Assembly (NCBI GenBank): GCA_964603475.1
Contig: CAZRVG010000001.1
Span: 1 to 61,987 of the forward strand
Length of the DNA stretch: 61,987 nucleotides
Direction of reading: 5' to 3'
Source of the DNA: an uncultured Candidatus Saccharibacteria bacterium
GTDB taxonomy: Bacteria; Patescibacteriota; Minisyncoccia; Minisyncoccales; UBA5738
Shown here: positions 1 through 61,987 of the stretch, piece after piece
How the letters are laid out: the number at the start of each line of letters is the position of its first letter
How positions within the stretch are numbered: position 1 is the stretch's first letter
The notes under the pieces: generated by a model
Database searches by the model: none
What the model was told of the DNA's origin: nothing
What the model saw: the letters and a program-made list of their open reading frames with translations, nothing else
Translations under genes and position numbers: made by a program

Positions 1-61
1 ACAATACAAAAACCCTGCAAGCAGTTTGCGCAATGGGCTCTCGTGAAATTGATATTGTCAT
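1..61 (-). CDS. Possible 5' end of a gene running off the left edge (MTISISREPIAQTACRVFVL...)
   Basis: ATG at 61-59 on minus, open to the edge, with an AT-rich divergent intergenic region upstream. Confidence 0.25.
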   Translation of the reverse strand, partial: MTISISREPIAQTACRVFVL

Positions 62-287
62 ATTAAACATAGTGGCATTGTATCAAATTATTTGTTTTTG
101 GTCAAGCCCAAGTATTGTACTTGTCAAATGCAAGTAGAAATGTCATACCATGGATTCATGATAATCTATGGAATCTTTCGGGCGAAAGGTGGAATAGAAT
201 AAAAAAAGGCGACAAGCGCGGGGATGTGGTTGTTTTTGTTTTGTGGTATAATGGGCTTATCGTTAAAAATTAATAAATAAAAAAAAT

Positions 288-1268
288 ATGAACACAAAAA
301 CTATCAGCATCGCAATCGGCATCGTTTTGCTTGCCGGCATCGGCGCGCTTTACTATTATTTGGCAAACGCTCCCGAGGGGGAACAAAATTTGCCGCCGAT
401 TGAACAAATTCAGACACAAGAATCGCAAGATATTGAAAACGAAAACGGGCAAGAAAATATTCCTCCACAGGAAGGCGAAAATAGCGAATTACCGGCAGTA
501 GAAGGGCAAACGGAAGAGACAAAAAACAAAGAACAAACAATCATCGGAAAATCGGTACAAGGCCGCGATATCGTCGCCTATCATTTCGGCGCCGGCGCGA
601 AGGAGATTTTGTTTGTTGGCGGAATTCACGGAGGATATGCTTGGAACACCGCGCTTTTGGCTTATCAATTGATTGATCGCTTGAAAAACAACCAAAACGA
701 CATACCGGCAAATGTTAAAATCACCGTTATTCCGGTTCTCAATCCCGACGGATTGGCAAAGGTGGTCGGTGGCGAAGGAGAATTTACCGCCGGCGATGTT
801 TCAACTTCCGCCGATACCGCCATGGCAAGATTTAACGGCAACAATGTGGATCTAAACCGCAATTTTGACTGCGAATGGCAGGCAAAAGCGGTTTGGCAGA
901 GCAAAACCGTGAGCGGAGGAGCCGCGCCGTTTTCCGAACCGGAAAGCGCGGCGATCCGCGACTACGCGCAAAGTCATCAAATTTTCGCGGTTGTGGCATG
1001 GTACACTTCCGGCGGCGGGGTTTATTCGGCAAGTTGCAACAACGGCGTGTTGCCCGAAATTCAAACACTCACCAACACCTACGCCCAAGCATCGGGATAC
1101 GCCGCGCACAGCAATTTTGAATCCTATCGGGTTTCCGGAGATATGACGGATTGGTTTGCCAAAAACAACACTCCGGCCATCGGCGTGCTTTTGACCGCCG
1201 CCGATAATACCGAATGGACGAAAAATTGGGCCGGATGCCAAGCGGTTATTGACCACATTAGTAAATAA
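288..1268 (+). CDS. Membrane-anchored M14 zinc carboxypeptidase homologue, probably catalytically inactive
   Basis: N-terminal TM, acidic linker, GGIHGG, NPDG, NNVDLNRNF and PFSEPES motifs; Zn ligands and catalytic Glu substituted relative to the downstream paralogue. Confidence 0.85.
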   Translation: MNTKTISIAIGIVLLAGIGALYYYLANAPEGEQNLPPIEQIQTQESQDIENENGQENIPPQEGENSELPAVEGQTEETKNKEQTIIGKSVQGRDIVAYHFGAGAKEILFVGGIHGGYAWNTALLAYQLIDRLKNNQNDIPANVKITVIPVLNPDGLAKVVGGEGEFTAGDVSTSADTAMARFNGNNVDLNRNFDCEWQAKAVWQSKTVSGGAAPFSEPESAAIRDYAQSHQIFAVVAWYTSGGGVYSASCNNGVLPEIQTLTNTYAQASGYAAHSNFESYRVSGDMTDWFAKNNTPAIGVLLTAADNTEWTKNWAGCQAVIDHISK

Positions 1269-1290
1269 TCTTGAATTACGAAACGACGCT

Positions 1291-1354
1291 TGTTGAAGTT
1301 GTTGAAGTTGTTGAAGTCAAACTTCAACAAGCGTGTTGAAGTTTGACTTCAACA
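1291..1354. repeat. REP-like inverted doublet, family B (TGTTGAAGT-CAA-ACTTCAACA / agcg / its reverse complement), preceded by two extra TGTTGAAGT half-units
   Basis: 21-nt units at 1309-1329 and 1334-1354 are exact reverse complements. Confidence 0.9.
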
Positions 1355-1382
1355 TAAAACCGTTAAATTCAAATGCTATTGA

Positions 1383-1421
1383 AGGGGTCTAACCCCTGCG
1401 ATTACACAGGGGATAGACCCC
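1383..1421. repeat. REP-like imperfect inverted doublet, family C (GGGGT-CTA-ACCCC ... GGGGA-TAG-ACCCC)
   Basis: ggggtctaacccctg versus caggggatagacccc, one mismatch. Confidence 0.7.
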
Positions 1422-1430
1422 AAAATACCA

Positions 1431-2342
1431 ATGAAATTGTTCACGATTAAAAACCTGTTAATCGCCGCGATCATTTGCTGTGCCGCAATCGGCATGGCAA
1501 TTTTTGCGTTGCTTTCTTCGCAAAAAAAAGAACCGGTCAAAGAGCCCGCCAAGCCCGAACAAAAAATTGAAGAACCCGCAAAAATCGCGGAGCCGGAAAT
1601 AGCGAAACATAAAATAATCGGCTATTCGGCGCAAAACCGACCCATTGAATCCCACACCTTCGGCACCGGAGAAAAATTATTGGTTTTTGTGGGCGGAATT
1701 CATGGCGGATATGAATGGAACAGTTCGCTTTTGGCTTGGGAATTTATTGATTACTTCGAAAAAAATCCCAAATCAATCCCCGAAAATTTATCCGTGGCGA
1801 TAATTCCCGCGCTCAATCCCGACGGATTGGCAAAAATCACCGGCAAAGACGGAAGGTTTACTATTGCCGACATTCCCGAGGGAAATAATGAAACCGGCAG
1901 ATTTAACGCCAACAATGTGGATCTAAACCGCAATTTTGACTGCAACTGGCAACCCAAAGGCCTTTGGCGGCAAAAAGAAGTGAGTGCCGGCACCGCGCCG
2001 TTTTCCGAACCCGAAAGCAAAGCGATCCGCGATTTTGTTTTGCAAAACAATCCCGCGGCGGTTCTTTTTTGGCACAGCCAATCAAACGCGGTCTACGGCT
2101 CAATGTGCAACAACGACATGATGCCCGAAACCCGCGTGATTTTGAACGCCTACGCCAACGTTTCGGGATATGCGGCCGTGGACACTTTTGACAATTATCA
2201 AATAACGGGCGACGCCACCGACTGGCTCGCGTCAATCAACGTCCCCGCAATCAGCGTGGAACTTTCCACCCACAACACCATTGAATGGACAAAAAACCTC
2301 GCCGGCATTACCGCCCTTTTTAATTATTATAAAAACAAATGA
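1431..2342 (+). CDS. Membrane-anchored M14 zinc carboxypeptidase (MpaA-like subfamily possible)
   Basis: GGIHGGYE, NPDG, RFNANNVDLNRNF, FWHS (Zn His), ISVEL (catalytic Glu). Confidence 0.88.
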   Translation: MKLFTIKNLLIAAIICCAAIGMAIFALLSSQKKEPVKEPAKPEQKIEEPAKIAEPEIAKHKIIGYSAQNRPIESHTFGTGEKLLVFVGGIHGGYEWNSSLLAWEFIDYFEKNPKSIPENLSVAIIPALNPDGLAKITGKDGRFTIADIPEGNNETGRFNANNVDLNRNFDCNWQPKGLWRQKEVSAGTAPFSEPESKAIRDFVLQNNPAAVLFWHSQSNAVYGSMCNNDMMPETRVILNAYANVSGYAAVDTFDNYQITGDATDWLASINVPAISVELSTHNTIEWTKNLAGITALFNYYKNK

Positions 2343-3742
2343 AAATCACTTTTTGGGGCGCGGCGCGAAACGTTACCGGGTCAAAACATCTAATAGAAAC
2401 CGGCGGATTCAAACTTTTGCTTGATTGCGGATTTTATCAAGGCAGAAGGACCGACGCCAACCAGCAAAACCGAACTTTGCCGTTTGCCGCCGACAACGTG
2501 AACGCCGCAATTTTGTCGCACGCGCATTTGGATCACTGCGGCACTCTGCCGGTTTTGGTAAAAGACGGCTTTGCCGGAAGAATATATTGCACTCCGGCCA
2601 CTGCCGATATCGCCGAATATATTTTGATGGATTCGGCCAATATCCAAAAGCACGACTGCGAATATTTCAATTCCCACGTCTCGGAAAAAGAAGCGATAAC
2701 CCCCATCTATACCGAAGAAGACGTGCAGCGGGTAATCAGCCGTTTTGAAACCGTGGATTATTTTTCATCCACGGGCGAATGGACGAACATCAATGAAAAT
2801 ATCCGCTTTAAGTTTTATGATGCCGGCCACATTTTGGGCGCGGCGGCGGTTTTGCTGGAAATAAAAGAAAATGGCACAACAAAAACTTTATGTTTTTCCG
2901 GCGACCTGGGACGCGACGAACTGCCGATATTGCGCGCCCCCGAGCCCATTCAAGAAAGCGCGCAAACTCTGATAATGGAATGCACCTACGGCAACCGCAC
3001 GCATCAACCAATGCCGCAAGTGTTTGACAAGGTAAAAGACATCATCAAAACCGCCCTGCGCAAAAAAAGCAAAATAATCGTGCCCGCGTTTTCTCTGGGA
3101 AGAACGCAAGAGTTGATTTATATTCTGCATCTGTTAATCAAACAGAAAGCAATTCCAAAACTGCCGATATATATTGACACGCCGCTGGGTGACAAGATTA
3201 CTAAGATTTTTCCCCGCTATGTTGATCTTTTTGATGATAATTTCAAAAAAGAATTCGGGGATAACGGCTATTGGGCGTTTAACTTTGACAATTTGAAATA
3301 TATCCAATCAACCGCCGAATCAAAATCGCTCAACGGCAAAAATGGGCCGTTTATCGTTATCGCCGGATCGGGAATGTGCGAAGGCGGCCGCGTTTTGCAT
3401 CACCTAAAAAACAATATCGGCAATGCAAACAATATTGTTTTAATCACCGGCTTTCAGGCCGCAAACACTCTGGGGCGAAAAATTTTGGAAAAGCAAAGCC
3501 CCGTTAAAATATTCGGCCGGGGGTATGACGCGCGCGCCAAAATAATGGTGCTAAACGAACTAAGCGCTCACGCCGACCAACAAGATTTGCTAAATTACGC
3601 CAAAAGCATCAACGGATTAAAAAATCTCTTTTTGGTGCACACCGAACCGCCCCAAGCTCAAGCCTTCGCCGAATTGGCGCAAAAATCCCTCCCCGCCATT
3701 TCAGTAAATATCCCCGAATTTTCCCAATCTTTTAACCTGTAG
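2339..3742 (+). CDS. MBL-fold beta-CASP metallo-hydrolase (Ysh1/RNA-processing family)
   Basis: LSHAHLDHCG, AGHILG, FSGDLG, MECTYG, GSGMCEGGR, SAHAD, LVH motifs. Confidence 0.92.
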   Translation: MKITFWGAARNVTGSKHLIETGGFKLLLDCGFYQGRRTDANQQNRTLPFAADNVNAAILSHAHLDHCGTLPVLVKDGFAGRIYCTPATADIAEYILMDSANIQKHDCEYFNSHVSEKEAITPIYTEEDVQRVISRFETVDYFSSTGEWTNINENIRFKFYDAGHILGAAAVLLEIKENGTTKTLCFSGDLGRDELPILRAPEPIQESAQTLIMECTYGNRTHQPMPQVFDKVKDIIKTALRKKSKIIVPAFSLGRTQELIYILHLLIKQKAIPKLPIYIDTPLGDKITKIFPRYVDLFDDNFKKEFGDNGYWAFNFDNLKYIQSTAESKSLNGKNGPFIVIAGSGMCEGGRVLHHLKNNIGNANNIVLITGFQAANTLGRKILEKQSPVKIFGRGYDARAKIMVLNELSAHADQQDLLNYAKSINGLKNLFLVHTEPPQAQAFAELAQKSLPAISVNIPEFSQSFNL

Positions 3743-3791
3743 GTATTAAAAATAACATTTAATCGCAAACATTTACCGAGTGCTTGCATTT

Positions 3792-3855
3792 TAAGGTCAT
3801 ACCTTGACGATTATCCCGAGGCTTTGCGAGGGATAATTGGCAAGGTATGACCTTA
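3792..3855. repeat. Long hairpin / REP-like doublet, family E (AAGGT-CAT-ACCTT ... AAGGT-ATG-ACCTT)
   Basis: Perfect 15-bp IR at 3792-3806/3841-3855 plus an inner attatccc/gggataat stem. Confidence 0.85.
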
Positions 3856-3947
3856 TTAAACTTGTATTTTGGATTTATTTTTATCATCAATTGATGACCG
3901 CTAATATTATAATCCAGTGGAGTATAAAAAATTTGCGTAATCATATC

Positions 3948-3981
3948 AAAATGATACGATTAATGTATGCAAATGATACGA
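3948..3981. promoter_or_regulatory. Direct repeat aaatgatacga x2 upstream of the SdpI-like gene; candidate operator
   Basis: Copies at 3948-3958 and 3971-3981. Confidence 0.4.
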
Positions 3982-4000
3982 AAATTAATAATCTAAAAAT

Positions 4001-4636
4001 ATGAAGAAGAAATTTGTTTGGGGGGGGATTGTGGCGGCGGGTTTTGCGGCAAGTGCCTGGTTTTATCCGCAAATACCCGAGATTATGGCCACGCATTGGG
4101 GAGTTGACGGTCAGGCAAATGGATATATGAATAAGTTTTGGGGATTGTTTTTACTGCCGATAATTTTGACGGCCATCATTGGACTAATGCTGATTGTTCC
4201 CAAAATTGATCCGCTGAAACAAAACATTGCCAAGTTCCGCGGTTATTATGACAATTTCATTTTGTTTATCGCCGTGTTTTTGCTTTATATTCACGCCTTA
4301 ACCATCGCTTGGAACATGGGTTTTGAATTTGATATGACTAAATCGATTATTCCGGCAATGGCGGCGATTTTTTGGCTTGCCGGAATTTTGATGGAAAAAT
4401 CAAAACGCAATTGGTTTGTCGGCGTGCGCACACCTTGGACAATTTCCGACGATAATGTTTGGAACAAAACCAACAAATTGGGCGCAAAAATTTTCAAAAT
4501 TTTTGCCGTTGCCGGCTTATTGATAATGTTTTTGCCCGCCGTATATTTCATGTGGCTGATTTATGTCCTCATCGCCGCCTCAATCTATCTGATAATTTAT
4601 TCCTATCTTCTCTGGCGCAAAACGAGTCGCGGTTAA
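4001..4636 (+). CDS. SdpI/DUF1648 family immunity membrane protein
   Basis: PEIMATHWGVDGQANGY and RNWFVGVRTPWT motifs, multiple TMs. Confidence 0.88.
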   Translation: MKKKFVWGGIVAAGFAASAWFYPQIPEIMATHWGVDGQANGYMNKFWGLFLLPIILTAIIGLMLIVPKIDPLKQNIAKFRGYYDNFILFIAVFLLYIHALTIAWNMGFEFDMTKSIIPAMAAIFWLAGILMEKSKRNWFVGVRTPWTISDDNVWNKTNKLGAKIFKIFAVAGLLIMFLPAVYFMWLIYVLIAASIYLIIYSYLLWRKTSRG

Positions 4637-4766
4637 CGGACATTCCAACATTCTCAAGAATGTGAGAATGTTCGCCAAATTATTCTAGCAAAATAAAAAC
4701 GGGGGGTGACCCGTTTTTTAATGTATATACATTTGTACGTGTTTGAATACGATTTAAATACGCACC

Positions 4767-4964
4767 TCATTCAAAGAAAAATATATCTTCAATTTTTGCA
4801 TTCAAAACACGGGCAATATCATAGGCGAGTTTTAGTGACGGTACGTATTTGCCTTGTTCCAAAAATACAATTGTTTCACGCCGCACGCCGACAAACTGAG
4901 CCAATTCTTCCTGTGTCATATTTTTTTGGGCGCGGCATTCTTTTATCTTCGTAAAAAATTTCAT
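4767..4964 (-). CDS. XRE-family HTH transcriptional regulator (COG1476 type)
   Basis: [32 protein letters not shown]. Confidence 0.92.
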
Positions 4965-5338
4965 TTTTTGCTTTGAAAATATTTAAACAAAAGCGACTGG
5001 AAAATCATCAATCCACAAGCCGAATATACCAAAACTTGCGCAATCGGCTCAAAAAAAGAATTACTTTGACGCATCGCCATAAGCACCATACCTGCCAACG
5101 CAGCGCCCATCGCATAGACGGCCAACGTCCAGCGAGCAGCATCGCCGGCGTTTTTGTAATCTCGTTCGTCAGCTAAAACGCCTTCAACTCGTTTTTTCAC
5201 GCCGAACATCACGATTGCCGCGGTAATAGCGGCAACAATCGGCAAAATATAGTTACCGTGGACAACCGAAGCTGAACAAATTCCGGCTAAAATCATTACA
5301 AAAAATATTCGAAAAATTTTATATGTTTTTTGTTTCAT
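4961..5338 (-). CDS. DUF2178-like membrane protein
   Basis: 4 TMs with a central DERD motif; overlaps the start of the XRE gene. Confidence 0.7.
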
Positions 5339-5383
5339 ATGTTTGTTTTTTTGTTATTTTTAGTTTTGCACCTTTATATTCTT

Positions 5384-5403
5384 ATGTTAGATTATTCTAA
5401 CAT
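5384..5403. promoter_or_regulatory. Perfect palindrome ATGTTAGA-ttat-TCTAACAT; candidate XRE operator
   Basis: 8-bp arms directly upstream of the DUF2178-XRE operon. Confidence 0.6.
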
Positions 5404-5437
5404 ATTTGTCAATAGCGGCGAGAAACAATACTAACAC

Positions 5438-5465
5438 TTGCCCAAAATTGGAGGTTTGGTATAAT
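5438..5465 (+). promoter_or_regulatory. sigma70-like promoter TTGCCC-N16-TATAAT
   Basis: Sequence match upstream of 5541. Confidence 0.55.
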
Positions 5466-5540
5466 CCAATCAAAGAAAAGGGATGGTTAATTTGTAGTAA
5501 TGTTAAAAGGTCATTTAATTAATCTTAACAAAATAACCAA

Positions 5541-6701
5541 ATGCCAAAACACAATGATGTTTTTTCTTTGGAAGACCTAAAAAGACTAGCCAAACATCAA
5601 GGCCAAAGCCCTTGTGTTTCTTTGTACATGCCCGCTCATAAAACAGGCAGGGAATTGCGCCAAAATCCGGTACGCTTTAAAAATCTGGTTAAAAAAGCGG
5701 CGGAGTATTGTCAGGCTCAAGGAATCCGCGTCGATGAAGCCAAAGATATGTTGGCCCCCCACAAAAAATTGCTGGAAAATCCGCTTTTCTGGCAGAAGCA
5801 AAGCGACGGGCTGGCAATTTTTGCCACTCCAAGAATTTTTGAAGTTTTTCGTTTACCGATAAAATTTGCCGAACTTGCCGCGGCGGGCTCGGCGTTTATT
5901 TTCAAGCCGCTTTTTTTCTATTTAAGCGAATACGGAAAATTTTATCTTTTACAACTCACCAAGAATCGCGTCAAGCTTTATCAAGGCTCAATCGAGAGTA
6001 TTTCCGAAATTGAATGCCCCGAACTGCCTCAAGATTTGGCAAGCGCTCTATGGTACAAAGATTACGAAAAACAATTACAATTGCACCACGGAGGCAAATA
6101 TAAAGAAGGAAGTACTATTTTTCACGGGCACGGAGCGGGGCGCGATGATCTCAAAATTCGGATTGCTCGCTACCTGCGCCATGTGGATAAAAATCTGGCA
6201 AAATGCATTAAAGACAAGAATACGCCCTTGGTAATCGCCAGCGTGGATTATTTTCTGCCCATTTGGCGGCAGGTGAGTTCCTATCCCAACATTATGAGCC
6301 AGGCTTTGCCGGGAAACACCGAAAATATCAATGAGGAAAAACTGCGCGAAGACGGCTGGAAAATTGCTCGCGAATATTATGGCGCGGCAAAAGCGAAGGC
6401 AATCGAAAAATGCGCCGACGTTATGAAAACGCCGCAGGGGTCATATGTCCCTCAAGATATTATTAAGCTTTCCTGGCAGGGAAAAGTCGGCGAACTGCTG
6501 GCGCCTTTCGGAAAGCAAATATGGGGCAAATTTAATCGCAAAACGGGAAATGCCGAATTGCATATAAAACAGGAGCCCGACGACATTGATCTTTTGAGTT
6601 TGGCGGTATTTTTCACGTTTTTACACAACGGCAAAGTTTATGTAGTAAACGCCGATGAAATACCGCAAAAAAACAAACTGGTTGCGATATTACGGAAATA
6701 A
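5541..6701 (+). CDS. Bacterial archaeo-eukaryotic release factor family protein (baeRF3/7-like)
   Basis: PCVSLYMP, RQNPVRFKNL, FWQKQSDGLAIF, HGHG, PLVIAS, GKVGELL pattern. Confidence 0.82.
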   Translation: MPKHNDVFSLEDLKRLAKHQGQSPCVSLYMPAHKTGRELRQNPVRFKNLVKKAAEYCQAQGIRVDEAKDMLAPHKKLLENPLFWQKQSDGLAIFATPRIFEVFRLPIKFAELAAAGSAFIFKPLFFYLSEYGKFYLLQLTKNRVKLYQGSIESISEIECPELPQDLASALWYKDYEKQLQLHHGGKYKEGSTIFHGHGAGRDDLKIRIARYLRHVDKNLAKCIKDKNTPLVIASVDYFLPIWRQVSSYPNIMSQALPGNTENINEEKLREDGWKIAREYYGAAKAKAIEKCADVMKTPQGSYVPQDIIKLSWQGKVGELLAPFGKQIWGKFNRKTGNAELHIKQEPDDIDLLSLAVFFTFLHNGKVYVVNADEIPQKNKLVAILRK

Positions 6702-6722
6702 TTAGTAAAATCAATTAAAAAA

Positions 6723-7088
6723 ATGTTAAAAATCATCGCCGAAAAAAATATCTTAACCCCCGACGCAGTCAAAGAAAAAATAATGTTAAAATTAAACGCA
6801 CTAGAGAGGCTAGTTTCAAGCGTCGGAGAGCCGAATGAAATGCGCGTGCAATTGGAAAAAATGAATTATTTTGAACCCAAGGGAAATGTTTTCCGATGTG
6901 AAATCAATGTTCGAATTCCGGGAAAGCTTTTGCGCGCAGAAAGCAAAAAAACCGACATTATCGCCGCCGCGGCCGATGCCAAAAACACGATGGAGCGCCT
7001 GTTGAAGCAATACAAGGAAAAACAATTTCAAAATGCGAAAAGCGACATGCGCGCCATCAAAAAAGAAATCAAAAATAACCCCTTATAA
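6723..7088 (+). CDS. Ribosome hibernation factor HPF/RaiA-like (S30AE domain)
   Basis: Length and pattern VKEKIMLKL...FRCEINVRIPGKLLRAES...MERLLKQYKEK. Confidence 0.75.
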   Translation: MLKIIAEKNILTPDAVKEKIMLKLNALERLVSSVGEPNEMRVQLEKMNYFEPKGNVFRCEINVRIPGKLLRAESKKTDIIAAAADAKNTMERLLKQYKEKQFQNAKSDMRAIKKEIKNNPL

Positions 7089-7094
7089 CCCGCC

Positions 7095-7127
7095 AAAAAA
7101 ACGCCGTACCGCAAGCGGCGTTTTTTT
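7095..7127. terminator. Bidirectional intrinsic terminator
   Basis: A-tract, cgccg stem, T-tract between convergent genes. Confidence 0.85.
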
Positions 7128-7142
7128 ATTGCCACCGGCTCA

Positions 7143-8423
7143 TCAAGAGAGCAATAATGTCGCCAGCCCCAAAAACACCAAAAAGCCCAGAACATCAGTA
7201 GCGGTAGTAATGAAAATCGTTGCCGACGAGGCCGGATCCTTTTTCAGCCGCACCATCAATAGCGGCACAAAAGTTCCGGCCGCCGAAGCAATCACCATAT
7301 TCACGATCATCGCCGAAAACAGCACAAAAGCAATCACCGGATCGTGATTGACCGCCAGCACAACCACGGCAACAATCAATCCATTGATCGCGCCATTGAT
7401 AAATCCGGAAATCGCCTCATTTTTAAAAGCATGAAAAGACGATCTAAAATCAATTTGCTTGAGCGCAATTGCGCGAATCATCACCGCCATGGTTTGCGTG
7501 CCGGCATTTCCGCCCATGCCCGCGATTATCGGCATATAAACCGCCAGCAAAACATATTTTGAAATCGTCTGGTCAAACATCCCCACCACAAAAGACGCCA
7601 AGAAAGCCGTGCCCAAATTGATAATCAGCCATTTATAGCGGAATTTTATTTTTTCCGGCGCGCTCGCAAAAACGCTTTCCTCGCGCAAAACGCCGGCAAA
7701 ATGATAAAGGGAAACCGCTTCCTGCTCGCGCAAGATTCTCATAATATCATCAGAATATATGATGCCCAAAATATTGCCGCTATCGCCCAAAACCGCGATT
7801 TTGCTGTGCGGATAGGCGCGAAAAAGATCGATCGCTTCTTCGTGAGGCGCCGAGTAGCTGATTGTGGCAATTTTACGAATGAATTTTTTTGCCTTGTCTT
7901 TTGGGTAGCCAAATCCTAATTCATGGCCGGGAATATATCCGGCCAATTCGCCGGTTTTCGCGCCGCTCTTGACCGCGATTATCGTCGGCGGGCGGCCGGT
8001 GCGTTTTTCGTGGGTTTTGAATTGTTTGGCAACTTCGGCAATCGTATCATCTTCGTTAACTTGGATGTAATCAACATTCATCAGCCCCGCGGCCGTCTCC
8101 GGATTAAATCCCAACAATTTTTCCACCTCGCTCTTGGCTCGATCGCTCATCATTTCCAGCAAGTGGCGTTGATCTTTGGCGAAAAACATTTGTAAAACAT
8201 CGGTAGCTTCATCGGGATCAAGATTCTCCAAAATCATTATCACTTCATAGTCCTCAAGAGACGACAACAATCGGTATAAAAGGTATTTGTTCAAAATCAG
8301 GCACGCCCGCGCCTGTTCTTTCACCGAAAGCGAACGAAACAGCTCGCGCCGCTTTTTGGGCCGCAATCTGATTTGCTTGATAATTTCCTGAAATTTGTTG
8401 GGAGGATTTATTTTTGTTGCCAT
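7143..8423 (-). CDS. mgtE: Magnesium transporter MgtE
   Basis: CBS region, PETAAGLMN, MPIIAGMGGNAGTQT, DPASSATIFITTATDV. Confidence 0.92.
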   Translation of the reverse strand: MATKINPPNKFQEIIKQIRLRPKKRRELFRSLSVKEQARACLILNKYLLYRLLSSLEDYEVIMILENLDPDEATDVLQMFFAKDQRHLLEMMSDRAKSEVEKLLGFNPETAAGLMNVDYIQVNEDDTIAEVAKQFKTHEKRTGRPPTIIAVKSGAKTGELAGYIPGHELGFGYPKDKAKKFIRKIATISYSAPHEEAIDLFRAYPHSKIAVLGDSGNILGIIYSDDIMRILREQEAVSLYHFAGVLREESVFASAPEKIKFRYKWLIINLGTAFLASFVVGMFDQTISKYVLLAVYMPIIAGMGGNAGTQTMAVMIRAIALKQIDFRSSFHAFKNEAISGFINGAINGLIVAVVVLAVNHDPVIAFVLFSAMIVNMVIASAAGTFVPLLMVRLKKDPASSATIFITTATDVLGFLVFLGLATLLLS

Positions 8424-8550
8424 CTTAACCGCTTAAAATTCATTTCACAATGTAATTATAGGTTAAATTCTGTCAAAATCAAAAATTTTATAAAAAATTT
8501 CCGCATTTTTTGTATTTGCGATTTTGGAATTTTGGGGCTATTCTTGAAAT

Positions 8551-10314
8551 ATGGAAGAAAAAAGAGCAATTTCCGCAAAAACAATATTCGCGCATTTTTG
8601 GCAGGGAGTTTTTCCGCATCGGCGGCTTTTTTGGATTTGCATCACCGCGTTCACCATAACCCAGTTTATTGAGTTGGCAATTCCGATTTTTTACAAGGGA
8701 TTTTTTGACGAATTGACAAACCCTGCGGTACAAGCCGCCGATCTGATAAAAATTATTATAATCATCGCCGGAATCCACTTCATTAATTGGATATTTGCTG
8801 CCATTGCACACCTGACACTTACTAATGGAGAAGCAAAAATTATGGCCAAATTGAAACAAAAAGCGTTTGACTGCTTGATGCTTCATTCACGAAAATTTTT
8901 TGTTAATAATTTTGCCGGTTCTTTGGTACAAAAAATTAATCGCTTTTCGCGGGCATTCGAAATATTGATGGACAGTTTTGTTTTTAATTTAATACCCATA
9001 ACAATAACTGTTATTGGAGCAATCGCGGTTACCGCGATCATCGCGCCGCCGATATCTTTGATTATTGCGATTTGGTCATTTTTTGTAATCGTTTCCAATT
9101 TCATTTTTTTTCGCTGGAAAGTGAAATATAACGTCATCGCCGCGGCCGCGGACTCAAAAACTACCGGATTGCTTTCAGACAATATCATCAATTATATCTC
9201 GGTTAAATTGTTCAATGGTTATCGGCGCGAATCAAAAAACTTTAAAAACGTCTCCAACGATCAAGCGCAAAAAACACTATTAACATGGCGGCTTGATAAC
9301 ATTGCCAACATTGTTCATCATTTGCTGATTTTTTTGGTGGAGTTTGCCGCGTTCTATTACACAATTTTACTTTGGCAAAAAGGCCTCGCCCCAATCGGCA
9401 CTTTTGTTTTGGTGCAAACTTATATTATTGGTATTTCGCACCATTTGTGGGGGGTGGGGCGAATGTTCCGCGGAATCTATCAAGCGATGGCCGATTCAAA
9501 AGAAATGGTGGAGATTTTGGAAACTCCGCACCGAATTAAGGATATTCCCGGCGCCAAAATTTTACAGAAAGCAGCGGGTAAAATTGAGTTTCGCGATGTT
9601 GTTTTCGGCTTTCAAGGAGACCGCGTGATTTTGAAAAACTTAAACTTAACCATCAACGCCGGCGAACAGGTAGCGATCGTCGGCTCGTCGGGCGCGGGTA
9701 AAACCACGCTCACCGGATTGCTTTTGCGCTTGTTTGATTCGATAAGCGGAAAAATTTTAATTGACGGGAACAATATCCAAGAAATCACGCAGGAAAGCTT
9801 GCGCCAAAATATCAGCCTGGTCCCCCAAGATCCCACGCTTTTCCATCGTTCTATTTTGGAGAATATCCGTTACAGCCGCCCCGAAGCATCCGACGAAGAA
9901 GTGATCGCCGCCGCGCGAATGGCGCATTGCGACAAATTTATTGAGAGAATGCCCGCCGGATACCAAACTTTGGTGGGTGAGCGGGGAGTTAAACTCTCCG
10001 GCGGCGAGCGGCAAAGAGTGGCAATCGCCCGCGCGATTTTGAAACGCGCCCCGATTTTGATTTTGGACGAAGCCACCTCATCACTTGATTCAAAATCCGA
10101 AGCGCTCATTCAAGACGCGCTCAACGCGTTGATGAAAGACCAAACCGTGATCGCCATCGCGCACCGCCTTTCTACCATTCGCAAAATGGATCGGGTGGTG
10201 GTGATAAAAAACGGCAAAGTCGCCGAAGAAGGCAAACACTCATCGTTAATTCGCAAAAAAGACGGCATCTACCGCAAACTCTGGCGCCTCCAATCCGCCG
10301 GCTTCATCAAATAA
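8551..10314 (+). CDS. ABC transporter permease/ATP-binding protein (exporter)
   Basis: TM domain plus Walker A GSSGAGKT, LSGGERQR, ILILDEATS, IAHRLST. Confidence 0.95.
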   Translation: MEEKRAISAKTIFAHFWQGVFPHRRLFWICITAFTITQFIELAIPIFYKGFFDELTNPAVQAADLIKIIIIIAGIHFINWIFAAIAHLTLTNGEAKIMAKLKQKAFDCLMLHSRKFFVNNFAGSLVQKINRFSRAFEILMDSFVFNLIPITITVIGAIAVTAIIAPPISLIIAIWSFFVIVSNFIFFRWKVKYNVIAAAADSKTTGLLSDNIINYISVKLFNGYRRESKNFKNVSNDQAQKTLLTWRLDNIANIVHHLLIFLVEFAAFYYTILLWQKGLAPIGTFVLVQTYIIGISHHLWGVGRMFRGIYQAMADSKEMVEILETPHRIKDIPGAKILQKAAGKIEFRDVVFGFQGDRVILKNLNLTINAGEQVAIVGSSGAGKTTLTGLLLRLFDSISGKILIDGNNIQEITQESLRQNISLVPQDPTLFHRSILENIRYSRPEASDEEVIAAARMAHCDKFIERMPAGYQTLVGERGVKLSGGERQRVAIARAILKRAPILILDEATSSLDSKSEALIQDALNALMKDQTVIAIAHRLSTIRKMDRVVVIKNGKVAEEGKHSSLIRKKDGIYRKLWRLQSAGFIK

Positions 10315-10393
10315 ACATCAAACCCTGAACTTTAAAGCCTGAACTTTAAACTTTGACCATTAAAAATCGAACTTTGACGCTTATCAACCCTTC

Positions 10394-10434
10394 AATAAAT
10401 TGCGTGGGTCTGACCCACGCAAAAAAACATATGA
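10394..10434 (+). repeat. Left ~40-bp direct repeat containing the family A palindrome TGCGTGGGT-CTG-ACCCACGCA and ending at the transposase ATG
   Basis: aataaattgcgtgggtctgacccacgcaaaaaaacatatga. Confidence 0.92.
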
Positions 10435-11210
10435 GCATTAAAGTTGAACCATTTACGGTAGGCGATTATATCCATGCGTATAATTGCGGCAACAAAAAAG
10501 CGCAAATATTCTTTGACAAGTCGGATTATTGGCGGTTTTCGTGGTGCCTAAGATTTTTTAATGACCAAAGAAGTATTTATGATTTTGCCAAATGCTTAAC
10601 CGATTTAGTCTATGAACAAAAAGAAATCTTGCAAAAATTGCGTGGGTCTGACCCACGCAGAAAGGCACCCTATCTGGATGGACGAAATACTTTTGAATGG
10701 CGAACCGAAGAATGGGGAGAGCAACAGCCATTAGTTCAAATAATATCTTATCATTTGTCGCCAAATCACTTTCATTTGTTTTTAAAAGAGATTATTTCTG
10801 GCGGTATCAGTAAATTTATGCAAAAAATCGGCGGGGGATATACTGTTTACCGAAACTTAAAAAGCCATGAAGCTGGAAGAATATTTCAAGGCAGCTATCG
10901 CGGGAAGACAATAAAGGATGAAAGATACTTTCAATATTTAGACGCGTATATTCAGGTTTTCAATGCTTTTGAGCTTTTTGAGGGCGGAATTTTAAACGCC
11001 CTCAACCATTTTGACGAAGCGTTTCAATTCGCGCTGGATTATCCGTTCTGTAGTCTGGGCGAATCATTCGGAATAAGAAATTTGGGAATTGTTAATAGGA
11101 GCTCTTTCCAAGAGAAATTTCCAAATTTAGAAACATACAAAGAATTTTGCCGCGACGCATTATTAACCCGGAGTGTCCGTGAATTTTTGGGTAAATTAAC
11201 CCTGGAATAA
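10431..11210 (+). mobile_element. REP-associated tyrosine transposase-like (RAYT / Y1 HUH) gene; likely start is ATG 10431
   Basis: YIHAYNCGN...IF..DY.RF, YHLSPNHFHL (HUH), IFQGSY, AYIQ (catalytic Tyr); flanked by palindromes. Confidence 0.85.
10639..10659. repeat. Family A palindrome inside the transposase CDS (encodes LRGSDPR)
   Basis: tgcgtgggtctgacccacgca, identical to 10400-10421 core. Confidence 0.92.
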
Positions 11211-11245
11211 ATTGCGTGGGTAAGACCCACGCAAAAAACATATGA
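11206..11245 (+). repeat. Right ~40-bp direct repeat (loop AAG) ending at the DUF2207 ATG
   Basis: aataaattgcgtgggtaagacccacgcaaaaaacatatga. Confidence 0.92.
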
Positions 11246-12957
11246 AAAAAATATTGGAAATAATAATGATTTGGGGAATAATTATTTTTTTGCCGGTTTG
11301 GGCGCAGGCAAGAGATGCAGGCCAAATTACGGATTGGTATGTTAGGGACTTTCAAAGCACGATTACGGTCAATGACGACGCATCGCTTTTGGTTGAAGAA
11401 AAAATTATTGCCGATTGCGGGAATTTGCCGGACAAGCACGGAATTTTTCGGATTTTGCCCGTGCAAACAAGAACCGAAAGCGGAATCATCAAAACTCCGA
11501 TTGAATTGGTTTCCATCACTGATTTTTCCGGCAATAAAATTACATATTCAACAAGCGTTGACAATTTTAACCATACGATAACCTATAAAATCGGCGATCC
11601 GAATATCACCATAAAAGGAGAAAACGAATATAAAATCACATATTTGGTAAAAAACGCGATCCGGGCGCGAAGCAACGATTTTGACGAATTGTATTGGAAT
11701 CTGTCCGGCAATTTTTGGGACATTGAAATTGATAATTTTGGCGCCGAGATTATTTTCCCGGCAGAAATAAATCGAAACAATTCCGAAGTTTATTTATATA
11801 GCGGCGGTTTGGGCGAAAAAGAAAATCTGTTGGCGAATTATCAATGGAAAAGCGACAATATTTTGCGCGTTTATTCCAACAAAATTCTAATGCCGCGGCA
11901 GGGGACTACCGCGTCAATAATATTCCCAAAAGGAATTATCGCTTCGCATAAACCAAATCTTTTTGAAGCGTATGGCGATTATTTGTGGTTTTTGATTCCG
12001 GTATTGGTTTTTATTTTCAGTTTTTTGATTTGGAATAAACACGGCAAAGACCCGCGGATTGATAAAACGATAATTCCGGAATTTGAAATTCCCCAAAATT
12101 TAACGCCAATGGAAATGGGAATGTTAGCGCAAAACGGAGGATTTAACGATAAGTTTATCACCGCGACAATCGTTGATCTGGCAGTTAAAAAATACATCAT
12201 CATTGAAGAAATTCCCAAAAAGGGAATATTCGGCAAACAGGATTTTTACTTAAAAAAAATCTCCGCCGATTTTAGCGAGCTTGGCAATCCCGAAAAAACG
12301 CTGATTGATAAAATATTTGTCGCAAAGCAAGAGGTTTTATTGTCAAAATTAAAAAATAATTTTTACAAAGATTTGCCGTCAATCAAAAAATCCGCCGCGA
12401 CAGCGCTGGAAAACAAAGACCTCATTTATCCCGGCGGACAAGTGTTAAAAATTACTTTTATAATAATCGGAATGACAGTTCTTGGTTTTGGAATCTTTAT
12501 GTTAAATTTTGGATTTTATTGGATTATTGCAATCTTGCTATCAGCGATAATTTTGGAATTTTTCGGAATTTTAATGCCCAAACGAACCCCGCAAGGCGCC
12601 GAGTTAAATTGGCGGATAAAGGGTTTTAAATTATATATGGAAACCGCTGAAAAATATCGCGCGCGATTTTATGAAAAAGAAAACATTTTTGAAAAATTTC
12701 TGCCTTACGCGATAATGTTTGGCATAACAAAACTTTGGATCAAAAAAATGGAAGAAATCTATGGCAAGGAATATTTTAACAATTATCATCCAATCTGGTA
12801 TGCCGGCGCGATAACAAGCTTTAACGCCGATAGTTTTTCCTCGCAAATAAACACGCTATCTTCGGGCATTGCCTCCAATATCGGCACGGCATCCGGCGCG
12901 CACGGCACCGGCGGTGCCGGCGGAGGGGGTGGTGGCGGAGGGGGCGGCGGCTGGTAA
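11242..12957 (+). CDS. DUF2207 domain membrane protein (YciQ-like)
   Basis: Signal peptide, HGIFR, DELYWN, KRTPQG, FEKFLPYAIMFG, C-terminal GGGGGGGW. Confidence 0.92.
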   Translation: MKKILEIIMIWGIIIFLPVWAQARDAGQITDWYVRDFQSTITVNDDASLLVEEKIIADCGNLPDKHGIFRILPVQTRTESGIIKTPIELVSITDFSGNKITYSTSVDNFNHTITYKIGDPNITIKGENEYKITYLVKNAIRARSNDFDELYWNLSGNFWDIEIDNFGAEIIFPAEINRNNSEVYLYSGGLGEKENLLANYQWKSDNILRVYSNKILMPRQGTTASIIFPKGIIASHKPNLFEAYGDYLWFLIPVLVFIFSFLIWNKHGKDPRIDKTIIPEFEIPQNLTPMEMGMLAQNGGFNDKFITATIVDLAVKKYIIIEEIPKKGIFGKQDFYLKKISADFSELGNPEKTLIDKIFVAKQEVLLSKLKNNFYKDLPSIKKSAATALENKDLIYPGGQVLKITFIIIGMTVLGFGIFMLNFGFYWIIAILLSAIILEFFGILMPKRTPQGAELNWRIKGFKLYMETAEKYRARFYEKENIFEKFLPYAIMFGITKLWIKKMEEIYGKEYFNNYHPIWYAGAITSFNADSFSSQINTLSSGIASNIGTASGAHGTGGAGGGGGGGGGGGW

Positions 12958-12959
12958 AT

Positions 12960-13595
12960 ATGAATTTAATTGAGCATTTAATTGAATCGGGGTATTTAAA
13001 AACTCCGCGGATAATCGCGGCATTTCGCGCCATCAAGCGCAAGGACTTTTTGCCCGCGGATTTACCGCACCGGCATATTTTGGTCGAATTGGATGAGGCA
13101 ATTTCCATCGGATTCGCGCAAACAATTTCCCAGCCCGCGGTAGTGGCGTTTATGCTGGAACTTTTAGATCCGCAACCCGGGCAAAAAATTCTGGATATTG
13201 GCTATGGCTCCGGCTGGACCACCGCGCTTTTGGCGCATATTGTCACGCAAGAAGGCAAAAAAGGCAAAGTGGTGGCCATCGAGAGGATAAAACCTTTGGC
13301 GGAATTTGGCAAAGAAAATATCGCCAAATACGGATTTATCAAAAATCGCGCCGTACAATCCGTTGTCGACGACGGATCAAAGGGCTACGAACCGCAAGCG
13401 CCTTACGACCGGATTTTAGCATCCGCTTCCGCGCAAAGAATTCCCGAACAATGGGAAAAGCAGTTAAACTCCTGCGGAATAATCGTGGCGCCTTTGGAAA
13501 GCGCGATCGTTAAAATTGAAAAAACAAAAGAGGGGATTTTTAGCGAAAACCGCTACGAAGGGTTTGCCTTCGTGCCTCTCGTGCAAGAAACTTAA
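12960..13595 (+). CDS. pcm: Protein-L-isoaspartate O-methyltransferase
   Basis: QTISQP, ILDIGYGSGW, DGSKGYEPQAPYDRI, FVPL. Confidence 0.92.
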   Translation: MNLIEHLIESGYLKTPRIIAAFRAIKRKDFLPADLPHRHILVELDEAISIGFAQTISQPAVVAFMLELLDPQPGQKILDIGYGSGWTTALLAHIVTQEGKKGKVVAIERIKPLAEFGKENIAKYGFIKNRAVQSVVDDGSKGYEPQAPYDRILASASAQRIPEQWEKQLNSCGIIVAPLESAIVKIEKTKEGIFSENRYEGFAFVPLVQET

Positions 13596-13987
13596 TTTTT
13601 TTGCTCCTTTTCGCCTCTTACCGCCAACAATTGCACGCCCAACCATGAAATTTTCCCTCCGGCAAAAATCAAAAAGGTGCCAAATATCGACCACGACAAA
13701 ATATTGAGCATTTTGGCAATTGCGTCATCGGGAAGCATATCAACCATGGCGCGATTGACCGAATATTGTATCTGATTTTGCAAATAATCCTGCGCGCCCT
13801 CAATAGATAAGGCATTAAGATCCGCCTGCGGCGGCAAAGCGCTTTCTTGTTTCTTGGATGAAGCCTCAAACACCGCCGGAAATTCGGCTTTTGCCGTGAA
13901 ATATTGATATGACGCGTTGATCGCCCAGCCGATAACCAGCAACCCCGCAACCACCAAGCACCAACCCGCAATAATTTTTATGTTCAT
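13592..13987 (-). CDS. Hypothetical 2-TM membrane protein (ATG 13987 preferred)
   Basis: Two hydrophobic segments flanking a soluble loop. Confidence 0.7.
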   Translation of the reverse strand: MNIKIIAGWCLVVAGLLVIGWAINASYQYFTAKAEFPAVFEASSKKQESALPPQADLNALSIEGAQDYLQNQIQYSVNRAMVDMLPDDAIAKMLNILSWSIFGTFLIFAGGKISWLGVQLLAVRGEKEQKN

Positions 13988-14001
13988 AATGGAAAATAAT
14001 C

Positions 14002-14144
14002 TCGAAACACGAATATCGAAATCCGAAACAAGCACAAATTTCCAAATATTAAATATCTAAAACAGAACACAGAATTATTTTAAAAATTTGAAAATTAGAA
14101 TTTTGATATTGTTTCGAGATTCGAAATTCGATATTCGGATTTAG
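14002..14144. repeat. Imperfect inverted repeat built from ~7-nt periodic subunits (cgaatat/cgaaatc ... attcgaa/attcgat)
   Basis: cgaatatcgaaatccgaa at 14010 pairs imperfectly with ttcgaaattcgatattcg near 14120. Confidence 0.65.
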
Positions 14145-15553
14145 CTTTCATAAAAAGCTTTGTATGCCAAATAGGTCGAATAAATATCGGCCTTTGACGC
14201 GATCTCAAACGGCGCATGCATTGAAAGCAATGCCGGGCCCATATCAACCACATCGATATTGTTTCGCGCGAAAAAAACCGCGATTGTTCCGCCGCCGCCT
14301 TCATCAACCTTGCCCAAGCCGCCGGTTTGCCAATTGATTTTATTTGTGTTCAAAGTTTTTCTCACAAACGCCATATATTCAGCGGTCGCTTCGCTGGTAT
14401 CATATTTTCCATGGTGGCCGCAATGTTTTTCCATCACCACGCCCGCGCCAATCCGTGCGGTATTCAACGAATCAAACACATCTGCATAATCCGGGTCAAA
14501 TCCCGCGGTCACATCCGCGGATATCGCCTTTGACAAGGTTAAAGTATCGCGCAAATAATTCTCGTTATGTTCGCCAGTTTCCAAATAAAGCAACTCGCTG
14601 ATGAAGTCGGTAATATAATTTGAACTCGCTCCCGTATTGCCCTCGCTGCCAATTTCTTCTTTGTCGGTCAAAACAACAACCGTCGCGTATTCATTTTGCT
14701 TGGCATCAAACGTTGATTGAAGCGCCGCATAAGCGCAAACGCGATCATCGTGGCCATAGGCGGCAATCATACTTCGGTCAAATCCAAGATCACGAGCAAG
14801 CCCTTGCGGAACCAATTCCAAATCGGCAGAAACAAAATCTTCTTCGGCAATGCCATACTTTTCATTTAACAATTTCAGCAAATTTTTCTTAACCGCATCT
14901 TTATCCTTATCATCTCCATTTTTGACCGCCATACTGCCGGCAACCACATTCAAGCTTTCGGCGGTTATTGCTTCGGATAATTTTTTTTCTTCCTGCTGTT
15001 TTGCCAAATGGGGCAATAAATCGGTAATCATAAAAATTGGGTCTTCGGGCTTGTCGCCGATAGATATTTCCACCTTTAATCCGTCCTGCTTAATAATTAC
15101 GCCGTAAATTGCCAGCGGCAAGGCAGTCCACTGGTATTTTTTAATGCCGCCGTAATAATGGGTTTTCAAAAATGCAATATGTTCGCCCTCAAACAGCGGT
15201 TTTACTTTCAAATCAAGACGGGGAGAATCAATATGCGCCAAAATTATCCGCGCGCCGCTTTTTATCGGTTTTTTGCCGGGTTTTGCCAAAATTATTGATT
15301 TGCCGCGATTAATGGAATAAACCGGCTTGTTAAAGTTCGTTTTATCGGCTTGTCCGATGTGTTCCAATTTTTGAAAGCCGGCGTCTTTGGCTCTCTGCTC
15401 AATATAAGAAACATTTTTTCGCTCCGTTTTGCATTCGCTTAGGAATTTTTTGTATTCCTCGCAAAAATCAAAGCATTTTTTTATTGTCGCTTCGTCCCAA
15501 ACGTCAAACGCGAATTTTTTCTCAAACAACAAATTTTTTTCTTTTTTATCCAT
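14141..15553 (-). CDS. M18 family aminopeptidase
   Basis: AHIDSPRLDLK, GHDDRVC, DKEEIGSEG, ISADV, SMHAPFE. Confidence 0.92.
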   Translation of the reverse strand: MDKKEKNLLFEKKFAFDVWDEATIKKCFDFCEEYKKFLSECKTERKNVSYIEQRAKDAGFQKLEHIGQADKTNFNKPVYSINRGKSIILAKPGKKPIKSGARIILAHIDSPRLDLKVKPLFEGEHIAFLKTHYYGGIKKYQWTALPLAIYGVIIKQDGLKVEISIGDKPEDPIFMITDLLPHLAKQQEEKKLSEAITAESLNVVAGSMAVKNGDDKDKDAVKKNLLKLLNEKYGIAEEDFVSADLELVPQGLARDLGFDRSMIAAYGHDDRVCAYAALQSTFDAKQNEYATVVVLTDKEEIGSEGNTGASSNYITDFISELLYLETGEHNENYLRDTLTLSKAISADVTAGFDPDYADVFDSLNTARIGAGVVMEKHCGHHGKYDTSEATAEYMAFVRKTLNTNKINWQTGGLGKVDEGGGGTIAVFFARNNIDVVDMGPALLSMHAPFEIASKADIYSTYLAYKAFYES

Positions 15554-15628
15554 TATTTTTGTGTTATTATCCTCTTATCCAATATTTTTAAATTACTTCA
15601 TTTGCCGCAAAAAGTAAAACGCCAATAT

Positions 15629-16144
15629 ATGAAAAAATCCTTAGTTATTGTTTTAGCCATCGCAACAATTTTGATCGCCGCTGGAATTTGGCAATCGAGA
15701 CAAACAACAAATATGCCGGAGCCGGAAATTGAAATCGAAAAAAAATCAGTTACCAAGAATCAAAATTCCACGGAACTAAAAACCAACGATACGCAAAATA
15801 ACGAAGAAATAATTGATAATTTTGAAAAATGCGTTGCCGCCGGAAAAGAAGTGATCGGCGAAGCGCCGCACCGCCGCTGTATCGTCAACGACGATTTGGC
15901 ATATATCGAAATCGAAACCTGCGCCGCTCCCGGCGGCGAAAAAATCAACCTACTTGAAGCCCAGCGGATATTTGATATGAGCCAATGTTCGCGAGAGGGC
16001 AGCGCCAAAGAAACCCATCAATGCGACGAACAAAACGGCACGCTGGAAATCGACATCCTTGCCTACCGCAAAAATTGCGCCGCCGTGTGCGTGATCAACA
16101 TCACCTCAAAATCCGCCCAAGTTGATTGGCGGTGCGAAGAATAG
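15629..16144 (+). CDS. Membrane-anchored Cys-rich extracellular hypothetical protein
   Basis: N-terminal TM, NFEKCVAAG module, C-terminal multi-Cys domain ending WRC. Confidence 0.75.
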   Translation: MKKSLVIVLAIATILIAAGIWQSRQTTNMPEPEIEIEKKSVTKNQNSTELKTNDTQNNEEIIDNFEKCVAAGKEVIGEAPHRRCIVNDDLAYIEIETCAAPGGEKINLLEAQRIFDMSQCSREGSAKETHQCDEQNGTLEIDILAYRKNCAAVCVINITSKSAQVDWRCEE

Positions 16145-16152
16145 TTGCAAGT

Positions 16153-16194
16153 TGATGAGTGATGAGTGATGAGTGATGAGTGATGAGTGATGAG
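16153..16194. repeat. Perfect heptamer tandem (TGATGAG)x6
   Basis: Direct reading of the sequence. Confidence 0.97.
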
Positions 16195-16238
16195 AACGCG
16201 ATACCTGCCCAATTGCAGGCATTTATTGTTGCCCAACC

Positions 16239-16266
16239 TTGACAAAATCCCATTTTTATGTATAAT
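16239..16266 (+). promoter_or_regulatory. sigma70 promoter TTGACA-N16-TATAAT
   Basis: Consensus hexamers upstream of 16284. Confidence 0.8.
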
Positions 16267-16283
16267 AAAAACAGGAGAATTTT

Positions 16284-16712
16284 ATGGATAGGAAAAAGAT
16301 AGGAAAAGGAGCTATTGAGTGGATCTGCAGAATTTTTATCATAGCATTACTCTCAGTAGCATTAGGATCTGCCTTCATAGACAGAGCCGACCTTGCGAAG
16401 CAAATGCTTTGGGATATCTCTTGTATTGGTGGAGCAATATTGATTGCCGTTATTGTCGCAAAACACATCAAGCGGCAAGGCGGATGGGCAACTGATATTG
16501 TGATAGCATTTTTTGTTTCACTATTTGCATTAAGAATTGCGGTTGTGCTATCGGATATATTCTATTCAGCGATAGAAGCCACTCAATCCTTAATGGCAGT
16601 GGAAAATGCTACGGCGGCGCTTGGATCGTCTTTAGCGCTTATCGTAATAGCCATACTTGCGATAGATGGCTTATATCAACGATATAAAAGACAATCTGCT
16701 TCATCAACATAG
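16284..16712 (+). CDS. Hypothetical 4-TM membrane protein, atypical codon usage
   Basis: Own promoter and GGAG SD; frequent ATA/GCA codons unlike its neighbours. Confidence 0.7.
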   Translation: MDRKKIGKGAIEWICRIFIIALLSVALGSAFIDRADLAKQMLWDISCIGGAILIAVIVAKHIKRQGGWATDIVIAFFVSLFALRIAVVLSDIFYSAIEATQSLMAVENATAALGSSLALIVIAILAIDGLYQRYKRQSASST

Positions 16713-16763
16713 AGGATTATCCCTCTTTTTTTTACAAATGCGGGTTTGGTGTATAATGGGATT

Positions 16764-17978
16764 ATGGAAGATCAAAATCAATCAAATCTCTTTGAGGGGG
16801 CGCCGCTTGGCGTGGCGCAATTTATCGACAAAATCAATTCGCGGATAAAGCCGATAAACGCAAAAATTATCGGCGAGGTGAGCGAAGCCAAACCCGGGCC
16901 CACGGGGCATGTTTATTTTTCATTGAAAGATGAGGATGGCGGTGCGGTGATTTCCTGCGCTCTCTGGAAGTCGCGCGCCGATCTTTTCGGGATTCAATTA
17001 AAAGTTGGAATGAAAATCATCGCCTCCGGCCATTGCGAAATTTATCCGCCCAGCGGCCGGTTTTCATTTATTTGCGACACGATAGAGCTTGCCGGAGAAG
17101 GCGCGCTGAAAGCCGCCTATGACAAATTGCTCAAAGAACTCGCCGCCGAGGGAATTTTTGCACCGGAGAAAAAACGCGCAATTCCTAAATATTGTCGTAA
17201 AATTGGTATTATCACCGCGCGCCAAGGCGCGGTGATCCATGATTTTTTAAACAACATCGGCCAATTCGGCTTTCAAATTGAATTCATTGATTCGCGCGTG
17301 GAAGGCCAGCTGGCGGCGGGCGATTTGCTGGCGTCAATTAACACTTTCAAAAAAAGGCAAATTGATGTTTTGGTGGTGATGCGCGGCGGCGGATCTCTGG
17401 AGGCGATGCTTGCCTTTAACAATGAAACTATCGTGCGCGAAATCGCCAAATTTCCCGTGCCGGTGATCGCGGCAATCGGGCACGACAGGGATATACCGCT
17501 GGCGGCAATGGCCGCGGATCGCGCGGTTTCCACACCCACCGCCGCAGCAAATTTGCTCACCCAATCATGGCAAGAAATTTTTCGCAAACTTGACCATTGC
17601 GAAACCATAATTCTTGGCGGATACAAAAACGCGCTGATCCAAAATCAATCCCGCCTGCGCCAATACGCGGGAATTTTGGCCAACTTCAAATATATTCTGC
17701 AAAGCATCAATCGACGCCTGGACACAATGATGCAAAATTCAATTTTGGCGATAAAAAACAAATTGGCATCATCAAAAAATCAAATTGACTATTTGCAAAA
17801 TTTCATCGCCGCGCACGATCCCGAAAAGCAGTTGAAATTGGGCTATTCCATCGCCAAAATCAACGGCAAAATCGTCAAAAGCGCCAAAAATGTAACTATC
17901 GGCGATAATTTGGATATAAATTTTTGCGATGGTATAATCAATTCCGAAGCAAAAAACAAAAAAATCTATGGAAAATAA
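16764..17978 (+). CDS. xseA: Exodeoxyribonuclease VII large subunit
   Basis: GHVYFSLKD, RGGGSLE, AIGHDRD, TPTAAA, LKLGYSI. Confidence 0.95.
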   Translation: MEDQNQSNLFEGAPLGVAQFIDKINSRIKPINAKIIGEVSEAKPGPTGHVYFSLKDEDGGAVISCALWKSRADLFGIQLKVGMKIIASGHCEIYPPSGRFSFICDTIELAGEGALKAAYDKLLKELAAEGIFAPEKKRAIPKYCRKIGIITARQGAVIHDFLNNIGQFGFQIEFIDSRVEGQLAAGDLLASINTFKKRQIDVLVVMRGGGSLEAMLAFNNETIVREIAKFPVPVIAAIGHDRDIPLAAMAADRAVSTPTAAANLLTQSWQEIFRKLDHCETIILGGYKNALIQNQSRLRQYAGILANFKYILQSINRRLDTMMQNSILAIKNKLASSKNQIDYLQNFIAAHDPEKQLKLGYSIAKINGKIVKSAKNVTIGDNLDINFCDGIINSEAKNKKIYGK

Positions 17979-18192
17979 AACCAAAAAGAAATCCCCGAGC
18001 CTGGGAGAAAATCTGGCGCAATTAAACGAGATCGCCGAGTGGTTTGGTGCGCAAAAAGAAGTGGACGTGGAAACCGGAATTGAAAAAGTGAAAACCGCCG
18101 CCGAGCTGATAAAATCCAGCCGCGAAAAGCTCAACAAGCTGGAAAACGAATTCAAAGAAATCGAAAAAGACTTCTCTGAAAATCAAGAATAA
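17968..18192 (+). CDS. xseB: Exodeoxyribonuclease VII small subunit
   Basis: Position after xseA; L..L.EI..WF...DVE.GIEKVK pattern. Confidence 0.88.
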   Translation: MENKTKKKSPSLGENLAQLNEIAEWFGAQKEVDVETGIEKVKTAAELIKSSREKLNKLENEFKEIEKDFSENQE

Positions 18193-18205
18193 TTTTAAAA
18201 ACGAT

Positions 18206-18662
18206 ATGAGGCAAATTGAGAGAAATATAGTTTCCGGAATGATTTTTTCAAAAGATGGAAAATTGTTCCAAGGATTGAAGGATCCGCGAAAGGGCGGAGT
18301 ATATTCGGATTGTTGGCATCTTCCCGGAGGCGGAGTTGGTCCAAATGAAACAAGAGAAAATGCCATCGTCAGGGAAAATCAAAGAAGAAACCGGCATCGA
18401 CATTTCCAATTATAAAATCGAATTGATTGATAATTCGGGAATTGGAGAATCAAAAAAAATCATGAAAACAGGAGAGGAGGTTTTATGTAGAATGAATTTT
18501 TTTGTTTACAAAATAGAAATCAATGATAAGAATTCGGCAGATATCAAAATTGATCTCAACGATGATCTTGTTGAATACCGATGGACGAAATTAAAAGAAC
18601 TGCCAAGCCTCAAATTAACCCCGCCATCAACTGAATTATTCAAAAAATTAGGATACATTTAA
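18206..18662 (+). pseudogene. NUDIX hydrolase split by a +1 A frameshift at ~18375-18378
   Basis: Removing one A from gggaaaatc restores the Nudix box GGVGPNETRENAIVREIKEETGI. Confidence 0.85.
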
Positions 18663-18673
18663 ATCAAAAAAAT

Positions 18674-19138
18674 ATGAAAATTACATTTGTGCAAACCGGC
18701 GGAACTATTGATAAAGATTATCCGCAGGGAGAAAACAACCATGGCTATGAATTCAAGATCGGCGAACCGGCGATCAATGCCATTCTCAAAAAAGCCAAAC
18801 CGAATTTTGAATATGAAACTTTTTCGGTTCTCAAAAAAGACAGCCTTGACATAACCGACGAAGACCGCCAAAAGATTTATTCTTTCGTTAAAAACATCGA
18901 GAATGACAAAATAATCATCACCCACGGCACCGACACAATCCACACAACTGCCCAAAAGCTGGCCGATATACCCGGCAAAACCATTATATTAACCGGCGCA
19001 ATGCTACCCGAAAAATTCTACGATTCCGACGCAATGTTCAACATGGGCATGGCAACCGCCGCCGCCCAAACCCTGAATAAAGGCGTATATATCACCCTGT
19101 ACGGACTGATCGTTCCATGGACTAAATTCAAAACTTAA
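18674..19138 (+). CDS. Short L-asparaginase (N-terminal domain only)
   Basis: TGGTIDK, SLDI, HGTDT, LTGAM motifs; 154 aa. Confidence 0.85.
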   Translation: MKITFVQTGGTIDKDYPQGENNHGYEFKIGEPAINAILKKAKPNFEYETFSVLKKDSLDITDEDRQKIYSFVKNIENDKIIITHGTDTIHTTAQKLADIPGKTIILTGAMLPEKFYDSDAMFNMGMATAAAQTLNKGVYITLYGLIVPWTKFKT

Positions 19139-19216
19139 GTTCGAAGATTCCACCTTCGATAAATTTACAAATATGCTTATTAATTCCAGAGTTTTTAATA
19201 ATTAATGTTATATTCA

Positions 19217-19236
19217 AATTATATTCGAATATAATT
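19217..19236. promoter_or_regulatory. Perfect 20-bp palindrome AATTATATTCGAATATAATT; candidate operator
   Basis: Lies 28 nt upstream of the AbrB-like ORF. Confidence 0.55.
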
Positions 19237-19264
19237 CAAATATGGCTTTTATAACTTTTAAATT

Positions 19265-19429
19265 ATGGACCGAAAAACATCAGAAGCCAATTTGCGCCAG
19301 CTGGGAAAGCTGGGCAAGGTGACGCTGGCGGTGACAATCCCGCGCCAGATAATTTTGGAATTAAAATGGAAAGAGAATTAAAAAGTGGTGGTTAAGCGCC
19401 AAGGACAAAAAATCGTAATTGAAGATTAA
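19265..19429 (+). pseudogene. AbrB/MazE/SpoVT-like small DNA-binding protein with internal TAA (not in ORF track)
   Basis: MDRKTSEANLRQLGKLGKVTLAVTIPRQIILELKWKEN*KVVVKRQGQKIVIED*; stop at 19379-19381. Confidence 0.7.
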
Positions 19430-19565
19430 CCACAAGAGAAAAACGCCTGATGCTATATAACGGCAATCTATACACTTGACATTGAGTAAATTATTTATAA
19501 TACTAATAACATAAAGTCTCCTGCGCCTACCTTGTAGTGTGCAGGATTTCGTTTAATAATAAGAT

Positions 19566-20231
19566 ATGCTTTCCGAAAATAAAGTTAATATTTATATTGA
19601 CGGCGGTAATTTTCATCACTTGGCATTAAAAAAGATCGGAGGCGAAGAATTGAATTTTGATTTTGAGGCATTTGCAAATTTTTTGTCAGAAACAAGAATA
19701 ATTCCTGATATGGGCAAACGTTTCTATGTCGGCACGGTAAGAGAAAAAGCTGGTGATGGGCGCAGTAAAGAAATAATGGCGCGGCAAACAAAATTATTCA
19801 CTTTATTGCGAGCGAGCGGCTGGGAACTAAAAACGAGCAAACTAAGATTGAGAACGGAAAAAATTACGATCGATGCCAGAGTTGAGGACTTTAAAAATAT
19901 TCTTAAGGCAGGAATCAAAGAAATCAAAATGGTTAGAATAAGAGAGAAGGGCATAGATGTTAAAATTGCAACCGATTTGATTGTCGGCGCGCTTGATAAC
20001 AAATATGACACTGCGATTCTTGTCAGTTCGGACACCGATCTTGTTCCCGCGATGGATTGGGTTCGAAAAAGGTTGAATAAAAAGATAGAATATATTGGTT
20101 TCTCAATCGAGAATAATCATCTTAAAGAAAAAACAATGCCGTCTCAAGGGATGATATCGCATTCCGATATTCAAAGAATATTAGTTCAATCAGATATAGA
20201 AAAATTTATGCACCCCTCTTTGTTTCGATAA
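19566..20231 (+). CDS. NYN domain (LabA/DUF88) protein
   Basis: IYIDGGNF, EKGIDVKIATD, LVSSDTDLVPA motifs. Confidence 0.9.
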   Translation: MLSENKVNIYIDGGNFHHLALKKIGGEELNFDFEAFANFLSETRIIPDMGKRFYVGTVREKAGDGRSKEIMARQTKLFTLLRASGWELKTSKLRLRTEKITIDARVEDFKNILKAGIKEIKMVRIREKGIDVKIATDLIVGALDNKYDTAILVSSDTDLVPAMDWVRKRLNKKIEYIGFSIENNHLKEKTMPSQGMISHSDIQRILVQSDIEKFMHPSLFR

Positions 20232-20240
20232 ATCTTGGAA

Positions 20241-20366
20241 ATGGAAAAAGTGAAAATTGCCGCCGAACTGATAAAATCCAGCCGCGAAAAATTAAACAAA
20301 CTAGAAAACGAATTCAAAGAAATCGAAAAAGATTTTTCCGAAACCGCCGCCGATAGTAACGATTAA
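20241..20366 (+). pseudogene. Duplicated 3' half of xseB (MEKVKIAAELIKSSREKLNKLENEFKEIEKDFSETAADSND)
   Basis: 20244-20342 aligns with 18082-18180, mostly synonymous differences. Confidence 0.88.
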
Positions 20367-20383
20367 TAACAGGTCATAAAAAT

Positions 20384-20411
20384 TTGACAAAAGAGATGAT
20401 AAGGGCATAAT
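20384..20411 (+). promoter_or_regulatory. Promoter TTGACA-N16-CATAAT; ATG 6 nt downstream (probably leaderless)
   Basis: Sequence match. Confidence 0.65.
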
Positions 20412-20417
20412 CAAAAT

Positions 20418-20678
20418 ATGGAAAATAAAATAATTCAATTTAATACTCAAGTTTGGAAAGAGGGGGGTATGTATGTTTCTTACGCACCGCAACTGGATGT
20501 GTCTTCTTGCGGCAACACAATTGATGAGGCAAAAAAAAATATCCGCGAAGCTGTCGGCTCATTTCTTTCCGAAGCTCAAAAAATGGGTACTCTTGACCAA
20601 ATTTTGAATGAAGCTGGTTTTTCGGGATCACGAGCTCCGGAAATAATTGCTTTTGAAAAAATGAGTTTGGCGGTATGA
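20418..20678 (+). CDS. HicB-like antitoxin (short, no DNA-binding domain)
   Basis: YVSYAPQLDVSSCGNTIDEAKKNIREAV. Confidence 0.85.
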   Translation: MENKIIQFNTQVWKEGGMYVSYAPQLDVSSCGNTIDEAKKNIREAVGSFLSEAQKMGTLDQILNEAGFSGSRAPEIIAFEKMSLAV

Positions 20679-20902
20679 GAATAACACCGGTTAACTATCA
20701 GCGATTGGTGTGCGTTTTTGAAAAAGCCGGTTTCAATTATTCCCGCACAAACGGCGATCATCTGATTTATACAAACAATAATTGTCCGCGCCCGCTGGTA
20801 ATACCAAAATACGCGAATGTTCCGATATTCATCATCAAAAATCTTATGCGGTTATGCGATATGAACAGAAAAACATATTTTTACCTGTTATCAAAATGCT
20901 AG
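20675..20902 (+). CDS. HicA-family toxin
   Basis: FEKAGF..SRTNGDHLIY...PLVIP; ATGA overlap with hicB. Confidence 0.85.
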   Translation: MRITPVNYQRLVCVFEKAGFNYSRTNGDHLIYTNNNCPRPLVIPKYANVPIFIIKNLMRLCDMNRKTYFYLLSKC

Positions 20903-20932
20903 AGAGCCGCCCGAATGGCGGTTTTCTGCTTC

Positions 20933-21268
20933 TTATTTAACTTGCGATCCTTCGGCGACCGAGTCGTTAACGCGCAGAGGGAGATGAATGGATTCGTCGC
21001 CGGCGGCAAGCATCATTCCTTGGCTGATGCCTTCGCCCAATTTGCGTTCGGCGAGATTGACGATGAAAACATATTTGTTGCCGATTAAATCCGCAAAATT
21101 CACAAATTTGCGGATGCCGGCAAAAATCGTGCGCTCGCCGATTTCTTCGCCAAAATCTACTTTCATTTCAATCAATTTGTTGCTCCACTCCGGTTCGGAG
21201 GCTTCCAAAACCTTGCCGACGCGCAAATCCAATTTTTCAAAATCACTATATTCAATTATTGGTTTCAT
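20933..21268 (-). CDS. tRNA-binding OB-fold protein (CsaA/Trbp111/MetG C-terminal like)
   Basis: FEKLDLRVGKV, RTIFAGI, VNLAERK, SQGMMLAA. Confidence 0.88.
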   Translation of the reverse strand: MKPIIEYSDFEKLDLRVGKVLEASEPEWSNKLIEMKVDFGEEIGERTIFAGIRKFVNFADLIGNKYVFIVNLAERKLGEGISQGMMLAAGDESIHLPLRVNDSVAEGSQVK

Positions 21269-21418
21269 TAATTTGTTTATTACAGCTACTATAATTAGTT
21301 CATTACCACAAAAGCGCGGCAAATAAAACCTCTATTTTGTTCGCATTGGACTTTATCCGCGGAATAGTATATTCTATTGTTGTTGAAACAAAAAATCAAT
21401 CATCCAACAATTTCGCTT

Positions 21419-22621
21419 ATGAAATTATTCAACAAATCAGATAGCAAAAACGAAACACAAAAAAATAATATTCCATTGGTGATCTTGGCGGTTTTGGCCG
21501 CTTTCGCGCTGGGAATTTGGAGCGGCAAAACCGATTGCCCGAAGCTGCCGCCCGAAGATGTTGATTTGTCGCTTTTTTGGAAAACCTGGCACACCTTGGA
21601 AGAAAACTTTGTTGATAAAGACAAAATCGATCACGAACAAATGGTTTATGGCGCGATTGACGGGATGGTAGCCTCCGTGGGCGATCCTTATACCGCGTTT
21701 TTTGATCCCGCCGATTCAAAAAAATTCTTGGAAGACACTTCCGGATCTTTTGAAGGCGTGGGAATGGAAATCGGTATCAAAAATGAACAGCTTCAAGTGA
21801 TCACTCCGCTGGAAAATACCCCGGCGCAAAACGCCGGAATTCGCGCCGGAGACATAATTGTGGCGATTGACGGAAAATCATCGACGGGAATCAGCACCGA
21901 TGAAGCGGTTAATCTGATTCGCGGAGAAAAGGGAACTCAGGTTGTTCTCACAATGTACCGCGAAGACTGGAAGGAAACCAAAGATTTTCCCATAACTCGC
22001 GCGGTAATCCAAGTTCCGTCGCTTGAATGGGAGATCAGGGAAAATGACATTGCCTATATTCAATTATATCAATTCACCGAAGTTGCCGCCAAAGATTTCA
22101 AAACCGCGGCCATAGATATTGTCAACAGCCCCGCGAAAAAGATTATTCTTGACTTGCGCAATAATCCGGGCGGATACCTTTCCGTGTCTCAAGATATTGC
22201 CGGATGGTTTTTAAAAAAAGGCATGATCGTGACCAGAGAAACAATGGGCACCCAAAACCAAGAAATCGAATACAAATCAAACGGCCCGTCGCTTCTGACC
22301 AAATATCCGATTGTGGTACTAATCAACGGCGGTTCCGCCTCCGCGTCGGAAATTTTGGCGGGAGCCCTGCGCGATAACCGGCAAATTCAGCTTGTGGGAG
22401 AGAAATCCTTTGGCAAGGGTTCCGTGCAACAACTAATGACACTTGACGGCGGTTCGTCTTTGAAAGTAACAATCGCCAAGTGGCTCACTCCCAACGGCGA
22501 CCAAATTTCCGATATCGGACTGGATCCGGATATAGAGGTTGAGAAAACAACAGAAGATGAAGAAGACAACATTGACCCCCAACTGGACAAGGCTATTGAA
22601 ATTGTAAAAAATTTGGAGTAG
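21419..22621 (+). CDS. S41 C-terminal processing protease (CtpA-like)
   Basis: GDPYT, PDZ, LDLRNNPGG, SASASEI, FGKGSVQ. Confidence 0.95.
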   Translation: MKLFNKSDSKNETQKNNIPLVILAVLAAFALGIWSGKTDCPKLPPEDVDLSLFWKTWHTLEENFVDKDKIDHEQMVYGAIDGMVASVGDPYTAFFDPADSKKFLEDTSGSFEGVGMEIGIKNEQLQVITPLENTPAQNAGIRAGDIIVAIDGKSSTGISTDEAVNLIRGEKGTQVVLTMYREDWKETKDFPITRAVIQVPSLEWEIRENDIAYIQLYQFTEVAAKDFKTAAIDIVNSPAKKIILDLRNNPGGYLSVSQDIAGWFLKKGMIVTRETMGTQNQEIEYKSNGPSLLTKYPIVVLINGGSASASEILAGALRDNRQIQLVGEKSFGKGSVQQLMTLDGGSSLKVTIAKWLTPNGDQISDIGLDPDIEVEKTTEDEEDNIDPQLDKAIEIVKNLE

Positions 22622-22749
22622 AATAAATCATTGAAGCATCTAATCATTTAAACATAAAAAATATTTAATCATAGAAAATATTTAATCACTGAAATTCGCA
22701 CATTGATGATTATATGATTTTCATGATTATATGATTATATAATTCGGTT

Positions 22750-23199
22750 ATGAAAGTTATACTATTGCAAGATATTGAAAAAGTGGGAAAGAAGTTTGAA
22801 GTTAAGGACGTTGCTGACGGCTTTGCCAAAAATCATCTTTTCCCCAAAAAAATGGCGCAAATCGCCACCAAAAATGCTTTGGTTTGGGCGCAAACCCAGC
22901 GTGAAATCGCCGCAAAGGCTACAGAGAAAGAATTGGCCGAAATTCAAGCGAAAGCCGGCGCATTGGATGGTCAGGAAATTTCAATTTCGGTAAAAGTGGG
23001 CGACCAAGACCAGCTCTTTGAGTCAATAACCGCGCAAAAAATCACCGAAACCTTAAAAGAGAGCGGATCAGATATCGACAAAAAGCAAATCAATCTGAAA
23101 GAGCCGATAAAAGAGCTTGGGGAATACCCGATAAAAATCAGCTTCCCGCACAACCTGGAAGCCGAGATCAAGCTGATCGTAAACGCCAAAGAACAATAG
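22750..23199 (+). CDS. rplI: 50S ribosomal protein L9
   Basis: MKVILLQDI...VADGFAKNHLFP, LFESIT, PIKELGEY. Confidence 0.95.
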   Translation: MKVILLQDIEKVGKKFEVKDVADGFAKNHLFPKKMAQIATKNALVWAQTQREIAAKATEKELAEIQAKAGALDGQEISISVKVGDQDQLFESITAQKITETLKESGSDIDKKQINLKEPIKELGEYPIKISFPHNLEAEIKLIVNAKEQ

Positions 23200-23212
23200 G
23201 TGATAATTTTTG

Positions 23213-23236
23213 CGCCCCGCTCATCCAAGCGGGGCG
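23213..23236 (+). terminator. GC-rich hairpin after rplI
   Basis: cgccccgct / agcggggcg. Confidence 0.6.
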
Positions 23237-23393
23237 TTAACAAATTAAAAGTTAAAAAATCAAAGTGAAAAATTAAGATAAAATCTCTACGGAATTTTGG
23301 TTTTACAATTTAAAATTTTTTCGCCAAAAGCGGTTGCGCCTATGGCGCAAATTGTCATTTTGATTTTTGATTTTTTAATTTTCAATTTGAAAC

Positions 23394-25025
23394 ATGGTAA
23401 AGTATATTTTTGTTGCCGGAGGCGTAATGTCCTCGATCGGCAAGGGCATTACCACCGCCTCAATCGGCAAAATTTTAAAAAGCAAGGGATTTAAAGTGAC
23501 CGCGGTAAAATTTGATCCCTACATCAACGTTGACGCCGGCACGATGAACCCAATCGAACACGGCGAGGTTTTCGTCACCGACGACGGCACCGAGTGCGAT
23601 CAGGACGTGGGAAACTATGAACGGTTTTTGGATACGGATTTAAGCTCCGCAAATTACGCCACCACCGGCAAAGTATATCTTTCGGTAATTGAGCGCGAAC
23701 GCAACTTGGGATATAACGGCAAGTGCGTTGAAGTGGTTCCCGACATCCCCAATGAAGTAATCCGCCGCATTGATAACGCTGCCAAAAAAGCAAAAGCTGA
23801 ATTCGTTATTATTGAAATCGGCGGAACGGTCGGCGAATACCAAAATATGCTTTTTTTGGAAGCCGCGCGGATGTTAAAATTAAAAAATCCAAAAAACGTC
23901 GTCTTTGTGCTTTTGGGATATTTGCCGATTCCGGAAATGGTGGGCGAAATGAAGACCAAGCCGGTGCAAAACGCTTGCAAGCAGTTAAACGCCGCGGGCA
24001 TCCAGCCGGATTTTATCATCGGACGATCGTCGCAATCCATTGACGCGCCGCGCAAAGAAAAAATTTCTATTTTCTGCAATGTTAATACCAAGGATGTGAT
24101 CTCTTCACCCGACGCAAAATCCATTTATCAAGTACCTCTTGATTTTGCCGCCGAAAATTTGGGGAATCGCATTCTGGCAAAATTCAAAACAAAACCGCGC
24201 AAAAATAATTTTGGCAATTGGGAAAAATTAGTAAATACAATCAACAAGGCGAATAATCCGGTAAAAATCGGCATTGTGGGGAAATATTTCGAATCGGGAA
24301 AATTCACTTTAATGGATTCCTATATTTCCGTGATTGAGTCCATAAAGCACGCGGCATGGTTTTATAATCAAGCACCCGAGATCACCTGGCTTTCATCGGA
24401 AAATTACGAAAAAGACGCCAAGAATTTGGCGGAACTGAAGGAATATGACGGGATTATCATCCCCGGAGGATTTGGCAACCGAGGAGTGGAAGGAAAAATT
24501 TTGGCCGTTGAATATTGCCGAAAAAATAAAATTCCTTTTTTGGGGTTGTGCCTGGGAATGCAATTGGCAACAATTGAATTCGCCCGCAACGCTTGCGGCA
24601 TAAAAAACGCCACATCAACGGAATTTGATCCCAAAGCCAAGGAACCGGTGATTGATCTGATGCCCGAACAATATGAACTGTTGAAAACAAAAAAAATGGG
24701 CGCCACGATGCGGCTGGGCGCCTATGACTGCGAATTGACGCCGGGAACTCGCGCTCATAATGCCTACGAAAAAAAGGCGGCGATTTCCGAACGACACCGC
24801 CACCGCTATGAATTGAACAACAATTACCGCCAAATTTTGCAGGATAACGGATTGGTAATTTCAGGCAACAACCCGCAAAAAAACCTGGCCGAGATCATTG
24901 AATTAAAAGACCATCCCTTCTTTATGGCTTCGCAATTCCACCCGGAATTTAAATCCCGCCCCCTGCGCCCGCACCCGCTCTTCCGCGAATTCATCAAAGC
25001 CTCGATAAAAAATCCCAAATCCTAA
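23394..25025 (+). CDS. pyrG: CTP synthase
   Basis: GGVMSSIGKG, DPYINVDAGTMNP, GLCLGMQ, ERHRHRYE, QFHPEF. Confidence 0.98.
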   Translation: MVKYIFVAGGVMSSIGKGITTASIGKILKSKGFKVTAVKFDPYINVDAGTMNPIEHGEVFVTDDGTECDQDVGNYERFLDTDLSSANYATTGKVYLSVIERERNLGYNGKCVEVVPDIPNEVIRRIDNAAKKAKAEFVIIEIGGTVGEYQNMLFLEAARMLKLKNPKNVVFVLLGYLPIPEMVGEMKTKPVQNACKQLNAAGIQPDFIIGRSSQSIDAPRKEKISIFCNVNTKDVISSPDAKSIYQVPLDFAAENLGNRILAKFKTKPRKNNFGNWEKLVNTINKANNPVKIGIVGKYFESGKFTLMDSYISVIESIKHAAWFYNQAPEITWLSSENYEKDAKNLAELKEYDGIIIPGGFGNRGVEGKILAVEYCRKNKIPFLGLCLGMQLATIEFARNACGIKNATSTEFDPKAKEPVIDLMPEQYELLKTKKMGATMRLGAYDCELTPGTRAHNAYEKKAAISERHRHRYELNNNYRQILQDNGLVISGNNPQKNLAEIIELKDHPFFMASQFHPEFKSRPLRPHPLFREFIKASIKNPKS

Positions 25026-25067
25026 TCTCTAAATCCTAAACAAATTCAAAAATCAAAATTTAAAAAC

Positions 25068-25098
25068 AAAAACATCCCTCATTATGGGATGCTTTTTT
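25068..25098. terminator. Bidirectional terminator between pyrG and rpmA
   Basis: aaaa-catccc...gggatg-ctttttt. Confidence 0.7.
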
Positions 25099-25121
25099 GA
25101 CATGAAAGCTAAAGATATAAT

Positions 25122-25421
25122 TTACTTTTTCGCCTTGGCAACTGTTTTTGTTTCAAGAATTTCGGCTACTTTGGCGGCTCTTTGCGTTCCCGAAAACAAT
25201 TTTTTGCGAATCGTGCGGAATTTTACGGTTCCGGGAGCAATCGCGTAGAGAGTGTTGTCATTGCCCATTTTCACGTTTCTTCCGGCAACAATCTTTGATC
25301 CGCGCTGGCGCACGATCACGCTGCCGATTTGCGCCGGCTGGCCGTCATAGAGCTTCACGCCCAAAAATTTCGGATTTGAATCGCGGCCAAGTTTTGAACC
25401 GCCGGTATTTTTCTTTGCCAT
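25122..25421 (-). CDS. rpmA: 50S ribosomal protein L27
   Basis: [26 protein letters not shown]. Confidence 0.96.
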
Positions 25422-25685
25422 AGTATCATTTAATCATTTAATCATTAAAGCATTTAATCATCAAAAACTACAATGCCCGAACAATTAAAAGAATCCTTTT
25501 TAAAATTTATTATTTATTTCCAAACAACATCCTATTTATATCCCAAATTCTCCCTTTTGTCAAAAATTTCATTTAATGTTTGCCGGAAACGAACGCGCAT
25601 TAGGTAGAAAATTATAAATCAGCCGTTTGTCATAGCTTTTTTAACAAAGATAGAAAAACTGAAAATTATTTGCTATGCTGGCATT

Positions 25686-26735
25686 ATGAAAATCACGATC
25701 ATAGGAGGCGGGGTCTGCGGGCTCTATTTGGCAAAAAATTTGGCGGAAAGGAACCATAAAATAACAGTTTTCGAGAAGAAAAAAACCATCGGAAAACTTT
25801 GCTGTTCGGGATTATTTTCCGCGCGGCTCTTTGATTTTGTTCCCGAAGCACGCGGGTTGGCAACAAACCAAATAAATCGCTGTATTATTAATTTTCCCAA
25901 GAAAAAAATAAATTTAAAATTTCGCCCGCCGTTTTTTGTCATTGACCACGCCCGGCTGGATTTACTTGTCGCCGCTTTAGCGACACGGGCGGGCGCAAAC
26001 ATTCGCATCGGTCAAAACATTGATTTTGCAAGATTGGAAACATTATCCGCCGAATACGACCGCATCATCGGTTGCGACGGCGCCCTATCAACCATCCGCC
26101 AATATCTAATAAGTGGAAATCAAACTTCCTGCGCGGGTCAGACCCACGCAAAATTGCGTGGGTCTGACCCGCGCAAAAATAACCGGCCGAATTTTATGCT
26201 GGGAATTCAAGGGTTTGAACAAAAAGCGGATGATTCTGATTTTGTTGAAACTTGGGCGACGAAAAACGGGTTTTTGTGGCGGATCCCGCGCAGCGAAGAT
26301 GTTGAATGGGGGATTATGGAAGAGCCGGATGTCGCCCGCAGGCTCTTTGATGAATTTATCGCGCAAAAGAACATAAAGCTAGAAGATCTAAGATCGGCAA
26401 TTATCCCGCAAGGATTAACAATTCCCCAAAACAAAAAGATCACTTTGTGCGGCGACGCGTCGGGACTGACCAAGCCATGGTCCGGGGGCGGCGTCATTTG
26501 GAATTTAACCCAAGCCGATCTTCTCTTGAAAAATTTCCCCAATTTTATACAATACAGGAAAGAAGCGAAGCGTTTTTTTGGATTAAGACTGTTTGCGGGC
26601 AATTTTGCCAAAAAATGCGCTTATTTTACCGGATTCAATCTTCCTTGGATAATCCCCGGAGATTTCAATCTTGACGGCGATTACTTGTTAAAATTTAAAA
26701 GAAACGATAATGGACAATCAAGAAACTCTGCCTGA
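25686..26735 (+). CDS. FAD-dependent oxidoreductase, geranylgeranyl reductase-like, carrying an in-frame palindrome insertion
   Basis: GGGVCG, KLCCSG, IIGCDGALS, LCGDASGLTKPWSGGG. Confidence 0.85.
   Translation: MKITIIGGGVCGLYLAKNLAERNHKITVFEKKKTIGKLCCSGLFSARLFDFVPEARGLATNQINRCIINFPKKKINLKFRPPFFVIDHARLDLLVAALATRAGANIRIGQNIDFARLETLSAEYDRIIGCDGALSTIRQYLISGNQTSCAGQTHAKLRGSDPRKNNRPNFMLGIQGFEQKADDSDFVETWATKNGFLWRIPRSEDVEWGIMEEPDVARRLFDEFIAQKNIKLEDLRSAIIPQGLTIPQNKKITLCGDASGLTKPWSGGGVIWNLTQADLLLKNFPNFIQYRKEAKRFFGLRLFAGNFAKKCAYFTGFNLPWIIPGDFNLDGDYLLKFKRNDNGQSRNSA
26130..26175. repeat. Family A REP-like inverted doublet inside the reductase CDS
   Basis: tgcgcgggtcagacccacgca-aaat-tgcgtgggtctgacccgcgca, exact reverse complements. 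Confidence 0.93.
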
Positions 26736-27396
26736 TCATTTGGGAATTATTATGGACGGCAACCGGCGCTGGGCAAAAGAAAGGGGACTACCCACCCTTG
26801 AAGGCCATCGGCGCGGCGCGCAAGCTTTAAAAAATATCGCCTTGGCGGCAAAAAGAAAAGGGATAAAAACCGTCACTTTTTTTTGTTTTTCAACCGAAAA
26901 CTGGAACCGGACAAAGGAAGAAGTTGATTATTTGATGAATTTAATTCACGAAATGTTTGTTTCCCGAATGAATGAACTCCAAAAAGAAAACATCAAAATA
27001 AAAGTTATCGGTCAAAAGAACCGCCTGCCGCGCCAAGTTGCCGAAGAAATCAATATTGTTGAGGAAGAAACAAAAAATAACTCCGCCATGACAATGAATT
27101 TGGCATTAAGCTATGGCGGCAGAGCCGAAATTGTGGACGCGATAAAAAAAATAATCGCCTCCGGCATCAATCCCGACAATATCACCGAAGACACGGTCAA
27201 AAAAAATCTTTGGACATCCGACGTTGATTTGGTTATTCGCACCGGCGGAGAAAGGCGAATGTCTGGGTTTCTATTGTGGCAGTCAGCTTATTCGGAATTT
27301 CTTTTCGTGAATAAATATTGGCCCGAATTTTGCGAAAACGATTTGAATGCGGCACTCGAAGATTACGCCGCGCGGCAACGGCGTTTCGGCAAATAA
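26710..27396 (+). CDS. uppS: Undecaprenyl/polyprenyl diphosphate synthase
   Basis: IIMDGNRRWA, FSTENWNR, YGGRAEI, IRTGGERRMSGFLLWQ. Confidence 0.96.
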   Translation: MDNQETLPDHLGIIMDGNRRWAKERGLPTLEGHRRGAQALKNIALAAKRKGIKTVTFFCFSTENWNRTKEEVDYLMNLIHEMFVSRMNELQKENIKIKVIGQKNRLPRQVAEEINIVEEETKNNSAMTMNLALSYGGRAEIVDAIKKIIASGINPDNITEDTVKKNLWTSDVDLVIRTGGERRMSGFLLWQSAYSEFLFVNKYWPEFCENDLNAALEDYAARQRRFGK

Positions 27397-27465
27397 TCTT
27401 GGAATTTTTAATTTGAAATTTTTAAAAAATTTTGATTTTTGATTTTTTAATTTTCAACCTTTATC

Positions 27466-28248
27466 ATGGATATCACCATTGTCAAAATCGCCGGCGCGGT
27501 AATCACAAAAAAAGAGAGCAAAAAGCCAAAAACCAATAACAGTAATATCCGCGCGATTGCCAAAATTTTAAAAGATTTCAATTCGCCCTATGTTTTGGTG
27601 CACGGCTCCGGATCATTCGGCCACCCATTGGCAAAAAAAACCGGCGTTGACAAAACCGTGATCAGCCAAGAGCAATTGCTGGCATTCGCGCAAATCCAAG
27701 AACTGCAAAATCGCCTCAATTATATTTTTTGCGACGCGCTGATGGGCAGCGGCATTCCCGCGTTTCCCGCGCAAGCATCAAGTCACACGATCTTGGAACG
27801 CGGACGATTGGCAAAAATGGAGACCGAAGCCTTGTTTGGGCTAATCAAGCTGAATATGGTGCCGGTTGTCTACGGCGTGCCTGCTTTTGACCGAATATGG
27901 GGTTCGGCAATTCTTTCTTACGATCAAATCGCAACCTATATTGCCAAACAATTGAAAGCAATCAGAATTATTGAAGTGGAAGACGTGGAAGGTATTTTCA
28001 CCGCCAATCCCAAGACAAATAAAAACGCCGAACTAATTCCATTGATCAATGAAAAAAATTGCCAAGAAGTGCGAAATTGCCTTTCGGGAAGCACCGCGCC
28101 CGACGTTACCGGCGGAATGAAACAAAAATATATTGAACTGTTGGATGCCGCCAAGAACGGCATCGTTTGCCAAATTGTTGATTTAAAACATTTCAAAGCC
28201 GCCCTGGAAAACCAACCCTGCGGCACGATTATTAACCTCCAAAAATAA
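27466..28248 (+). CDS. Isopentenyl phosphate kinase-like (amino-acid kinase family)
   Basis: KIAGAVITKK, VHGSGSFGHP (IPK-type His), DVTGGMKQK. Confidence 0.8.
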   Translation: MDITIVKIAGAVITKKESKKPKTNNSNIRAIAKILKDFNSPYVLVHGSGSFGHPLAKKTGVDKTVISQEQLLAFAQIQELQNRLNYIFCDALMGSGIPAFPAQASSHTILERGRLAKMETEALFGLIKLNMVPVVYGVPAFDRIWGSAILSYDQIATYIAKQLKAIRIIEVEDVEGIFTANPKTNKNAELIPLINEKNCQEVRNCLSGSTAPDVTGGMKQKYIELLDAAKNGIVCQIVDLKHFKAALENQPCGTIINLQK

Positions 28249-28282
28249 TTTAAAAAAATACAGCATTCGGTAAATCAAAAAA

Positions 28283-28741
28283 ATGATACAAATTCAAGAC
28301 GCTAAAGAAAAAATTCGGGAAGCGGTGCGAGAATTCAAAACGCTTGACCGCGCCGCCCTTTTGAAGGTCAACATTTACGAACCGACGATCAGCCATCGGA
28401 TCGCGGTGTATTTGGGAAATTTGTTTCGCGAACTGAATGTTGATTGCGAATACAGCCGCGACTTATTGAGCGACAGAAAAAAAGGTAATTGGAAAAACAT
28501 CCGGCCAGACATCATCATCCACAAAAGATTGATCCCGAACAATTGCATAATTTTTGAAATCAAAAAAAGCGGCAAGCGCAGTCAAAAAGCCGCCGCAAGC
28601 ATTAAAAAATTAGAAAACGCGATAGGCGATAACCTCGGATATGATTTGGGAGTTTTCATCGGCGTCTTAAAGCGCTGCGTTGACATCTGCTGGATTGAAA
28701 AAAATAACAACATTTTGCTGAAAAATTGCGAAATAATGTGA
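28283..28741 (+). CDS. PD-(D/E)xK nuclease-like hypothetical protein
   Basis: EPTISHRIAVYL, VDCEY, RPDIIIH, IFEIK. Confidence 0.65.
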   Translation: MIQIQDAKEKIREAVREFKTLDRAALLKVNIYEPTISHRIAVYLGNLFRELNVDCEYSRDLLSDRKKGNWKNIRPDIIIHKRLIPNNCIIFEIKKSGKRSQKAAASIKKLENAIGDNLGYDLGVFIGVLKRCVDICWIEKNNNILLKNCEIM

Positions 28742-28987
28742 CAATATAACCCCACCTTATCCAAAAAGGGCACAAGCTCTTTTTTTGATGAAAATTGAGA
28801 TTTTTAACACTCATGCCAATATTAAAATTTTCCATAATTATAACTTATTGAACAATGGCCACAAAAGTGATAGCGTGGATTATAAATTTACACTAAAAAT
28901 AAGCTTGATTTAAAGCGAAACACAACTTGTCTCGTTTGATCATTGTCTAAGGTCTTGTAAAAACAAGAATTAATTGAATATCTATTT

Positions 28988-29391
28988 ATGAATTATTATA
29001 TAAAAACTATTTGGGGCCCGCACGGCGATTGGTATCCTAAAGGCAAGTTTATTGAATTTCCCATCAAATGCAAAAATGCCTCCGAAAAATTTAAAGAATG
29101 TAGCGGTTTTTTAATTTACGAAACAGGGCGAGAGGAAAACGGATGTCGTGGTCGCAAGACGGTATTTGCCACCGGAAAAATTTCACGCAATCAAGAAAAT
29201 ATTCCTGAAAATAAAATTGATTGGGGTTGGTATGTAAGAGTTGATATCACAAAAAAACAATACCCGAAAATGGAGTGCCGATAAAATATTTGCGCGAGCT
29301 AGGTATTAAGCAATTTCAAATTCCATGTGGCCTGATTCCGATCACAAAAAATCAATTTGATAGGGTTGCCGAAAAATTAAATTCAAAATAA
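28988..29391 (+). pseudogene. EVE/PUA-like domain protein interrupted by a -1 frameshift at A7 (29251-29257)
   Basis: The -1 frame continues TIPENGVPIKYLRELG...GLIPITKNQFDRVAEKLNSK to TAA 29389-29391. Confidence 0.55.
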
Positions 29392-29398
29392 TCATTTT

Positions 29399-29584
29399 GT
29401 GATTATAAAGCCGGATTATTTAAAACATGCGATCGTACTACAAATAACGGAAAGCTGGCTAAAACTCACCGATCAAAGCATCCCAAAAGAAAACCTTCAA
29501 AAACTCGCCCGCGATATGCGGGCATATTGCCAACTGGACACCATGGCCATGGTAAAAATTCACGAAGCTTTGCTCAAGCTATAA
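29399..29584 (+). pseudogene. C-terminal remnant resembling DUF2779 nuclease proteins
   Basis: Ends in the AYCQLDTMAMVKI motif; no N-terminal part present. Confidence 0.55.
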
Positions 29585-29591
29585 AAATAAT

Positions 29592-30326
29592 ATGGAATAT
29601 ATTGTAAGTCGAAATTATAAAATCAGCACTGATGTTTTTGAGTCAAATGTGTTTTTCAACATTTGGTCCAAAAAAATGTGGCCATATGATGACACAAAAA
29701 TCGGCGACACCATCTATTGGTACGACCGAATGACTAATAAGATCAATTACCGATGCAAAATTGTTAGATTAAAAAAATTTGAATATTCAAGCAAAACCGC
29801 GTTGCTTGACGGATTGGTTGGGTTTTTCGGCCATTTGCAAGCACCGGATTATTTGAAGAAAAAAGCAAGCAAGGGATATTGCCTTTGCTACAAAATCGGC
29901 AGAGCAGTTAAGGTTGACCTTTATCGTCCGGCGGGAATATTTTTGCCGCAATTGGGTTGGTTGAAAGTTGACGACAAAATCAAATCCACTTGGCTCAACT
30001 CCAATCAGTTTAAAATAGCGGATGAAAAATCATTAAACAGAATTGGCAATCGGGATGTCGTTTTAGAGGTCAAAGAAAAATGCGGTTATCGCTGCCAATT
30101 CCCGGGATGTGGCAAACGAATCAAAACAAAAAACGGCTACTACGCGGAAGCCGCCCACATCGTGCCCGTGCGCGACAACGGCAAAACCAAAGCCGGAAAC
30201 TTGATTGTGCTTTGCCCAAACCACCACAAAGAATTCGATCTTGGCAAATTGAAAATTACCCGATATGACAAAAAATCGGTTTGCGGAACATTAAACGGCA
30301 AAAATTTCAAAATTAATCTTAAGTAA
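29592..30326 (+). CDS. HNH endonuclease with an N-terminal EVE/PUA-like domain
   Basis: CQFPGC...EAAHIVP...NLIVLCPNHHKEFD; N-terminal GDTIYWY pattern. Confidence 0.75.
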   Translation: MEYIVSRNYKISTDVFESNVFFNIWSKKMWPYDDTKIGDTIYWYDRMTNKINYRCKIVRLKKFEYSSKTALLDGLVGFFGHLQAPDYLKKKASKGYCLCYKIGRAVKVDLYRPAGIFLPQLGWLKVDDKIKSTWLNSNQFKIADEKSLNRIGNRDVVLEVKEKCGYRCQFPGCGKRIKTKNGYYAEAAHIVPVRDNGKTKAGNLIVLCPNHHKEFDLGKLKITRYDKKSVCGTLNGKNFKINLK

Positions 30327-30333
30327 AGCAACT

Positions 30334-30648
30334 ATGGCAAACAACTGGGGTATTCCCGATTGGCTCGAAAAGGAAGTCCGAAACAGGGACAAGCTTTGCG
30401 TTTATTGCCGCGTGAAAATGGAAAATAAACCGAAGAAAAATAACTTGCGCCACGGGGCAACTTTTGAGCATATAGATAACAACGGCGAACCAACCACTCA
30501 AAACATCGCCATGTGTTGCAATTCCTGCAACGCAAGTAAGGGAACAAAAAAATTATCGGATTGGCTCCAAACAGATTATTGTAAAGAAAAAAACATCAAC
30601 AAAAAAACAGTTGCCCCTATTATTAAAAAATTTATCGCCTCAAGCTAA
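30334..30648 (+). CDS. Small HNH endonuclease
   Basis: RDKLCVYC, FEHID, NIAMCCNSCNASKG. Confidence 0.85.
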   Translation: MANNWGIPDWLEKEVRNRDKLCVYCRVKMENKPKKNNLRHGATFEHIDNNGEPTTQNIAMCCNSCNASKGTKKLSDWLQTDYCKEKNINKKTVAPIIKKFIASS

Positions 30649-30771
30649 TTCCATAAAAAATATTTTTATCAGCAAAGGTTAGGCCTTTGCGCAAAAATTT
30701 CAATGTTGTTTCGCGGAGTTTATCCTCCTCTTTTTTTATTTCATTAATGTCAATTATTTTGACATTTTTTG

Positions 30772-30800
30772 TTGACAAATCTTAACATAGTTGCTACACT
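30772..30800 (+). promoter_or_regulatory. Promoter TTGACA-N17-TACACT
   Basis: Upstream of the XRE-DUF4065 gene. Confidence 0.65.
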
Positions 30801-30821
30801 TTATTCATAACCACAAAAAAT

Positions 30822-31508
30822 ATGGCTAACGCTTATTTTGATTTCATCAAACAAAGCCGTGAAGCGCTTGATATATCGCAAGCCGAAATGGCGGATAAGT
30901 TGGGTGTTTCGCGGCCAACCTACATCGCGGTTGAGAAAGGCGAGCGCGATCTTTCGTTGGAAGAAGCGCAAAAACTTGCCGATATTTTCGGCATTCCTTT
31001 GGATAATCTAAAACAGGGCATGGCGCAAAACTACGAAAAATACAAACAGATGATCTTGGCATATTTGCGTTTGGGCGCGGATTCGGACGGCAAAGTTACC
31101 AAAACCAAAATGGCAAAGCTTCTATACTTGGCCGATTTTGCGTGGTTCTATGATAAGCTGGAAAGCATGAGCGGCATGCAATACCGTAAAAATCACTACG
31201 GACCGGTGCCGGACATGTATTTTCGGGCGCTGGACGAATTGGAGGAAAACGGAACAATCGCCGTGAATCGCACTGCCAACGGCCCGATATTGATTTCTGA
31301 AAACGAAACATTGCAAAAAAGAGAGTTAGACCAAATTAGTGGCAAAGAATTGAATTTGATAAAAAAAATCGCGGCTAAATGGCAAAACAAAAGAACCAAT
31401 GAAATCGTGGCCTTCACGCATAATCAGCTGCCATACAAAATTTGCGAGGAAAACGAAATAATTCCTTACGGATTGATAGCGCAGGAGAATTCGGACTATG
31501 TCTATTAA
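30822..31508 (+). CDS. XRE-HTH fused to a DUF4065 (Panacea/SocA-like) antitoxin domain
   Basis: ISQAEMADKLGVSRPTY; KMAKLLYLADF...YGPVP. Confidence 0.85.
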   Translation: MANAYFDFIKQSREALDISQAEMADKLGVSRPTYIAVEKGERDLSLEEAQKLADIFGIPLDNLKQGMAQNYEKYKQMILAYLRLGADSDGKVTKTKMAKLLYLADFAWFYDKLESMSGMQYRKNHYGPVPDMYFRALDELEENGTIAVNRTANGPILISENETLQKRELDQISGKELNLIKKIAAKWQNKRTNEIVAFTHNQLPYKICEENEIIPYGLIAQENSDYVY

Positions 31509-31890
31509 ACACGCGGCAATAATCGAAAAATTCGCCCAACACCATTATATTAAAAAATTCAGCAAAAAATACGGACGGGCATGGGATATCACGCTTGCGG
31601 CGTTAATACGCGAGTTTCAAAGTTTTGATGTTTTATTTGAAAGAAATATTGCCAAAACAATTATTGATTCGGACAAAACCAAAATTTGCAAAACCGAATT
31701 CAATGTGGCCGGAAACAACAAATCCCGCCATGGGTCGGGGAATCGTTGCATTGTGGCAATAAACAAGATCAGAAGCACGATAAACGTGCTTTTGGTTTAT
31801 GGCAAAACCGATATTGGCGGCGGCAAGGAGACCGTCAGATGGAAAAATGTTATTCGTGAAAATTATCCCGCGTATCGCAACTTATTGTGA
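31498..31890 (+). CDS. Putative RelE-fold toxin
   Basis: Coupled to the antitoxin; RCIVA...VLLVYGKTD ending is typical of RelE/HigB-like folds. Confidence 0.55.
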   Translation: MSIKHAAIIEKFAQHHYIKKFSKKYGRAWDITLAALIREFQSFDVLFERNIAKTIIDSDKTKICKTEFNVAGNNKSRHGSGNRCIVAINKIRSTINVLLVYGKTDIGGGKETVRWKNVIRENYPAYRNLL

Positions 31891-32045
31891 TTCTTATCAA
31901 CACTAAAAGGTTGAATTTTGGGCGAAAACAGGCAATAATCAAGAGGAAATATAAACATACAAACATTTAATCATATAAACACAAACTCGCGGATCGGTTT
32001 TTGCTGTGATTAAATGATTAAATGGTTCTATGATTAAATGATTCT

Positions 32046-33113
32046 ATGAGCTTGCATATCGGAATCGTGGGATTGCCCAATGTGGGCAAATCCACTTTAT
32101 TTTCCACCATCACCAAAAAACAGGCCGAATGCGCCAATTATCCTTTTTGCACCATTGAGCCGAATATCGGCATGGTGCCGGTTAGCGACGAGCGCGTTGA
32201 CAAGCTGGCCGATTTAACCAAATCGGCAAAAAAAATTTTTGCCACCGTGGAATTCGTGGATATCGCCGGATTGGTAAAAGGCGCCGCGCAAGGGGAGGGA
32301 TTGGGCAACAAATTTTTGCAAAACATCCGCGAAACCGACGCGATTTTGTATATTCTGCGCGCGTTTGCCAATGAAAAAATCGTCAACACGCAAGATTCAA
32401 TTGATCCTTGGCGCGACAAAGAAATTTTAGACACCGAATTGGCGTTAAAAGACTTGGAAACCGTATCAAAGCGGCTTGAATCCGTGGAAAGCGAAGTACG
32501 AGGCAATAAACCCGGCGCCAAAGAAGAAATGCAGGCCTTGCAAAAAGCAAAGCCGCTTTTGGAAGAGGGGAAAATATTATCCGAAATTGAATTCAACGAT
32601 GAAGAAAAAAAGAATATCAACCGTTTACAATTACTCACAATGAAACCCCGCCTTTATGTTCTAAACGGCAAAATTGGCGAAATAGGGGATAACATCATCA
32701 AAAATTTCAAAGAGAAAAATTTGCCCCATATTGCCATTGATATTCTTGGCGAAAACGAAGGCGAAGGACTCACCGAGCAAGAAAAAAAGGACTTTGACCT
32801 GCCTTCGGGGAAAAATTTGGATTTACTGATAAAAAAATCTTACGAACTTTTGGATTTAATCACCTTTTTCACCACCGGCCCCGACGAAACCCGCGCATGG
32901 ACGCTAAAAAGGGGAAGCGCTACTCCAAAAGCCGGAGGCGTCATCCACACCGATTTTGAAAAAAAATTCATCCGCGCCGAAGTCATTCATTGGCAAAAAC
33001 TGATTGAAGCCGGCGGCTTCACTCAAGCGCGCGAAAAGGGACTGATCGCCACGGTAGGCAAGGATTATATCGTCCAAGACGGCAATGTAGTCGAAATCAA
33101 AGCCGGAGCATAA
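32046..33113 (+). CDS. ychF: Redox-regulated ATPase YchF
   Basis: GIVGLPNVGKSTLF, NYPFCTIEPN, DIAGLV, GVIHTDFE. Confidence 0.97.
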   Translation: MSLHIGIVGLPNVGKSTLFSTITKKQAECANYPFCTIEPNIGMVPVSDERVDKLADLTKSAKKIFATVEFVDIAGLVKGAAQGEGLGNKFLQNIRETDAILYILRAFANEKIVNTQDSIDPWRDKEILDTELALKDLETVSKRLESVESEVRGNKPGAKEEMQALQKAKPLLEEGKILSEIEFNDEEKKNINRLQLLTMKPRLYVLNGKIGEIGDNIIKNFKEKNLPHIAIDILGENEGEGLTEQEKKDFDLPSGKNLDLLIKKSYELLDLITFFTTGPDETRAWTLKRGSATPKAGGVIHTDFEKKFIRAEVIHWQKLIEAGGFTQAREKGLIATVGKDYIVQDGNVVEIKAGA

Positions 33114-33145
33114 AAACAAGAATACAGATTTAAGATTTAAGATTT

Positions 33146-33700
33146 ATGAATTTAAAAAATATTATTCTTTTTTTATCAATCGGAGCTTTGATTGTTGCTG
33201 TCTTTTATTTTTTTATCCTTAAAAGAAGCACCAACGAGCCGATAAACAATGATAATGACATTGCCGATTTTGAGGACTGCATAAACGCCGGATACGCAAT
33301 AATGGAAAGCTATCCGGCAAGGTGCAAAACTGCGGATGGAAAAACTTTCACCGAAAACATCGGCAACGAAATTTCGCTGGTTGATCTGATAAGAATCAAT
33401 TCCCTGCGGCCAAACCAAACCGTAAAATCACCGCTAACAATTTCGGGACAAGCGCGCGGCTATTGGTTTTTTGAAGCCTCGTTTCCGGCCAAACTTTTGG
33501 ACGCAAACAACAATACAATCGCACAGGGAATCGCGCAGGCGCAAGGTGAATGGATGACCGAAGATTTTGTTCCTTTTTTGGCAACGATTGAATTTAACAC
33601 TCCGCAAACCCCAACCGGGACTTTGATATTGCAAAAAGATAATCCTTCAGGATTGCCCGAACACAACAACCAACTTATCGTGCCAATCAAATTCAAATAA
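33146..33700 (+). CDS. Membrane-anchored protein with a Cys-pair module and Gmad2-like Ig domain
   Basis: DFEDCINAGYAIMESYPARC; SPLTISGQARGYWFFEASFP; DNPSGLP. Confidence 0.8.
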   Translation: MNLKNIILFLSIGALIVAVFYFFILKRSTNEPINNDNDIADFEDCINAGYAIMESYPARCKTADGKTFTENIGNEISLVDLIRINSLRPNQTVKSPLTISGQARGYWFFEASFPAKLLDANNNTIAQGIAQAQGEWMTEDFVPFLATIEFNTPQTPTGTLILQKDNPSGLPEHNNQLIVPIKFK

Positions 33701-33727
33701 AATACTTATAATATTGTGCAACATTTC

Positions 33728-33756
33728 AAAACCGCCCATGGAAGGCGGTTTTTTAC
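33728..33756. terminator. Bidirectional terminator
   Basis: aaaaccgcc-catggaa-ggcggtttttt. Confidence 0.8.
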
Positions 33757-33791
33757 TTTTTTTTATCCAATAATTTGGCAATTCAGCGATT

Positions 33792-34772
33792 CTATTGTTC
33801 GCGGCTATTTTTCATCTTTCGGCCGCTGTGGAATTGACGGTGAATATCGCGCAAGCGCTTGTTGGTTACGTGCGTGTAAATTTGCGTGGTCATAATACTG
33901 CGGTGTCCCAAAAATTCCTGAATCGCGCGCAAATCCGCGCCCTGCGCCAGCAAATCGGTGGCCATGGAATGGCGCAAAGTGTGCGGCGTGGTAAAAAGCG
34001 GCAATCCCGCGGAAATCACATAATTTTTAAGAATCCGCTCAATCGAACAAGCCGTTAAGCGCTTTGGGGCGTCCTTGCGCGAACGAAAATTAATAAACAG
34101 CGCCTTTTCGTCTTTTTCGCAAATATCGTCGCGGATTTTTAAATATTTTTTGATCCACTCCAGGGCGCGCCCGGAAAAATAAACCGTGCGCGGATGCTTT
34201 CCTTTGCCGATAATTCCCAATTCCAACTCTTTGTTTTCCTTCAAATTGGCAAATTGCTCGCGATTGAGCGCGACCAGCTCGGCAATGCGCAAGCCGGTGG
34301 AAAAAAGCGCCTCCAAAATCGCGCGATCGCGCGTTCCCGCGTCGGTATCGATATTGGGAGCCAATAAAAGTTTTTCCACCTGGTCCAAATTCAAAAACTT
34401 TACCGTTTTTTCCTTTTTTGCGTCGCGGGGCAAATTCACCTTGTCCGCAGGTAAAGAAACTATATCCTTGGCCGTAAAATAGCCCAATAGCGCCCTCAAA
34501 GCAATCAAGTAGTAGTTTTGTGTAGCTTTTGATAAATTGCACCCCCTTGCGTCGATAAAACGGGACAAATACACTCTGTAATCCCAAACATCATCGGAAT
34601 TGAGCTCATGAGGCAAAATTTCGGCTTTTTGGCGTTTTTTTAACCAATCAATGAATCTTTGCAGATAACGGCGATAGTTTATCTGTGTTTTTTCGGACAG
34701 CCCTTTTTCAATCTCGCAATAATCAAGAAAGTCGGGGATATGGGCAATAATGGTTTTTTTTGATTTATTCAT
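33792..34772 (-). CDS. XerC/XerD-family tyrosine recombinase
   Basis: TGLRIAEL, GKG, TPHTLRHS, LGH, TQIYTHV; N-terminal SAM-like domain. Confidence 0.93.
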   Translation of the reverse strand: MNKSKKTIIAHIPDFLDYCEIEKGLSEKTQINYRRYLQRFIDWLKKRQKAEILPHELNSDDVWDYRVYLSRFIDARGCNLSKATQNYYLIALRALLGYFTAKDIVSLPADKVNLPRDAKKEKTVKFLNLDQVEKLLLAPNIDTDAGTRDRAILEALFSTGLRIAELVALNREQFANLKENKELELGIIGKGKHPRTVYFSGRALEWIKKYLKIRDDICEKDEKALFINFRSRKDAPKRLTACSIERILKNYVISAGLPLFTTPHTLRHSMATDLLAQGADLRAIQEFLGHRSIMTTQIYTHVTNKRLRDIHRQFHSGRKMKNSREQ

Positions 34773-35102
34773 TTGTCGTGGAATTAAGCGGGGAATAATA
34801 ATTATGGTTCAATAGAATAAAAGATAAAAAAAATAAAAAAACAATTCACAAAAAATAAAATCCAATAAATTTAAAATAAAAACAAAAAAATTATAACTTT
34901 TTATCGGGGGAAGGCTTTAAAAAGATAAAACTTTCGGGATGCGGGATCACCCGGCAAAAAGGGTAAAACCTTCCAAAATCCGGCATTTTTGACAAAATGG
35001 CAAAAATCCCGTTCACAATGTTGATTAACCTGCATTGTGCAACATTTATAATAACACGCCAAAAGCTCCTCCGCAATTGGAACTCCTCGCCTCTCTCCGG
35101 CG

Positions 35103-35408
35103 CTAATTCCAGAACAATAAAAATTGCTTGATGCGCTCGCCGATCGCGGGAAGGTATTCTTTCGCGGACTGGTAAATATTCCCCGCGTCGCGCTTCGTTT
35201 CTTGAATTTGGATACCGATATCCTCTTTAATTTCCGGCGCGCGCTCTTGGGCTTCCCCGAATAAACAATCAAAAACGGCGCGCGATCCGCCCTCCACCCA
35301 ATCAAAAAAACTGTCCGAAATAAAAACAATTCCCGCAATCACTATAATTGCCAGCAGCAACAGCTTAAATAGCGCCCAAGATATTAATCGAATAAAGTTT
35401 GCGCACAT
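35103..35408 (-). CDS. Hypothetical membrane-anchored protein
   Basis: Single N-terminal TM; follows gltX. Confidence 0.6.
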   Translation of the reverse strand: MCANFIRLISWALFKLLLLAIIVIAGIVFISDSFFDWVEGGSRAVFDCLFGEAQERAPEIKEDIGIQIQETKRDAGNIYQSAKEYLPAIGERIKQFLLFWN

Positions 35409-36943
35409 TTTGAACCGTTTAAAAGCTCCAACGCGAAATCAATTCTTTTCATGGTTTTTGTTTTTCCCAAAACATCCGCCATTTCAAACGGACCGATTGA
35501 CATTTTTTGGCCGCAAAGCGCCACGCGCAACGGCCACAGCAAATACCCGCGGTCTTTTTCGGGCAAGCCCCTCGAAAGATTATATTCGTTTATTTTCGGC
35601 AGCACCGCCTCTTCCAAATTCTGCCGATTCCAATCCCCCGCTTCTATTTTTGACAACATTTTTTTTAATTCGTCAAGAGCAAATTTTGTTTCCTCAAAAG
35701 ACGAATCTTTCCATTTTAGCAATTCTTTTTCATATTTCATTTCGCCCGCGAAAAAATACTCGGAGATTTCGGCAATTTCAGAAATTTTTTTAAGCCGCGT
35801 TTTCTGGTATTCGGCGATTTTTTCAAAAAACTTAAAATCAATACTCTCCCCTGTCCGCGCGTTTTTATAATTTGTTTTTCCTCCATCGCCCTCTTTTTGC
35901 TCAATCACAAAATTTTTCGAAACAAAATAAGGAACGCAGAGGCGCGCCAAATCGCTGATTGAAAGTTCTCTAATATATAAACTGTTTAAATAATCAAGGC
36001 GCGCCAAATTGAATATCGCGCCCCCTTTTTGTATTTTATCCAAAGAAAAATCACGAATCAATTCTTCTTTTGAATAAATTTCCTTTTCCGTTCCCGGATT
36101 CCATCCCAAAAAAGCGATAAAATTAATCATTGCTTCGGCAAGATATCCTTGTTTTCGATATTCGCAAACCGGCACGGCGCAATGCCTCTTTGATAATTTT
36201 GATCGATCCGGCCCCAAAAGCAAGGGCAAATGCGCGTACCTTACCGGCGGAAAATCAAACGCCTCCTGAATTAATATTTGTTTGGGGGTGTTGGGCAAAA
36301 TATCTTCACCGCGCAAAATATGCGTGATTCCCATTTCAAAATCATCGACCGTGACAATAAAATTATAAAGCGCGTTCTCCATATCCTTGGCAATCACAAA
36401 GTCGCCGATCAAACCGGCATCAAACTCAATTTTGCCGCGCACAAGATCGTTAAATTTTATTTTTTTGGTTTGCGTCCGAAATCTGATAACCGCCCTTTCT
36501 CCGCACGCGACGCGCTCCGCGGCTTCAGCCTTTGAAATTTGAGCACACTTGCCGGAATATTTTGGCGCTTCTCCGCGCGACATTTGATACTGCCTTTGAG
36601 CTTCCAATTCTTCTTGAGAACAAAAGCAGTAATAAGCCTTGTTTTCGTCAATCAAGCGAGAAAGATATTTTTTATAAATTTCGCTTCTTTGCGATTGATA
36701 AAAAGGCCCTTCATTCCATTCAATTCCCAGCCAGCGCAAACTCGCGATGATATCTTCGCAAAACTCGGGCTTAGAACGATCCTTATCCGTGTCTTCCAGG
36801 CGAAAAACAACTGTTCCGCGATTTTGACGCGCGAAAAGATAATTGAATAGCGCGGTTCTCGCCGTGCCGATATGCGTATATCCGGTTGGCGACGGCGGAA
36901 TTCGCACCCGCACTTTATCGCTTTTTTGATTGTGTGCCAACAT
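35384..36943 (-). CDS. gltX: Glutamate--tRNA ligase
   Basis: PSPTGYTHIG, RLEDTD, HILRGED, KLSKRH. Confidence 0.97.
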   Translation of the reverse strand: MLAHNQKSDKVRVRIPPSPTGYTHIGTARTALFNYLFARQNRGTVVFRLEDTDKDRSKPEFCEDIIASLRWLGIEWNEGPFYQSQRSEIYKKYLSRLIDENKAYYCFCSQEELEAQRQYQMSRGEAPKYSGKCAQISKAEAAERVACGERAVIRFRTQTKKIKFNDLVRGKIEFDAGLIGDFVIAKDMENALYNFIVTVDDFEMGITHILRGEDILPNTPKQILIQEAFDFPPVRYAHLPLLLGPDRSKLSKRHCAVPVCEYRKQGYLAEAMINFIAFLGWNPGTEKEIYSKEELIRDFSLDKIQKGGAIFNLARLDYLNSLYIRELSISDLARLCVPYFVSKNFVIEQKEGDGGKTNYKNARTGESIDFKFFEKIAEYQKTRLKKISEIAEISEYFFAGEMKYEKELLKWKDSSFEETKFALDELKKMLSKIEAGDWNRQNLEEAVLPKINEYNLSRGLPEKDRGYLLWPLRVALCGQKMSIGPFEMADVLGKTKTMKRIDFALELLNGSKCAQTLFD

Positions 36944-37068
36944 AGTTTTAGAGCGTTGAATAATTGTTGAATTCTGCCAATTTAAGAATTGTTTGAGCTT
37001 AATTTTTTCCCAAATTTGACAATTTTGTCAATTATTTAACGCTCTCAGTTTATAATATCAACAAAAAT

Positions 37069-38193
37069 TTATTTTTTATTCGCGTATTGAACGATATAAT
37101 CCGCGATCGTTTCTCCGGCATTTGGCCGCGCGAATTGAGAAGCGGCCTCGGCCATTGCCGCCATCGTTTCGGGAGAATTAAATAAATCTTTTATTTTTTC
37201 CAAAAAGAGATGCGTGGTAAAATTACCTTCTTCCATAACAAGCGCCGCCCCGCTTTGCGCGTACCCATAAGCGTTTTTTAATTGGTGTTTTTGCGCGGCT
37301 TCGGGCAACGGGATGAGGATACTCGGCTTTTTGACCGCCGCAATCTCAAAAATACTGCCCGATCCGGCGCGGCTCACTATCAAATCGGCAATCGCGTAAA
37401 TATCGGAAAGCGCCGACTCGTTAACAAACCCCAGCGCGTGATAATGTTCCAAAAGCTCGGCGCCGGCAGTAATTCGAGCCTCTTGATTGATTTCTTTCAA
37501 ATTCTTGGGACCGACAATGTGGATAATTTCATAGTTTTTAAGTAATTCGGGCATAGCGTCCAGTATCTTATCATTTATCCGGCGAGCGCCCTGTGATCCT
37601 CCCATCACCAAAATTACCGGCCTTGGCTCTTTTAACCCCAATGTCTTGATCGCGCCTTCCTTCGAGCCGTTTTTTAATTCATTGCGGATCGGATTTCCGG
37701 TTAAAATCATTTTATTTTGGGCAAATCCCTCGGTTTGCGGAAAAGAAACAAAAACCGCTGACGCGTATTTCGAAGTTTTTTGGCTCGCTACTCCCAAAAC
37801 CGCGTCGGATTCTTGTAAAAATAACGGAATACTCAAAAATCGAGCCGAAACCGCAACCGGAAAAGATCCGTATCCTCCTTTCGAAAAAACCAAATCGGGA
37901 TTGATAAAAAAGAGCCAAAAAAACGATTGAAAAACACCGAAAGGAATCCGAAAAACCGCGTCAATAACATTTTGAATCAATGACAGAGGGTCCAAATAGC
38001 GCCTTATTTTGCCGGCGGCAATATTGCGGACTTTCACGCGCTCCTTGGCGAGAACAATATTGCAAAATCGGTCTTTCGGTCCCAGATAATAGAGCTTTGC
38101 GCCATCGCCGTATTTTTTCCTTAACTCGCGAATCACCGCGACAATCGGATAAATATGACCGCCGGTACCTCCGCCGGTAAAAATTATTTTCAT
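37069..38193 (-). CDS. murG: MurG glycosyltransferase
   Basis: GGGTGGHIYP, GGYGS, TGNPIR, GGSQGA, SRAGSGS, HQLKNA. Confidence 0.96.
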   Translation of the reverse strand: MKIIFTGGGTGGHIYPIVAVIRELRKKYGDGAKLYYLGPKDRFCNIVLAKERVKVRNIAAGKIRRYLDPLSLIQNVIDAVFRIPFGVFQSFFWLFFINPDLVFSKGGYGSFPVAVSARFLSIPLFLQESDAVLGVASQKTSKYASAVFVSFPQTEGFAQNKMILTGNPIRNELKNGSKEGAIKTLGLKEPRPVILVMGGSQGARRINDKILDAMPELLKNYEIIHIVGPKNLKEINQEARITAGAELLEHYHALGFVNESALSDIYAIADLIVSRAGSGSIFEIAAVKKPSILIPLPEAAQKHQLKNAYGYAQSGAALVMEEGNFTTHLFLEKIKDLFNSPETMAAMAEAASQFARPNAGETIADYIVQYANKK

Positions 38194-38308
38194 TGTTATT
38201 ATGTTAAACGAAAGAAAAAACAATTCACGCGAAAGATAACAACACTTATAGCAAAATTAATTCAATTTGCATTAACATTAAGCCGATTATAACACTTTTG
38301 CCATAATT

Positions 38309-39451
38309 TTAAAGACCGCCCGCCGACAATTTCGGCTGGCGTGAAATATTCAGTAAAAAGCCTGCTGCAATTAATTCAATCGCAATCGCGGTTCCGCCAT
38401 AACTTATAAACGGCAAAGGTATGCCGCTCAAAGGTAAAAGGCCGATTGTCGCCGAAATGTTGATCATCGCCTGCAAAACAATCCAAAACGTTATGCCAAA
38501 AGCCGCCAAATATTGAAATTTATTTTGGCTTTTTTTAGCGATTATAAACCCGCGCCACGCAAAAACTGCAAAAATAGCGATGAGCGCCATACCGCCGACT
38601 AAGCCGAACTCATGGGCATATGGCGCAAAAATTGAATCGCCGATGAGTTCGGGCAATAACGAATACTTTTGCGAAGACGCACCCATACCCTGCCCAAAAA
38701 CATCCCCCGAACCGACAAGCATCATCGCCTGCTTTGATTGAAAATTCTTGCCCAACGGATCGGATTCCGGAGAGAGCCAAGAAGAAAGGCGGTCGAGTCG
38801 ATATGATTCCGAACAAACAAGCAAAGCCAAAAGAGCAATACCGGCCAAAACCATAAAAAAACTGTGCTTTAAAGGAGTGCCGGAAAGAAAATACATTATA
38901 AATGCCGTGAGCGCGATCACGCCAAACGTGCTCAAATCCGGCTGCTTAATAAGCAAAAATCCGATAACTCCCACCACAAGCAAAAACGCCGCCAGAGTGT
39001 CGCCAAACATTTGCCCCGATTTTTTTTTGTCGGATCTCCGTTCCGATCGCGAGGCAAGCCAGCTGGCAAGATAAACGATAAAAGCAAGTTTCAACAATTC
39101 CGAAGGCTGAACCGTCGCCACCCCCAAATTAATCCACCTCTGCGCCCCGCCGGCGGAAAATCCAACCCCCGGAATAAAAACCGAAACCAAAAATAAAACA
39201 CAAGCAAGAAGAAAAAACGGTGCCAGTTTGCGCCATAATTTCAACGGAATTTTATAGGCCGCGATACCGGCAACAATGCCGGGTAGAATGCCCATCATAA
39301 TTTGGTGGCGGATTAAATAATAACTGTCGTGATATTTCGATTGCGATAGTAACGCCGAAGCGCTAGATAAAATCATCACTCCCAATACAACCGCCGCGGC
39401 CACCGCCGCCAACATAATAAGATCGGGTTTTAGTCGCTGTTCTCTAGTCAT
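38309..39451 (-). CDS. ftsW: SEDS protein FtsW
   Basis: GAQRWI, QPSELLK, QPDLST, PLPFISYGG. Confidence 0.92.
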   Translation of the reverse strand: MTREQRLKPDLIMLAAVAAAVVLGVMILSSASALLSQSKYHDSYYLIRHQIMMGILPGIVAGIAAYKIPLKLWRKLAPFFLLACVLFLVSVFIPGVGFSAGGAQRWINLGVATVQPSELLKLAFIVYLASWLASRSERRSDKKKSGQMFGDTLAAFLLVVGVIGFLLIKQPDLSTFGVIALTAFIMYFLSGTPLKHSFFMVLAGIALLALLVCSESYRLDRLSSWLSPESDPLGKNFQSKQAMMLVGSGDVFGQGMGASSQKYSLLPELIGDSIFAPYAHEFGLVGGMALIAIFAVFAWRGFIIAKKSQNKFQYLAAFGITFWIVLQAMINISATIGLLPLSGIPLPFISYGGTAIAIELIAAGFLLNISRQPKLSAGGL

Positions 39452-40799
39452 GGCCGCCTTTTTTAATGTTTGATTGCGCCATTAAGCAATTTTTAAAACA
39501 TTCCCCGCGATGCGCGTAATCGCGAAAATTGCCAAAACTTGCCGAAGCCGCGGAAAGCAAGCATATTCTCCCCTTTTGCGTTTTTTCAAGCGCCAAATCG
39601 ACCGCAACATTCATTTTTGAGACAAAAAAGGGCGAAATTCGCGCCAAACATTTTTTTTGTCTATCCGCAGCCGCTTCAACAGATTCCCAAATCCTTTTTC
39701 CTGTCTCCGGAAAAAGAATCAAAGTTTTTATTTTGCTCGCCAAGATTTTATCGGCCAGCTTGCCAAAAGGCTGTCCCCGATCAAACCCTCCGGCAATCAA
39801 TGTTTGCGCTCTATCGCCAAGAGCGTCAATTGCCGCGATCGCGCTTTCTTGAATAGTTGATAGCGAGTCATTATAAAAATCAATGCCGTTAAAATTGCCG
39901 ACAAATTCCAATCGATTGCCAAGCGGTCTAAACTCCGCGATCGCGCTATCAATATCCTCGTCCGAAATCTTTAGCAACCTCCCGACAATCACGCCAACTT
40001 TGGCGTTTTCCAAATTAAAATCGCCGATTAAATTCACTTTTTTGGAAAAATTCCATTTACACTCGTTAAAAGCGATCTTATTTGCCGCCGATTCTTGAGC
40101 AATTTGGCGGGCTTCATTGTTGGCAGAATTATAGACAAAATAATCTTCTTTTGATTGATGAATAGCTATATTCGCCTTTGCGCGAATATATTCGCTGTAG
40201 TCTTTGTAATAATCCAAATGCTCCGGATATATATTCAATAATACCGCAACATGCGGACTTTTTCCCATATTATAAAGCTGATGCGCCGAAAGCTCACAAA
40301 TAAAGATAGTTTCTTTATCCGCACCATCTAAAAATTGCAGCATCGGCGTTCCGATATTACCCGCCAAAAAGGTTTTTTTACCCGACCTCTTAATAATTTC
40401 ATAAATTATCGAAGAAACTGTGCTTTTACCTTTTGTTCCGGTAACTCCGATAATTATTCCCGGGCAGTAATTAAAAAATATTTCCGTTTGCGAAATAATT
40501 TTTTGCTCCTGATAAGCTTTTTCGATCTCGGAAATGTGAATGGGAACCCCCGGAGATTTAACAATAACATCATAATCATTCAAGCACGATAAATAATTTT
40601 GCCCCAAACATAATTTGACTTGATGATTTTGTTCAAAGATCTTTTTCAATTCGGGATTTAATTGCCCAACTTCGCTTTTATCGGCCGCACCAATCTCATT
40701 TTGTGGATATTTTGCAAGAAAAAAACGCAGGCTTTCCATCCCCTCTCTGCCCAACCCCAAAATCAATATTTTTTTATTTTCAAAATCGATACCATTCAT
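39444..40799 (-). CDS. murD: UDP-MurNAc-L-Ala:glutamate ligase (MurD, possibly MurD2-type)
   Basis: ILGLGREG, SPGVP, GVTGTKGKST, AGNIG, ELSAHQL, YNDSLST, SFGNFRDY. Confidence 0.93.
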   Translation of the reverse strand: MNGIDFENKKILILGLGREGMESLRFFLAKYPQNEIGAADKSEVGQLNPELKKIFEQNHQVKLCLGQNYLSCLNDYDVIVKSPGVPIHISEIEKAYQEQKIISQTEIFFNYCPGIIIGVTGTKGKSTVSSIIYEIIKRSGKKTFLAGNIGTPMLQFLDGADKETIFICELSAHQLYNMGKSPHVAVLLNIYPEHLDYYKDYSEYIRAKANIAIHQSKEDYFVYNSANNEARQIAQESAANKIAFNECKWNFSKKVNLIGDFNLENAKVGVIVGRLLKISDEDIDSAIAEFRPLGNRLEFVGNFNGIDFYNDSLSTIQESAIAAIDALGDRAQTLIAGGFDRGQPFGKLADKILASKIKTLILFPETGKRIWESVEAAADRQKKCLARISPFFVSKMNVAVDLALEKTQKGRICLLSAASASFGNFRDYAHRGECFKNCLMAQSNIKKGGHD

Positions 40800-40808
40800 G
40801 GTTTTTCG

Positions 40809-40854
40809 TGTTGAAATCAAACTTCAACAAGATTGTTGAAGTTTGATTTCAACA
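40809..40854. repeat. Family B REP-like inverted doublet upstream of the murD start
   Basis: tgttgaaatcaaacttcaaca-agat-tgttgaagtttgatttcaaca, exact reverse complements. Confidence 0.92.
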
Positions 40855-40891
40855 CTTTGATTTTAACACAAATTGAGGCATAAAAAAAATG

Positions 40892-40973
40892 AGGAGAGGT
40901 GAAACCCGCTTTCCTTGATTATCCTGAAAATAAGTTTCAGAACATTCAGCGAAAGCGTTTTCAGAGCTCTCCT
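40892..40973. other. 82-nt branched hairpin flanked by A- and T-tracts in the murD leader
   Basis: aggagag/ctctcct, cgctttc/gaaagcg, ctgaaa/tttcag pairings. Confidence 0.55.
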
Positions 40974-41137
40974 TTTTTTTGTAGATACGCCCGGCAGCGC
41001 CAAGGCGCTCCATGCTAATGAGAATGTTTAAAGCTCAATTTCACGTTTATTCTTTCCCTCATTATTAAAAATTCGGCGAAATTGATCTTTAAACCTTATA
41101 TTGATAAAGAGCTGTCTTACTGCACGCTCACAAATTT

Positions 41138-41165
41138 ATTTTACAGCCATAAAAAACATTGTCAA
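41138..41165 (-). promoter_or_regulatory. Promoter TTGACA-N16-TAAAAT facing murD
   Basis: Minus-strand hexamers at 41165-41160 and 41143-41138. Confidence 0.65.
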
Positions 41166-41180
41166 ACAAAGTTTTCCACA

Positions 41181-41336
41181 CCCGGTAGTGAAAATTCAGC
41201 TCGCTTTGCGATAGCTTTGCACCGGTAGGCGCAAAGGCCGAATTTCTACTACCGGGCACACCCTGAAGAAGAAATTCGGCAGGCGTTGCCGTTTTATCCC
41301 GCCTAATAGCAGGATAGCCAAATTTTCACTACAGGG
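41181..41336 (-). ncRNA. Unassigned structured RNA candidate (multi-stem junction, loop-loop complementarity)
   Basis: 15/16-bp closing stem, 11-bp, 8-bp and 6-bp internal stems; G-U pairs favour the minus strand. Confidence 0.55.
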
Positions 41337-41343
41337 ATCCATG

Positions 41344-42738
41344 TTAAAGATCGGATCGGAGGATAGATCGGAGATTATTGGCGAGGGTTTTGGGCAGATT
41401 GTGGTTTTTGTTCCAAGAGGATAAAATCTTTTTGCTTTGTTTCTCCATGTTGCCGTATTTGGGCAAAAATTCTTTTTCAAAAACCCGCAACAAAACCGGC
41501 AAATTGTTTTCGTTCTCCCCTTTTGCGGTTTCCAACGATAAATAAAACGCGGCGCGGGTTTCGGCAAACGTGCCCACGCATTCAAAGGGCTTGCAAGTTG
41601 ATTCGCCCAGCATTTGTGCCATCAGCGGCAATAGGTTTCTATCTTCAAAAATATCTTTGCCGAATATTTTTACAATTTCCTTTTTGCCGGCAAAAGGATA
41701 AAGCATCGCAAAAACCGACAGGCACTTCGGGCATTTGCCGCACCAGCCGATATTTTTATTTTGCCGATTTTTTATTGCAAAGGACTTGTTGCAACTGATA
41801 AATTTTGGAAAATATTTTGGATAGCGCGAGAACAGCATCGCGATCTGCAATTCGTAAAGCGGCCGCAAGAATGAAAAATAATCAATATTTTTTGCCAGAT
41901 ATTTTTTCGAATAATTTTGAAATTTGCTTTCAAAATCAAAAGATTTGGAATATTGGTGGTTCACTTCCATGCCCAAATATTTAACATTGCCCTCGCTTGA
42001 ACTTCTCTCCTGCGAAATGGCAACTTTTGAACAATCAAACATTGCCGCCAACGCCACGGAATGTATCGCCAAAAGCGACGAAAAGGGCGTGTGGCCGTTT
42101 AAAAATCCTTTTCGCGCCATTGCTATCAATCGCGGATCAATCGTCCTTTTGACAACGATTGCCGGCGCGTTGGCAATACGGCAAACCTTTTTTAGCGGCT
42201 CATTGGGATTGAGCGCGAACAACATCATTTTTTGTCGCGCTTTTTGCAACAACTCAACCGTCGCCAGCGAATCCTTTCCCCCGCCCATCGGCACGAGGAT
42301 TTTGTTTTTGTTTTTTATCTCCAACGGCCGCGGATAAATTTTTGGCTTTTCGCGTTTAATTTCAAAATCAGGCACAATAAACGGCAATTTGTTTTCATAA
42401 AAAAACTGCCCCATGCCGTTTAAAAAAAGGTTGTTCCAGAATTTTATTTGCGCTTTATTCAAGTATCCGGCTTTGATAACAATTTTTGGCGGGCACGCGG
42501 CTTTCCAATAGCTGGGAATTTCGGCCAACCCCATATGGAACACAAAGTTTGTTATCGCCGCCTCCCCTATTTTTTCAATTTGCGCGCGGTCTATTTCGCG
42601 AATTATAATTTTGGGATTAAATTCAATTTCATTCATTTTAAAGCAAAAAACAACGGCCAAATCACCGCCCTTGATTTTCCACTCAAAACTTTCATAAACA
42701 AACTCCGGATATTTTTTTTGCAAACTTTCCAAGCTCAT
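41344..42738 (-). CDS. murL: MurL-like UDP-MurNAc-L-Ala-L-Glu epimerase
   Basis: GGGKDS, LNGH, ERSSSEG, VNHQYSKS, LRPLYELQI, SCN, WCGKCPKC, KPFECVG, as recalled for Xanthomonas MurL. Confidence 0.8.
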   Translation of the reverse strand: MSLESLQKKYPEFVYESFEWKIKGGDLAVVFCFKMNEIEFNPKIIIREIDRAQIEKIGEAAITNFVFHMGLAEIPSYWKAACPPKIVIKAGYLNKAQIKFWNNLFLNGMGQFFYENKLPFIVPDFEIKREKPKIYPRPLEIKNKNKILVPMGGGKDSLATVELLQKARQKMMLFALNPNEPLKKVCRIANAPAIVVKRTIDPRLIAMARKGFLNGHTPFSSLLAIHSVALAAMFDCSKVAISQERSSSEGNVKYLGMEVNHQYSKSFDFESKFQNYSKKYLAKNIDYFSFLRPLYELQIAMLFSRYPKYFPKFISCNKSFAIKNRQNKNIGWCGKCPKCLSVFAMLYPFAGKKEIVKIFGKDIFEDRNLLPLMAQMLGESTCKPFECVGTFAETRAAFYLSLETAKGENENNLPVLLRVFEKEFLPKYGNMEKQSKKILSSWNKNHNLPKTLANNLRSILRSDL

Positions 42739-42756
42739 TTAATCTTGTTTAACTTT

Positions 42757-43878
42757 TTATCCCATCAGGCGGATTGCCACGCCCGTGGCGGCAAAGATCA
42801 CTCCCAAAAGCCAAAAACGCATTGTCACTTGATGCGCCGGCCACCCCAACGCTTCAAAATGGTGATGTATCGGCGTGGAAAGCCAGAGTTTTCTTTTGAA
42901 AGCTTTTTTATGCGCCAGCTGGATAATCACCGAACCGGCTTCCATCACCAGCAATCCCGCGATTATCGGCAAAACCATTACCGAATCGGTCAAAAACGCC
43001 ACCACCGTCATCGCGCAAGTCAACCCCAACACGCCGGTTTCGCCCATATAAAATTTCGCCGGCGGAATGTTAAACCACAAAAACGCGAACAGCGCGCCGC
43101 AAATAATCGCGCAAAAAGTCGCCAAATCGGCTTTGCCTTGCGAAAAAGCAATCAGCGCGAATGCCGCGAATATCGAAACAAACGCGCCTCCCGCCAATCC
43201 GTCCAACCCGTCGACCACGCCGCCGGCCCATGAAGCAAGCATAACGCCGATAAACAGCGGGATATACAGCGCGCCGATAAAAACATTGATGCCGTCGGGA
43301 AAATTAAGCAATGGAATATGCATCGTGTCATATTCCAGTTTATTATAAAACCACCACCCGCCAACCAATCCGATCAGCGCCACAACGGCCATTCTTTGCC
43401 AAAAACTGATTCCGCCGCCGATATATTTGCCGCCGCCGCAGATTGTGATAATATCATCGGCCAGCCCCACCAGCGCGCCGGCAACCAGCGCGAAAAGCGG
43501 CAGCCACACTTCCTCGCGCGTAAAAAAATTAAGCAACACAAACCACCACTGCTCGCTTGGCTGATAATTCAATCCCAAATTTTGCCACAATTGACCCGGG
43601 ATCCTATCGGCAATCAGCCAAACCAATAAAGTCATTGTCAAAACCGATCCCCAAACCAGCAGCCCGCCGCCGCGCGGGACGGTTGTTTCGCGGTCTTTGT
43701 GCAAAGAATGAAAAACCACCGCGTCTTCGCCGGTGATGGCCTTGCGCCGCGCGTTTTTTTTCCAAAACTTAACGCGATTTAAAAAACCGATCAAAAACGG
43801 CGCCGCGAAAAATGCCGCGATTGAGGTGATCGCCGTGAAAGCGAGCATTCTGATGATATTGTAGGTGAACAAAGTCAT
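42757..43878 (-). CDS. mraY: Phospho-MurNAc-pentapeptide transferase
   Basis: PRGGG, GLADD, DGLDGLAGG, FNIPPAKFYMGETG, PIHHHFE. Confidence 0.92.
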   Translation of the reverse strand: MTLFTYNIIRMLAFTAITSIAAFFAAPFLIGFLNRVKFWKKNARRKAITGEDAVVFHSLHKDRETTVPRGGGLLVWGSVLTMTLLVWLIADRIPGQLWQNLGLNYQPSEQWWFVLLNFFTREEVWLPLFALVAGALVGLADDIITICGGGKYIGGGISFWQRMAVVALIGLVGGWWFYNKLEYDTMHIPLLNFPDGINVFIGALYIPLFIGVMLASWAGGVVDGLDGLAGGAFVSIFAAFALIAFSQGKADLATFCAIICGALFAFLWFNIPPAKFYMGETGVLGLTCAMTVVAFLTDSVMVLPIIAGLLVMEAGSVIIQLAHKKAFKRKLWLSTPIHHHFEALGWPAHQVTMRFWLLGVIFAATGVAIRLMG

Positions 43879-43880
43879 TG

Positions 43881-44885
43881 TTAGCGGTAATTATTGGAAA
43901 AATTGATCATTTTTTGCATTTGCGCGACCCGAGTCTCCGCCGAAAGCGACCCAAGCAACACATTCACGTAGCGGCGGCCGCCTTCATTCTCAAAAACGCT
44001 TATCATGCATCCTCCCGCCCTTTCAGTATAGCCGGTTTTTCCGCCAATCAGTTTTTGATTATCCCAAGGGATTAAATCAAAGATTCCGTTCTCGATGCTA
44101 TAGGGACCGGAGGTTGCGGTCAACGCGAAAATATCGGGGTGAAATTTGAGAATATGGCAAACCAAGATCAGCAAATCATCCGCCGTTGATTGATTTTCCA
44201 AGCCATTTTCAATATCCAGTCCCGTGGCATTATAAAATTTTGTCCGCTCAAGTCCGATCAGAGAGGCTTTTTTATTCATTGCGGCAACAAATGAATCCAT
44301 TCCCGCAATTTCCGCCAGCGCGCAAGCGGCGTCATTGCTGGAATAAAAAAGCATTATGCCGAGCAAATCCTTGATACTGTAAATTTCTCCGGGCATTAAG
44401 TTGCCAAAAACCGGCACATTTTCTTGATTGGCGGCATTTCGACCGATTGCGACCCGCCGTTCCAAATTATAAATTTGCGGATTTTCCAAAACAATTGCCG
44501 CGGTCATCAATTTCGTGAGCGACGCGATCGGCAAGACTTGATCAATATTTTCCTTAAAGATTATTTTTTCTCTTCCGGCGGCGCCAATTTGCAAAATTGC
44601 GGCGGCCTTGGCATCTAATTTTAGACTTTGTTTTTCCTTGGTTTTTGGCTCAACGATAACAATATCGTCAATCGGCCGGGATATCTGCGCGCGCAAATAA
44701 TCTTCAAATTTAACTTGTCCGAGATCCGCCGCAAAACACAAAAATCCTCCGGTAAAACCGGCAACAGCAAAAATTGACAGCCTTTTGGCAACCGCGACAA
44801 ACCCGCTTGCGGATTTTCGCTTTTTTGAATTTTCTTGCGGCGGCAAAGGCGGCGGCGCAGGTGAAGGCAAAACGGGTATGGCCAT
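43881..44885 (-). CDS. S11 D-Ala-D-Ala carboxypeptidase/endopeptidase
   Basis: ASLTK (SxxK), SSN (SxN), KTG. Confidence 0.9.
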   Translation of the reverse strand: MAIPVLPSPAPPPLPPQENSKKRKSASGFVAVAKRLSIFAVAGFTGGFLCFAADLGQVKFEDYLRAQISRPIDDIVIVEPKTKEKQSLKLDAKAAAILQIGAAGREKIIFKENIDQVLPIASLTKLMTAAIVLENPQIYNLERRVAIGRNAANQENVPVFGNLMPGEIYSIKDLLGIMLFYSSNDAACALAEIAGMDSFVAAMNKKASLIGLERTKFYNATGLDIENGLENQSTADDLLILVCHILKFHPDIFALTATSGPYSIENGIFDLIPWDNQKLIGGKTGYTERAGGCMISVFENEGGRRYVNVLLGSLSAETRVAQMQKMINFSNNYR

Positions 44886-46315
44886 TATTTTTCTTTATTT
44901 TTTTTGATAATCTCAATCCCCAACTCCTTTAATTGAGCCAAATCAACTTCCGAAGGCGAATCCAGCATCAAATCACGGTTGTCGCCCGTTTTGGGAAACG
45001 CCATCACTTCGCGAATATTGGGTTCGTTTAACAGCACCGCCATCAAACGGTCAATCCCCGGCGCCATTCCCCCGTGCGGCGGAACACCGTAAGAAAACGC
45101 TTCAAAATAATGCGGAAATTGCTTTTTTGTTTCTTTGGGGGTGTGCCCCAAAACTTCAAACACCGCCAAAAAAGTTTCCATATTGGTATTTCGCAAACTG
45201 CCCGAAAATATCTCGTAGCCGTTTAGCGCCATATCATATTGCCAGGCCAAAATTTTTTCCGGCTCTTTGTTTATTTTTTCAGGACTGCTTTCTCGCGGCA
45301 AAGTGAACGGATGATGCATCGCGTTCCACCGCTTGCCGCCCGCCAGCCATTCAAACATGGGAAATTCGGTGATAAAACAAAACGCCAATTCGTCGGGATC
45401 ATTCTTATTTTCGCGCAGGTCGGGCTTGTCGGTGCCGTATAAATCAACCGCTTCTTTATATGTCAGACGCGGAAACGGCGTTTGGGTTATCTTTTTTCGC
45501 GGAAACAATTCCTTAACCAAGCCGACAAACATTTCTTCGGCCAGATCCAGAATTTCTTTTTCGGCTATAAAAGACATTTCAACATCCAACTGCGTATGCT
45601 CGGCTTGCCGGTCCGCGCGCGGGTCCTCGTCGCGCAAACAGCGCGCCACCTGAAAATAGCGCTCCAGCCCGGCAACCATTAAAAGCTGTTTGTACTGCTG
45701 GGGACTTTGCGGCAAAGCATAAAATTTACCTTGCTGAATGCGCGCGGGCACCAAAAAGTCGCGCGCGCCTTCGGGAGTGGATTTGGTTAATATCGGTGTT
45801 TCCACTTCCACAAAATCTCTCGCGGTTAGAAATTGGCGCAAATAATTGATAACTTTGTGGCGCACGGTCAAATTGCGGTGTAACCGCTCGCGGCGCAAAT
45901 CCAAGTAGCGGTATTTCAAGCGATTGTCTTCGCCGATATCATAGCCGTCGCCGTCAATAGAAATCGGCAATGTTTGCGCTTTTGACAAAATTGTTAAATC
46001 TTCAATAACTATCTCCACCCCGCCGGTGGGAATTTTGTCGTTTTTCATATTTTCCGGCCGTTCTTTTACCGCACCGGTAATTTCCACCACCCATTCGCTT
46101 CTCACTTCTTTTGCCAAATCAAAAAACGGCGCCTTGGGAGTTACCACCGCTTGAATCACGCCGCTTCGGTCGCGCAAATCAAAAAAAATCAGCTTGCCGT
46201 GAGCGCGCACGATTTGCACCCATCCGCACAGTCTCGCCGCCTGCCCCGCCATTTCGGCAGTTTGGGCGATCATCGTTCTTGGCAATTGTTTTTCCATGTT
46301 TTCTATATTTTCCAT
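44885..46315 (-). CDS. aspS: Aspartate--tRNA ligase, short form lacking most of the GAD insertion
   Basis: FFDLRDRSG, STPEGARDF, LPQSPQ, HHPFT, PPHGGMAPGIDR. Confidence 0.95.
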   Translation of the reverse strand: MENIENMEKQLPRTMIAQTAEMAGQAARLCGWVQIVRAHGKLIFFDLRDRSGVIQAVVTPKAPFFDLAKEVRSEWVVEITGAVKERPENMKNDKIPTGGVEIVIEDLTILSKAQTLPISIDGDGYDIGEDNRLKYRYLDLRRERLHRNLTVRHKVINYLRQFLTARDFVEVETPILTKSTPEGARDFLVPARIQQGKFYALPQSPQQYKQLLMVAGLERYFQVARCLRDEDPRADRQAEHTQLDVEMSFIAEKEILDLAEEMFVGLVKELFPRKKITQTPFPRLTYKEAVDLYGTDKPDLRENKNDPDELAFCFITEFPMFEWLAGGKRWNAMHHPFTLPRESSPEKINKEPEKILAWQYDMALNGYEIFSGSLRNTNMETFLAVFEVLGHTPKETKKQFPHYFEAFSYGVPPHGGMAPGIDRLMAVLLNEPNIREVMAFPKTGDNRDLMLDSPSEVDLAQLKELGIEIIKKNKEK

Positions 46316-46430
46316 ATAATCAAATCCTACCTCATTTTGCCCCATATTTCAACGCCCCGCAACCGACTGGAGAAACTTGTGTCCCCGCATAAAAAAACAG
46401 GGCTTGACCATTGATCAAACGCCATACATA

Positions 46431-48287
46431 TTATTTTTTGTCTTTGACAAAATTATTTATAGCGGCCAAAAATTGATCCCCGAATTGTTTCAATTTCACC
46501 GCGCCCACCCCGTTTATTTGCAAGAATTCTTCGCTGTTTTTTGGGCAATGACGCGCCATTTCCTGCAAAGCCGCGTTGCCGAAAATCACAAACGGCGGCA
46601 CACCGGCTTTATCGGCCAGCTGTTTGCGCAACGCTCTTAATTTTTCAAACAAATCCTTGTTGTATCCAATTTTATCGGCATCATCATTTTGAAAGTCTTT
46701 TTGCCGCGCTTCGTCTTTTGCTATCTTCAACGCCGGCATTATTAATTTTTCGTTTCCTTGCATAAATGCCGCGCCCAATCTGGTAATCGCCAAAGTTGGA
46801 TACAAGCCTTCGTTTTTGGCTAAATAGCCGATTTTGACCAGATGGTCGATAATTTCCAGCGTTTCGGCCCGCGAGAAATCATTGGCAATGCCATAAACCG
46901 AAAGCTTATTGTGTCCGTTCGCCAGAATCTTTTTGTTTTTGCTTCCCGACAAAACATCGGCAACATAATGCTTGCCAAAGCGGTTTTTGAGCCTTGCCGC
47001 CGCCGAAAGTATTTTTTTGGCAATAATTGCCGCGTCAAAATCAGCCTGCTCGATCTTCCCTCCACCGTCAAAAGACTTAATAGAAGAAAAATTTTTGACA
47101 AATGACGGCTTGCAAATATCGCAGCTTCCGCAATTATTGTCTTGCAATTCCTCGCCGAAGTAATTGAGCAAATACTTTTTTCGGCAAGTGGTCAATTCCG
47201 CGTATTTCATCACTTGTTTCAATTGCTCCATTGTTTTCCGGCGCAAAAAATCATCTTGAATTTTGTTGATAAAAAATTCGTGTTTGCGCGTATCGGCATA
47301 AGTATAAAATAAAACGCATTCACTGGGCAGATTATCTCTGCCCGCACGCCCGATCTCCTGGTAATAGCCTTCCAAAGTCTTGGGATAAGTGTAATGCACC
47401 ACCAGCCTCACGTCCGGCTTATCAATCCCCATGCCAAACGCGATTGTCGCCGCGATGATATTCACCTCGTCGCGGATAAACAATTCCTGCGCCTCGTTGC
47501 GCTCCTTGGCGCTCAATCCGGCGTGATATGCCCGCGCCTTGAATTTGCGCCTCCGCAATTTCATTGCGATTTCTTCGGTTTCACGGCGCGAAAAGCAATA
47601 GATAATCACCGGCTCATTTCGATATCCTTCCAACAATCCGGTCAATTTGAAAAACGCATCTTTTTTCTCAATCACGCGCACATGCAAGTTGGCGCGATTG
47701 AAGCTTGAAACAAAAATTCCGGCATTTTTTAACCGCAGTTGATTGATAATATCCTCGCGCACTCTCTTGGTGGCGGTGGCGGTGAGCGCGATCAGCGGCA
47801 CCTTTGGAAAAAGCTCTTTTAATAAGCTCAAATGCCGATAATCCGGCCGAAAGTCGTGCCCCCACTCCGAAATACAATGCGCCTCGTCCACCGCGATCAA
47901 GCTGATACGCAAACCATTCAAAAAATCCCGAAACCCCGCCAGCGCGAACCGCTCCGGCGCCACATATAAAATTTTAATTTCGTTGTTTTTGATTCGGCGG
48001 CAAATTTCTTCAATTTGCTTTTGCGATAAAGTGGAATTAATAAATTCCGCGGGCGCGCCGCAGGCCCGCAAAACATCCGCTTGGTCCTTCATCAACGCGA
48101 TCAGCGGCGAAATCACCAGCGCCGTTCCCGGCATCTTCAACGCCGGCAATTGATAGCAAAGCGATTTCCCGCCTCCGGTGGGCATCAAAACAAAACAATC
48201 GCCGCCGCCCTCGACCCGATTAACGATATCTTCCTGCAACGGCCGAAACTCGTCATACCCAAAATACTTCTTAAGCAAATTTTTCAT
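46431..48287 (-). CDS. recQ: DNA helicase RecQ
   Basis: [39 protein letters not shown] and HRDC domains. Confidence 0.97.
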
Positions 48288-48315
48288 ATAAAGATTTTTT
48301 GGCCATATAAATAAT

Positions 48316-48522
48316 CTAATAAATCAAATCCGCATATTTATTTTCGGATTTGTCGTCGTGGGTTAAGCTCCAAACCAGCGCGATCACCCAGGCAATAAAA
48401 GTCCACCCCAACAAAAGGTTCAACGCAAAGATCGCGCCCAAATTTTTCTTCCTTCTCGCGGCGGCAACAATGCTCGGGAAAAAATACGTTAACAAACATA
48501 TCAAAACCACTTCTGCAAACAT
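48316..48522 (-). CDS. Superinfection immunity protein family (T4 Imm-like)
   Basis: YFFPSIVA...[22 protein letters not shown]. Confidence 0.85.
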
Positions 48523-48658
48523 AATTTTGAATTAATAATTATCAAGCCAATCCACATTTAAATACTACAATCTTATTCTTTTTATGCAAAGACCAATTAA
48601 ACGGGATCAAACCTGTTTTGCCGATTATATAAAAAAAGAAGAAACCGTAAAAAGTTTC

Positions 48659-48970
48659 TCATGCCCGATAAATATAAAACGGGCCATCTGATTTAACATA
48701 TAGGTTCGGCGGCCGCCCATTAACCACTGTGTTCGCATTTTGGTCAAAGTAGATCTTGGCTGGAGCGGGAATAAAACCAAATGTAGCCCCTTGTCGAACA
48801 TATATATTATCAGCGAAAATATATCCGCCACAATAGCTGGCACCATATAATTCCAGATGAGCAACAAACGCATGCCCATCATCCATTGGCCGTATTATTG
48901 CTTCTTGCCCATTTACCGGCACAACGACCGATAAACAGACGAGGGTCAAAAACAACAAAAGCGTTTTCAC
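48659..48970 (-). CDS. Hypothetical secreted protein
   Basis: Signal peptide; strong AAGGAGGT SD before GTG. Confidence 0.7.
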   Translation of the reverse strand: MKTLLLFLTLVCLSVVVPVNGQEAIIRPMDDGHAFVAHLELYGASYCGGYIFADNIYVRQGATFGFIPAPAKIYFDQNANTVVNGRPPNLYVKSDGPFYIYRA

Positions 48971-49081
48971 GTTTCTCTACCTCCTTTTTAACGGATCAGT
49001 AGCAAAACAATACTATATTTCTATGATATTGTCAATATCAGGGCTACGAATGTATATATTCAAAATCTATTCTCCACAATT

Positions 49082-49110
49082 TATTTCACCTTTCGCCCGA
49101 AACATCCCAT
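49082..49110. repeat. CACC-TTTCG-cc-CGAAA-CATCC motif, copy A
   Basis: ~30-bp match to 59112-59140 with the central dinucleotide changed. Confidence 0.75.
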
Positions 49111-49160
49111 ACGTTAAATTGCAAAAATCAAATTCGGCTTCGGCAATGCCGCGGGTTTAT

Positions 49161-49445
49161 TTATTGATGCTTCTTTTTCACGATTTCGTAGTTTTCTTGG
49201 AGATATTGCAAGTCTTCATAGAGCTTGGAAAATATTTTTTCTTTTTCAAAATCGGGTTCTTTGAGGGCAATGTTGATGATTGTTGCCAAAACCGAAAAAT
49301 AATCGCCTTGTTCAATGTGAAATTCCAAATGCTTGACGCGCTCGGCGCGATTTTCCAAATCGCGGACAAACCAAACCATCGGCGATTTCCCCTCGACCGC
49401 CAACATCCCGCAATCTGTTCGTTGTGTGTAATGTTTCTTAATCAT
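49161..49445 (-). CDS. Hypothetical protein
   Basis: ATG overlaps the upstream stop; FHIEQGDYF...DLQYLQENY. Confidence 0.6.
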   Translation of the reverse strand: MIKKHYTQRTDCGMLAVEGKSPMVWFVRDLENRAERVKHLEFHIEQGDYFSVLATIINIALKEPDFEKEKIFSKLYEDLQYLQENYEIVKKKHQ

Positions 49446-49617
49446 TTTTCCGCCAATAACACTTTGGACATTCCCAATATTCGCTTTTGATGGTTTTACC
49501 AAGATTAAAAAAATAATGGCCGTTGCGATAGGTTCCATCTTTATACAAAATAATCTTAATATCTTTGCCGCAAATGACACAAGTTCTATTTAATCTTTTT
49601 AAAATTTCTTTTTTCAT
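49438..49617 (-). CDS. Small zinc-ribbon-like protein
   Basis: CVIC ... CPKC. Confidence 0.65.
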   Translation of the reverse strand: MKKEILKRLNRTCVICGKDIKIILYKDGTYRNGHYFFNLGKTIKSEYWECPKCYWRKND

Positions 49618-49625
49618 CAAAATAA

Positions 49626-50285
49626 TTATAACAACCCTTTATCATTAAGACTTAAAAAATCGCTTTTTGTTACGATCACGTGATCGGTTAAGCCGATGCC
49701 CATAATTTTTCCGGCATCAACCAATCTTTTGGTTATCGCCACATCATCGCTTGAGGGAACGGCATTGCCGCTGGGGTGATTGTGCGCTGCGATGATGCCG
49801 GCGGCGTGCAGGGCGATCGCCGGCTCAAACACTTCGCGCGGATGCACCAGGCTGGCATTGAGCGTGCCGATGGAAATAATCTGCCGCTCAATCAGCGCGT
49901 TGGCAGTGTCCAAATAAAAAACCGCGAAATGTTCTTTTTTGGAAGCGCGAAAATCAACGCACAATTTCCAAACATCTTCGGGGGTTAAAATCTCCGGATG
50001 GCTTTGCGAGTTAACTCGCTTTCCAAATTCCAACGCCGCGATCACCTGCAATGATTTTACCTTGCCCAACCCCTTTTCTTGGAGCAGATTTTCCAATTTA
50101 ACCTTATCAACGCCAAATTTGGCAATCAACTTCACGATTCGTCTTGATAATTGAATCACGTTCAATCCCTTAATCCCCGACCCCAACAAAACCGCCAACA
50201 ATTCGGCGTTTGCCAATCTATCCGGTCCGTATTTTTCCAATTTTTCCCGCGGCCGGTCAACTTTTTCCAAATCCTTAATCTTCAT
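49626..50285 (-). CDS. radC: RadC / JAB-domain protein
   Basis: RPREKL, GTLNASLVHPREVF, HNHPSG, DHVIV. Confidence 0.93.
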   Translation of the reverse strand: MKIKDLEKVDRPREKLEKYGPDRLANAELLAVLLGSGIKGLNVIQLSRRIVKLIAKFGVDKVKLENLLQEKGLGKVKSLQVIAALEFGKRVNSQSHPEILTPEDVWKLCVDFRASKKEHFAVFYLDTANALIERQIISIGTLNASLVHPREVFEPAIALHAAGIIAAHNHPSGNAVPSSDDVAITKRLVDAGKIMGIGLTDHVIVTKSDFLSLNDKGLL

Positions 50286-50365
50286 ACCCAAATTCTACCA
50301 TTATTCAAATAAAAACAAAAAACATTCCAACATTATGCGGAATGTTGGAATATTTTTTGAAAGTG

Positions 50366-52576
50366 TTAATTTTTGGGCCAGCTTTCAACAATTAGGTCGG
50401 TTTTGTTTTTCAGGGGCAGGGCGCGCCAGAGTTCTTCGGTGATAAACGGCATAAAGGGGTGTAGGAATTTGAGGGAATTTGCCAAAACGTAGATTAAAAT
50501 TTTTTGTGAGTTTTGCGCTTCATCCTTCTTCTTGGGTTCGCGGATTTGGTTTTTTGCCGCTTCAATGTAGACATCGCAAAACTCGTGCCAAAAGAATTCA
50601 TAGAGATCGCGAATCGCGTGCCCGAAATCATATGCGTTAATCTTTTTTTCGGTGGATTTGGCAATTTTTGCCAATCCGGAAAGAATTTTGCGGTCCGCGG
50701 CGGTGATTGGCTTGGGTTTTGCGGTTAGCGAATATATATTCTTTTTGCCGTTTTCCAACTGGAAAAGCACAAAACGCGCGGCATTCCAAATTTTGTTGCA
50801 AAACTTGCGGCCGGAAATCATCGTGTCCTCGTTGAAATGAATATCTTGCGATTCGCTGATCTGCCAAGCCAATCCGAATCGAGTGGCATCGGTGCCGTAT
50901 TTTTCAATCAGCATCATCGGATCAATGCCGGTACCCAGAGATTTTGACATTCTTCTGCCGTCTTTGGTCAAGACCATGGCATTGATAATCACTCGCGAAA
51001 ACGGGGCTTTATTCATAAATTCCATACCCGAGAACACCATTCGCGCCACCCAAAGATTGATAATATCACGACCAGTGGTCAAAACTGAGGTGGGATAAAA
51101 CTTTTTCAAATCTTTGGCGCTTTTGGGCCAGCCAAACACCGCCAGCGGCCACAATGCCGAAGAAAACCACGTGTCAAAAACATCCTCGCTGCGCTTCATT
51201 TGACAATTTTTGCCCCTCGCTTCGCTCGGGACTCGCGCGTTCCGCGCTTCGCAAAACGGGCACTTTTTGGGTTCTTTTGAGGCAATAACATATTTATCGG
51301 GCTCGGCCTCGCAAAACCACACCGGCAAACGCTGTCCCCACCACAGCTGGCGCGACACGCACCAGTCGCGCGGCTCTTTGAGCCACGCGTAATAGGTTTT
51401 TTCCCATCGTTTGGGATGAAATTTCACCTTGCCCGATTTTGCCGCTTGCAAAGCCTTTTTTGCCAATTCATCCATTTTCACAAACCATTGCATTGACGGA
51501 ATCAACTGAATCGCCGCGCCGCAACGGGAGCATTTGGGCATTTGGTGGGCATAATCCTCTATTTTTTCCACCAAACCCATTGCTTGCAAATCTTTGACAA
51601 TCTTTTGCCGGGCATCAATGGCTTTTAGTCCGCGGTATGCTTCAGGGGCGTTATCATTCATTTTGCCCCGCTCGTCAATCACGGAAATCAGCGGCAGTTT
51701 GTGTTTTTGCCCGATCTGCCAGTCGTTTAGATCATGGGCGGGAGTGATTTTTACCGCGCCGGTGCCAAAATGAATATCAATGGAATTGTCGGCAACAATC
51801 GGAATGACGCGGCCAATAATCGGCAAGACCGCGTTTTTGCCGATTAAATCCTTGTAGCGGCTGTCTTTGGGATTAACCGCCACGGCAGTGTCGCCCAAAA
51901 GCGTTTCCGGGCGCGTGGTGGCCGCCGTGATATATTTTTTCGGTTGATTTTCAATGGGGTATTTCAAATACCAAAGCTTTGAATCCTCGGCGGTGTAATC
52001 GGTTTCCAGATCCGAGATGGACGTGCCGCAACGCGGACACCAATTCACCACGCGCTGGCCGCGATAGACCCACCCTTGCTTGTGGTAGTGCGCGAAAGCG
52101 GCTTCCACCGCGCTGACATAGTCTTCATCCATGGTGAATTTGGTTCTTGACCAGTCGCACGATGCCCCCATGGCGCGAATTTGATTTAGAATAATATTGC
52201 CGTATTCATCGCGCCAATCCCACGCTCTTTTGATGAATTTTTCGCGCCCCAAATCAAAACGACTCACGCCTTCCTTGCGCAATTTTTTTTCCAGCGTGCT
52301 TTGGAGCCCGATGCTGGCATGATCGGTTCCCGGAATCCAAACCGACGCTTCGCCTTTCATGCGGTGATAGCGCACCAACGCATCTTGAATGGTGATATTC
52401 AGCGCGTGCCCCATATGCAATGTGCCGGTGACATTTGGCGGCGGCAAAACCACCGAAAAAACTTTCTTGCTTTTCGGTTTGATTTTGTCGGGATTGAAAT
52501 AGCCTTTCTTCTCCCAATTTTGATAGATTCTTTTTTCCGTCTCTTTTGGATCATATCGATTCGGCAAAGTTTCCAT
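50366..52576 (-). CDS. valS: Valine--tRNA ligase (short, no C-terminal coiled coil)
   Basis: PPNVTGTLHMGH, GTDHA, DWCVSRQLWWG, DTWFSS, RMSKS. Confidence 0.97.
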   Translation of the reverse strand: METLPNRYDPKETEKRIYQNWEKKGYFNPDKIKPKSKKVFSVVLPPPNVTGTLHMGHALNITIQDALVRYHRMKGEASVWIPGTDHASIGLQSTLEKKLRKEGVSRFDLGREKFIKRAWDWRDEYGNIILNQIRAMGASCDWSRTKFTMDEDYVSAVEAAFAHYHKQGWVYRGQRVVNWCPRCGTSISDLETDYTAEDSKLWYLKYPIENQPKKYITAATTRPETLLGDTAVAVNPKDSRYKDLIGKNAVLPIIGRVIPIVADNSIDIHFGTGAVKITPAHDLNDWQIGQKHKLPLISVIDERGKMNDNAPEAYRGLKAIDARQKIVKDLQAMGLVEKIEDYAHQMPKCSRCGAAIQLIPSMQWFVKMDELAKKALQAAKSGKVKFHPKRWEKTYYAWLKEPRDWCVSRQLWWGQRLPVWFCEAEPDKYVIASKEPKKCPFCEARNARVPSEARGKNCQMKRSEDVFDTWFSSALWPLAVFGWPKSAKDLKKFYPTSVLTTGRDIINLWVARMVFSGMEFMNKAPFSRVIINAMVLTKDGRRMSKSLGTGIDPMMLIEKYGTDATRFGLAWQISESQDIHFNEDTMISGRKFCNKIWNAARFVLFQLENGKKNIYSLTAKPKPITAADRKILSGLAKIAKSTEKKINAYDFGHAIRDLYEFFWHEFCDVYIEAAKNQIREPKKKDEAQNSQKILIYVLANSLKFLHPFMPFITEELWRALPLKNKTDLIVESWPKN
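51211..51252 (-). repeat. GAA-triloop mini-hairpin cluster in-frame in valS (ARNARVPSEARG)
   Basis: Minus strand GCGAAGC, GCGCG-GAA-CGCGC, CGA-GCGAAGC-GAG. Confidence 0.6.
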
Positions 52577-52660
52577 ATTTTTTAACAAAATATAATATTT
52601 TCAACGCTATCAAATTAGCACGCAAGCGGTCAAAAATAAACCCCTTCCCTCGCGGGTAAA

Positions 52661-54334
52661 TCATTTACCGGTTTGAGCAGGTTCGCGATCATCCATGGGC
52701 AATTTAATGATAAAAGTGCTCCCCTTGCCCCAGCCTTCGGATTCCACGCGGATTTCACCACCATTGGTTTTTATCATTTGTGCCGCTAAATACAACCCAA
52801 TACCCTTGCCGTTGATATTAACGTTTTTCGCTTTCGTGCCGCGTTCAAAAACTCGCTCAAAAAGATCTTGCTGCTCTTTTTCATCCATCCCGATGCCGCT
52901 ATCGGCCACCGACACGCGCAAACAATTATCGCAAACACTCATCGAAACCAACACTCCGCCCCTATCGGTATACTTGATCGCGTTGTCAACGATATTATAA
53001 ATCGCCTCGCGGATACCATGGATATCGATATTGATCAAAGGCGTCGGCGCATTGGGCTTTTTAAACCGCAAGTATATTTTTTTTTCTGCGGCATTCTTTT
53101 TTAAATCCGCAATAACTTCGGAAACCAACCCAACCACATCGGCAGGCTCTTTGGCCGCCATCTCCTTGTTCATTTGAAAATGCGCCACATCCAAAAGATC
53201 GTTAATCAACCGAATCAGTTTTTGTGTTTCCTTCAAGGACGTACCGATCTTTTCTTTGGCCTTGGCCGAAATCCGTCCATAATCACCCTCGTTTATCATG
53301 CTCAAATAACCCTGCACCACCGATAGCGGACTGCGCAAATGATGCTGGGTGGAAAGCAAAAATTGCGTCTTGGCCGCATCAATGCGCCTTAAATCTTCGG
53401 CCAACCTCTCCGCCTCCCCGCGCAACTCCCGCTCCCTCGCCGCCACCAATTCCGCCTCCTCCCGCCTCTTGCTCTCTTTGAGGGTTGTTCTAATAAGACA
53501 ATAACCGAAGAAAGAAAACAAAATTAGAACCCCGGCCGAAATAATTTTTAGAACAGTTGTCGGCATTAAAAAAAATTGGGTTGCCAGAATAATACCCATC
53601 AGTCCAACCAATATCTCGGTCAAAATAACCCTAACGTCAAAGAGATGATATTTAAGAATCGCCAAAGCGATTATCGTCACAGCAACAATTTCAGCCCAAT
53701 AAGCTCCTATGGGATTAATATTTAAATTATATGCAGGTAAAAAAGCATACGCCCCCAAATTTAATATTATAAACGCCACAAATAAAAATTTTACCGATTT
53801 GATATTTTCTTTTTCATTATTAGTTCCAAAATTATCGCGGCATTTTAAAAATAAATATCGATATATTTCAAATAAAAATAAAAATATATAGGCTGAATAA
53901 AAAACTAAAAATAAATGGTGGAAAATACCCGCCTGCGTGTGATACCCCCATTCATAATAATACAAACCAGAAATAAAATTATCCGTCCTGCTCAGAACAA
54001 GAAACAAGAAAGAGAGAAAGTAGCCAAAAAGAAGTTTGAATTTATTTTTAATCTCCCTGCGGGTAAAAATAAGGCCGAAATGATACATCAACACCGGAAC
54101 AAAAACAACTCCGACATAAACCATTCTATCCCAAAAAATAATATCCTTCTCACATCCGCTAACATACATCATGTGTGTTGACAAAAGCCAATTTGACATT
54201 GCAACACAAAAAACTAGAAAAATAATATTTAATTTTTTTTGAATATTTTTCCAAAAAACAAAAACGCCCAGCACTATCATTAACAAGCCGCTGATTAACG
54301 CAGAATATGAATTAACAAGCAATAATATATCCAT
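52661..54334 (-). CDS. Sensor histidine kinase with a multi-TM (HisKA_7TM-like) N-terminus
   Basis: H-box QHHLRSPL, NIVDNAIKY, DSGIG, GKGIGL, GKGSTF. Confidence 0.92.
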   Translation of the reverse strand: MDILLLVNSYSALISGLLMIVLGVFVFWKNIQKKLNIIFLVFCVAMSNWLLSTHMMYVSGCEKDIIFWDRMVYVGVVFVPVLMYHFGLIFTRREIKNKFKLLFGYFLSFLFLVLSRTDNFISGLYYYEWGYHTQAGIFHHLFLVFYSAYIFLFLFEIYRYLFLKCRDNFGTNNEKENIKSVKFLFVAFIILNLGAYAFLPAYNLNINPIGAYWAEIVAVTIIALAILKYHLFDVRVILTEILVGLMGIILATQFFLMPTTVLKIISAGVLILFSFFGYCLIRTTLKESKRREEAELVAARERELRGEAERLAEDLRRIDAAKTQFLLSTQHHLRSPLSVVQGYLSMINEGDYGRISAKAKEKIGTSLKETQKLIRLINDLLDVAHFQMNKEMAAKEPADVVGLVSEVIADLKKNAAEKKIYLRFKKPNAPTPLINIDIHGIREAIYNIVDNAIKYTDRGGVLVSMSVCDNCLRVSVADSGIGMDEKEQQDLFERVFERGTKAKNVNINGKGIGLYLAAQMIKTNGGEIRVESEGWGKGSTFIIKLPMDDREPAQTGK

Positions 54335-54344
54335 TTGATAAAAT

Positions 54345-55382
54345 TTATTCGCGAAGGATCAAATTCCCGTTTAGTTTTTTACCAAAACTGTGATATATAT
54401 CGATTTTAAATTGATCGGAATATTTATCCATTAATTTCAGCATCTTTCTTGCTAATTCAGGTGTTGTAAATCCAACATAATTATTTTTATTTTCATCCAT
54501 TGCCAAAAGCATCGTTTCGGCCAAGCAAGCATATGCTTGATGCCTTTTAAGACCAATATTAACGCCAAAATCAATTGATGGCACATTAACTATGCCGCCG
54601 TCAATAATAGTGGCATCCGGCCTTTTTTTGAGTAATTCAGGGGAAGTATTACGAGGCTGGGTTATGTCATAAATAATTGCATTTTGTTTCAAATGGTCCG
54701 CTCTTATTAATTGATCCATCGAAGATGTTGCAATTACGGAAATATCGGCATATTTGATTGATGCGGTATCTGTTTCAATCCGCACTTTTGGATATGAAAA
54801 AAATCTTTTTTCTAGTTTCTTGCTTTTTTGCGGCCTATCAACAAGCAAAACATTGAGACCTCTTTGAATTAATAACTCGGCTACGCCTTGGCCGATGGAG
54901 CCGGCCGCACCAACAATGGCGACTTGAGCTTCGGCAGTATTAATTTTTTTAATTTCAATAATTTTTTCCACCGCCCTAAAAACAACACCCGTGGTAAGGG
55001 AATTGCCACTGGTAATACTGACCCCTTCAACCAATCCCACCAAATCCCTACCACCATGAGTCACGGAAGCAGTGAACTCTCCCAATCCAATAACTTTTGC
55101 TCCCAAATCTTTCATCATTTTAATCGCTTTGACGAGTCTGACAATAACTATTTTTTTCGGCAAAGTTAAAATTTGCTCCCCCAAAAGAGGAATCCAGACA
55201 ATCCATCCGATCAATTCGGTTTTATTATTTTCAAATTTCACTCTTCCTGCCTTAATCGGCCCAAGAAAAGTAATGATTTTTTTCAAAATAAATTCGGGAA
55301 ATAACAAAAAAAACGGCGATACCTTGCCCATATCCTCCCTTGCTGAATGACGTGGATGAACTAAAAACGCAAATTTATTCAT
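54345..55382 (-). CDS. NAD(P)-binding reductase, COG5322 / acyl-ACP reductase-like
   Basis: FAFLVHP start, GLGEFTAS, TSGNSLT, GAAGSIG, DITQPRN, ACLAETMLL. Confidence 0.72.
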   Translation of the reverse strand: MNKFAFLVHPRHSAREDMGKVSPFFLLFPEFILKKIITFLGPIKAGRVKFENNKTELIGWIVWIPLLGEQILTLPKKIVIVRLVKAIKMMKDLGAKVIGLGEFTASVTHGGRDLVGLVEGVSITSGNSLTTGVVFRAVEKIIEIKKINTAEAQVAIVGAAGSIGQGVAELLIQRGLNVLLVDRPQKSKKLEKRFFSYPKVRIETDTASIKYADISVIATSSMDQLIRADHLKQNAIIYDITQPRNTSPELLKKRPDATIIDGGIVNVPSIDFGVNIGLKRHQAYACLAETMLLAMDENKNNYVGFTTPELARKMLKLMDKYSDQFKIDIYHSFGKKLNGNLILRE

Positions 55383-55664
55383 TGTTTAATAAAATTTTAA
55401 AATAAAATATTGATAAATTGGCGGATTACGGGGAGGTATTCAAAAATTGCCCATACCAAGATCGCGAAAAAACCGACAATCAAAATAAAATCTATCAATT
55501 TGTTCATAGAGAATACTGTTTGTTTTGAAACGTATTATTTTTATTATACTCTAAATTTTATCGACTTCAAATTTATTCAAAAAAAACAACGCAAGCTTTT
55601 ATTCCGCGCCGCCAAATTTGGTCAAGGTGAAACCTTGCCACACTTTTTTCCGCCCGGCGCCGCC

Positions 55665-57962
55665 TTAAAGCTTGATTCGCTCCAAGCCGTTAATCAGTAA
55701 TACCGCGATCGCCTCATCAATGTTATTCCTGCCGGCCATTCTCTGGATTTCTTTAATCACCAAATCAATGTGCTTGTTGATGATTTTTTCTCGCGCTTTT
55801 ATCATTGCCATTTTGGCGTTGGCCGGCAATTTGCGGGCTTGTGTTTTTTCCAACGCCTCAAACTGATTCCGCAGAATTGCAAACTGCGCCGCCAAAATAA
55901 TTTTTTGCGGCGTTTTGATTAACCCCCGCGCGGCAAAGCGGTCAAAATCGCTTATCAATTCGTCAATGGTGAAAACATCGTCTTGGGCGAATTTTTGCTC
56001 ATATTCGCCATCGCCGCCGCCGTCAATTTCCAGCACGGTTTCTTGCTCTCCGATTTCCAATATCCCGCGCAAGTTTTTATCAACTGGAATGGCGAAAAAC
56101 ACGCGCGGTTCTTGGGGAATGTCGTTTTCAATCGCTTGGGCGGTTAAAGTGAATGTTCCCTGCCCGGTGCCTTGCAAATCAATTTGGTATTCTTGGCCGT
56201 TTCCCTGCGGCAGATAGACATACTTTTTCTCGCCGTCAACATCAAATGCCGCGCCGGGGATCTCGTTTTTGGGACCGACATTGCCCACGTCCTCAATGAC
56301 ATTGCCAAAATTATCGGTAATTTTTATCGCCAGCGGGCTTTCAATTTTAATCGTGGTGCCATAGAGTTTGCATAATTTGTCATTGGCCAGCAATTGCGCG
56401 CGGGTGATAATTTTGTTGTTGGGAACGGCGATATTGCCGCCGGTGATTATGCTGGCAATCTTTTGGCGCGCGCCGTCAAAAGAAGGCATTTGCCCGTGCT
56501 TTGTTTCGGGCGCGTAGAAAGTGTTGGCATCGCTTGCCAAGGCAAGATTTGCCGATTCAAACGGCACCGTGTCATCGCCGTTGGCGATGGCAAAAAAATC
56601 ATAGCGGATGTGAACCCCGTCGGCATTAACCCAATCGCTTAATGTTGAAAAAACCGCCGATTTGCATCCGGCGATGTTGTAGCTGTCAATGCCTTTGGCC
56701 AAAAAATCATCGGCGGTCATATCATCCAAATCCGAATGCAAGCCAATCGCCCGATTGGTTGCGGTGTTGTTTGTCCCCGCTCCCGCCAAATACAAGCGGG
56801 TTTGGAGATAATCCAACTCCTCGGTTTGGTTAATTCCCCATATTGCCGCGGGCTTGACTTTGCGTATCCAAGAGCCCTTTTTGGAAAAGTATTGTTCGCT
56901 GGGTAAAAGATCATAGGCCGCGGGCATATTTTGCGCGATCTTTTTTAGCTCCGCGGGGTTAAGGCCAAACACTCCAAAATCCGTGCCGCTGATTAACGCC
57001 CTGCCCGCCAGCGGCGCGCCCAAATTGGGCACCCCCGCGAATACCAGCTTGCCGATTTTGGGTTGGCCATAATCGGCGACATATTTTTTGGCAATCAACC
57101 CGCCCAAGCTGTGAGCAATCACATCAACCTTGCCCGTGGGAGAAATTTCGGCCAGCCGGGCAATCCGCTTCGCCAGCAAATCGCTGTTGGCAATGTCGCG
57201 CCCGGTATAATTATCCGGTTTTGGATAAATCCCGCTGGCGCCATACCGCCAATCATAAGGAAAAGTATAAAAAGTCTGATCGTCGGCCCCCTCCTCGGCA
57301 ACATACCCCTGCCCCTCAAACTCATCAATCAACCCCTGCGAATATTCATATAAAACAATTTCATTATTTCCTACAATTTTAACTTTTTTATCAATTACAC
57401 CAAGCAATGAAGTATCAAATAACGGCTTAAGATGATCTCCGAATGCCAATGGATCCATAAACTCATCATCATTAAATGGATTAATCATCTTTTCGATATC
57501 CACCCATAATAATTCATTATCTCGCTTAATCTCCGTGCTTAACAGCCCCGGCACAAATAAAACCGGCGTTTTGGACAGAATTTTGGCATCCGGCGCCGGA
57601 TCAAAAAATTCGGCGGGCGGGGCCACCAAATCAATGGTGATTTCTTCTTGAGAATGGCAAAGCACCGCCTCATCGGTTGGCAAGCGGAAAACCGCCTCAC
57701 TCGTATCAAGAAAATCATCGGGAGGCAATTGCAAATCGATTGTTGCATCCTCGTCGCTATGACAAAGCACTGCTTCATCGGTTGGCAAGCGGAAGTTCGC
57801 CTCGTCAGCATCAAGCAAATCGTTAGGCGGCATCACCAATGCTATCGTTGTGGTGGCACTGGCGCCTTCAATGATAATTTCGGGCAAATCCTGCGCCCAA
57901 GTGCGCGCGAACAAAAACACCGCAATTGGCAAAAATATAAATAAAGGAAAATGCTTTTGCAT
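55665..57962 (-). CDS. Secreted alpha/beta-hydrolase (LCAT/PGAP1 lipase-like) with N-terminal acidic repeats
   Basis: Signal peptide; VLFVPG, FPYDWR, IAHSLGG, GVPNLGAP, GDDTVP, H in TKHG. Confidence 0.85.
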   Translation of the reverse strand: MQKHFPLFIFLPIAVFLFARTWAQDLPEIIIEGASATTTIALVMPPNDLLDADEANFRLPTDEAVLCHSDEDATIDLQLPPDDFLDTSEAVFRLPTDEAVLCHSQEEITIDLVAPPAEFFDPAPDAKILSKTPVLFVPGLLSTEIKRDNELLWVDIEKMINPFNDDEFMDPLAFGDHLKPLFDTSLLGVIDKKVKIVGNNEIVLYEYSQGLIDEFEGQGYVAEEGADDQTFYTFPYDWRYGASGIYPKPDNYTGRDIANSDLLAKRIARLAEISPTGKVDVIAHSLGGLIAKKYVADYGQPKIGKLVFAGVPNLGAPLAGRALISGTDFGVFGLNPAELKKIAQNMPAAYDLLPSEQYFSKKGSWIRKVKPAAIWGINQTEELDYLQTRLYLAGAGTNNTATNRAIGLHSDLDDMTADDFLAKGIDSYNIAGCKSAVFSTLSDWVNADGVHIRYDFFAIANGDDTVPFESANLALASDANTFYAPETKHGQMPSFDGARQKIASIITGGNIAVPNNKIITRAQLLANDKLCKLYGTTIKIESPLAIKITDNFGNVIEDVGNVGPKNEIPGAAFDVDGEKKYVYLPQGNGQEYQIDLQGTGQGTFTLTAQAIENDIPQEPRVFFAIPVDKNLRGILEIGEQETVLEIDGGGDGEYEQKFAQDDVFTIDELISDFDRFAARGLIKTPQKIILAAQFAILRNQFEALEKTQARKLPANAKMAMIKAREKIINKHIDLVIKEIQRMAGRNNIDEAIAVLLINGLERIKL
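57632..57848 (-). repeat. Intragenic 35-aa (105-bp) tandem repeat, ~2.3 copies
   Basis: FRLPTDEAVLCHS occurs twice, 35 aa apart. Confidence 0.85.
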
Positions 57963-57973
57963 AGTTTTATATA

Positions 57974-58285
57974 TTAAAATTGGATATTTCTAACTGCGTA
58001 AAATAAATATAAAAGATACCCCAATTTTAAAAAACAAAACGATAAAAATAGTAAAATAAACAAATAGAAAATATTTTTTATTTTCTTAAAATTATAAATA
58101 CTAAATAATAATCCTAAACAGCCAAGAAACTGTAAAAGCACTACAATGGTCAGTAAAATTCTATTACCAATATTAAATATTTCTTTATCAATACTCCACA
58201 ATCCAAGTATTGGGCTCCACAAAATTTCGGGGACCAAAAACATCGCCCCGAAAATTGCCAGCCATATTTTTTGCTTTTTTGTCAT
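57974..58285 (-). CDS. Hypothetical 3-TM membrane protein, very AT-rich
   Basis: Hydrophobic ORF directly upstream of the lipase-like gene. Confidence 0.65.
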   Translation of the reverse strand: MTKKQKIWLAIFGAMFLVPEILWSPILGLWSIDKEIFNIGNRILLTIVVLLQFLGCLGLLFSIYNFKKIKNIFYLFILLFLSFCFLKLGYLLYLFYAVRNIQF

Positions 58286-58306
58286 ATTGTTTTGTTATTT
58301 TTTGTT

Positions 58307-58327
58307 TGGTGAGGTTTGACCTCACCA
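58307..58327. repeat. Family D palindrome TGGTGAGGT-TTG-ACCTCACCA
   Basis: Perfect 9-3-9 palindrome. Confidence 0.9.
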
Positions 58328-58329
58328 GA

Positions 58330-58464
58330 TTATTTCACCAATGCTATCGTTGTGGTGGCACTGGCGCCTTCAATGATAATTTCGGGCAAATCCTGCGCCC
58401 AAGTGCGCGCGAACAAAAACACCGCAATCGGCAAAAATAAAATAATTTCAATTCTAAATTTCAT
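58330..58464 (-). CDS. 44-aa mini-ORF duplicating the lipase signal peptide (MKFRIEIILFLPIAVFLFARTWAQDLPEIIIEGASATTTIALVK)
   Basis: 58335-58439 matches 57833-57937 at 104/105 nt. Confidence 0.6.
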   Translation of the reverse strand: MKFRIEIILFLPIAVFLFARTWAQDLPEIIIEGASATTTIALVK

Positions 58465-58581
58465 TTGTTTATTATTATGGCAAATTACCGAAACTTACAG
58501 CAAAAAGCAAATAACACAACGCCATTAACAATATAATACCAATGCGAAACCCCTGCCCCTACGCCCCATAAGCTCAAAATC

Positions 58582-58752
58582 CATTGCACCTTTCGGGCGA
58601 AAGATTCCATCAAGCGCCCATTGTTCATCCGCGATCTCAACATTAAAAATAAAATCGCCGGAAATCCGACCGCCCATTGCCCCATCACCCATTCCCCATC
58701 GCCCATTCCCAGCGCGTAAAATTCATTGCACCTTTCGGGCGAAAGATTCCAT
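58582..58752. repeat. Two 29-bp direct repeats cattgcacctttcgggcgaaagattccat (58582-58610, 58724-58752) around a 7-mer tract
   Basis: Direct reading. Confidence 0.85.
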
Positions 58753-58782
58753 TGCGTTATCCGGCGGGCAAAAAAAAGGCGG

Positions 58783-59049
58783 TTAGCGCAATAATTTGAG
58801 CAAAGCGGATATTTCGGGGCGCGGGTTATCGGCAATGCGGTAGTGGGCTTGCTGGCCGGCTTGATCGCGGTCAACAATGTCGTTGGCAAATAAAATCACC
58901 AAATGTTTTGACGCGGCTTTATAGGAACAGCCGGCGGCATCTTTTATCATCCCCACCGAGGCCCCGTCGCGGCGGCCCAAAAGATATTTCACGATTTTGA
59001 GCCGATTCGCGTTGGCAAGCGCTTTGAAAATTTTTTCAATTTTTTTCAT
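58783..59049 (-). CDS. ArsR/SmtB-family transcriptional regulator
   Basis: FKALANANRLKIVKYL...ASKHLVIL...YRI. Confidence 0.88.
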   Translation of the reverse strand: MKKIEKIFKALANANRLKIVKYLLGRRDGASVGMIKDAAGCSYKAASKHLVILFANDIVDRDQAGQQAHYRIADNPRPEISALLKLLR

Positions 59050-59111
59050 CTTGATTTTCACTTTAAAAATCACACCCTTCCATATTTTTATGCTAACAAA
59101 TTCCGCCGTTT

Positions 59112-59140
59112 TATTCCACCTTTCGGGCGAAACATCCTAT
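59112..59140. repeat. CACC-TTTCG-gg-CGAAA-CATCC motif, copy D, upstream of arsR
   Basis: Matches copies at 49082, 58587 and 58729. Confidence 0.75.
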
Positions 59141-59187
59141 CTCATTGCACTGCCGCGTCCGCAAGCCGTAATAATAAACACAAAAAA

Positions 59188-60636
59188 CTATTTGCCGCAG
59201 CATTTTTTGTATTTTTTGCCCGAACCGCAAGGACAGGGCTCGTTTCTTCCCGGCGTTTTGGCGTCGATAATTGAAACTTTGTCTTTTGTTTCTCCCTTGG
59301 TGGCAAAATTTATTTTTAGATTTTTTATGAAATAATAAAATTCCATCGCAGGATCTTCTTCCAAAAAAAATCTAAAACGCTTTTTTTGCTCTCGTTTACC
59401 TAATTTGCCTAATTTGTCTAATGAACCGAAAAGAATCATCTCGTCATAATCTCCTTTGTCAAATTTATCTTTCATTTTCAAGGCAAAACTGTAATTGGGG
59501 TTTAATTCCAAGGCGATATCCAGCATCATCGCGCCTTCCAATCGCTGGCCGCAGGCAAAATGGCAGACCGCTTTGTTAGCAAAAAAACGAAAGGTATCCG
59601 GCCGCACCACAAAATTTTTGCGCATCGCGGCAAACGCCTTTTTCCAAATTTTTAGCGCCTTTAAAAAATCATTTTGATTCATCAATTTGTGGGCGTTTTG
59701 CACAAAGGGATACCAACAATCATCGCCGATTTGTCGCGCGTCGGAATAAAGTTGCGGCCGATAGTTTGGATTTTCAAACATCTTTTGCCGCGGAGTTTTG
59801 CCTCCCAGCTTTTCATTGGGTGAATTATTTTGAAAATCAAAAAACGCTTCAATCAGCTCGTTAAAATCATCGTCAAAACCGTGATCAACAGCCAAATACT
59901 GCATAATTGCCACAATGTCCAGCGGCTTCATATTATTTTTTTGCCACCAATCCGCCACAATATCCGGGCTGATATGATCTGCCAGAGCAAATTTTTTTAA
60001 TGCTTTTGAAAAATTCTTGCGCGCGGTTTCAAGATCGGCAACATCGGCTTTTGCAAGCGCCTCTTCATCGTCATCGGCCAAAAGAGAAAATGCCAAGCGC
60101 GGAGTAATTGGATCTTGTCCGCCAAACGCCATTTCTTTCCATGACTTCGTGCTTTTGGTAATCGGCAAAACCGCAGGATCCGCGCCCACCAACTCCCAAT
60201 ATTCTTCTGTTCGCGCCACGCGATTCAAAAATATGTTTCCCTTTCGAATGTTTTGCGTCAACGCCTTTTCTTGAACAAAAAAGTCTTGCCCCGTGCGCAG
60301 ATCGCGAATATCCAGACCTTTATCGCGATAAACCTTCAAAACTTCAAACGCGCCATATCGGTTCGTTGAGCAAAGATCTAAATATGTCTTTTTTTCTCTG
60401 CCGGAAAATTCGGATTCGCGGCGATGGCAATAATCTTCCAAAACCGTAAGGCCGTTGTTCAGCCGAAAATCAAAAACCAGCCATTCGTTCATCACCGCTA
60501 ACTGCATTTCGTTGATTTGCACAGGATGTTTATTTCCAAAAAAATCGTCCAACGCCCGCTGAATCTCAGGATGCCCAACGGGATAAAGTTCAAAGAAATC
60601 GTCTAAAACATTTGATATTGTCCCTTTTGCCAACAT
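59188..60636 (-). CDS. SEC-C motif protein with a TPR-like region
   Basis: C-terminal PGRNEPCPCGSGKKYKKCC. Confidence 0.85.
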   Translation of the reverse strand: MLAKGTISNVLDDFFELYPVGHPEIQRALDDFFGNKHPVQINEMQLAVMNEWLVFDFRLNNGLTVLEDYCHRRESEFSGREKKTYLDLCSTNRYGAFEVLKVYRDKGLDIRDLRTGQDFFVQEKALTQNIRKGNIFLNRVARTEEYWELVGADPAVLPITKSTKSWKEMAFGGQDPITPRLAFSLLADDDEEALAKADVADLETARKNFSKALKKFALADHISPDIVADWWQKNNMKPLDIVAIMQYLAVDHGFDDDFNELIEAFFDFQNNSPNEKLGGKTPRQKMFENPNYRPQLYSDARQIGDDCWYPFVQNAHKLMNQNDFLKALKIWKKAFAAMRKNFVVRPDTFRFFANKAVCHFACGQRLEGAMMLDIALELNPNYSFALKMKDKFDKGDYDEMILFGSLDKLGKLGKREQKKRFRFFLEEDPAMEFYYFIKNLKINFATKGETKDKVSIIDAKTPGRNEPCPCGSGKKYKKCCGK

Positions 60637-60744
60637 AAATTTAATTCATTTTATTTCAACTTGCCTTGTGGTCTATTCCGGCATTATTTTTATTTGCCGC
60701 TTATCCTGCTACGTAGCATGTTGCGTAGCATGCTGCTTGCGTAT

Positions 60745-61987
60745 CTATTTGGATAATATTTTTTGGGTTTGGTCGTAGATGTTGCCCGCGCCCAGCACCA
60801 GCAGAATTTCGCCGCCTTTTATTTCGCGTTTCAAAGTTTTTGCGATTTCTTTTTCAGGAAGATATTTGACGCTGTCGCGGTTGATGGCGGCAGTCAATTT
60901 TTGGCTGTCTATTTTTTTAGAAATTTTTTCGTTTTCTCGGCCGGCCACTTGATAAATGTTGGTGATAAAAATTTTATCCAGCGATGAATCTTGAAAAACT
61001 TTTACAAAATCGTCAAAAAGCAAATGCGTGCGCCACGCCTGGTGCGGTTGAAAAACACAAATTATTTTTTTGTTGGGCCAAAATTTTCGCGCGGCATCCA
61101 TGGTCAATTTAATCTGCGTGGGGTGGTGGCCATAATCAAAAACCGCGGTGAATTTTTTGCCGTTGATTGCCGCTTTTCGGCGGTCAAACCGCCGCCACGA
61201 ACCGCGGTATTTTGCCAAAGATTTGAAAATGGTTTCATCATTGATTTTCAACATTCGACCGACGACGAGCGCGGCCAGCGCGTTGGCAACATTGTGCTCC
61301 CCGGGAACGCGCAAAATTTCGCGCAAAATTTTTGCCTCGGGCATTGCGCGCGAATAATTGAAAACTTCAATCCCCTTTTTTTCCGCGGCTTGCCCCAGCC
61401 TTTCGGCGCCGTGGTTATCGGCGCAAACCACAAGCTTGCCGCCGGTTTTTATGTTGCCGGCAAATTTTTCAAACGCGCCAAACAATTTTTCTTCATTTTG
61501 ATAACATTCGATGTGATCCATTTCAATATTGGTCACCACCGCGATATCCGGAAAATAATTCCAAAACGCTTGGCAATATTCACACGCCTCAACTACCAGC
61601 AAATCCGATTTTCCGGCACGAAAATTCGTATCCCCGAATTCTTTCACTTTGGTGCCCACAATAACTGCGGGGTCTTTTTTTGCCGCGGCGAGCATCAATC
61701 CGATCATCGCCGCGGTGGTGCTTTTCCCATGCGCTCCGGCCACGGCAATCGTTCGGTGTTTTTTGGTAAGTTTCCCCAGAGCTTGCGGATAGCTCATCGC
61801 GGCAACCCCCAAATCCAGCGCCTGTTTTAATTCCAAATGATCCTTTTTTACCGCCAAGCTATAAACCACCAAATCGGGCGCGATTGATTTTAAGTTCGCG
61901 GTTTTTTTAATAAAAACGCGCGCGCCAATTTCTTCAAGCGCTTTTGTAATTTCGGAAGACGCCAAATCCGAACCGAAAACCTGCCAC
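60745..61987 (-). CDS. murC: UDP-MurNAc--L-alanine ligase (5' end beyond the window)
   Basis: VAGAHGKSTT, VVEACEY, TNIEMDH, DYGHHPT, FQPHQ, GAGNIY. Confidence 0.95.
   Translation of the reverse strand, partial: WQVFGSDLASSEITKALEEIGARVFIKKTANLKSIAPDLVVYSLAVKKDHLELKQALDLGVAAMSYPQALGKLTKKHRTIAVAGAHGKSTTAAMIGLMLAAAKKDPAVIVGTKVKEFGDTNFRAGKSDLLVVEACEYCQAFWNYFPDIAVVTNIEMDHIECYQNEEKLFGAFEKFAGNIKTGGKLVVCADNHGAERLGQAAEKKGIEVFNYSRAMPEAKILREILRVPGEHNVANALAALVVGRMLKINDETIFKSLAKYRGSWRRFDRRKAAINGKKFTAVFDYGHHPTQIKLTMDAARKFWPNKKIICVFQPHQAWRTHLLFDDFVKVFQDSSLDKIFITNIYQVAGRENEKISKKIDSQKLTAAINRDSVKYLPEKEIAKTLKREIKGGEILLVLGAGNIYDQTQKILSK

Follow-up and report, generated by a model that had tools for sequence, protein, structure and literature searches.

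Short palindromes dispersed over a 61,987-nucleotide stretch of DNA from an uncultured Candidatus Saccharibacteria bacterium (GCA_964603475.1, CAZRVG010000001.1; hereafter the window) are probably the REP-like units and REPIN-like doublets of a single-copy, vertically inherited clade of RAYT/TnpAREP-like Y1 HUH proteins in Patescibacteria. The anatomy of the hairpins, their association with the nuclease gene, the co-divergence of their arms with the encoded protein, the paralogue-specific families and the in-frame insertions into genes were all observed directly.

Three palindrome families in the window, A, B and D, consist of units of 21–23 nt with perfect or compensated stems, of which none are expected in shuffled sequence (Table 1). 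The initial annotation had united them by a shared core and had called for a genome scan; run on the window, the scan with the generic pattern TGN3RRGT-N3-ACYYN3CA confirmed both the families and their enrichment, with 8 matches compared to 0 in 100 dinucleotide-preserving shuffles. Perfect core hairpins with stems of at least 8 pairs numbered 6, whereas 200 Markov shuffles gave 0.40 on average and never more than 2, and a chance origin of the palindromes was rejected on the basis of the shuffles. Scans of the window with Rfam (gathering thresholds) and for tRNAs returned no matches, which also rules out that the hairpins belong to known RNA genes.

Family A units occupy 10401-10421, 10639-10659, 11213-11233 and the doublet 26130/26155, and those of family B lie at 1309/1334 and 40809/40834. 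Among the A positions originally listed, 10639 and 26130/26155 hold, whereas 10400 and 11212 are the first bases of a longer 23-nt form (TTGCG...CGCAA), and the loop at 11213 is AAG rather than CTG. The three A/B doublets are inverted pairs with 100% complementarity, as had been described, but the fixed 4-nt spacer was not borne out, because arms of 21–23 nt are separated by 2–4 nt. Each doublet folds into one long hairpin (z = -7 to -12). In the doublets at 26130/26155 and 40809/40834, each unit taken by itself has one arm mismatch, and these doublets are perfect as wholes because the partner unit carries the exact complement.

Nearly all six reading frames through family A are open, and its copies are often intragenic, while B and D contain TGA codons in some frames and their copies in the window are intergenic. 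Outside the nuclease locus, the 62 kb contain one A doublet, 15 kb from the nuclease gene. A is present on about 20 contigs of relatives, the D palindrome has exact copies in three relatives (L109, L121 and L139), and one related contig carries A, B and D together. Loci of 10–20 kb in relatives contain 0–4 extra cognate copies, a modest number away from the nuclease.

Table 1. Features of the window, with positions counted from its first nucleotide.
Feature	Position	Strand	Remarks
B left arm TTGTTGAAG, two extra tandem copies	1291..1308	.	adjoins B doublet
Family B doublet TGTTGAAGT-CAA-ACTTCAACA / TGTTGAAGT-TTG-ACTTCAACA	1309..1354	.	intergenic, with an M14 carboxypeptidase gene on either side
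Degenerate doublet C	1380..1421	.	unit 1 is TGAAGGGGT-CTA-ACCCCTGCG
Long hairpin E, 26-nt arms, 92% complementary	3792..3855	.	membership of the system uncertain
A palindrome, upstream copy TTGCGTGGGT-CTG-ACCCACGCAA	10400..10422	.	9 nt before nuclease ATG
RAYT-like Y1 HUH (IS200-like) putative nuclease gene, 259 aa	10431..11210	+	assigned by Pfam, fold and invariant residues
A palindrome inside nuclease ORF, in frame	10639..10659	.	encodes L70-RGSDP-R76
A palindrome, downstream copy, loop AAG	11212..11234	.	2 nt past nuclease stop codon; ends 8 nt before ATG of DUF2207 gene at 11242
A doublet, REPIN-like, 22-nt arms, 100% complementary	26130..26175	.	within FAD-dependent oxidoreductase ORF 25686-26735
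Family B doublet, 23-nt arms, 100% complementary	40808..40855	.	adjoins murD-like gene (minus strand), ~8 nt upstream of its probable ATG (40799)
Family D palindrome TGGTGAGGT-TTG-ACCTCACCA	58307..58327	.	21 nt upstream of ATG of minus-strand ORF 57974-58285

Two further elements had been counted as independent families, giving five in all. When stems of 6 pairs or more are admitted, the window has 13 core hairpins compared to 4.0 per Markov shuffle, and for this reason the core alone does not make C (1384-1421) or E (3792-3855) significant. Both are degenerate and statistically not independent, and equal standing with A, B and D was rejected for them. They are real longer inverted repeats all the same, according to an inverted-repeat search and folding. 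Unit 1 of C differs by 2 mismatches from the TGCAGGGGT family, found on the flanks of the nuclease orthologues of L005 and L010, and in the second unit of C (GGGGATAGACCCC) the G-T/A-C closing pair is gone. E has a small AAGGT-NNN-ACCTT palindrome at both of its outer ends.

The gene between the flanking A copies encodes a protein that exceeds the cut-off of Pfam Y1_Tnp PF01797 (27.2 bits; cut-off 23). The histidines of its HUH motif (H113-F-H115) and the tyrosines Y169 and Y173 are invariant in 61 aligned sequences, Q175 and N178 are invariant columns as well, and a C-terminal helical extension is conserved. Searched as a profile against the PDB, the nuclease alignment produced marginal matches only (ISDra2, E 0.6), too weak to place the protein, which required a fold search. 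The AlphaFold model (pLDDT 88) best matched 4er8_A, E. coli TnpAREP with a REP hairpin (E 1.8e-4), followed by the TnpA proteins of ISDra2 and IS608. By sequence and predicted structure, the product is a Y1 HUH (IS200-like) protein and a putative nuclease, in line with the RAYT HUH partner that had been proposed.

The window protein had no match to NCBIfam NF047646 (REP_Tyr_transpos), and two homologues of 236–239 aa scored 24–29 bits against its cut-off of 80. Its tyrosine motif, Y173-IQVF-N178-[P/A], is of the form Y-x4-N-P and departs from the Y-x3-N-P of class 2 TnpAY1 proteins (Quentin et al. 2018, PMC6006769). More than 340 homologues were identified, including 239 confirmed relatives in a collection with one genome per species, and the family is essentially confined to Patescibacteria/CPR assemblies, as the CPR-type label of the initial annotation implied. 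A tblastn search of the window found no Y1 gene besides 10431-11210, and thus none for family B or D. Across 58 metagenome stretches, only L124 has a Y1 gene, the A orthologue, and the nuclease gene of D was not found there.

The layout of hairpins around this gene recurs in its homologues. In the window, a segment of ~38 nt (AATAAAT-palindrome-A6-7CATATG) is directly repeated at both gene ends. A strict perfect-stem scan of 78 homologous loci in Patescibacteria with room on both sides found a perfect hairpin upstream in 62, inside the gene in 55 and downstream in 55, and at least two of these places shared one arm in 54 of the 78. Such a scan under-counts: L009 and L011 seemed empty, and they have imperfect or 7-nt-loop hairpins at all expected places. 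Hairpin density was 1.98/kb within 100 nt of the nuclease gene and 0.22/kb elsewhere, a 9-fold difference. Family A thus flanks 10431-11210, and homologues are flanked by their own palindromes, which agrees with the link between arm families and RAYT paralogues that had been put forward for checking.

The internal copy always lies 135–235 nt into the ORF and has the current arm sequence of its genome. In the window, it encodes a segment in a variable loop that is of low confidence in the AlphaFold model. The copy was found in all three codon phases (20/11/4), indicating repeated insertion into the same loop. It is absent or decayed in several lineages with intact nuclease genes, such as L033, and homologues without it include L026 (236 aa) and L013, L015 and L022 (240–252 aa). 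The order ABC transporter, nuclease, DUF2207 is kept in L006/L007 and L124 (81–87% identity), which fits a resident gene and not a hopping insertion sequence; the gene context in L005 and L010 (70–75% identity) differs from that of the window.

Across homologous loci, the top of the hairpin is conserved as RRGGT-YNR-ACCYY, and the arms vary between genomes. Of 43 distinct cognate palindromes, 42 have T at position -2 and 42 have a Y-N-R loop, all 43 have R at position -5, and position -3 is occupied by G in 35 and by A in 8. The feet are TTG/TG, with T, T, T and G as the majority bases at positions -12 to -9, and a 5' foot tetranucleotide GT[AG]G (or CGTC) is absent among the 43. This upholds the definition of the system by its hairpin core instead of a GTAG/GATG tag.

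The arms co-diverge with the nuclease protein. Where the proteins share more than 80% identity, arm identity is 0.87; it falls to 0.73 at 60–80% and to about 0.45–0.5 below 60%, and in a Mantel test of arm against protein identity, 0 of 2000 permutations reached the observed value. Six genomes each contain 2–3 paralogues, ~44% identical within a genome, and the arm family differs at every paralogue; it is the B family of the window that borders the second paralogue (L033) of the sister genome. The suggestion of one RAYT per arm family is thus supported in these six genomes and for B, but not for D, whose nuclease gene was not found.

Palindromes also occur in frame within other genes. The A doublet in the oxidoreductase lies inside an in-frame insertion of 22 codons (nt 26109-26174, aa 142-163) that is missing from 14 homologues in the alignment. 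Querying PDB sequences with the oxidoreductase failed to resolve the insertion; a search of a representative library, followed by alignment, succeeded. A 66%-identical orthologue has the insertion with changed arms and retained complementarity, and orthologous insertions are present in L088, L132 and L140. Of 49 A units in relatives, 42 fall inside open frames of at least 150 aa.

A nuclease gene with two hairpins might instead be an IS200/IS605-type insertion sequence, with the dispersed palindromes as solo ends or MITE/PATE-like derivatives, but we consider this improbable. The protein family (Y1_Tnp) is identical and the fold matches to ISDra2 and IS608 TnpA nearly equal that to TnpAREP, although proteins of 220–260 aa with a C-terminal extension stand against 125–152 residues in the matched IS608/ISDra2/IS200 chains. 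Hairpins do lie at both gene ends, together with the ~38-nt direct repeat in the window, yet they are one symmetric perfect palindrome and not distinct imperfect left and right ends. While the differing gene context in L005 and L010 would be expected of a mobile element, synteny is kept in the closer relatives, the 62-kb window has a single Y1 gene copy, and within-genome paralogues are only ~44% identical. There is no tnpB, and the gene is bordered by ABC transporter and DUF2207 genes.

Host regulatory hairpins (terminators, 3' mRNA stabilisers, operators or translation control sites), with the Y1 gene nearby incidentally or through later co-option, are a very improbable account. Start codons follow the units at 10401, 11213, 40808-40855 and 58307 by 8–21 nt, 10401 is also the end of a promoter-like site, and a terminator scan picked out all three A copies around the nuclease gene, each read on the minus strand as a hairpin with a T-rich tail. 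However, the true terminator-like hairpins of the window (4695, 23213 and 33728) differ in appearance and many units are within ORFs and translated; intrinsic terminators were rejected because the T-rich tails are confined to the strand antisense to local genes and several units are inside ORFs. The co-divergence of arms with the Y1 protein and the paralogue-specific families also argue against a host regulatory origin, and a secondary regulatory effect of the hairpins is possible. It is unlikely, too, that the copies within and beside the nuclease gene serve it as functional control sites, for example in autoregulation or programmed rearrangement, rather than being by-products of preferential insertion close to it. 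The recurrence of the internal copy at a restricted distance into the ORF, with the current arm sequence, speaks for such a role, but its occurrence in all three codon phases, its location in a low-confidence loop of the model and its absence or decay where the nuclease gene is intact (L033, L026, L013, L015 and L022) speak against it. In-frame REPs of subclass 2.4 tnpAREP genes were also judged peripheral (PMC6006769).

Placed beside the REP/REPIN-RAYT systems of Proteobacteria such as E. coli and Pseudomonas (class 2 TnpAY1, PMC6006769; Bertels and Rainey 2011, PMC3116915), the REP-like system of Patescibacteria shares a single-copy Y1 HUH gene between its own palindromes, inverted doublets that form one long hairpin, a separate palindrome family for each paralogue and inheritance at a fixed locus, apparently vertical. 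In contrast, its hairpins lack the 5' GT[AG]G guide and are conserved at the stem top and loop, its stems are perfect and measure just 9–11 bp, many of its copies lie within genes and are translated, its protein carries ~85 additional C-terminal residues and falls below the REP_Tyr_transpos cut-off, and the hosts have genomes of ~1 Mb. One REP family per tnpAREP, and REPs in frame within tnpAREP genes (subclass 2.4), have already been described for other clades; in the same 2018 survey of TnpAY1, which did not have CPR within its scope, non-IS tnpAY1 genes were mostly found in large genomes (PMC6006769). An in-frame cognate palindrome within the nuclease gene is thus shared with subclass 2.4, and atypical flanking hairpins without GT[AG]G with subclass 2.6 and class 3 (PMC6006769). 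The insertion of the CPR clade, however, is N-terminal to the HUH motif (aa 70-76 vs 113-115) rather than between HUH and Y, occurs in most members and belongs to another taxon.

With IS200/IS605 elements (IS608 and ISDra2), the system has in common the catalytic fold and hairpins at both gene ends, presumably recognised as single-stranded DNA; it differs in being neither multi-copy nor accompanied by tnpB, in its identical and symmetric ends, its longer protein and its kept synteny. Another parallel is offered by the Rickettsia palindromic elements reported by Ogata and colleagues in 2000, palindromic repeats of about 100–150 bp that interrupt coding sequences in frame in a bacterium with a small genome, each adding a peptide segment. 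No cognate transposase is known for them. Both sets of in-frame palindromic insertions lengthen proteins, but the units described here measure 21–46 nt and have an identified partner gene. We found no description of this system in the literature on REP or RAYT in CPR.

For the REP-like system, we infer binding, cleavage, mobility, the direction in which units are transferred and a preference of the enzyme for sites close to its gene. In single-stranded DNA, such as the lagging-strand template, a unit would fold into a 9–11 bp stem with a loop of 1–3 nt. The nuclease may read the conserved upper stem and loop, plus lower-stem bases that vary between paralogues, and could then copy or move units or doublets by cutting and rejoining single-stranded DNA. 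The enzyme is probably active mostly close to its own gene, and copies upstream, downstream and repeatedly in one permissive loop of its own ORF would follow from this. Copies landing in genes would persist only if in frame and in tolerated loops. A bolder and rather doubtful proposal is that the clade uses a previously undescribed mode of Y1 HUH recognition, by a symmetric hairpin top and loop with no 5' guide, that loops whose orientation flips from copy to copy point to cutting or copying through the hairpin, and that the near-universal in-frame copy in the nuclease gene is a control or specificity element and not a passenger.

To our knowledge, REP/RAYT studies have dealt almost entirely with Proteobacteria and a few other large-genome phyla. 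Genomes of Patescibacteria are about 1 Mb in size, and selfish or domesticated repeats are not expected there. Nevertheless, a distinct and widespread REP/RAYT-type clade appears to exist in this phylum, with a core that lacks the classical GTAG tag and units that are often in frame inside genes. A practical caution concerns CPR metagenome bins, in which such hairpins interrupt assemblies and make gene calls longer or divide them. With over 40 proteins matched to their hairpins, in which the core is fixed and the arms vary, the clade offers a natural series for studying how Y1 HUH proteins read hairpins, and the in-frame LRGSDPR/CVGPTHA segments are a clear case of repeats adding peptides to proteins.

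The nuclease gene scored above the Pfam cut-off for the IS200-like family Y1_Tnp (27.2 bits against 23), and no second Y1 gene was found in the window. More than 340 homologues were identified, the named ones nearly all from Patescibacteria/CPR bins, and H113-x-H115, Y169, Y173, Q175 and N178 are invariant across 61 sequences. The AlphaFold model (pLDDT 88) best matched the fold of the E. coli REP-associated tyrosine transposase (RAYT) in its REP hairpin-bound form (4er8; E 1.8e-4), followed by the ISDra2 and IS608 transposases. Because the protein does not reach the NCBIfam model REP_Tyr_transpos and its tyrosine motif is Y-x4-N-P rather than the Y-x3-N-P of class 2, it represents a divergent clade with an additional C-terminal helical part.

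The pattern TGN3RRGT-N3-ACYYN3CA, proposed in the initial annotation, had 8 matches in the window and none in 100 dinucleotide-preserving shuffles. The three A and B doublets are indeed exact inverted pairs (complementarity 100%), and each folds as a single strand into one long hairpin (z-scores -7 to -12). In two doublets, the single internal mismatch of either unit is mirrored exactly in its partner; the perfect structure is therefore the doublet rather than the single unit. Perfect hairpins bearing the core numbered 6 at eight or more pairs, compared with 0.40 per shuffle. At six pairs the excess was weak (13 against 4.0), so the core alone does not define C and E, annotated as further families, as such; both are real longer inverted repeats. 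C is two mismatches away from the relatives' TGCAGGGGT family. Ahead of the first B doublet, the outermost of the tandem left-arm copies, with its ACGC flank, can pair over 15-nt arms with the AAGCGT that follows the first unit; the tripling looks like a slippage duplication of one arm.

Palindromes and associated features in the window and on related contigs
Feature	Position	Description
Family A, 5 units	10401, 10639, 11213, 26130/26155	TGCGTGGGT-NNN-ACCCACGCA
A unit upstream of nuclease gene		9 nt ahead of ATG
A unit within nuclease ORF		in frame; encodes L70-RGSDP-R76
A unit downstream of nuclease gene		2 nt past stop codon; ends 8 nt before next gene's ATG
Family B, 4 units	1309/1334, 40809/40834	TGTTGAAGT-NNN-ACTTCAACA
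Family D, 1 unit	58307	
C inverted repeat	1380-1421	
E inverted repeat	3792-3855	
Tandem B left arm	1291-1308	three copies of TTGTTGAAG
Nuclease gene	10431-11210 (+)	259 aa, Y1 HUH
Oxidoreductase A doublet	26130-26175	in 22-residue segment (aa 142-163, nt 26109-26174)
Overlapping repeats	25425-25461	TTTAATCAT / ATCATTTAA; intergenic, upstream of oxidoreductase gene
AT-rich inverted repeat	31949-32039	35 nt, 83% complementary; immediately upstream of ORF 32046-33113
Terminator-like hairpin	33728-33752	AAAACCGCC...GGCGGTTTT; bidirectional, at ~33700 strand junction
B-family doublet, L139 (relative's contig)	12311-12356	within 23S-5S rRNA spacer
Palindrome doublets, L002 (CP092821.1)	4519-6537	TCAGAGGGT-CTA-ACCCTCTGA
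Oxidoreductase orthologue, L088 (454-era metagenome contig)	1152-1679	

For comparison, we used the best 80 of 239 confirmed relatives from one-genome-per-species assemblies, nearly all of them titled as Patescibacteria lineages or uncultured bins, and added several further loci through exact protein look-ups. Among the 78 loci that extend far enough on both sides, a perfect hairpin lies immediately upstream of the nuclease gene in 62, within the ORF in 55 (always 135-235 nt into it) and immediately downstream in 55, and 54 carry an identical arm in at least two of these places. Two loci (L009 and L011) seemed empty, yet have imperfect hairpins at the expected places. Hairpin density was 1.98/kb within 100 nt of the nuclease gene, compared with 0.22/kb across the other 1.07 Mb. 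The in-nuclease copy occurs in all three codon phases among subclades (20/11/4) and sits in a low-confidence loop of the AlphaFold model, which suggests that one permissive loop has received insertions repeatedly, not in a single ancient event.

Counted from the centre of the 43 distinct cognate palindromes, position -2 is T in 42 and -3 is G (35) or A (8); G occupies -4 in 28, every palindrome has a purine at -5, and the loop is Y-N-R in 42. The suggested RRGT-NNN-ACYY core thus holds across the clade as the signature RRGGT-YNR-ACCYY. A TG...CA foot is present in about half to two thirds of cases, and the GT[AG]G guide is absent from the cognate palindromes. The middle loop base and loop orientation vary among copies at one gene. 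Arms vary among genomes, tracking the nuclease protein: mean arm identity was 0.87 where proteins are >80% identical, 0.73 at 60-80% and ~0.45-0.5 at <60%, and 0 of 2000 permutations reached the observed correlation.

The idea of one RAYT per arm family was borne out in six genomes with two or three paralogues, which have differing arms at each. In CAZFZI01, the closest species genome, L008 (87% identity) is an orthologue carrying the window's A arms, and L033 (44% identity) is a second paralogue. Two copies of TGTTGAAGT-CAA-ACCTCAACA, which differs from the window's B family by one change, lie upstream of L033 and one lies downstream. Exact copies of D, flanks included, are present on A-bearing contigs of relatives, and A, B and D occur together on one 41-kb contig (L139); no nuclease gene of D's own was found in the window or the relatives' contigs.

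The oxidoreductase segment holding the A doublet is missing from 14 homologues. At that site, an orthologue of 66% identity carries a doublet whose arms are changed yet complementary (GCGACGGT), and one or two A units are found there in two further relatives. In L088 the orthologue ends 13 codons past the palindrome insertion, at an A-residue run, possibly through a sequencing frameshift, possibly as a genuine truncation. Scanning metagenomes for the exact A palindrome yielded 58 stretches, ~20 of them from relatives with 43-47% G+C. In the window and these ~20 stretches, 42 of 49 A units fall in open frames of 150 aa or more, the intragenic ones mostly doublets translated as CVG[P/R]THA...LRGSDPR. 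Nearly all six frames of family A are open; B and D have TGA in some frames and are intergenic within the window.

The exact A palindrome was also found on twelve contigs of 28-33% G+C (L094, L098, L100, L104, L107, L108, L112, L117, L127, L135, L142, L146), adjoining GC-rich hairpins of the same type (e.g. GCTTGCGGGGGTCAAGCCCCCGCAAGC, TTGCGTGGGCTAGACCCACGCAA) in AT-rich spacers. None of these twelve stretches has a Y1 gene; they apparently represent another lineage sharing the A arms. On contigs of 52-59% G+C (L099, L103, L106, L111, L113-L115, L118, L119, L129, L137, L138, L144), many from human-gut metagenomes, the A arms lie inside a larger conserved repeat adjoining TGAAGGGCCATGGCCCTTCA. 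This repeat looks unrelated, with arms shared through chance or convergence.

In L002 (Ca. Nealsonbacteria DGGOD1a), doublets lie after the gene for a 4208-aa intein-containing protein, near bAvd and at the end of a reverse-transcriptase gene, in a cassette resembling a diversity-generating retroelement; this 20-kb stretch also contains at least four further palindrome families. In the window, long ORFs are all on the plus strand before ~33.7 kb and all on the minus strand beyond, and GC skew passes there from near zero or weakly positive to distinctly negative. This junction could be one of convergent operons or a replication terminus.

A REP/RAYT-type system is the best-supported reading of the palindromes and the Y1 HUH gene. 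A rival reading takes the gene as an insertion sequence of IS200/IS605 type and the palindromes as its miniature derivatives; against it, the nuclease is single copy, the end hairpins are identical and symmetric, and tnpB is absent. Synteny also argues against it: the order ABC transporter - nuclease - DUF2207 is retained in relatives (L006/L007, L124), which fits a resident gene. A second rival, that the palindromes are regulatory hairpins, is opposed by the terminator-like tails, which are on the wrong strand, and by the translation of many units. The in-nuclease copy may have a control function, though none is required.

In the known REP/RAYT systems, every tnpAREP is paired with a REP family of its own, REPs inserted in frame in the tnpAREP gene are described for subclass 2.4, and atypical hairpins without GT[AG]G occur in subclass 2.6 and class 3 (PMC6006769). 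That survey sampled complete genomes, CPR not included, and found non-IS tnpAY1 genes chiefly in large genomes (PMC6006769). No account of REP/RAYT systems in CPR turned up in full-text literature searches. Unlike the known systems, the one described here resides in the tiny genomes of a new group of hosts. Its mini-hairpins are perfect, with a conserved top replacing the 5' tag; an in-frame copy on the N-terminal side of the HUH motif is near-universal in the nuclease; translated copies are frequent in other genes; and the nuclease protein is longer. Under the REP/RAYT-type reading, the enzyme would recognise its own folded hairpin on single-stranded DNA and copy or move units and doublets, probably most frequently near its own gene; selection would then retain in-frame copies in tolerated loops only.

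Follow-up and report, generated by a model that had tools for sequence, protein, structure and literature searches.

A RAYT-like HUH/Y1 transposase gene of Patescibacteria flanked by a cognate palindrome that recurs in frame within its coding sequence

The locus described here lies in a window of 61,987 nucleotides (the whole stretch of DNA analyzed) from an uncultured Candidatus Saccharibacteria bacterium. Three genes follow one another on its forward strand: an ABC transporter (8551 to 10314, Pfam ABC_membrane and ABC_tran), a RAYT-like HUH/Y1 transposase of 259 amino acids (10431 to 11210), and a DUF2207 membrane protein (11242 to 12957, Pfam DUF2207 and DUF2207_C). The last is the conserved downstream neighbor of the transposase, and orthologs of the ABC transporter are found upstream of the same site in four relatives (L002, L098, L097, and L099).

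The HUH motif of the transposase is found at H113/H115 and the YIQxxN motif at Y173, and residues H113, H115, Y169, Y173, Q175, and N178 are invariant among 32 homologs. The Pfam domain Y1_Tnp (PF01797) was detected with 27.2 bits (cut-off, 23), although the match covers residues 102 to 175 only. The AlphaFold model (pLDDT 80) places the HUH residues on a strand (113 to 120) and the tyrosine motif on a helix (164 to 180). When this model was compared with the PDB using Foldseek, 23 of the best 24 matches were Y1 transposases (IS608, TnpA-REP, ISDra2, and IS200; e.g., 2a6m, 4er8, and 2xo6), with probabilities of 0.82 to 1.00, E values of only ~3e-3, and TM-scores of 0.36 to 0.58 per target; the sole exception among these 24 was a Thg1 chain at rank 19. 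Judged from its sequence and the predicted model, the protein has a Y1/HUH fold with intact catalytic motifs. The NCBIfam equivalog model for RAYTs (NF047646) gave 13 bits, below its 80-bit cut-off, a search of the PHROGs returned no match, and the family profile found no relative among PDB sequences, only spurious FAM166 matches.

The gene is bracketed by a direct repeat on the forward strand, with copies of 52 and 51 nt at 10383 to 10434 and 11195 to 11245 that are identical in 46 of 52 alignment columns, one gap included. The upstream copy, ATCAACCCTTCAATAAA-TTGCGTGGGTCTGACCCACGCAA-AAAAAACATATGA, is composed of a Cyt-b5-like left flank, a REP palindrome, an A-run, CAT, and the ATG of the transposase. 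The downstream copy, ATTAACCCTGGAATAAA-TTGCGTGGGTAAGACCCACGCAA-AAAAACATATGA, comprises the final five codons and stop of the transposase (KLTLE*), the REP, an A-run, CAT, and the ATG of DUF2207, and it is identical in the strain contigs L091 and L092. Both copies terminate in ATGA, which supplies the start codon of the 259-residue Y1_Tnp ORF (ATG at 10431) and that of DUF2207 (ATG at 11242). An earlier, sequence-only reading of this DNA had described direct repeats of about 40 bp ending on start codons; they are present in the sequence, and their real length is greater.

The upstream REP hairpin (10400 to 10422) has an 11-bp stem and a 1-nt loop and ends 8 nt before the ATG, while the downstream one (11212 to 11234) has a 10-bp stem with the loop TAA and begins 2 nt past the stop codon. 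The two are nearly identical, with two differing loop bases, and the repeat reaches 17 nt 5' and 13 nt 3' of the hairpin. A third palindrome of 23 nt with one mismatch (10638 to 10660) lies within the transposase, where, as the same reading had pointed out, it is translated as LRGSDPR (codons L70 to R76). This peptide is found at the start of a low-confidence loop predicted to be disordered (residues 72 to 91; pLDDT <50 at 78 to 85), in an indel-rich segment of the alignment. The sequence supports the description of a RAYT-type gene flanked by its own palindromes with a further copy in frame. Folded as single-stranded DNA, each copy reaches about -12 kcal/mol (z of -4.4 to -5.8), and the palindrome pattern has 10 matches in the window (5 sites on two strands) versus 0.02 expected from shuffles. 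Since the palindromes are near perfect, REP orientation was judged from two features. The flanks indicate direct copies in the window, and the loop base indicates inverted upstream and downstream copies in many loci of the family. An Rfam scan of positions 9500 to 12500 found no family. A weak sigma-70-like promoter match (TTGACG-16-TAAATT, 10374 to 10401, forward strand, 9/12 in a consensus scan) has a -10 box whose last 2 nt overlap the base of the upstream hairpin; the promoter scan of the region gave 5 sites versus 2.8 expected from shuffles, which is not above the shuffles.

The 52-nt repeat is made of the flanking REPs plus their flanks, and its 5' similarity probably pairs the coding tail of the transposase with a relic of a Cyt-b5 3' end. 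In its left flank, the upstream copy is similar to the terminal part of a Cyt-b5 gene that has been lost, and by BLASTN the Cyt-b5 3' end plus REP of relative L093 (687 to 726) matched positions 10384 to 10422 of the window at 87.5%. The 5' flanks of the two copies are similar at 14 of 17 positions, and the upstream flank matches the native Cyt-b5 tail of L093 equally well. The 3' flank (A-run plus CAT[AT]) is already common to both copies in relative L001. On this reading, the repeat is not a target-site duplication of a DUF2207 leader. We likewise ruled out a general extended REP unit (17-nt 5' flank plus CATATG 3' flank), since its flanks are missing from other copies of the REP, and no tandem transposase arrays that could have been the source of the repeat were found, only a small fragment upstream in L028.

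Several relatives lack the transposase. In L097 and L099, the gene order is ABC-Cytb5-DUF2207, with neither transposase nor palindrome before DUF2207. This order is likely the ancestral one, and the absence of both gene and hairpin there means that the hairpin leader arrived with the transposase unit. Two other transposase-less relatives (L096 and L100) have no palindrome before DUF2207 either. The sequence-only reading had assumed a resident palindromic leader at DUF2207, duplicated when the gene inserted, and had named relatives devoid of both features as evidence against itself; these four genomes are such relatives and contradict the resident leader. The situation in L093 is different: Cyt-b5 stop-AATAAA-REP-half REP-ATG of DUF2207, with no transposase gene. 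In a neighbor-joining bootstrap tree of DUF2207 (homologs were searched with a query trimmed of its signal peptide and poly-Gly tail), L093 groups with transposase-bearing genomes (clade bootstrap of 100; L001 appears in the tree as P0126). Considering that L093 is nested among carriers and has no gene, a deletion between the repeats is plausible, and loss of the gene between flanking REPs does occur. The predicted clean excision holds only in part, for L093 provides a transposase-less allele with a single palindrome before DUF2207, but its extra half REP does not correspond to a clean one-repeat product. The deep nodes of the tree are unsupported; hence, a single gain followed by losses and several gains are inseparable, and polarity is limited to the clade of the window, L092, L093, and L001.

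Three diverged relatives (L001, L002, and L098) have the transposase immediately before DUF2207 and share with the window the order transposase-DUF2207-PCMT. Synonymous divergence (pS) is 0.62 to 0.75 for the transposase and 0.58 to 0.73 for its neighbors, and the ortholog keeps its site across a dS of >1. Its dN/dS is 0.04 to 0.08, versus 0.11 to 0.20 for the neighbors. These substitution patterns indicate that the transposase was already in place before the divergence of genomes that have meanwhile become saturated at synonymous sites, and that purifying selection on it is stronger than on the adjacent genes. A recent transfer was rejected as the cause of its conservation, since its synonymous sites are as saturated as those of the neighbors. 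The same saturation, together with the shared site in L001, L002, and L098, speaks against a recent insertion. Nor is there support for the earlier suggestion that the transposase borrows the start of the downstream gene: the hairpin, A-rich leader, and ATG are native to its orthologs, and the DUF2207 ATG at 11242 aligns with the orthologous start in L093, so that the DUF2207 start codon is native as well. There is one transposase copy in the window, with no near-identical copies in other contexts. Single copy in the window, syntenic, vertically inherited, and evolving in a housekeeping-like manner, the gene has the behavior expected of RAYTs, which are reported to behave like housekeeping genes (PMC5581495).

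The family has at least 340 homologs, one of them (P0016) in a closed Nealsonbacteria genome, and the strain of the window occurs in the public runs SRR8449813 and SRR11702757. We examined the palindromes in 27 loci of the family (42 to 87% identity). Genome-specific cognate palindromes are found both upstream and downstream of the gene in all 27, and the same palindrome is also inside the ORF in 15. It is absent from the ORF in the other 12; therefore, the internal copy is not essential. The center of the internal hairpin falls between +176 and +230 from the ATG in the 15 loci, two reading frames are used, and the loci belong to four clades of the transposase tree. At stem offsets 2 to 9, 119 of 120 cells are Watson-Crick paired, and each position shows between one and four pair types; the internal regions match their own flanking palindromes with scores of 18 to 26 (background median, 8 to 9). 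The internal sequence changes along with the flanking copies while base pairing stays. A group of proteins of 249 to 252 amino acids retains REP-like relic peptides (LEPRDP and LQGLDP) with no hairpin. Third codon positions within the internal REP agree between the window and L001 in six of seven cases versus 62% overall, a sample too small to serve as evidence. According to the model of the window protein, the internal segment is predicted to be a disordered loop.

The palindrome is also dispersed away from the gene. An inverted doublet resembling a REPIN is found at 26129 to 26176, in frame inside an FAD/NAD-binding oxidoreductase ORF (25686 to 26735), and it folds at -31.4 kcal/mol; these copies were missing from the earlier reading. 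At the corresponding site, the orthologous oxidoreductase of L087 has one REP instead of a doublet, which makes a difference of 24 nt. This ortholog was used for the comparison because the alignment with solved structures was too weak to treat the doublet as an insertion relative to them. The exact REP occurs in 15 metagenome stretches, in several cases inside genes (UvrC, MiaB-like, DegT, HolB, and oxidoreductase), and doublets of it are present in L079, L081, L083, and L086, whereas the three copies at the transposase gene are singles. Density is low, with 2 extra copies in 61 kb, and several loci of 15 to 20 kb have none beyond the three in and beside the transposase gene. Sequences such as AATAAA and CAAAAA precede the palindromes on the 5' side; GTAG precedes no copy, and the conserved feature is instead an apical T-Y-N-R-A. 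Genomes have two or three divergent transposase paralogs, only ~45 to 60% identical, each with its own palindrome, and a second palindrome family predicts a second RAYT paralog in the organism of the window.

We propose, with a probability of roughly 0.7, that the locus represents a REPtron-like unit from a family specific to Patescibacteria, in which a long-resident, vertically inherited RAYT-type HUH/Y1 gene is accompanied by a cognate 23-nt REP in three places: just before the start codon, just after the stop, and in frame within the segment for the disordered loop. On the model of TnpA-REP and IS608, the protein would bind the folded hairpin on single-stranded DNA and cut and rejoin it a few bases away; known RAYTs cut at CT or CA dinucleotides located 5' or 3' of the hairpin (PMC8266576). 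Such an activity could copy REPs to new sites and keep the three local copies matched to the current REP of the genome, and the internal copy would then be a real substrate, kept for action in cis on the expression or integrity of the gene itself. Deletion between the flanking REPs could remove the gene, as in L093. Binding, cleavage, and copying by this protein are all proposed by comparison with TnpA-REP and IS608, and ordinary gene conversion between neighbors 240 to 800 bp apart could explain the concerted change of the three copies with no action of the enzyme. A more specific proposal, that the in-frame hairpin is a conserved cis element by which the RAYT-like enzyme affects the very gene encoding it, either by throttling expression through DNA or mRNA binding or as a protected master copy linking specificity with REP sequence, is tentative and, in our opinion, rather doubtful. 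The self-cleavage or autoregulation via the internal hairpin suggested by the sequence-only reading is possible.

A recent insertion through a resident hairpin, with duplication of the DUF2207 leader, a borrowed start, and clean excision by recombination between the repeats, would account for a repeat of 51 or 52 nt ending on both ATGs and for the arrangement in the gene-less L093, where AATAAA and a single REP precede DUF2207. We consider it very improbable, given the transposase-DUF2207 synteny of L001, L002, and L098, the saturation of synonymous sites to the level of the neighbors, and the fact that hairpin, A-rich leader, and ATG belong to the transposase orthologs, while the downstream repeat starts with C-terminal coding sequence conserved in the family. 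The ABC-Cytb5-DUF2207 relatives have no palindrome before DUF2207, and both the half REP of L093 and its place inside the transposase-bearing clade point to loss rather than to a preinsertion state. Target-site duplications are, to our knowledge, not made by Y1 transposases (IS200/IS605), which also counts against this account. The unit might instead be an autonomous insertion sequence of the IS200/IS605 type, with the flanking hairpins as left and right ends, a ~0.86-kb unit moving as single-stranded DNA, and the dispersed palindromes as solo ends or MITE-like derivatives. The Y1_Tnp score above cut-off, best fold matches that include the IS608 and ISDra2 TnpA proteins, hairpins direct by their flanks as in IS200/IS605, a size near that of IS200, the presence or absence of the gene at the site among relatives, and the concentration of palindromes at a gene with two or three divergent paralogs per genome agree with such an element. 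The palindromes found only at the gene in several 15- to 20-kb loci also fit the ends of an element, and the extension of the repeat 17 nt 5' and 13 nt 3' of the hairpin resembles the spacing reported for the cleavage sites of IS608. However, an autonomous element seems unlikely for a gene that occurs once in 62 kb, lacks near-identical copies in different contexts, and is kept at the same site across a dS of >1 with a dN/dS (0.04 to 0.08) below that of neighboring cellular genes. Its paralogs in the same genome are only ~45 to 60% identical and have a palindrome each, and the palindromes spread alone, as singles and inverted doublets, also in frame inside genes.

The internal hairpin might have no function, being an intragenic REP tolerated in an indel-rich disordered loop and recurring there by a local copying preference or by gene conversion with the flanks, which we regard as possible, at somewhat less than even odds. 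REPs of this lineage are often in frame in real genes, the peptide falls in a low-confidence loop and a variable part of the alignment, and 12 of 27 members do without the copy while the rest use two reading frames. In addition, new REPs arise preferentially near rayt genes (PMC2817692 and PMC8266576), and there are other known cases of REPs within genes (Di Nocera et al. 2013, PMC3733652). Against a functionless hairpin, its positions in 15 loci of four clades with differing REP sequences all fall inside one 55-nt stretch of the ORF (~700 to 790 nt), so that long retention or a very strong hot spot is needed. Pairing is found in 119 of 120 cells, and there are no decayed intermediates among these loci. 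The relic peptides of the 249- to 252-residue group suggest that decay follows once the constraint is lost, which again counts against it. Finally, the palindromes could be ordinary terminators or mRNA-stabilizing hairpins with no specific relation to the transposase; a T-rich run follows each copy on the minus strand, and they scored as terminator-like there. This is hardly credible, since there are no minus-strand genes here to terminate, the plus-strand hairpins are followed by A-runs, some copies are inside ORFs, and the palindrome sequence varies with the transposase lineage across the 27 loci.

RAYTs are widespread domesticated transposases whose cellular role and whose route of REP spread are unclear. 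The family described here extends RAYT/REP-like systems to the Patescibacteria, a group of ultrasmall bacteria for which we found no link to RAYTs in the literature searched, and the single ABC/Cytb5/DUF2207 locus shows REP-mediated gain, loss, and rearrangement. It departs from the usual picture in that the enzyme gene evolves more slowly than the neighboring cellular genes, and in that the very compact genome contains few REPs, which frequently fall in frame within genes. Furthermore, a cognate REP lies within the frame of the enzyme itself and keeps its pairing perfect while its sequence turns over; therefore, something beyond protein coding acts on those 20-odd bases. In the RAYT papers examined, we found no description of a cognate REP inside the ORF of a RAYT, nor of a built-in copy that recurs and covaries across a gene family. 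If the internal hairpin does act in cis, this family would provide the first RAYT system whose substrate is built in and open to experiment, and a route into the long-standing question of RAYT function.

The bracketing of a RAYT gene by REPs is ordinary, and RAYTs are known to be flanked by REPs that coevolve with them (PMC2817692). As in the REPtrons of Escherichia coli (yafM, PDB 4ER8), Stenotrophomonas, Pseudomonas, and Marinomonas, an HUH/Y1 gene is bracketed by palindromes that coevolve with it and are also found elsewhere in the genome, inverted REP doublets occur, each type has one syntenic, vertically inherited copy, and there are several divergent gene/REP pairs per genome. The doublet at 26129 to 26176 is like a REPIN in being two inverted REPs that form one long hairpin, with doublets of the same REP in L079, L081, L083, and L086. 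Unlike in those REPtrons, the protein is ~100 amino acids longer and below the NCBIfam RAYT cut-off (13 bits versus 80), the palindrome lacks a 5' GTAG head, the two flanking copies share one orientation as judged from their flanks, REPs are present in low copy number and in many cases intragenic, 15 of 27 family loci have the cognate REP within the ORF, and the host phylum is Patescibacteria. The gene is also slower evolving than its neighbors, while Nunvar et al. 2010 reported the opposite.

Like the IS200/IS605 elements (IS200, IS608, and ISDra2), the unit encodes a protein with the Y1_Tnp domain and fold, has a subterminal hairpin at each end on the same strand, lacks inverted terminal repeats, and measures ~0.8 kb. 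However, it shows no sign of moving, with one copy in the window, synteny across saturated synonymous divergence, and no independent insertion site of the whole unit found for comparison; its hairpins disperse alone and are near-same in sequence rather than distinct left-end and right-end ones, and there is no tnpB. Another parallel is offered by the Rickettsia palindromic elements, in-frame palindromic repeats within functional genes that were reportedly described by Ogata and colleagues in 2000. Intragenic REPs (PMC3733652) are likewise short palindromes inserted in frame into functional genes; single or dimeric, they lengthen the protein by 8 to 30 residues, and uvr genes are among their targets. 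In contrast to both, one of the host genes here is that of the presumed mobilizing enzyme, and this copy is found repeatedly at an equivalent position in a family with differing REPs. In IS200, 5' stem-loops limit tnpA expression; they are element-specific regulatory structures, none of them in the coding region. The upstream hairpin described here is likewise stable and immediately precedes the start codon of a Y1 transposase, whereas the hairpins of this locus are copies of a dispersed repeat and one is within the coding region. By analogy with IS200, they may also have a regulatory role.

In three related loci, L001, L002 and L098, the transposase gene (10431..11210, plus strand, 259 aa) lies directly upstream of the DUF2207 orthologue, and the transposase is 87%, 83% and 81% identical to that of the window, its DUF2207, ABC and PCMT neighbors being only 63 to 79% identical in the same comparison. 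Nei-Gojobori estimates gave a pS of 0.62 to 0.75 for the transposase and 0.58 to 0.73 for the neighbors, and a dN/dS of 0.04 to 0.08 and 0.11 to 0.20, respectively. Since its pS is like that of the neighbors and its dN/dS is lower, the gene is as old at this site as the genes around it and under stronger constraint. A recent date for the insertion proposed in the sequence-only reading is excluded by this synteny and pS.

That reading had also described a direct repeat of about 40 nt around the gene. The repeat is present, but a repeat search and local alignment gave a length of 51/52 nt, with an upstream copy at 10383-10434 (ATCAACCCTTCAATAAA / TTGCGTGGGTCTGACCCACGCAA / AAAAAACATATGA) and a downstream copy at 11195-11245 (ATTAACCCTGGAATAAA / TTGCGTGGGTAAGACCCACGCAA / AAAAACATATGA), identical in 46 of 52 alignment columns (one gap included). 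Both copies do terminate at ATGA, on the start codons of the transposase (10431) and DUF2207 (11242). The further proposal, that the gene duplicated a resident DUF2207 leader and borrowed its start, is not borne out by the flanks. The upstream neighbor in the window is an ABC transporter. In the upstream copy, the left flank can be aligned to the 3' end of the Cyt-b5 gene plus AATAAA of the relative L093 and is probably a relic of a Cyt-b5 gene lost from the window; the right flank is the transposase's own leader (AAAATAC-ATG in L001, AAAACAAT-ATG in L002). In the downstream copy, the left flank corresponds to the C-terminal coding sequence of the transposase (KLTLE and stop), a tail kept family-wide, and the right flank is the REP (a 23-nt palindromic hairpin) followed by AAAAACAT and the DUF2207 ATG, which matches the L093 start in a codon-by-codon alignment. 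In L001, the REP and AAACCATAT are followed by 37 nt more before the DUF2207 ATG. The direct repeat consists of two REPs (10400-10422 and 11212-11234), a short 3' flank (A-run plus CAT[AT]) already common to both copies in L001, and a 5' similarity that could reflect local gene conversion or the coincidence of two A-rich tails. Since the repeat stops short of the downstream ATG in L001 and L002, this exact coincidence with a start codon belongs to the window lineage only, the strain contigs L091 and L092 included. Extended direct repeats are not unique to the window, since the distant family members L027 (about 9900-10000 and 10820-10880) and L030 (equivalent position) carry a promoter-like one of ~50 nt (TTTACA...TAAAAT) on the outer side of both flanking REPs; a tandem copy of the gene was not found.

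Exact-protein look-ups provided the contexts of further DUF2207 relatives. L097 and L099 have the order ABC-Cytb5-DUF2207 with neither transposase nor palindrome, and L094, L096 and L100 lack both the transposase and the REP; the palindromic leader is thus missing before DUF2207 in four of these relatives, and L094 has an unrelated palindrome. The empty site that had been anticipated was found in part: L093 has a REP without the gene before DUF2207, but as one REP plus half a REP instead of one repeat alone (Cyt-b5 stop-AATAAA-CTGCGTGGGTCCGACCCACGCAA-cccaat-ACCCACGCAA-...-ATG DUF2207). A neighbor-joining DUF2207 tree groups L093 with the window, L092 and L001 (the protein P0126) at 100% bootstrap (inner node 58%), so that a loss between or near the two REPs is the best reading of L093, the deeper nodes of this tree being unsupported. 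The upstream neighbor is not constant: the window and L098 have ABC, L002 has ABC and a small ORF, and L001 and L093 have Cyt-b5, so that the REP-flanked site is a point of rearrangement too. The ABC-transposase spacer (10318-10382) holds short direct repeats, CTGAACTTTAAA twice and then CGAACTTTGAC, which may have been left behind by a deletion of Cyt-b5, because that gene sits there in relatives. As for DUF2207 itself, its end (12880-12957) and those of the L001 and L002 orthologues share a conserved stretch of glycines with a W after it (GGAGGGGGGGGGGGW). L092 is 97.2% identical to window 11015-16971 at the DNA level overall, but only 87 to 88% in the DUF2207 protein, which points to local hypervariability or recombination within this surface protein.

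The transposase scored narrowly above the cut-off of Pfam Y1_Tnp (27.2 bits versus 23) and far below that of the NCBIfam RAYT equivalog (13 bits versus 80), which rules out membership in the curated RAYT family by sequence. A database search retrieved 340 homologues of 230 to 270 aa, and the named ones are nearly all Patescibacteria (Paceibacteria, Nealsonbacteria, Parcubacteria and Daviesbacteria). The HUH histidines H113 and H115 and the motif Y169/Y173-I-Q175-x-x-N178 are invariant in an alignment of 32 homologues, and the AlphaFold model (pLDDT 80) places them on a strand and the next helix. Y1 transposases (IS608 TnpA, E. coli TnpA-REP 4er8, ISDra2, IS200) make up 23 of the 24 best Foldseek matches in the PDB, the exception being a Thg1 chain at rank 19; probabilities were 0.82 to 1.00, with weak E-values of about 3e-3. 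A sequence profile search of the family found no relative in the PDB. Together, the narrow Pfam match, the failed RAYT model, the Y1 fold matches and this lack of a PDB sequence relative place the protein on a remote branch of longer proteins in the HUH/Y1 superfamily.

Species-representative genomes yielded 75 loci in a scan; 25 of these, together with the window and with L098, which came from a later look-up, made up the 27 loci analyzed (42 to 87% identity). All 27 have a genome-specific palindrome ~10 to 100 nt before the ATG and another ~0 to 60 nt past the stop. The third copy reported inside the window transposase was confirmed at 10638-10660 (one mismatch, translated LRGSDPR), and 15 of the 27 loci carry such an internal copy of their own palindrome, centered +176 to +230 from the ATG. 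These internal regions scored 18 to 26 against the flanks of their own locus versus a median of 8 to 9 against those of other loci, higher non-cognate scores occurring only between genomes with a common REP type. At stem offsets 2 to 9, 119 of 120 cells are Watson-Crick, each position showing one to four types of pair (for example GC 4, AT 2, CG 4, TA 5; T-A is invariant at offset 2); the only conserved sequence is the apical T-Y-N-R-A, and the hairpin center falls in two codon phases. What is conserved is thus a DNA or RNA structure, together with its match to the flanking copies, and not a peptide.

The palindrome pattern occurs at five window sites versus 0.02 matches expected from shuffles, and each single copy folds as ssDNA at about -12 kcal/mol (z, -4.4 to -5.8). 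Beyond the gene, an inverted doublet (26129-26176, -31.4 kcal/mol) lies in frame within a FAD/NAD-binding oxidoreductase ORF (25686-26735), contributing about 16 residues (CAGQTHAKLRGSDPRK); the L087 orthologue has a single REP in its place, a difference of 24 nt (8 codons). The exact palindrome is present in 15 metagenome stretches with differing contexts, and the dispersed copies recovered in related metagenome contigs are intragenic for the most part. In-frame cases include two separate copies in UvrC (L082, 6776-7134), doublets in a MiaB-like radical-SAM enzyme and a DegT-type aminotransferase (L081, 2116-2163; L079, 2307-2360, and likewise L083, L086 and L089) and a copy in a HolB-like protein (L084, 3163-3185). 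Intragenic REPs, including those in uvr genes, have been documented (PMC3733652). Density is low, with two copies beyond the transposase gene in 61 kb of window and none in several loci of 15 to 20 kb. Palindromes of a second family (TGTTGAAGTCAAACTTCAACA and variants) form intergenic inverted doublets at 1308-1354 and 40808-40855, with a related single (TGGTGAGGTTTGACCTCACCA) at 58307-58327. Because this family matches the palindromes on both sides of L024, a 44%-identical RAYT-like paralogue in the genome of L001, a second RAYT-like gene is predicted outside the 62-kb window, within which none was found. Two or three divergent gene/palindrome pairs per genome are common in the scan. In L028, a short RAYT-like fragment (4387-4521) adjoins extra REP copies, precedes the intact gene by ~600 nt and is possibly a decayed duplicate.

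Beside the demonstrated anatomy, co-variation, gene age and constraint, REP dispersal and loss allele, we assign a probability of roughly 0.7 to the REPtron-like identity and history of the unit. The protein would recognize the folded hairpin on ssDNA and cut nearby, and the three local REPs would be kept identical either in this way or by simple gene conversion among copies 240 to 800 bp apart. An IS200-like element would also account for hairpins that are direct, for palindromes that cluster at the gene and for a gene that is present in some relatives and absent from others, but the single copy and long-kept synteny make this improbable.

The internal REP would owe its retention to an effect in cis on the transposase gene, although a function for it is proposed only tentatively. 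It may instead be a tolerated passenger in a permissive loop, a reading that we hold with similar reserve. In the model, a long helix ends and a low-confidence loop (72 to 91; pLDDT below 50 at 78 to 85) begins at the REP-coded residues 70 to 77, in the indel-rich part of the homologue alignment, and the 12 loci without an internal copy show either a shorter loop or a REP-like relic peptide with no hairpin. Loci with the copy are spread across four clades of the transposase tree.

Our full-text literature search found no paper tying RAYT or REP terms to Patescibacteria, and a term search of the parts of the RAYT/REP literature within its reach returned no mention of a REP within a RAYT gene; reports of either may exist elsewhere. 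In their behavior, RAYTs resemble housekeeping genes that are single-copy and vertically inherited (PMC5581495). TnpA-REP cleaves ssDNA at a CT or CA dinucleotide on either side of the hairpin (5' or 3'), with the 5' GTAG of REPs as a recognition or guide motif (PMC8266576). By analogy, the window unit would work like a REPtron, a RAYT gene with its cognate REPs. However, it differs in that its protein fails the RAYT sequence model, its REPs lack the GTAG head and are direct by their flanks, their copy number is low with many copies intragenic, evolution of the gene is slower than that of the neighbors, and a cognate REP lies within the ORF itself.

Follow-up and report, generated by a model that had tools for sequence, protein, structure and literature searches.

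A perfect 46-nt palindrome that lies in frame within an enzyme gene of Patescibacteria is likely a REPIN-like element that occupies a permissive loop, belongs to a low-copy family with a RAYT-like gene as its probable cognate, and is kept or renewed at the level of DNA. The palindrome would represent a pair of ~23-nt REP-type hairpins, inverted relative to each other, that together make one long hairpin, the most likely cognate enzyme of the repeat family would be the RAYT-like Y1/HUH transposase encoded in the same window (the whole stretch of 61,987 nt analysed here), and the encoded peptide would be a tolerated by-product and not the selected feature. According to published descriptions, REP/REPIN-RAYT systems are extragenic, and most of those known come from Proteobacteria; in-frame palindromic insertion is the hallmark of the Rickettsia palindromic elements (RPEs), which have no known mobilizing enzyme. 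The locus appears to join both, as a RAYT-linked hairpin family of Patescibacteria with copies that are predicted to be translated within housekeeping enzymes.

The palindrome and its host gene

The host gene (25686–26735, + strand) is predicted to encode an intact 349-aa FAD-dependent oxidoreductase of the geranylgeranyl-reductase (GGR) family. The protein matches TIGR02032 (E 6e-24; 85 bits, which is under the trusted cut-off of 159) as well as NAD_binding_8/DAO/FAD_binding_3 profiles, and its AF2 model (pLDDT 88.6), which is confident apart from the insert and the C-terminal tail, has 3oz2 (E 2e-21) and 3atq as its best PDB folds. The hallmarks of the GGR family are present (the FAD Rossmann GxGxxG, the GCDGALS motif of the DG type and the GGR fold), and the protein retains each of the 64 columns that are invariant in the orthologue alignment, including G7/G9/G12 and D131. 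An initial sequence-only reading of this DNA had taken the host for an enzyme gene, and the profile, the folds and the invariant columns agree. The protein has 1328 homologues, and the gene is part of an isoprenoid cluster, with uppS (26710–27396) downstream, followed by an amino-acid-kinase-fold gene (27466–28248); this gene order is kept in relatives. The host gene was found in no RNA run.

The palindrome (26130–26175) has 22-nt arms that are 100% complementary around a 2-nt centre. The left arm (unit 1, 26130–26151) is TGCGCGGGTCAGACCCACGCAA with the core GGGTCAGACCC and, taken alone, folds into a hairpin that a C.A mismatch makes imperfect. The right arm (unit 2, 26154–26175) is TTGCGTGGGTCTGACCCGCGCA with the core GGGTCTGACCC and is the exact reverse complement of unit 1. 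In each arm, one end is of the GCGT type and the other of the GCGC type (one C/G variant position). The frame is open throughout, and the translation across the palindrome reads ...TIRQYL-ISGNQTSCAGQTHAKLRGSDPRKNNRP-NFMLGIQGF...; two of the three frames are open, the third is stopped by a TGA, and the peptide in the frame used is rich in Gly/Ser/Thr/Pro/Asp/Arg. The earlier statement that the 46-bp doublet is translated in-frame is right as to its position, with the listed peptide short by the bordering I and N. The RNA of the palindrome region has a predicted MFE of -56.3 kcal/mol (z = -9.6 versus shuffles). Rfam returned no family at the gathering score in the window, and near the palindrome only sub-threshold matches to plant miRNA precursors of the generic-hairpin kind. 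The palindrome and its flanks recur unchanged in five public metagenome runs that were assembled independently (X1, X2, X3, X4 and X5), with depths between 4x (X4, where coverage is partial) and 238x; thus, the palindrome is not an assembly artefact. Empty-site alleles or excision joints were not found in the contigs of eight public runs, a form of data in which rare variants are dropped.

A small hairpin, GGAAATCAAACTTCC (26115–26129), lies directly left of the doublet. Its 13-mer GAAATCAAACTTC also occurs in an arm of an intergenic family B doublet (40813–40825), with a chance expectation of about 0.015 by our own estimate. The shared 13-mer hints at kinship with family B, and the small hairpin might possibly be a remnant of a second element.

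In the orthologue alignment (A1), the expanded linker ISGNQTSCAGQTHAKLRGSDPRKNNRP (residues 142–168; 26109–26189, + strand) stands in place of a 5-residue GL(K/P)(D/N)P and is 27 residues long, a net gain of 22 aa (66 nt). Of the 44 orthologues in the alignment, 17 have the 5-residue linker, among them all the distant ones; this linker is the ancestral state. As judged from the alignment, the segment is an insertion relative to the empty-site orthologues, which agrees with the in-frame insertion proposed earlier. The observation that the earlier reading named as a refutation, a homologous segment of the same length that lacks the palindrome, is seen in none of the orthologues: each carries the short linker or else a palindrome, whether still perfect or decayed. 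Occupied and empty alleles also vary in the linker residues on either side of the element; thus, the point of insertion cannot be defined, nor can any target duplication. When mapped on the AF2 model, as the sequence-only reading had suggested, residues 146–164 have a pLDDT below 50 and lie between helix 136–144, which follows the GCDGALS motif, and strand 169–178. The inserted ~22 residues are, therefore, modelled as a disordered loop between the helix of the FAD domain and the strand that opens the next domain. The element would survive in this linker because the gain in length is divisible by three, two of the frames are open, a palindrome yields near-identical peptides in either orientation and the linker tolerates a disordered loop.

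The RAYT-like gene and the repeat family

An ORF 15 kb from the enzyme palindrome (10431–11210, + strand) is predicted to encode a 259-aa Y1/HUH transposase-like protein of the RAYT type. The protein scores 27.2 bits against PF01797 (cut-off 23), and its H113-x-H115 and Y169/Y173/Q175 residues are invariant across 32 homologues. The AF2 model (pLDDT 83) has 4er8_A as its top PDB fold (E 1e-4, TM 0.60 on target), the complex of the E. coli REP-associated transposase (RAYT) with a REP hairpin, followed by ISDra2 and IS608 TnpA. A PDB search by sequence gave no significant match to solved RAYTs, and the link is by fold alone. The gene is present in one copy in the window, and its neighbours vary among genomes.

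Three family A hairpins accompany this gene, and the unit of the enzyme doublet matches all of them. The first, TTGCGTGGGTCTGACCCACGCAA (10400–10422), is 8 nt 5' of the start codon; the second (10638–10660) is inside the ORF, where it encodes QKLRGSDPRRK in-frame, so the LRGSDPR peptide is shared with the transposase as had been noticed from the sequence; the third (11212–11234), with the variant core GGGTAAGACCC, is directly 3' of the stop codon. Direct repeats of ~40 nt, each of which holds the same hairpin, enclose the gene: a copy of ~41 nt at 10394–10434 includes the upstream one, and the copy at 11206–11245 includes the downstream one and also provides the start-codon context of the next gene. 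The internal hairpin site is variable or missing in homologues, and residues 73–87 have a pLDDT below 50. Neither a GTAG nor a CGTC tag is found in the unit TTGCGTGGGTCTGACCCACGCAA. Each of six RAYT loci has hairpins in its 5' flank, within the ORF and in its 3' flank, all three with the same stem type, which is GCGT in the window (WIN) and L106, GCGG in L092 and L114, and GCAG in L115 and L116; in all six, the flanking hairpins are ~10–75 nt 5' of the start codon and no more than ~20 nt past the stop codon. The earlier proposal that RAYT mobilizes the hairpins holds for the association, in that the unit flanks and interrupts a gene whose product has the 4er8 fold; involvement of the RAYT in maintaining or moving the hairpins is what we infer from this association and from co-variation.

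A scan of the 62-kb window for the 17-nt unit, with a tolerance of 3 mismatches, gave 10 strand-matches at 5 unit positions. The matches are not due to chance, as 0.06 are expected. At least three further family A loci occur at equal depth in the same genome, of which one is a doublet with 1 mismatch and an additional AAA in the loop. Copies of the family are thus few, and a scan of JGI metagenomes recovered only 25 stretches of it, about 12 of them in-frame within identified genes. In related Patescibacteria, in-frame copies lie within the genes for TopA, UvrC, a MiaB-like protein and a DegT-type aminotransferase, which bears out the suggestion that such hairpins add loops to CPR proteins. 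The TopA copy uses the other open frame of the palindrome, and intergenic copies are also present. A 98-aa concatenate of hairpin peptide variants, used as a query, returned no candidates and missed the known carriers as well; thus, the inventory of copies is based on the DNA scan.

Palindromes at the same site in related species

At least 12 related species, independently assembled, have a palindrome at the same codon gap and in the same frame. The insertion in the enzyme gene noted at the outset is real, but it is neither private nor recent, as palindromes of other sequences occupy the site in many species. At least four stem types are seen at the enzyme site (GCGY, GCGG, GCAG and AAAA), and the arms remain perfectly complementary. 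Between species, the arms are 91–95% identical (40–42/44) versus 47–53% at the gene's four-fold degenerate sites (P about 1e-9), such that arm sequence and complementarity are kept far better than neutral sites. Doublets from ten species give 19 pairs, 10 with compensatory double changes and none broken. As related species have different yet equally perfect palindromes at the site, the DNA hairpin and not the peptide is what is kept. Quasi-palindrome template switching, in which no transposase takes part, could also produce paired arm changes.

Occupancy of the site changes state at least five times on the gene tree, in every bootstrap tree. Among sister pairs (99% bootstrap), P0023 has a perfect palindrome and P0030 is empty, with the ancestral 5-residue consensus; WIN and L081 have common flanks (TCC... 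/ ...CGG CCG) and arms that differ by two paired changes only. L086 has a single unpaired G.T intermediate, and inserts have decayed in L004, L087, P0003 and P0029, where the gene is otherwise intact. Close relatives have extra linker residues beyond the palindrome in common, e.g., ...RP and S-x-N-x-T-S-C, and L087 has a second permissive site within the same enzyme. The stem types of the enzyme inserts are scattered across the gene tree and do not follow it. They agree with the RAYT loci: on the same molecule, the RAYT hairpins and the enzyme doublet are both of the GCGT class in the window and both GCGT on contig Ga0265592_1000277 (RAYT, L106; enzyme gene, L109), and the two agree in samples Ga0172379 (GCAG) and Ga0116202 (GCGG), where the sample is the same and identity of the genome is unproven. 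Half-unit remnants include an old-type left half beside a new-type unit in the RAYT ORF of L116 and right-half duplications in L081, L084, L092 and L007.

Origin and maintenance of the insert

A single ancient insertion that has since perfected itself in place by intra-strand template switching, with losses giving the empty sites, is an unlikely origin. Quasi-palindrome template-switch mutagenesis is an established process, and it would fit the one site and frame of all carrier species, the paired arm changes between the like-flanked WIN and L081, the unpaired intermediate of L086, and the WIN arms, which pair perfectly together though each unit alone has a mismatch. By contrast, it does not explain why the enzyme insert has the stem type of the RAYT locus and of other loci on the same contig or in the same sample or genome, or how current units come to have remnants of a different stem type next to them, and the distribution of stem types departs from the gene tree. 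The empty sites nested among occupied ones, such as P0030 next to P0023, also speak against it, since imprecise deletions would not restore the ancestral consensus that these sites retain. The patchy occupancy, the contrast between P0023 and its sister, and the scatter of stem types would instead follow from recurrent independent REPIN insertions, with the linker as a preferred target and/or the sole loop where an insert survives selection, which is a tentative possibility. The empty site of L008 (TTGGGTTTGCCGGACCCGCAA) looks like a REP unit; a minor possibility is, thus, a 'proto-REP target' in which the ancestral GLPDP codons mimic the REP core, though L118, L006 and L012 do not have this look. 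The extra linker residues common to close relatives count against recurrent insertion, as they imply that the occupied site was inherited within that sub-clade, and the second permissive site of L087 means that a sole tolerant loop is not strictly true.

A co-opted host function, in which the hairpin is selected as, e.g., an RNase III/stability determinant of the operon mRNA or a translational pause, is improbable. While the strong structure-preserving covariation (including a G.U-type intermediate), the position exactly at the interdomain boundary and the conservation far above neutral sites would suit such a function, many orthologues, including close ones, have no hairpin or a decayed one in an otherwise intact gene, and copies of the element also lie in unrelated genes, between genes and at the transposase locus, as those of a selfish repeat would. 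Still further down in probability, to the point of being hardly credible, is an artefact or a pseudogene. Low-coverage assemblies do break at the palindrome; however, an assembly fold-back is rejected by the identical flanked sequence at 4x–238x and the homologous palindromes in at least 12 species, and a dead host gene is rejected by the intact ORF, the invariant columns and the confident model outside the insert and C-terminal tail.

The REPIN-like element renewed at the DNA level, thus, remains the preferred explanation. Resident copies would be held perfect, and in step with the current REP type of the genome, by a DNA-level process that is most likely RAYT activity on hairpins of ssDNA, whereby a new copy inserts into a resident REP or takes its place. 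Such insertion or replacement would leave half-unit duplications of the kind found at several sites. Intra-palindrome template switching may contribute. Counted against this explanation are the low copy number, the lack of a GTAG/CGTC tag, the undefined insertion point, the absence of empty-site alleles from the run contigs, the GCGG and GCAG agreements that are by sample only, and the paired arm changes, which template switching could yield with no transposase. A more speculative and rather doubtful extension is that, in these reduced genomes, REPIN-like hairpins hold fixed 'addresses' (loops of essential genes, the RAYT ORF) that are overwritten by the current master sequence of the genome, with resident REPs used by RAYT as both donor and target. 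If so, the repeat population would evolve by address-preserving replacement and not by dispersal, and a housekeeping-gene mRNA would carry a perfect 22-bp hairpin, possibly with regulatory consequences. The series of orthologous sites, with perfect arms set against saturated neutral sites, is a natural experiment on the maintenance of palindromic repeats. Such inserts enlarge and diversify the loops of CPR proteins and break low-coverage assemblies at the palindrome.

Comparison with known systems

The family resembles REP/REPIN-RAYT systems in having short palindromic units, single and as inverted doublets that form a longer hairpin, a Y1/HUH transposase-like gene that is flanked by cognate units and encodes a protein with its nearest fold in 4er8, and a genome-specific stem type. 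Classical REP/REPIN families have tens to hundreds of members in a genome, nearly all of them extragenic (bioRxiv 10.1101/2021.07.10.451892), whereas the family here is low-copy with about half of its recovered copies in-frame within ORFs. REPs bear a GTAG or CGTC tetranucleotide tag at one end (PMC3733652), which is lacking from the unit here. Further differences include a doublet of 46 nt with a 2-nt centre compared to the ~100 nt of typical REPINs, a 259-aa protein with N- and C-terminal extensions, a unit inside the RAYT ORF itself, and a host phylum that is the Patescibacteria.

IS200/IS605 elements (IS608, ISDra2) likewise have a Y1 HUH gene bracketed by subterminal hairpins, and their fold ranks just below 4er8. 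An ssDNA 'peel and paste' mechanism of this type, with precise excision, would explain the ancestral-looking empty sites. Unlike IS200/IS605, the same hairpin unit is present at both ends in place of distinct left and right ends, tnpB is absent, and the dispersed copies are bare hairpins with no sign of a multi-copy gene cassette. Quasi-palindrome template-switch correction explains the paired arm changes and the restored complementarity without selection; by contrast, it acts at one locus only and leaves the family-wide identity of stem type across loci unexplained.

The closest parallel, by analogy, appears to be the RPEs, which were reportedly described in-frame in protein genes by Ogata et al. 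in 2000. RPEs are selfish palindromic repeats of ~100–150 bp that are translated as tolerated extra surface or loop peptides in housekeeping proteins. RPEs are not known to be linked to a transposase or to occur outside Rickettsia and relatives. The element here is similarly an in-frame palindromic insertion in protein genes where a loop is tolerated, with expression predicted, and is set apart by its size (46 bp) and its patescibacterial host. It also differs from RPEs in its link to a RAYT-like gene and in a stem type that turns over at one orthologous site across species.

Host reductase and its palindromic insert

The palindrome at positions 26130-26175 of the window is perfect, with arms TGCGCGGGTCAGACCCACGCAA and TTGCGTGGGTCTGACCCGCGCA on either side of AA, and, as the sequence-only reading had claimed, is translated in-frame as part of an enzyme: the ORF at 25686-26735 of the forward strand stays open across it (...RQYL-ISGNQTSCAGQTHAKLRGSDPRKNNRP-NFMLGIQGF...). 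The single units of this family A doublet are imperfect hairpins (C.A or T.G at one position) and exact reverse complements of each other; thus, the perfect structure is the long, doublet-level hairpin (-56.3 kcal/mol for the RNA fold of the region, z = -9.6). The palindrome is open in two frames, that used by the gene (G-Q-T...G-S-D-P) and another (V-R-P...G-L-T), and is closed in the third by a TGA of the T-loop unit; the same three peptide types are encoded on the reverse strand. A window scan for the 17-nt unit (up to three mismatches) gives 10 strand-matches at five unit positions, against 0.06 expected, with single units at 10400-10422, 10638-10660 and 11212-11234.

Other repeats are noted in the window. 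A small hairpin (GGAAATCAAACTTCC, 26115-26129) adjoins the doublet on the left, and has a 13-mer in common with a family B arm (40813-40825); it is perhaps what is left of another element at the doublet site, or the match is due to chance. Family B comprises two perfect intergenic doublets with 21-23-nt arms (TGTTGAAGTCAAACTTCAACA type), one between two peptidase-like ORFs and one at the 5' end of a murD-like gene (1309-1354 and 40808-40855). Downstream of ORF 2339-3742 is an inverted repeat of a different sequence family (3792-3855; 26-nt arms, 92% complementary, 12-nt spacer), and an AT-rich one (35-nt arms, 83% complementary) is at 31949-32039.

The gene encodes a 349-residue FAD-dependent oxidoreductase of the geranylgeranyl-reductase (GGR) family, with a TIGR02032 match (E 6e-24) under the trusted cut-off and Pfam matches that include Rossmann and FAD_binding_3. 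Next downstream are uppS and an amino-acid-kinase-fold gene, and the cluster of relatives runs on into mevalonate-pathway genes. The AlphaFold2 model (alignment of 44 orthologues, mean pLDDT 88.6) best matches the GGR-like protein 3oz2 and Sulfolobus GGR 3atq in the PDB. Residues 146-164, with pLDDT below 50, fall between a helix (136-144, after the GCDGALS motif) and a strand (169-178); thus, the insert, once mapped on the model, is predicted to be a disordered interdomain loop. The loop is tolerated, and a pseudogene is rejected since the gene agrees with the orthologue alignment at each of its 64 invariant columns. The ORF also ends in an 11-residue tail (26700-26735) of pLDDT below 50 that is missing in most of the orthologues shown and overlaps uppS, which starts at 26710, by 26 nt.

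The linker site in other species

That the segment is an insertion relative to orthologues, as first suspected, is upheld by the alignment: 17 of the 44 orthologues, all distant ones included, have a 5-residue linker, GL(K/P)(D/N)P, and the remaining 27 have linkers of 12-31 residues. The insertion is not private to the window genome. In other species (loci with L- or P-numbers), the same codon gap is filled in the same reading frame by long palindromes of different DNA sequence, with arms TGCGGGGGTCAGACCCCCGCAA in L001 (22 nt), TTGCGTGGGTCAGACCCACGCAA in L084 (23 nt), GCGTGGGTCCGACCCACGC in L081 (20 nt) and, with no spacer, TTTGCAGGGGTCAGACCCCTGCAAG in L088 (25 nt). Doublets with the core GGGTCCAACCC / GGGTTGGACCC occupy L089 and L007, two units are found in L003, L005 and L009 (AAAAGGGTC[G/C]GACCCTTTT) and in L117 (AAAGGGGTCTAACCCCTTT), L002 has a single unit, and L004 and L087 have decayed versions. 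The L087 gene (1039-2097), with its decayed linker insert, carries elsewhere a second, unrelated perfect palindrome in-frame (GCCGGGGTTCAACCCCTGT-TGCGCG-ACAGGGGTTGAACCCCGGC, 19-nt arms, codons for FIQPGFNPCCATGVEPRQ).

The arms are kept complementary at the level of DNA. Across ten species, RNAalifold finds 19 pairs, 10 with compensatory double changes and none broken. The window arms are identical to those of L081, L084 and L001 at 40-42 of 44 positions, compared to just 47-53% of four-fold degenerate sites in the same genes (P about 1e-9), and the insert peptides differ strongly across species (GQTHAKLRGSDPR, GRTLFKKGSDPF, GQTPASLQGSDPC). Together, these patterns argue that the conserved feature is nucleic-acid complementarity and not protein sequence. 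In the flanking DNA of 80 species (506 kb), the core GGGTCNGACCC occurs solely at the linker site.

Occupancy of this one site has changed repeatedly. On a neighbor-joining gene tree (linker masked, about 300 columns, 100 bootstraps), occupied and empty alleles are interleaved; the occupied set is monophyletic in none of the 100 replicates, each of which needs at least five state changes. Occupied P0023, a perfect palindrome with 20-nt arms, and empty P0030 (CTT GGC TTG CCC GAT CCG) are sisters in 99% of replicates. Empty alleles retain the outgroup length and consensus, so ordinary deletion is rejected as their origin; they either preserve the ancestral state or arose by precise excision. L081, sister to the window with 99% bootstrap, has extra linker residues in common with it, and the arms of the two differ by two paired changes alone, which argues for an inherited occupied site altered later with the palindrome preserved. 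Stem types (sequence classes of the hairpin stem) are out of step with the gene tree.

Half-units also occur beside complete units, where they are expected as footprints if new units enter or replace residents. The internal site of the L116 RAYT ORF (~3216-3245) reads TTGCGGGGGT + TGCAGGGGTCCGACCCCTGC, where an old-type (GCGG) left half precedes a complete unit of the new type (GCAG). Right halves are duplicated (CCCACGCAA...CCCACGCAAAA) in the enzyme inserts of L081 (~4620-4650) and L084 (~480-510) and in the RAYT 3' flank of L092, while L007 has a left-half duplication and a right-half-like remnant downstream. They resemble the traces that unit replacement or slippage would leave.

RAYT-like gene and stem types

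Family A is associated with a RAYT-like gene (10431-11210), ~15 kb from the reductase palindrome. Its product matches Pfam Y1_Tnp above the cut-off and has 338 homologues, chiefly of Patescibacteria, with conserved H-x-H and Y...Y.Q motifs. Sequence comparison to the PDB gives no significant match; the structure model (pLDDT 83) is closest to 4er8_A, in which the REP-associated tyrosine transposase of E. coli binds a REP hairpin, and next to the TnpA of ISDra2 and IS608. In the window and five further loci, one hairpin lies shortly upstream of the start, one is internal and in-frame at the same position, and one lies shortly after the stop. All three are of one stem type in each of the six loci: GCGT in the window and L106, GCGG in L092 and L114, and GCAG in L115 and L116.

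The internal hairpin (10638-10660) is an insertion, as 236-residue homologues do not have the segment. It encodes a loop of pLDDT below 50, with type-matched variants in homologues, and could have arisen by self-targeted insertion or serve in autoregulation. The LRGSDPR peptide previously noticed in the transposase is found at this site among closer homologues, along with LRGLDPR, LQGSDPC or LKGLDPF. Direct repeats of ~40 nt (10394-10434 and 11206-11245; AATAAA, hairpin, AAAAA(A)CATATGA) bracket the gene, the 5' copy holding its start codon and the 3' copy its stop and the start (11242) of the next ORF (11242-12957), a 571-residue membrane protein with a Gly-rich end (...GGAGGGGGGGGGGGW, 12900-12957).

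Hairpins of one locus agree in stem type, as do, where tested, those of one genome. The RAYT hairpins of the window are all GCGT (3/3), and each arm of its enzyme doublet has one GCGT-type and one GCGC-type end. On contig Ga0265592_1000277, RAYT locus L106 and the single unit of enzyme gene L109 are both GCGT. Within samples, whose contigs may stem from different genomes, the enzyme doublet L102 (on the contig of L088) and L097 (another contig) of Ga0172379 are GCAG and L103, on a third contig, combines GCAG and GCGG in a hybrid unit; the enzyme doublet L091, L093 and the TopA doublet L111 of Ga0116202 are all GCGG.

Spread of family A

A JGI metagenome scan for TTGCRKGGGTCNGACCCMYGCAA recovers just 25 stretches; thus, family A is low-copy. 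About half are in-frame within identified genes, including the reductase (three stretches), RAYT (three) and a DegT-type aminotransferase (three, one gene; L108, 12201-13550). Related metagenomic Patescibacteria carry the latter as well as in-frame hairpins at two or three sites of one UvrC gene (L104, 6372-7625), in a MiaB-like methylthiotransferase (L101, 1149-2534) and, as a doublet in the other open frame (VAGVRPPQACGGLTPA), in topoisomerase I (TopA; L111, 5990-8134). Comparison with the solved enzyme 6ozw shows the TopA doublet to be inserted. The closed frame is used in no long ORF among the recovered stretches. Runs holding the window genome have at least three further family A loci on contigs of equal depth, one a second doublet (one mismatch, an added AAA in the loop), so the doublet variant is a family member and not made at the reductase locus alone.

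Mechanism and comparison with known systems

The RAYT-like enzyme probably acts on single-stranded DNA hairpins, seeding copies and refreshing or replacing resident ones. Surviving events would be only those that add 3n nucleotides, in an open frame and in permissive loops, and ancestral-looking empty alleles may arise by precise Y1-type excision. The main rival for maintenance is template switching within the palindrome, which would keep it perfect in place; it is plausible, also as an added contributor to the RAYT-based mechanism. An mRNA hairpin kept for host function is possible but unsupported, as close relatives are without the hairpin and the same element is found in unrelated contexts. 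The orthologous-site series makes the maintenance of palindromic repeats a directly testable question.

Full-text literature searches turned up no account of coding REP-like elements in CPR/Patescibacteria. In consequence, family A resembles the Rickettsia palindromic elements; its size, host and link to a transposase are different. Family A also differs from REP/REPIN-RAYT systems in its low copy number, in the many copies inside genes, where REPINs are 'almost exclusively' extragenic (bioRxiv 10.1101/2021.07.10.451892), and in the absence from its unit of the GTAG or CGTC tag that defines REPs (PMC3733652). The systems are alike in the predicted fold of the Y1 protein, which is closest to RAYT, in the cognate units that flank the RAYT-like gene and in the architecture of inverted doublets.

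Follow-up and report, generated by a model that had tools for sequence, protein, structure and literature searches.

Enzyme and membrane-sensor half of a 7TM histidine kinase are exchanged as one cassette among related Patescibacteria

The window analysed here is a stretch of 61,987 nucleotides from an ultra-small Patescibacteria bacterium of landfill origin. Judged from its layout, the locus under study is an operon of three genes: a small membrane ORF, an enzyme gene and a 7TM histidine kinase gene (Table 1). The enzyme and kinase genes both lie on the minus strand and are 10 bp apart (54335-54344), as the first-pass annotation had reported; a 36-aa membrane ORF, a promoter-like site and an AT-rich block reaching ~55600 are added here to what it described. 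The promoter-like site, ~36 nt upstream of the small ORF, is likely to mark the start of the small ORF/enzyme/kinase operon. No Rfam or tRNA features were found, the locus was found in none of the RNA runs, and a literature search returned no description of it.

Table 1. Features of the locus and its flanks, in window positions.
Feature	Position	Strand	Remarks
Mur ligase	60745..61965	(-)	Conserved upstream flank, frame marker
Promoter-like site	55543..55570	(-)	TTGAAG, 16 nt, TATAAT; 10/12 consensus matches; pattern match only
Single-pass membrane ORF, 36 aa (MNKLIDFILIVGFFAILVWAIFEYLPVIRQFINILF)	55397..55507	(-)	Conserved frame; only its last codons lie in the variable block
Exchangeable cassette	53477..55403	(-)	Delimited by two coexisting alleles; the window carries allele A, 1927 nt
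Enzyme, AAR/PigE-N-type-like (COG5322), 345 aa	54345..55382	(-)	Variable part of the locus
Kinase, entire ORF, 557 aa	52661..54334	(-)	
Kinase sensor half, aa 1-286	53477..54334	(-)	Variable part, inherited with the enzyme
Coiled-coil linker, aa 287-320 (ESKRREEAELVAARERELR...)	53375..53476	(-)	First conserved kinase segment; downstream crossover site
Resident kinase core (HisKA/DHp + HATPase_c)	52661..53374	(-)	Conserved
ValRS	50366..52588	(-)	Conserved downstream flank, frame marker

Relatives share a synteny of Mur ligase, small membrane ORF, enzyme and sensor, kinase core and ValRS. ValRS directly follows the kinase in L007, L087, L089 and L170-L173, with four genes between the two in L174, and is 77-86% identical in L087, L089 and L170-L174. 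In the window, a lineage-specific insertion (55665-60636) parts the Mur ligase from the small ORF. In 9 related loci, irrespective of cassette type, the small ORF itself immediately precedes the enzyme gene. Conservation of its bases is 0.77/0.87/0.61 at the three codon positions, many codons differ synonymously, and it is 78% identical to its counterpart in L087 and 75% to that in L001. It matches no Pfam family and was not found in more distant Patescibacteria loci or in L173. In a check for a ribosomal precursor peptide within the variable block, this ORF was the sole small ORF, a conserved membrane peptide that tracks the frame and varies in its C-terminal tail alone.

The enzyme carries a GAAGSIG nucleotide-binding motif, and its Cys286 is aligned with the catalytic Cys294 of AAR, the enzyme's yaCLaET matching FACFAEAM of AAR in the profile alignment; Cys286, G158, A159 and G161 are invariant in 31 enzyme homologues. 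Against the PDB, a profile built from relatives of the enzyme finds PigE (4ppm, residues 47-349, E = 1.2e-44) and AAR (6jzq, residues 37-332, E = 2.6e-33). The enzyme thus shares the fold of these proteins over nearly its full length, with the catalytic Cys and the NAD(P)H motif kept. Unlike them, it falls far under the AAR equivalog cut-off (TIGR04058; 66.6 vs 449.7 bits), has neither an adjacent aldehyde-deformylating oxygenase nor a fused transaminase, and is partnered with a sensor kinase, its only neighbours being the small ORF and the kinase. Given how far its score lies under the equivalog cut-off, we regard it as a distant relative of AAR and not as an AAR orthologue; its best NCBIfam match is the PigE N-terminal region (133.8 vs a cut-off of 850). 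The AAR mechanism, the role of Cys294 and the thioester-to-aldehyde role of PigE have been described (PMC10829540), and the motifs suggest that the window's enzyme is NAD(P)H-dependent and thioester reductase-like, of the AAR/PigE-N type. In other phyla, the partner of its homologues is a Pyr_redox_2 oxidoreductase and not a kinase (57/66 loci).

The sensor half of the kinase consists of a HisKA_7TM domain and two further TM helices. HisKA_7TM (PF16927; 54.3 bits vs a cut-off of 28.6), HisKA (41.2 vs 26.9) and HATPase_c (79.3 vs 26.4) all pass their Pfam thresholds, and the domain architecture is the same as in other HisKA_7TM kinases. The first-pass annotation had called the kinase chimeric. 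This is right in so far as its two halves have discordant histories, as set out below, but the architecture is not odd: 7TM, HisKA and HATPase_c together are the norm of the family (>100 homologues). The HisKA/DHp region (aa 321-385) holds the H-box QHHLRSPL and is followed by HATPase_c (aa 437-548); the N, G1, F and G2 boxes read from the translation as DNAIKYT, DSGIGM, FERVFERG and GKGIGL, and H331, N451, D478, G480, G482, G509 and G511 are invariant. The sensor has a conserved beta-hairpin loop, rich in aromatic residues and His, at aa 117-140. The AlphaFold2 model of the sensor half has nine TM helices and a hairpin at 121-135; pLDDT is 86-96 over most of its length but drops to 59-65 in two loops (aa 161-180 and 231-240). 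The model also predicts one continuous helix, aa 260-348, that crosses the sensor/linker junction. A Foldseek search of the PDB gave matches to the DHp-CA part of the kinase model alone (top structures HK853, WalK and CpxA), and a metagenome scan with linker and core returned generic kinases only, at ≤41% identity. HisKA_7TM is listed among the sensor domains of archaeal kinases (PMC5847659); the searchable literature reports neither a ligand for it nor a linkage to a variable enzyme gene.

The first-pass annotation had described an AT-rich enzyme and sensor half joined to a host-like catalytic half, with the switch at the coiled-coil linker. Its GC counts were reproduced (11/60 at 53761-53820, 33/60 at 52861-52920), and the difference holds when observed GC3 is compared with that expected from the amino acids of each segment and the codon usage of the window: 0.31 vs 0.48 for the enzyme (z = -6.4, the lowest of 56 ORFs), 0.28 vs 0.47 for kinase aa 1-285 (z = -6.5) and 0.52 vs 0.47 for the core, aa 321-557 (z = +1.5). 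The switch falls at the linker (53375-53476; GC3 0.80 for aa 286-320). Since the GC3 deficit survives amino-acid correction and is also present in the soluble enzyme, the AT excess is not the mere coding of hydrophobic residues. GC3 of enzyme and TM7 lies below that of the frame in 9/9 loci examined. These data bear on the view that the locus is an ordinary, vertically inherited kinase whose composition is an artefact of hydrophobic codons and low expression. The transmembrane codons of other window genes are indeed mildly depleted in GC3 (0.449 vs 0.505), and relative to L001, the closest sequenced relative, the cassette is as old as its flanks (dS 1.4-1.6 vs 1.15-1.4). Besides the corrected GC3, however, this view is already contradicted by discordant trees, coexisting alleles and a nearly identical cassette on diverged flanks, all described below, and we give it next to no credence.

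At the same chromosomal site, relatives carry at least eight different blocks: AAR-like reductases that fall into three deeply divergent types, an AAR-like reductase with a GMC oxidoreductase, two unrelated methyltransferases (L171, L172), a hotdog thioesterase and a 553-aa protein of no known family. Each block comes with its own HisKA_7TM sensor, and pairwise matrices give TM7 identities of 20-34% between cassette classes. The kinase cores, in contrast, are 55-80% identical among 11 loci with unrelated cassettes; linker and core together span the same range and follow the ValRS and Mur ligase trees. Identity to the window is accordingly 58-86% for Mur ligase, core and ValRS, 36-78% for the small ORF, 20-79% for the enzyme and 26-83% for TM7, and the sensor tracks the enzyme, not the core.

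L087 illustrates this most directly: it is 69% identical to the window in Mur ligase, 86% in ValRS and 71% in the core, but only 33% in the enzyme and 26% in the sensor. Sliding identity to L087 is 7-33% over most of the sensor, reaches 40-50% at a conserved ILKxxLF motif (aa 211-240) and rises to 63-90% at aa ~285. The window and L087 group together in the ValRS tree (93% bootstrap) and the core tree (80%), whereas L087 joins L170, L171 and L172 in the TM7 tree (100%) and L170 in the enzyme tree (99%). Enzyme and TM7 trees agree with each other, with bootstraps of 100/100 for the window and L001, 95/100 for L007 and L008, and 99/53 for L087 and L170. Purely vertical inheritance, which the synteny and the similar dS relative to L001 had suggested, was overturned by this segment-wise comparison with more relatives. 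Separate trees of the two kinase halves, a check that the first-pass annotation had proposed, are thus discordant, and its proposal that enzyme and sensor were acquired together onto a resident kinase core largely holds, given these trees and the different blocks at one site. Its suggested survey of the genes that precede this core likewise turned up different enzyme families at the same site.

The linkage of enzyme and kinase is also recurrent. In Patescibacteria, all 14 loci found with the enzyme have, where sequence is available, a 7TM kinase that starts -29 to +15 bp downstream, compared with 0/66 loci from other phyla, and even beyond this synteny, in distant Patescibacteria, a 7TM kinase invariably comes after the AAR-like enzyme. 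Neither of the outcomes that the first-pass annotation had named as refuting its proposal, congruent trees of the kinase halves and a lack of recurrent linkage, was thus observed. Between the window and L001, dN/dS is ~0.07 in enzyme and TM7 and 0.15 in the core, which points to strong purifying selection within a cassette type. Among 89 full-length homologues, picked by similarity to the query, the core cluster of the window's type spans 13 TM7 clusters. Selection by query similarity can by itself yield a negative TM7/core correlation; the one seen among database matches is partly such an artefact and is not relied on. Because of this bias in the homologue sample, the argument is carried by synteny and by the population data.

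In the landfill metagenomes X3 and X4 (Logan assemblies), two alleles coexist at ~1:1 between shared flanks; one breakpoint lies exactly at codon 286/287 of the kinase, the other exactly where the small ORF ends. Allele B has 1755 nt of sequence unlike allele A of the window. In X3, unitig A (53420-55382) has a depth of 106.7 and unitig B (1895 nt) of 102.4, with a flank depth of 226; in X4, where unitig B has 1757 nt, the alleles have depths of 11.3 and 12, with flanks at 23-28. Allele depths sum to flank depth in both. Unitig B of X3 matches the window only at 53420-53476 and 55404-55486, and allele B stays in frame across the junction (..SYYLIIAVEG|ESKRRE); its 30-nt junction sequences match none of the loci or proteins analysed. 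The breakpoints fall at the GC switch, which supports a joint exchange of enzyme and sensor.

A comparison of the window with X3 gives 2/1963 differences in the cassette and 86/5078 in the flanks (Fisher p = 3e-10), the differences ending at 53418; the window's cassette recurs at 99.9% identity between flanks that have diverged by 1.3-5.6%. Whatever the function, these coexisting alleles and the near-identity of a cassette whose flanks have diverged attest directly to homologous recombination in the recent past. Patescibacteria are often described as clonal and genome-reduced. Taken together, the enzyme gene and the membrane-sensor half of the kinase form one recombining cassette, flanked by the conserved small ORF upstream and the conserved coiled-coil linker and DHp/CA core downstream. 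Through homologous recombination in the flanks, many enzyme and sensor pairs have come to occupy the same site in related Patescibacteria, and a single landfill population maintains alternative alleles alongside each other. What passes between strains and species as a unit is the AT-rich block; the catalytic half of the kinase stays.

Enzyme and sensor might still be unrelated neighbours in a recombination hot spot that accepts any cargo, the sensor being hypervariable on its own account (e.g., as a surface-exposed contact with phage or host). Other insertions do occur at the site, namely the one in the window and extra genes in L008 and L174, and recombination could draw on homology in the small ORF and flanks. 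However, the boundary of the block lies inside the kinase gene, so that enzyme and sensor always move together; their trees agree; the AAR-like enzyme precedes a 7TM kinase in distant Patescibacteria outside the synteny as well; and PADLOC gave no defence-system match beyond a generic ATPase-domain match. We consider a mere hot spot very unlikely.

By analogy with known synthase/receptor pairs, we infer that the ligand of each sensor is a hydrophobic product of the enzyme in the same cassette. Each enzyme would turn an acyl-thioester or fatty-acyl-type precursor into a neutral small molecule that partitions into membranes. The window's AAR-like thioester reductase, with its conserved catalytic Cys, would yield an aldehyde, and in other cassettes a methyltransferase, a thioesterase or a reductase with a GMC oxidase would perform the conversion. 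The co-inherited 7TM domain would then bind the product inside the membrane, and the signal would pass along a single continuous helix (last TM, linker and DHp alpha-1) to the conserved kinase core, which would phosphorylate one common response regulator encoded elsewhere. Such an arrangement would feed many private signal/receptor pairs into one shared output and would therefore work like a pherotype system. Several points count against this model: no response regulator lies in the window or near related loci, the enzyme scores far under the AAR cut-off, its homologues in other phyla are paired with an oxidoreductase and not with a kinase, the 553-aa protein of one block type belongs to no known family, and Patescibacteria are generally thought to lack fatty-acid synthesis. 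As a whole, the explanation by exchangeable, pherotype-like cassettes with an enzyme-made ligand for the co-inherited sensor is on balance probable.

Two other readings accept the exchange and differ on what the enzyme does. In the first, the enzyme is a protein co-sensor that makes no ligand; it binds the sensor or kinase and reports the state of a cofactor or substrate (NAD(P)H, SAM or acyl-thioester), and the two co-vary because of their common interface. The enzymes do have very different cofactors and chemistries and yet are always co-inherited with a matched sensor, and recent work shows that the synthase CqsA binds CqsS directly and inhibits it (PMC13174287). The kinase, however, varies in its membrane-embedded part, whereas the enzymes are soluble and lack predicted TM helices; conservation lies in the cytoplasmic linker and core, where docking would most obviously take place; and the catalytic Cys and nucleotide motif are invariant. 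We regard a co-sensor as unlikely.

In the second, the cassette serves private membrane-lipid homeostasis: the enzyme remodels the cell's own lipids, scavenged from a host, the 7TM domain monitors the membrane, and the different cassettes reflect hosts or lipid supplies and not communication. For every enzyme type an action on fatty-acyl groups is plausible; the homologue in Paenibacillus and Cohnella lies beside an MMPL lipid exporter and a two-component pair; and the window has a secreted LCAT-like lipase directly upstream. The lipase, however, belongs to the lineage-specific insertion and is absent from relatives, and alleles at ~1:1 on identical flanks in the same samples fit frequency-dependent or social selection better than adaptation to one lipid supply. 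Lipid homeostasis, too, seems to us rather unlikely, and an enzyme-made ligand remains our preferred reading.

The preferred reading has its closest parallels among pherotype systems. In B. subtilis comQXPA, variability covers comQ, comX and the 5' portion of comP (PMC6334282), so that, as here, the polymorphic block holds a signal enzyme and the 5' membrane-sensor part of a kinase whose remainder is conserved; distinct types also coexist in one habitat (PMC6334282; PMC4408185). That system, however, keeps one enzyme throughout, the isoprenyl transferase ComQ; it signals with the ComX peptide and has its regulator ComA encoded alongside, whereas at the present locus, in a Patescibacterium host, the enzyme family changes and neither an evident precursor peptide nor a linked regulator is present. 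The hypervariable region of staphylococcal agrBDCA spans agrB, agrD and agrC (PMC10482373), and there, too, a variable stretch that takes in the processing enzyme, the signal and AgrC's sensor portion defines the allelic groups; the system differs in its peptide thiolactone signal, HPK10-type kinase, adjacent AgrA and single enzyme family.

In CqsA/CqsS of Vibrio and LqsA/LqsS of Legionella, a synthase gene adjoins a polytopic kinase that, like ours, has no large periplasmic domain. Lipid-like CAI-1 binds in the transmembrane domain of CqsS (PMC13174287), and in sensors of the CqsS/LqsS type the autoinducer inside this domain shifts the final TM helix, an element that extends into the cytoplasm (PMC13174287; PMC3285556). 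These systems have a PLP-dependent synthase and a 6TM hybrid kinase with a receiver, and cassette swapping at a fixed site is undescribed in them. For the methyltransferase cassettes of L171 and L172, Ralstonia PhcB offers a precedent by enzyme type, taxon and kinase type being different: this methyltransferase produces a fatty-acid methyl ester, and the histidine kinase PhcS senses that signal (PMC8578825; PMC11960443).

Three features of pherotype loci are seen here: a variable enzyme and sensor half, a conserved kinase half, alleles coexisting on the same background, and strong conservation within types together with deep divergence between them (TM7 20-34%). The pattern is known from strain-specific 'dialects' of chemical communication; here, entirely different enzymes take part. 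It is conceivable, if rather doubtful, that Patescibacteria run interchangeable private chemical 'languages', in which one kinase output is refitted at the linker with synthase and 7TM receptor cassettes for strain-specific self-recognition or recognition of host lipids, under balanced polymorphism and with the signal chemistry itself changing between alleles.

To our knowledge, no quorum sensing has been described in Patescibacteria, which are ultra-small and mostly attached to hosts. If an enzyme-made ligand is correct, the locus would be the first candidate for a chemical recognition system, between cells or between cell and host, in the Candidate Phyla Radiation. Its signal chemistry (aldehyde, methyl ester, free acid and others) would then vary by allele, unlike in every known pherotype system, and one kinase output repeatedly refitted with enzyme and receptor pairs would amount to natural modular sensor engineering. 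The helix junction at which cassettes are exchanged is the cut that protein engineers use for chimeric kinases. The reading also supplies a testable ligand hypothesis for the orphan HisKA_7TM domain, and matched enzyme/receptor pairs are a potential source of orthogonal small-molecule biosensors.

The first-pass annotation had noted that the window encodes no response regulator, and its six-frame translations indeed hold neither a receiver domain nor a second kinase; no response regulator lies within 6-10 kb of 15 related loci either. A GAF-ANTAR protein was considered as the missing regulator and set aside: it has no receiver domain, lies beside glnA on the other strand and is not in the window. 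Near the locus in relatives, the GAF-ANTAR protein is conserved.

The enzyme gene, related to acyl-ACP reductases (AAR; COG5322), and the kinase gene are separated by 10 bp, and recomputed G+C counts are 11/60 at 53761-53820 and 33/60 at 52861-52920. Hydrophobic proteins are trivially expected to be AT-rich; observed GC3 was therefore tested against an expectation that combines the amino acids of each segment with codon frequencies in the window's other 54 ORFs. Transmembrane codons of other window genes are slightly GC3-poor (0.449 vs 0.505), yet the deficit of the enzyme and of the kinase's membrane-embedded sensor half (TM7) survives the amino-acid correction. A pure composition artefact is thus contradicted by the data: the contrast between AT-rich enzyme and sensor and the host-like catalytic core (DHp and CA domains) is real and far above chance, as the first-pass annotation had described. 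In 9/9 loci examined, GC3 of Mur ligase, core and ValRS exceeds that of enzyme and TM7. The absence of a response regulator was likewise confirmed, neither a receiver domain nor a second kinase being detectable in the window. Significant GC3 deficits also occur in the last four ORFs of the table, and these too may belong to accessory or exchanged DNA. tRNA genes and Rfam families at gathering score number zero across the whole 62-kb window.

Features of the window, with GC3 (observed/expected, z) where calculated
Feature	Position	Strand	Product or sequence	GC3
Kinase ORF	52661-54334	minus	557 aa	
Kinase TM7			aa 1-285	0.28/0.47, z = -6.5
Kinase linker			aa 286-320	0.80/0.50, z = +3.8
Kinase core			aa 321-557	0.52/0.47, z = +1.5
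Enzyme ORF	54345-55382	minus	345 aa	0.31/0.48, z = -6.4 (most extreme ORF in window)
Small ORF	55397-55507	minus	MNKLIDFILIVGFFAILVWAIFEYLPVIRQFINILF	
Palindrome-containing stretch	55613-55647		GGCAAGGTTTCACCTTGACC	
Lineage-specific insertion	55665-60636			
LCAT-like hydrolase	55665-57962	minus	765 aa	
Length-variant joints	56468-57579			
Multi-TM protein	57974-58285	minus	103 aa	z = -4.5
ORF with IS200-like Y1 transposase domain	10353-11210			z = -3.7
Membrane protein	16284-16712		142 aa	z = -5.3
NYN-domain protein	19566-20231			z = -4.5
Mur ligase	39444-40820			z = -4.0

An NAD(P)-binding Rossmann domain is present in the enzyme, together with an invariant Cys286 aligned with the catalytic cysteine of AAR, whose mechanism proceeds through an NADPH-reduced acyl-Cys294 intermediate; for the related PigE domain, the current view is thioester reduction yielding an aldehyde (PMC10829540). 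The enzyme's score lies far below the AAR equivalog cut-off, making it a distant relative and not an orthologue. The kinase (HisKA_7TM, HisKA and HATPase_c) retains every catalytic box, and its domain order is ordinary, being common to more than 100 homologues. Its AlphaFold2 model (pLDDT 82) predicts nine TM helices, a conserved aromatic/His-rich beta-hairpin loop at aa 121-135, and a single unbroken helix (aa 260-348) that connects the last TM, via the linker, with DHp helix 1; Foldseek matches are to DHp-CA structures only.

In the closest relative (L001-L004), the same gene pair lies in a neighbourhood that proved syntenic with that of the window (Mur ligase ... AspRS, S11 peptidase, MraY, MurL), with 79%, 83% and 68% identity to the window's enzyme, TM7 and core. 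Synonymous divergence is similar throughout (enzyme 1.64, TM7 1.37, core 1.77, flanks 1.15-1.42), hence nothing was recently acquired relative to that lineage; the core has a dN/dS of 0.15, enzyme and TM7 one of about 0.07. The initial reading drawn from this similarity, purely vertical inheritance, fell, as other relatives carry different cassettes of enzyme and sensor at the same site.

Among 89 full-length kinase homologues, identity to the window in TM7 shows no correlation, or a negative one, with identity in the core, and the window-type core cluster covers 13 TM7 clusters. This sample is biased through its selection, and the genomic context of core-similar kinases was therefore retrieved. 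All lie at one site: LigT, Mur ligase, a 36-44-aa membrane ORF, enzyme(s), 7TM kinase, ValRS, (RadC), AspRS, S11, MraY and MurL. The cassette enzyme is AAR-like of type 1 in the window, L001 and L089, AAR-like of type 2 in L007 and L008, remotely AAR-like in L170, AAR-like with a GMC oxidoreductase in L087, a Methyltransf_31 in L171, a Methyltransf_20 in L172 (25% identical to that of L171) and a 4HBT_2 thioesterase in L174; L173 carries a 553-aa protein without known family. Identity to the window is 58-73% for Mur ligase, 77-86% for ValRS and 61-71% for linker plus core, versus 20-79% for the enzyme and 25-83% for TM7. Pairwise across 11 loci, cores share 55-80%, and TM7s of different cassette classes only 20-34%. 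Sliding identity between the window and L087 is 7-33% over most of the sensor, with 40-50% at a conserved ILKxxLF motif (aa 211-240), and rises abruptly to 63-90% at aa ~285, where the linker begins and GC switches. In L174, four genes (7628-10958: SufS-like aminotransferase, SufE, DUF4395 and a second kinase lacking 7TM) separate the 7TM kinase from ValRS; the downstream side accepts insertions too.

Neighbour-joining trees of the segments, with bootstrap, are discordant. ValRS groups the window with L087 (93%) and L089 with L170 (100%), and the core again pairs the window with L087 (80%), whereas TM7 unites the window with L001 (100%) and L087, L170, L171 and L172 with one another (100%); the enzyme tree pairs L087 with L170 (99%). 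Enzyme and sensor are co-inherited as a bounded cassette above a conserved output half, and chance neighbourhood at a recombination hot spot is contradicted by the data.

The window sequence is present in landfill metagenomes, where two alleles coexist. In run X3, flanking unitigs have a depth of ~226, the unitig that covers 53420-55382 and carries the window's own cassette (allele A) 106.7, and a second unitig of 1895 nt (allele B) 102.4; the latter matches the window at 53420-53476 and 55404-55486 only, with 1755 nt between them unlike the window. Run X4 repeats the bubble (11.3 and 12 vs 23-28). The breakpoints are kinase codons K286|E287 and the small ORF's last two codons. Allele B is in frame at the kinase junction ('...SYYLIIAVEG' then ESKRRE...), and its new gene begins 12 nt past the small ORF's stop codon ('ATGACGGAGGA'); judging from length alone, the enzyme should be ~300 aa. 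Comparing X3 with the window gives 2/1963 differing positions in allele A and 86/5078 in the flanks (Fisher p = 3e-10), including 18/324 in the core segment abutting the junction. The same cassette thus sits on diverged backgrounds, which requires recent recombination, with a downstream crossover that maps to the linker (53418-53476). In the same comparison, the DHp-coding tract next to the cassette (53094-53417) differs by 5.6%, against 1.3% for ValRS and remaining core and 0.1% for the cassette, which suggests that another recombination event brought in DNA from a third donor.

Scanning one genome per species with an alignment of the enzyme gave 80 loci. A 7TM kinase lies directly downstream in 14/14 Patescibacteria loci and 0/66 of other phyla, where a Pyr_redox_2 FAD oxidoreductase follows the enzyme in 57/66. 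The earlier proposal, joint acquisition of enzyme and sensor by a resident core, is hence supported by unusually direct evidence: the linkage recurs with differing enzyme families at one site, separate domain trees disagree, and alleles coexist. The conserved Pyr_redox_2 partner (~400-445 aa, directly after the enzyme) occurs in loci of Deinococcota, Actinomycetota, Alphaproteobacteria, Bacteroidota and other phyla (for example L086, 5001-9632), and the pair looks like a widespread two-gene module; in Paenibacillus and Cohnella, a kinase and GerE regulator lie upstream and an MMPL transporter downstream. In L007, from a Paceibacterota MAG, the AAR-like gene (1724-2797) is interrupted by an in-frame stop codon and broken into two same-frame ORFs of 187 and 169 aa; it is a pseudogene unless the stop reflects a sequencing error.

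A signalling function for the enzyme-sensor cassette is plausible. Each enzyme would make a hydrophobic product, which the cognate 7TM domain would sense within the membrane. Those enzymes that can be identified (reductase, thioesterase, methyltransferase, alcohol/aldehyde oxidase) all fit acyl-thioester/fatty-acyl chemistry, which would favour lipid-derived ligands, and the conserved core would imply a single shared, unlinked response regulator. Precedents are comQXP (PMC6334282), agr (PMC10482373), PhcB/PhcS (PMC8578825) and CqsA/CqsS, in which CAI-1 occupies a site within the TM domain and the receptor is also bound by the synthase (PMC13174287). The enzyme may instead be a protein co-sensor, or the module may monitor the cell's own membrane lipids; that the locus is a genuine multi-chemistry communication system we consider possible, though rather doubtful. 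Its genetic architecture resembles that of pherotype loci; unlike them, it exchanges whole enzyme families, shows no evident peptide signal or adjacent regulator, and is hosted by a Patescibacterium. In the searchable literature, we found neither a description of this locus nor a ligand or enzyme linkage for HisKA_7TM.

The small ORF is kept upstream of the enzyme gene in nine related loci of the clade, whichever cassette type they carry. Neither L173 nor the more remote Patescibacteria loci have it. It follows the conserved frame (linker and core, Mur ligase, ValRS), varies only in its C-terminal tail, shows codon periodicity with many synonymous changes, and is preceded by a promoter-like site (10/12 match); its product is a putative small membrane partner of the kinase, which is a guess. 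The palindrome-containing stretch between the operon promoter and the hydrolase gene, single-copy in the window, has a unitig depth of ~1192 vs 226 for its flanks in X3, and many unitigs break there, pointing to repetition across the community or genome. The secreted LCAT-like alpha/beta-hydrolase immediately upstream of the operon carries repeated 'FRLPTDEAVLCHS' units in its N-terminal part, and the many length-variant joints in contigs of several landfill runs suggest repeat-number polymorphism. Its gene belongs to an insertion that relatives lack. The distantly related L008 encodes a homologue (5089-5334) of the extremely AT-rich 103-aa protein (GC 0.26), likewise located between Mur ligase and small ORF and sharing its N-terminus (MTKKQKIW...).
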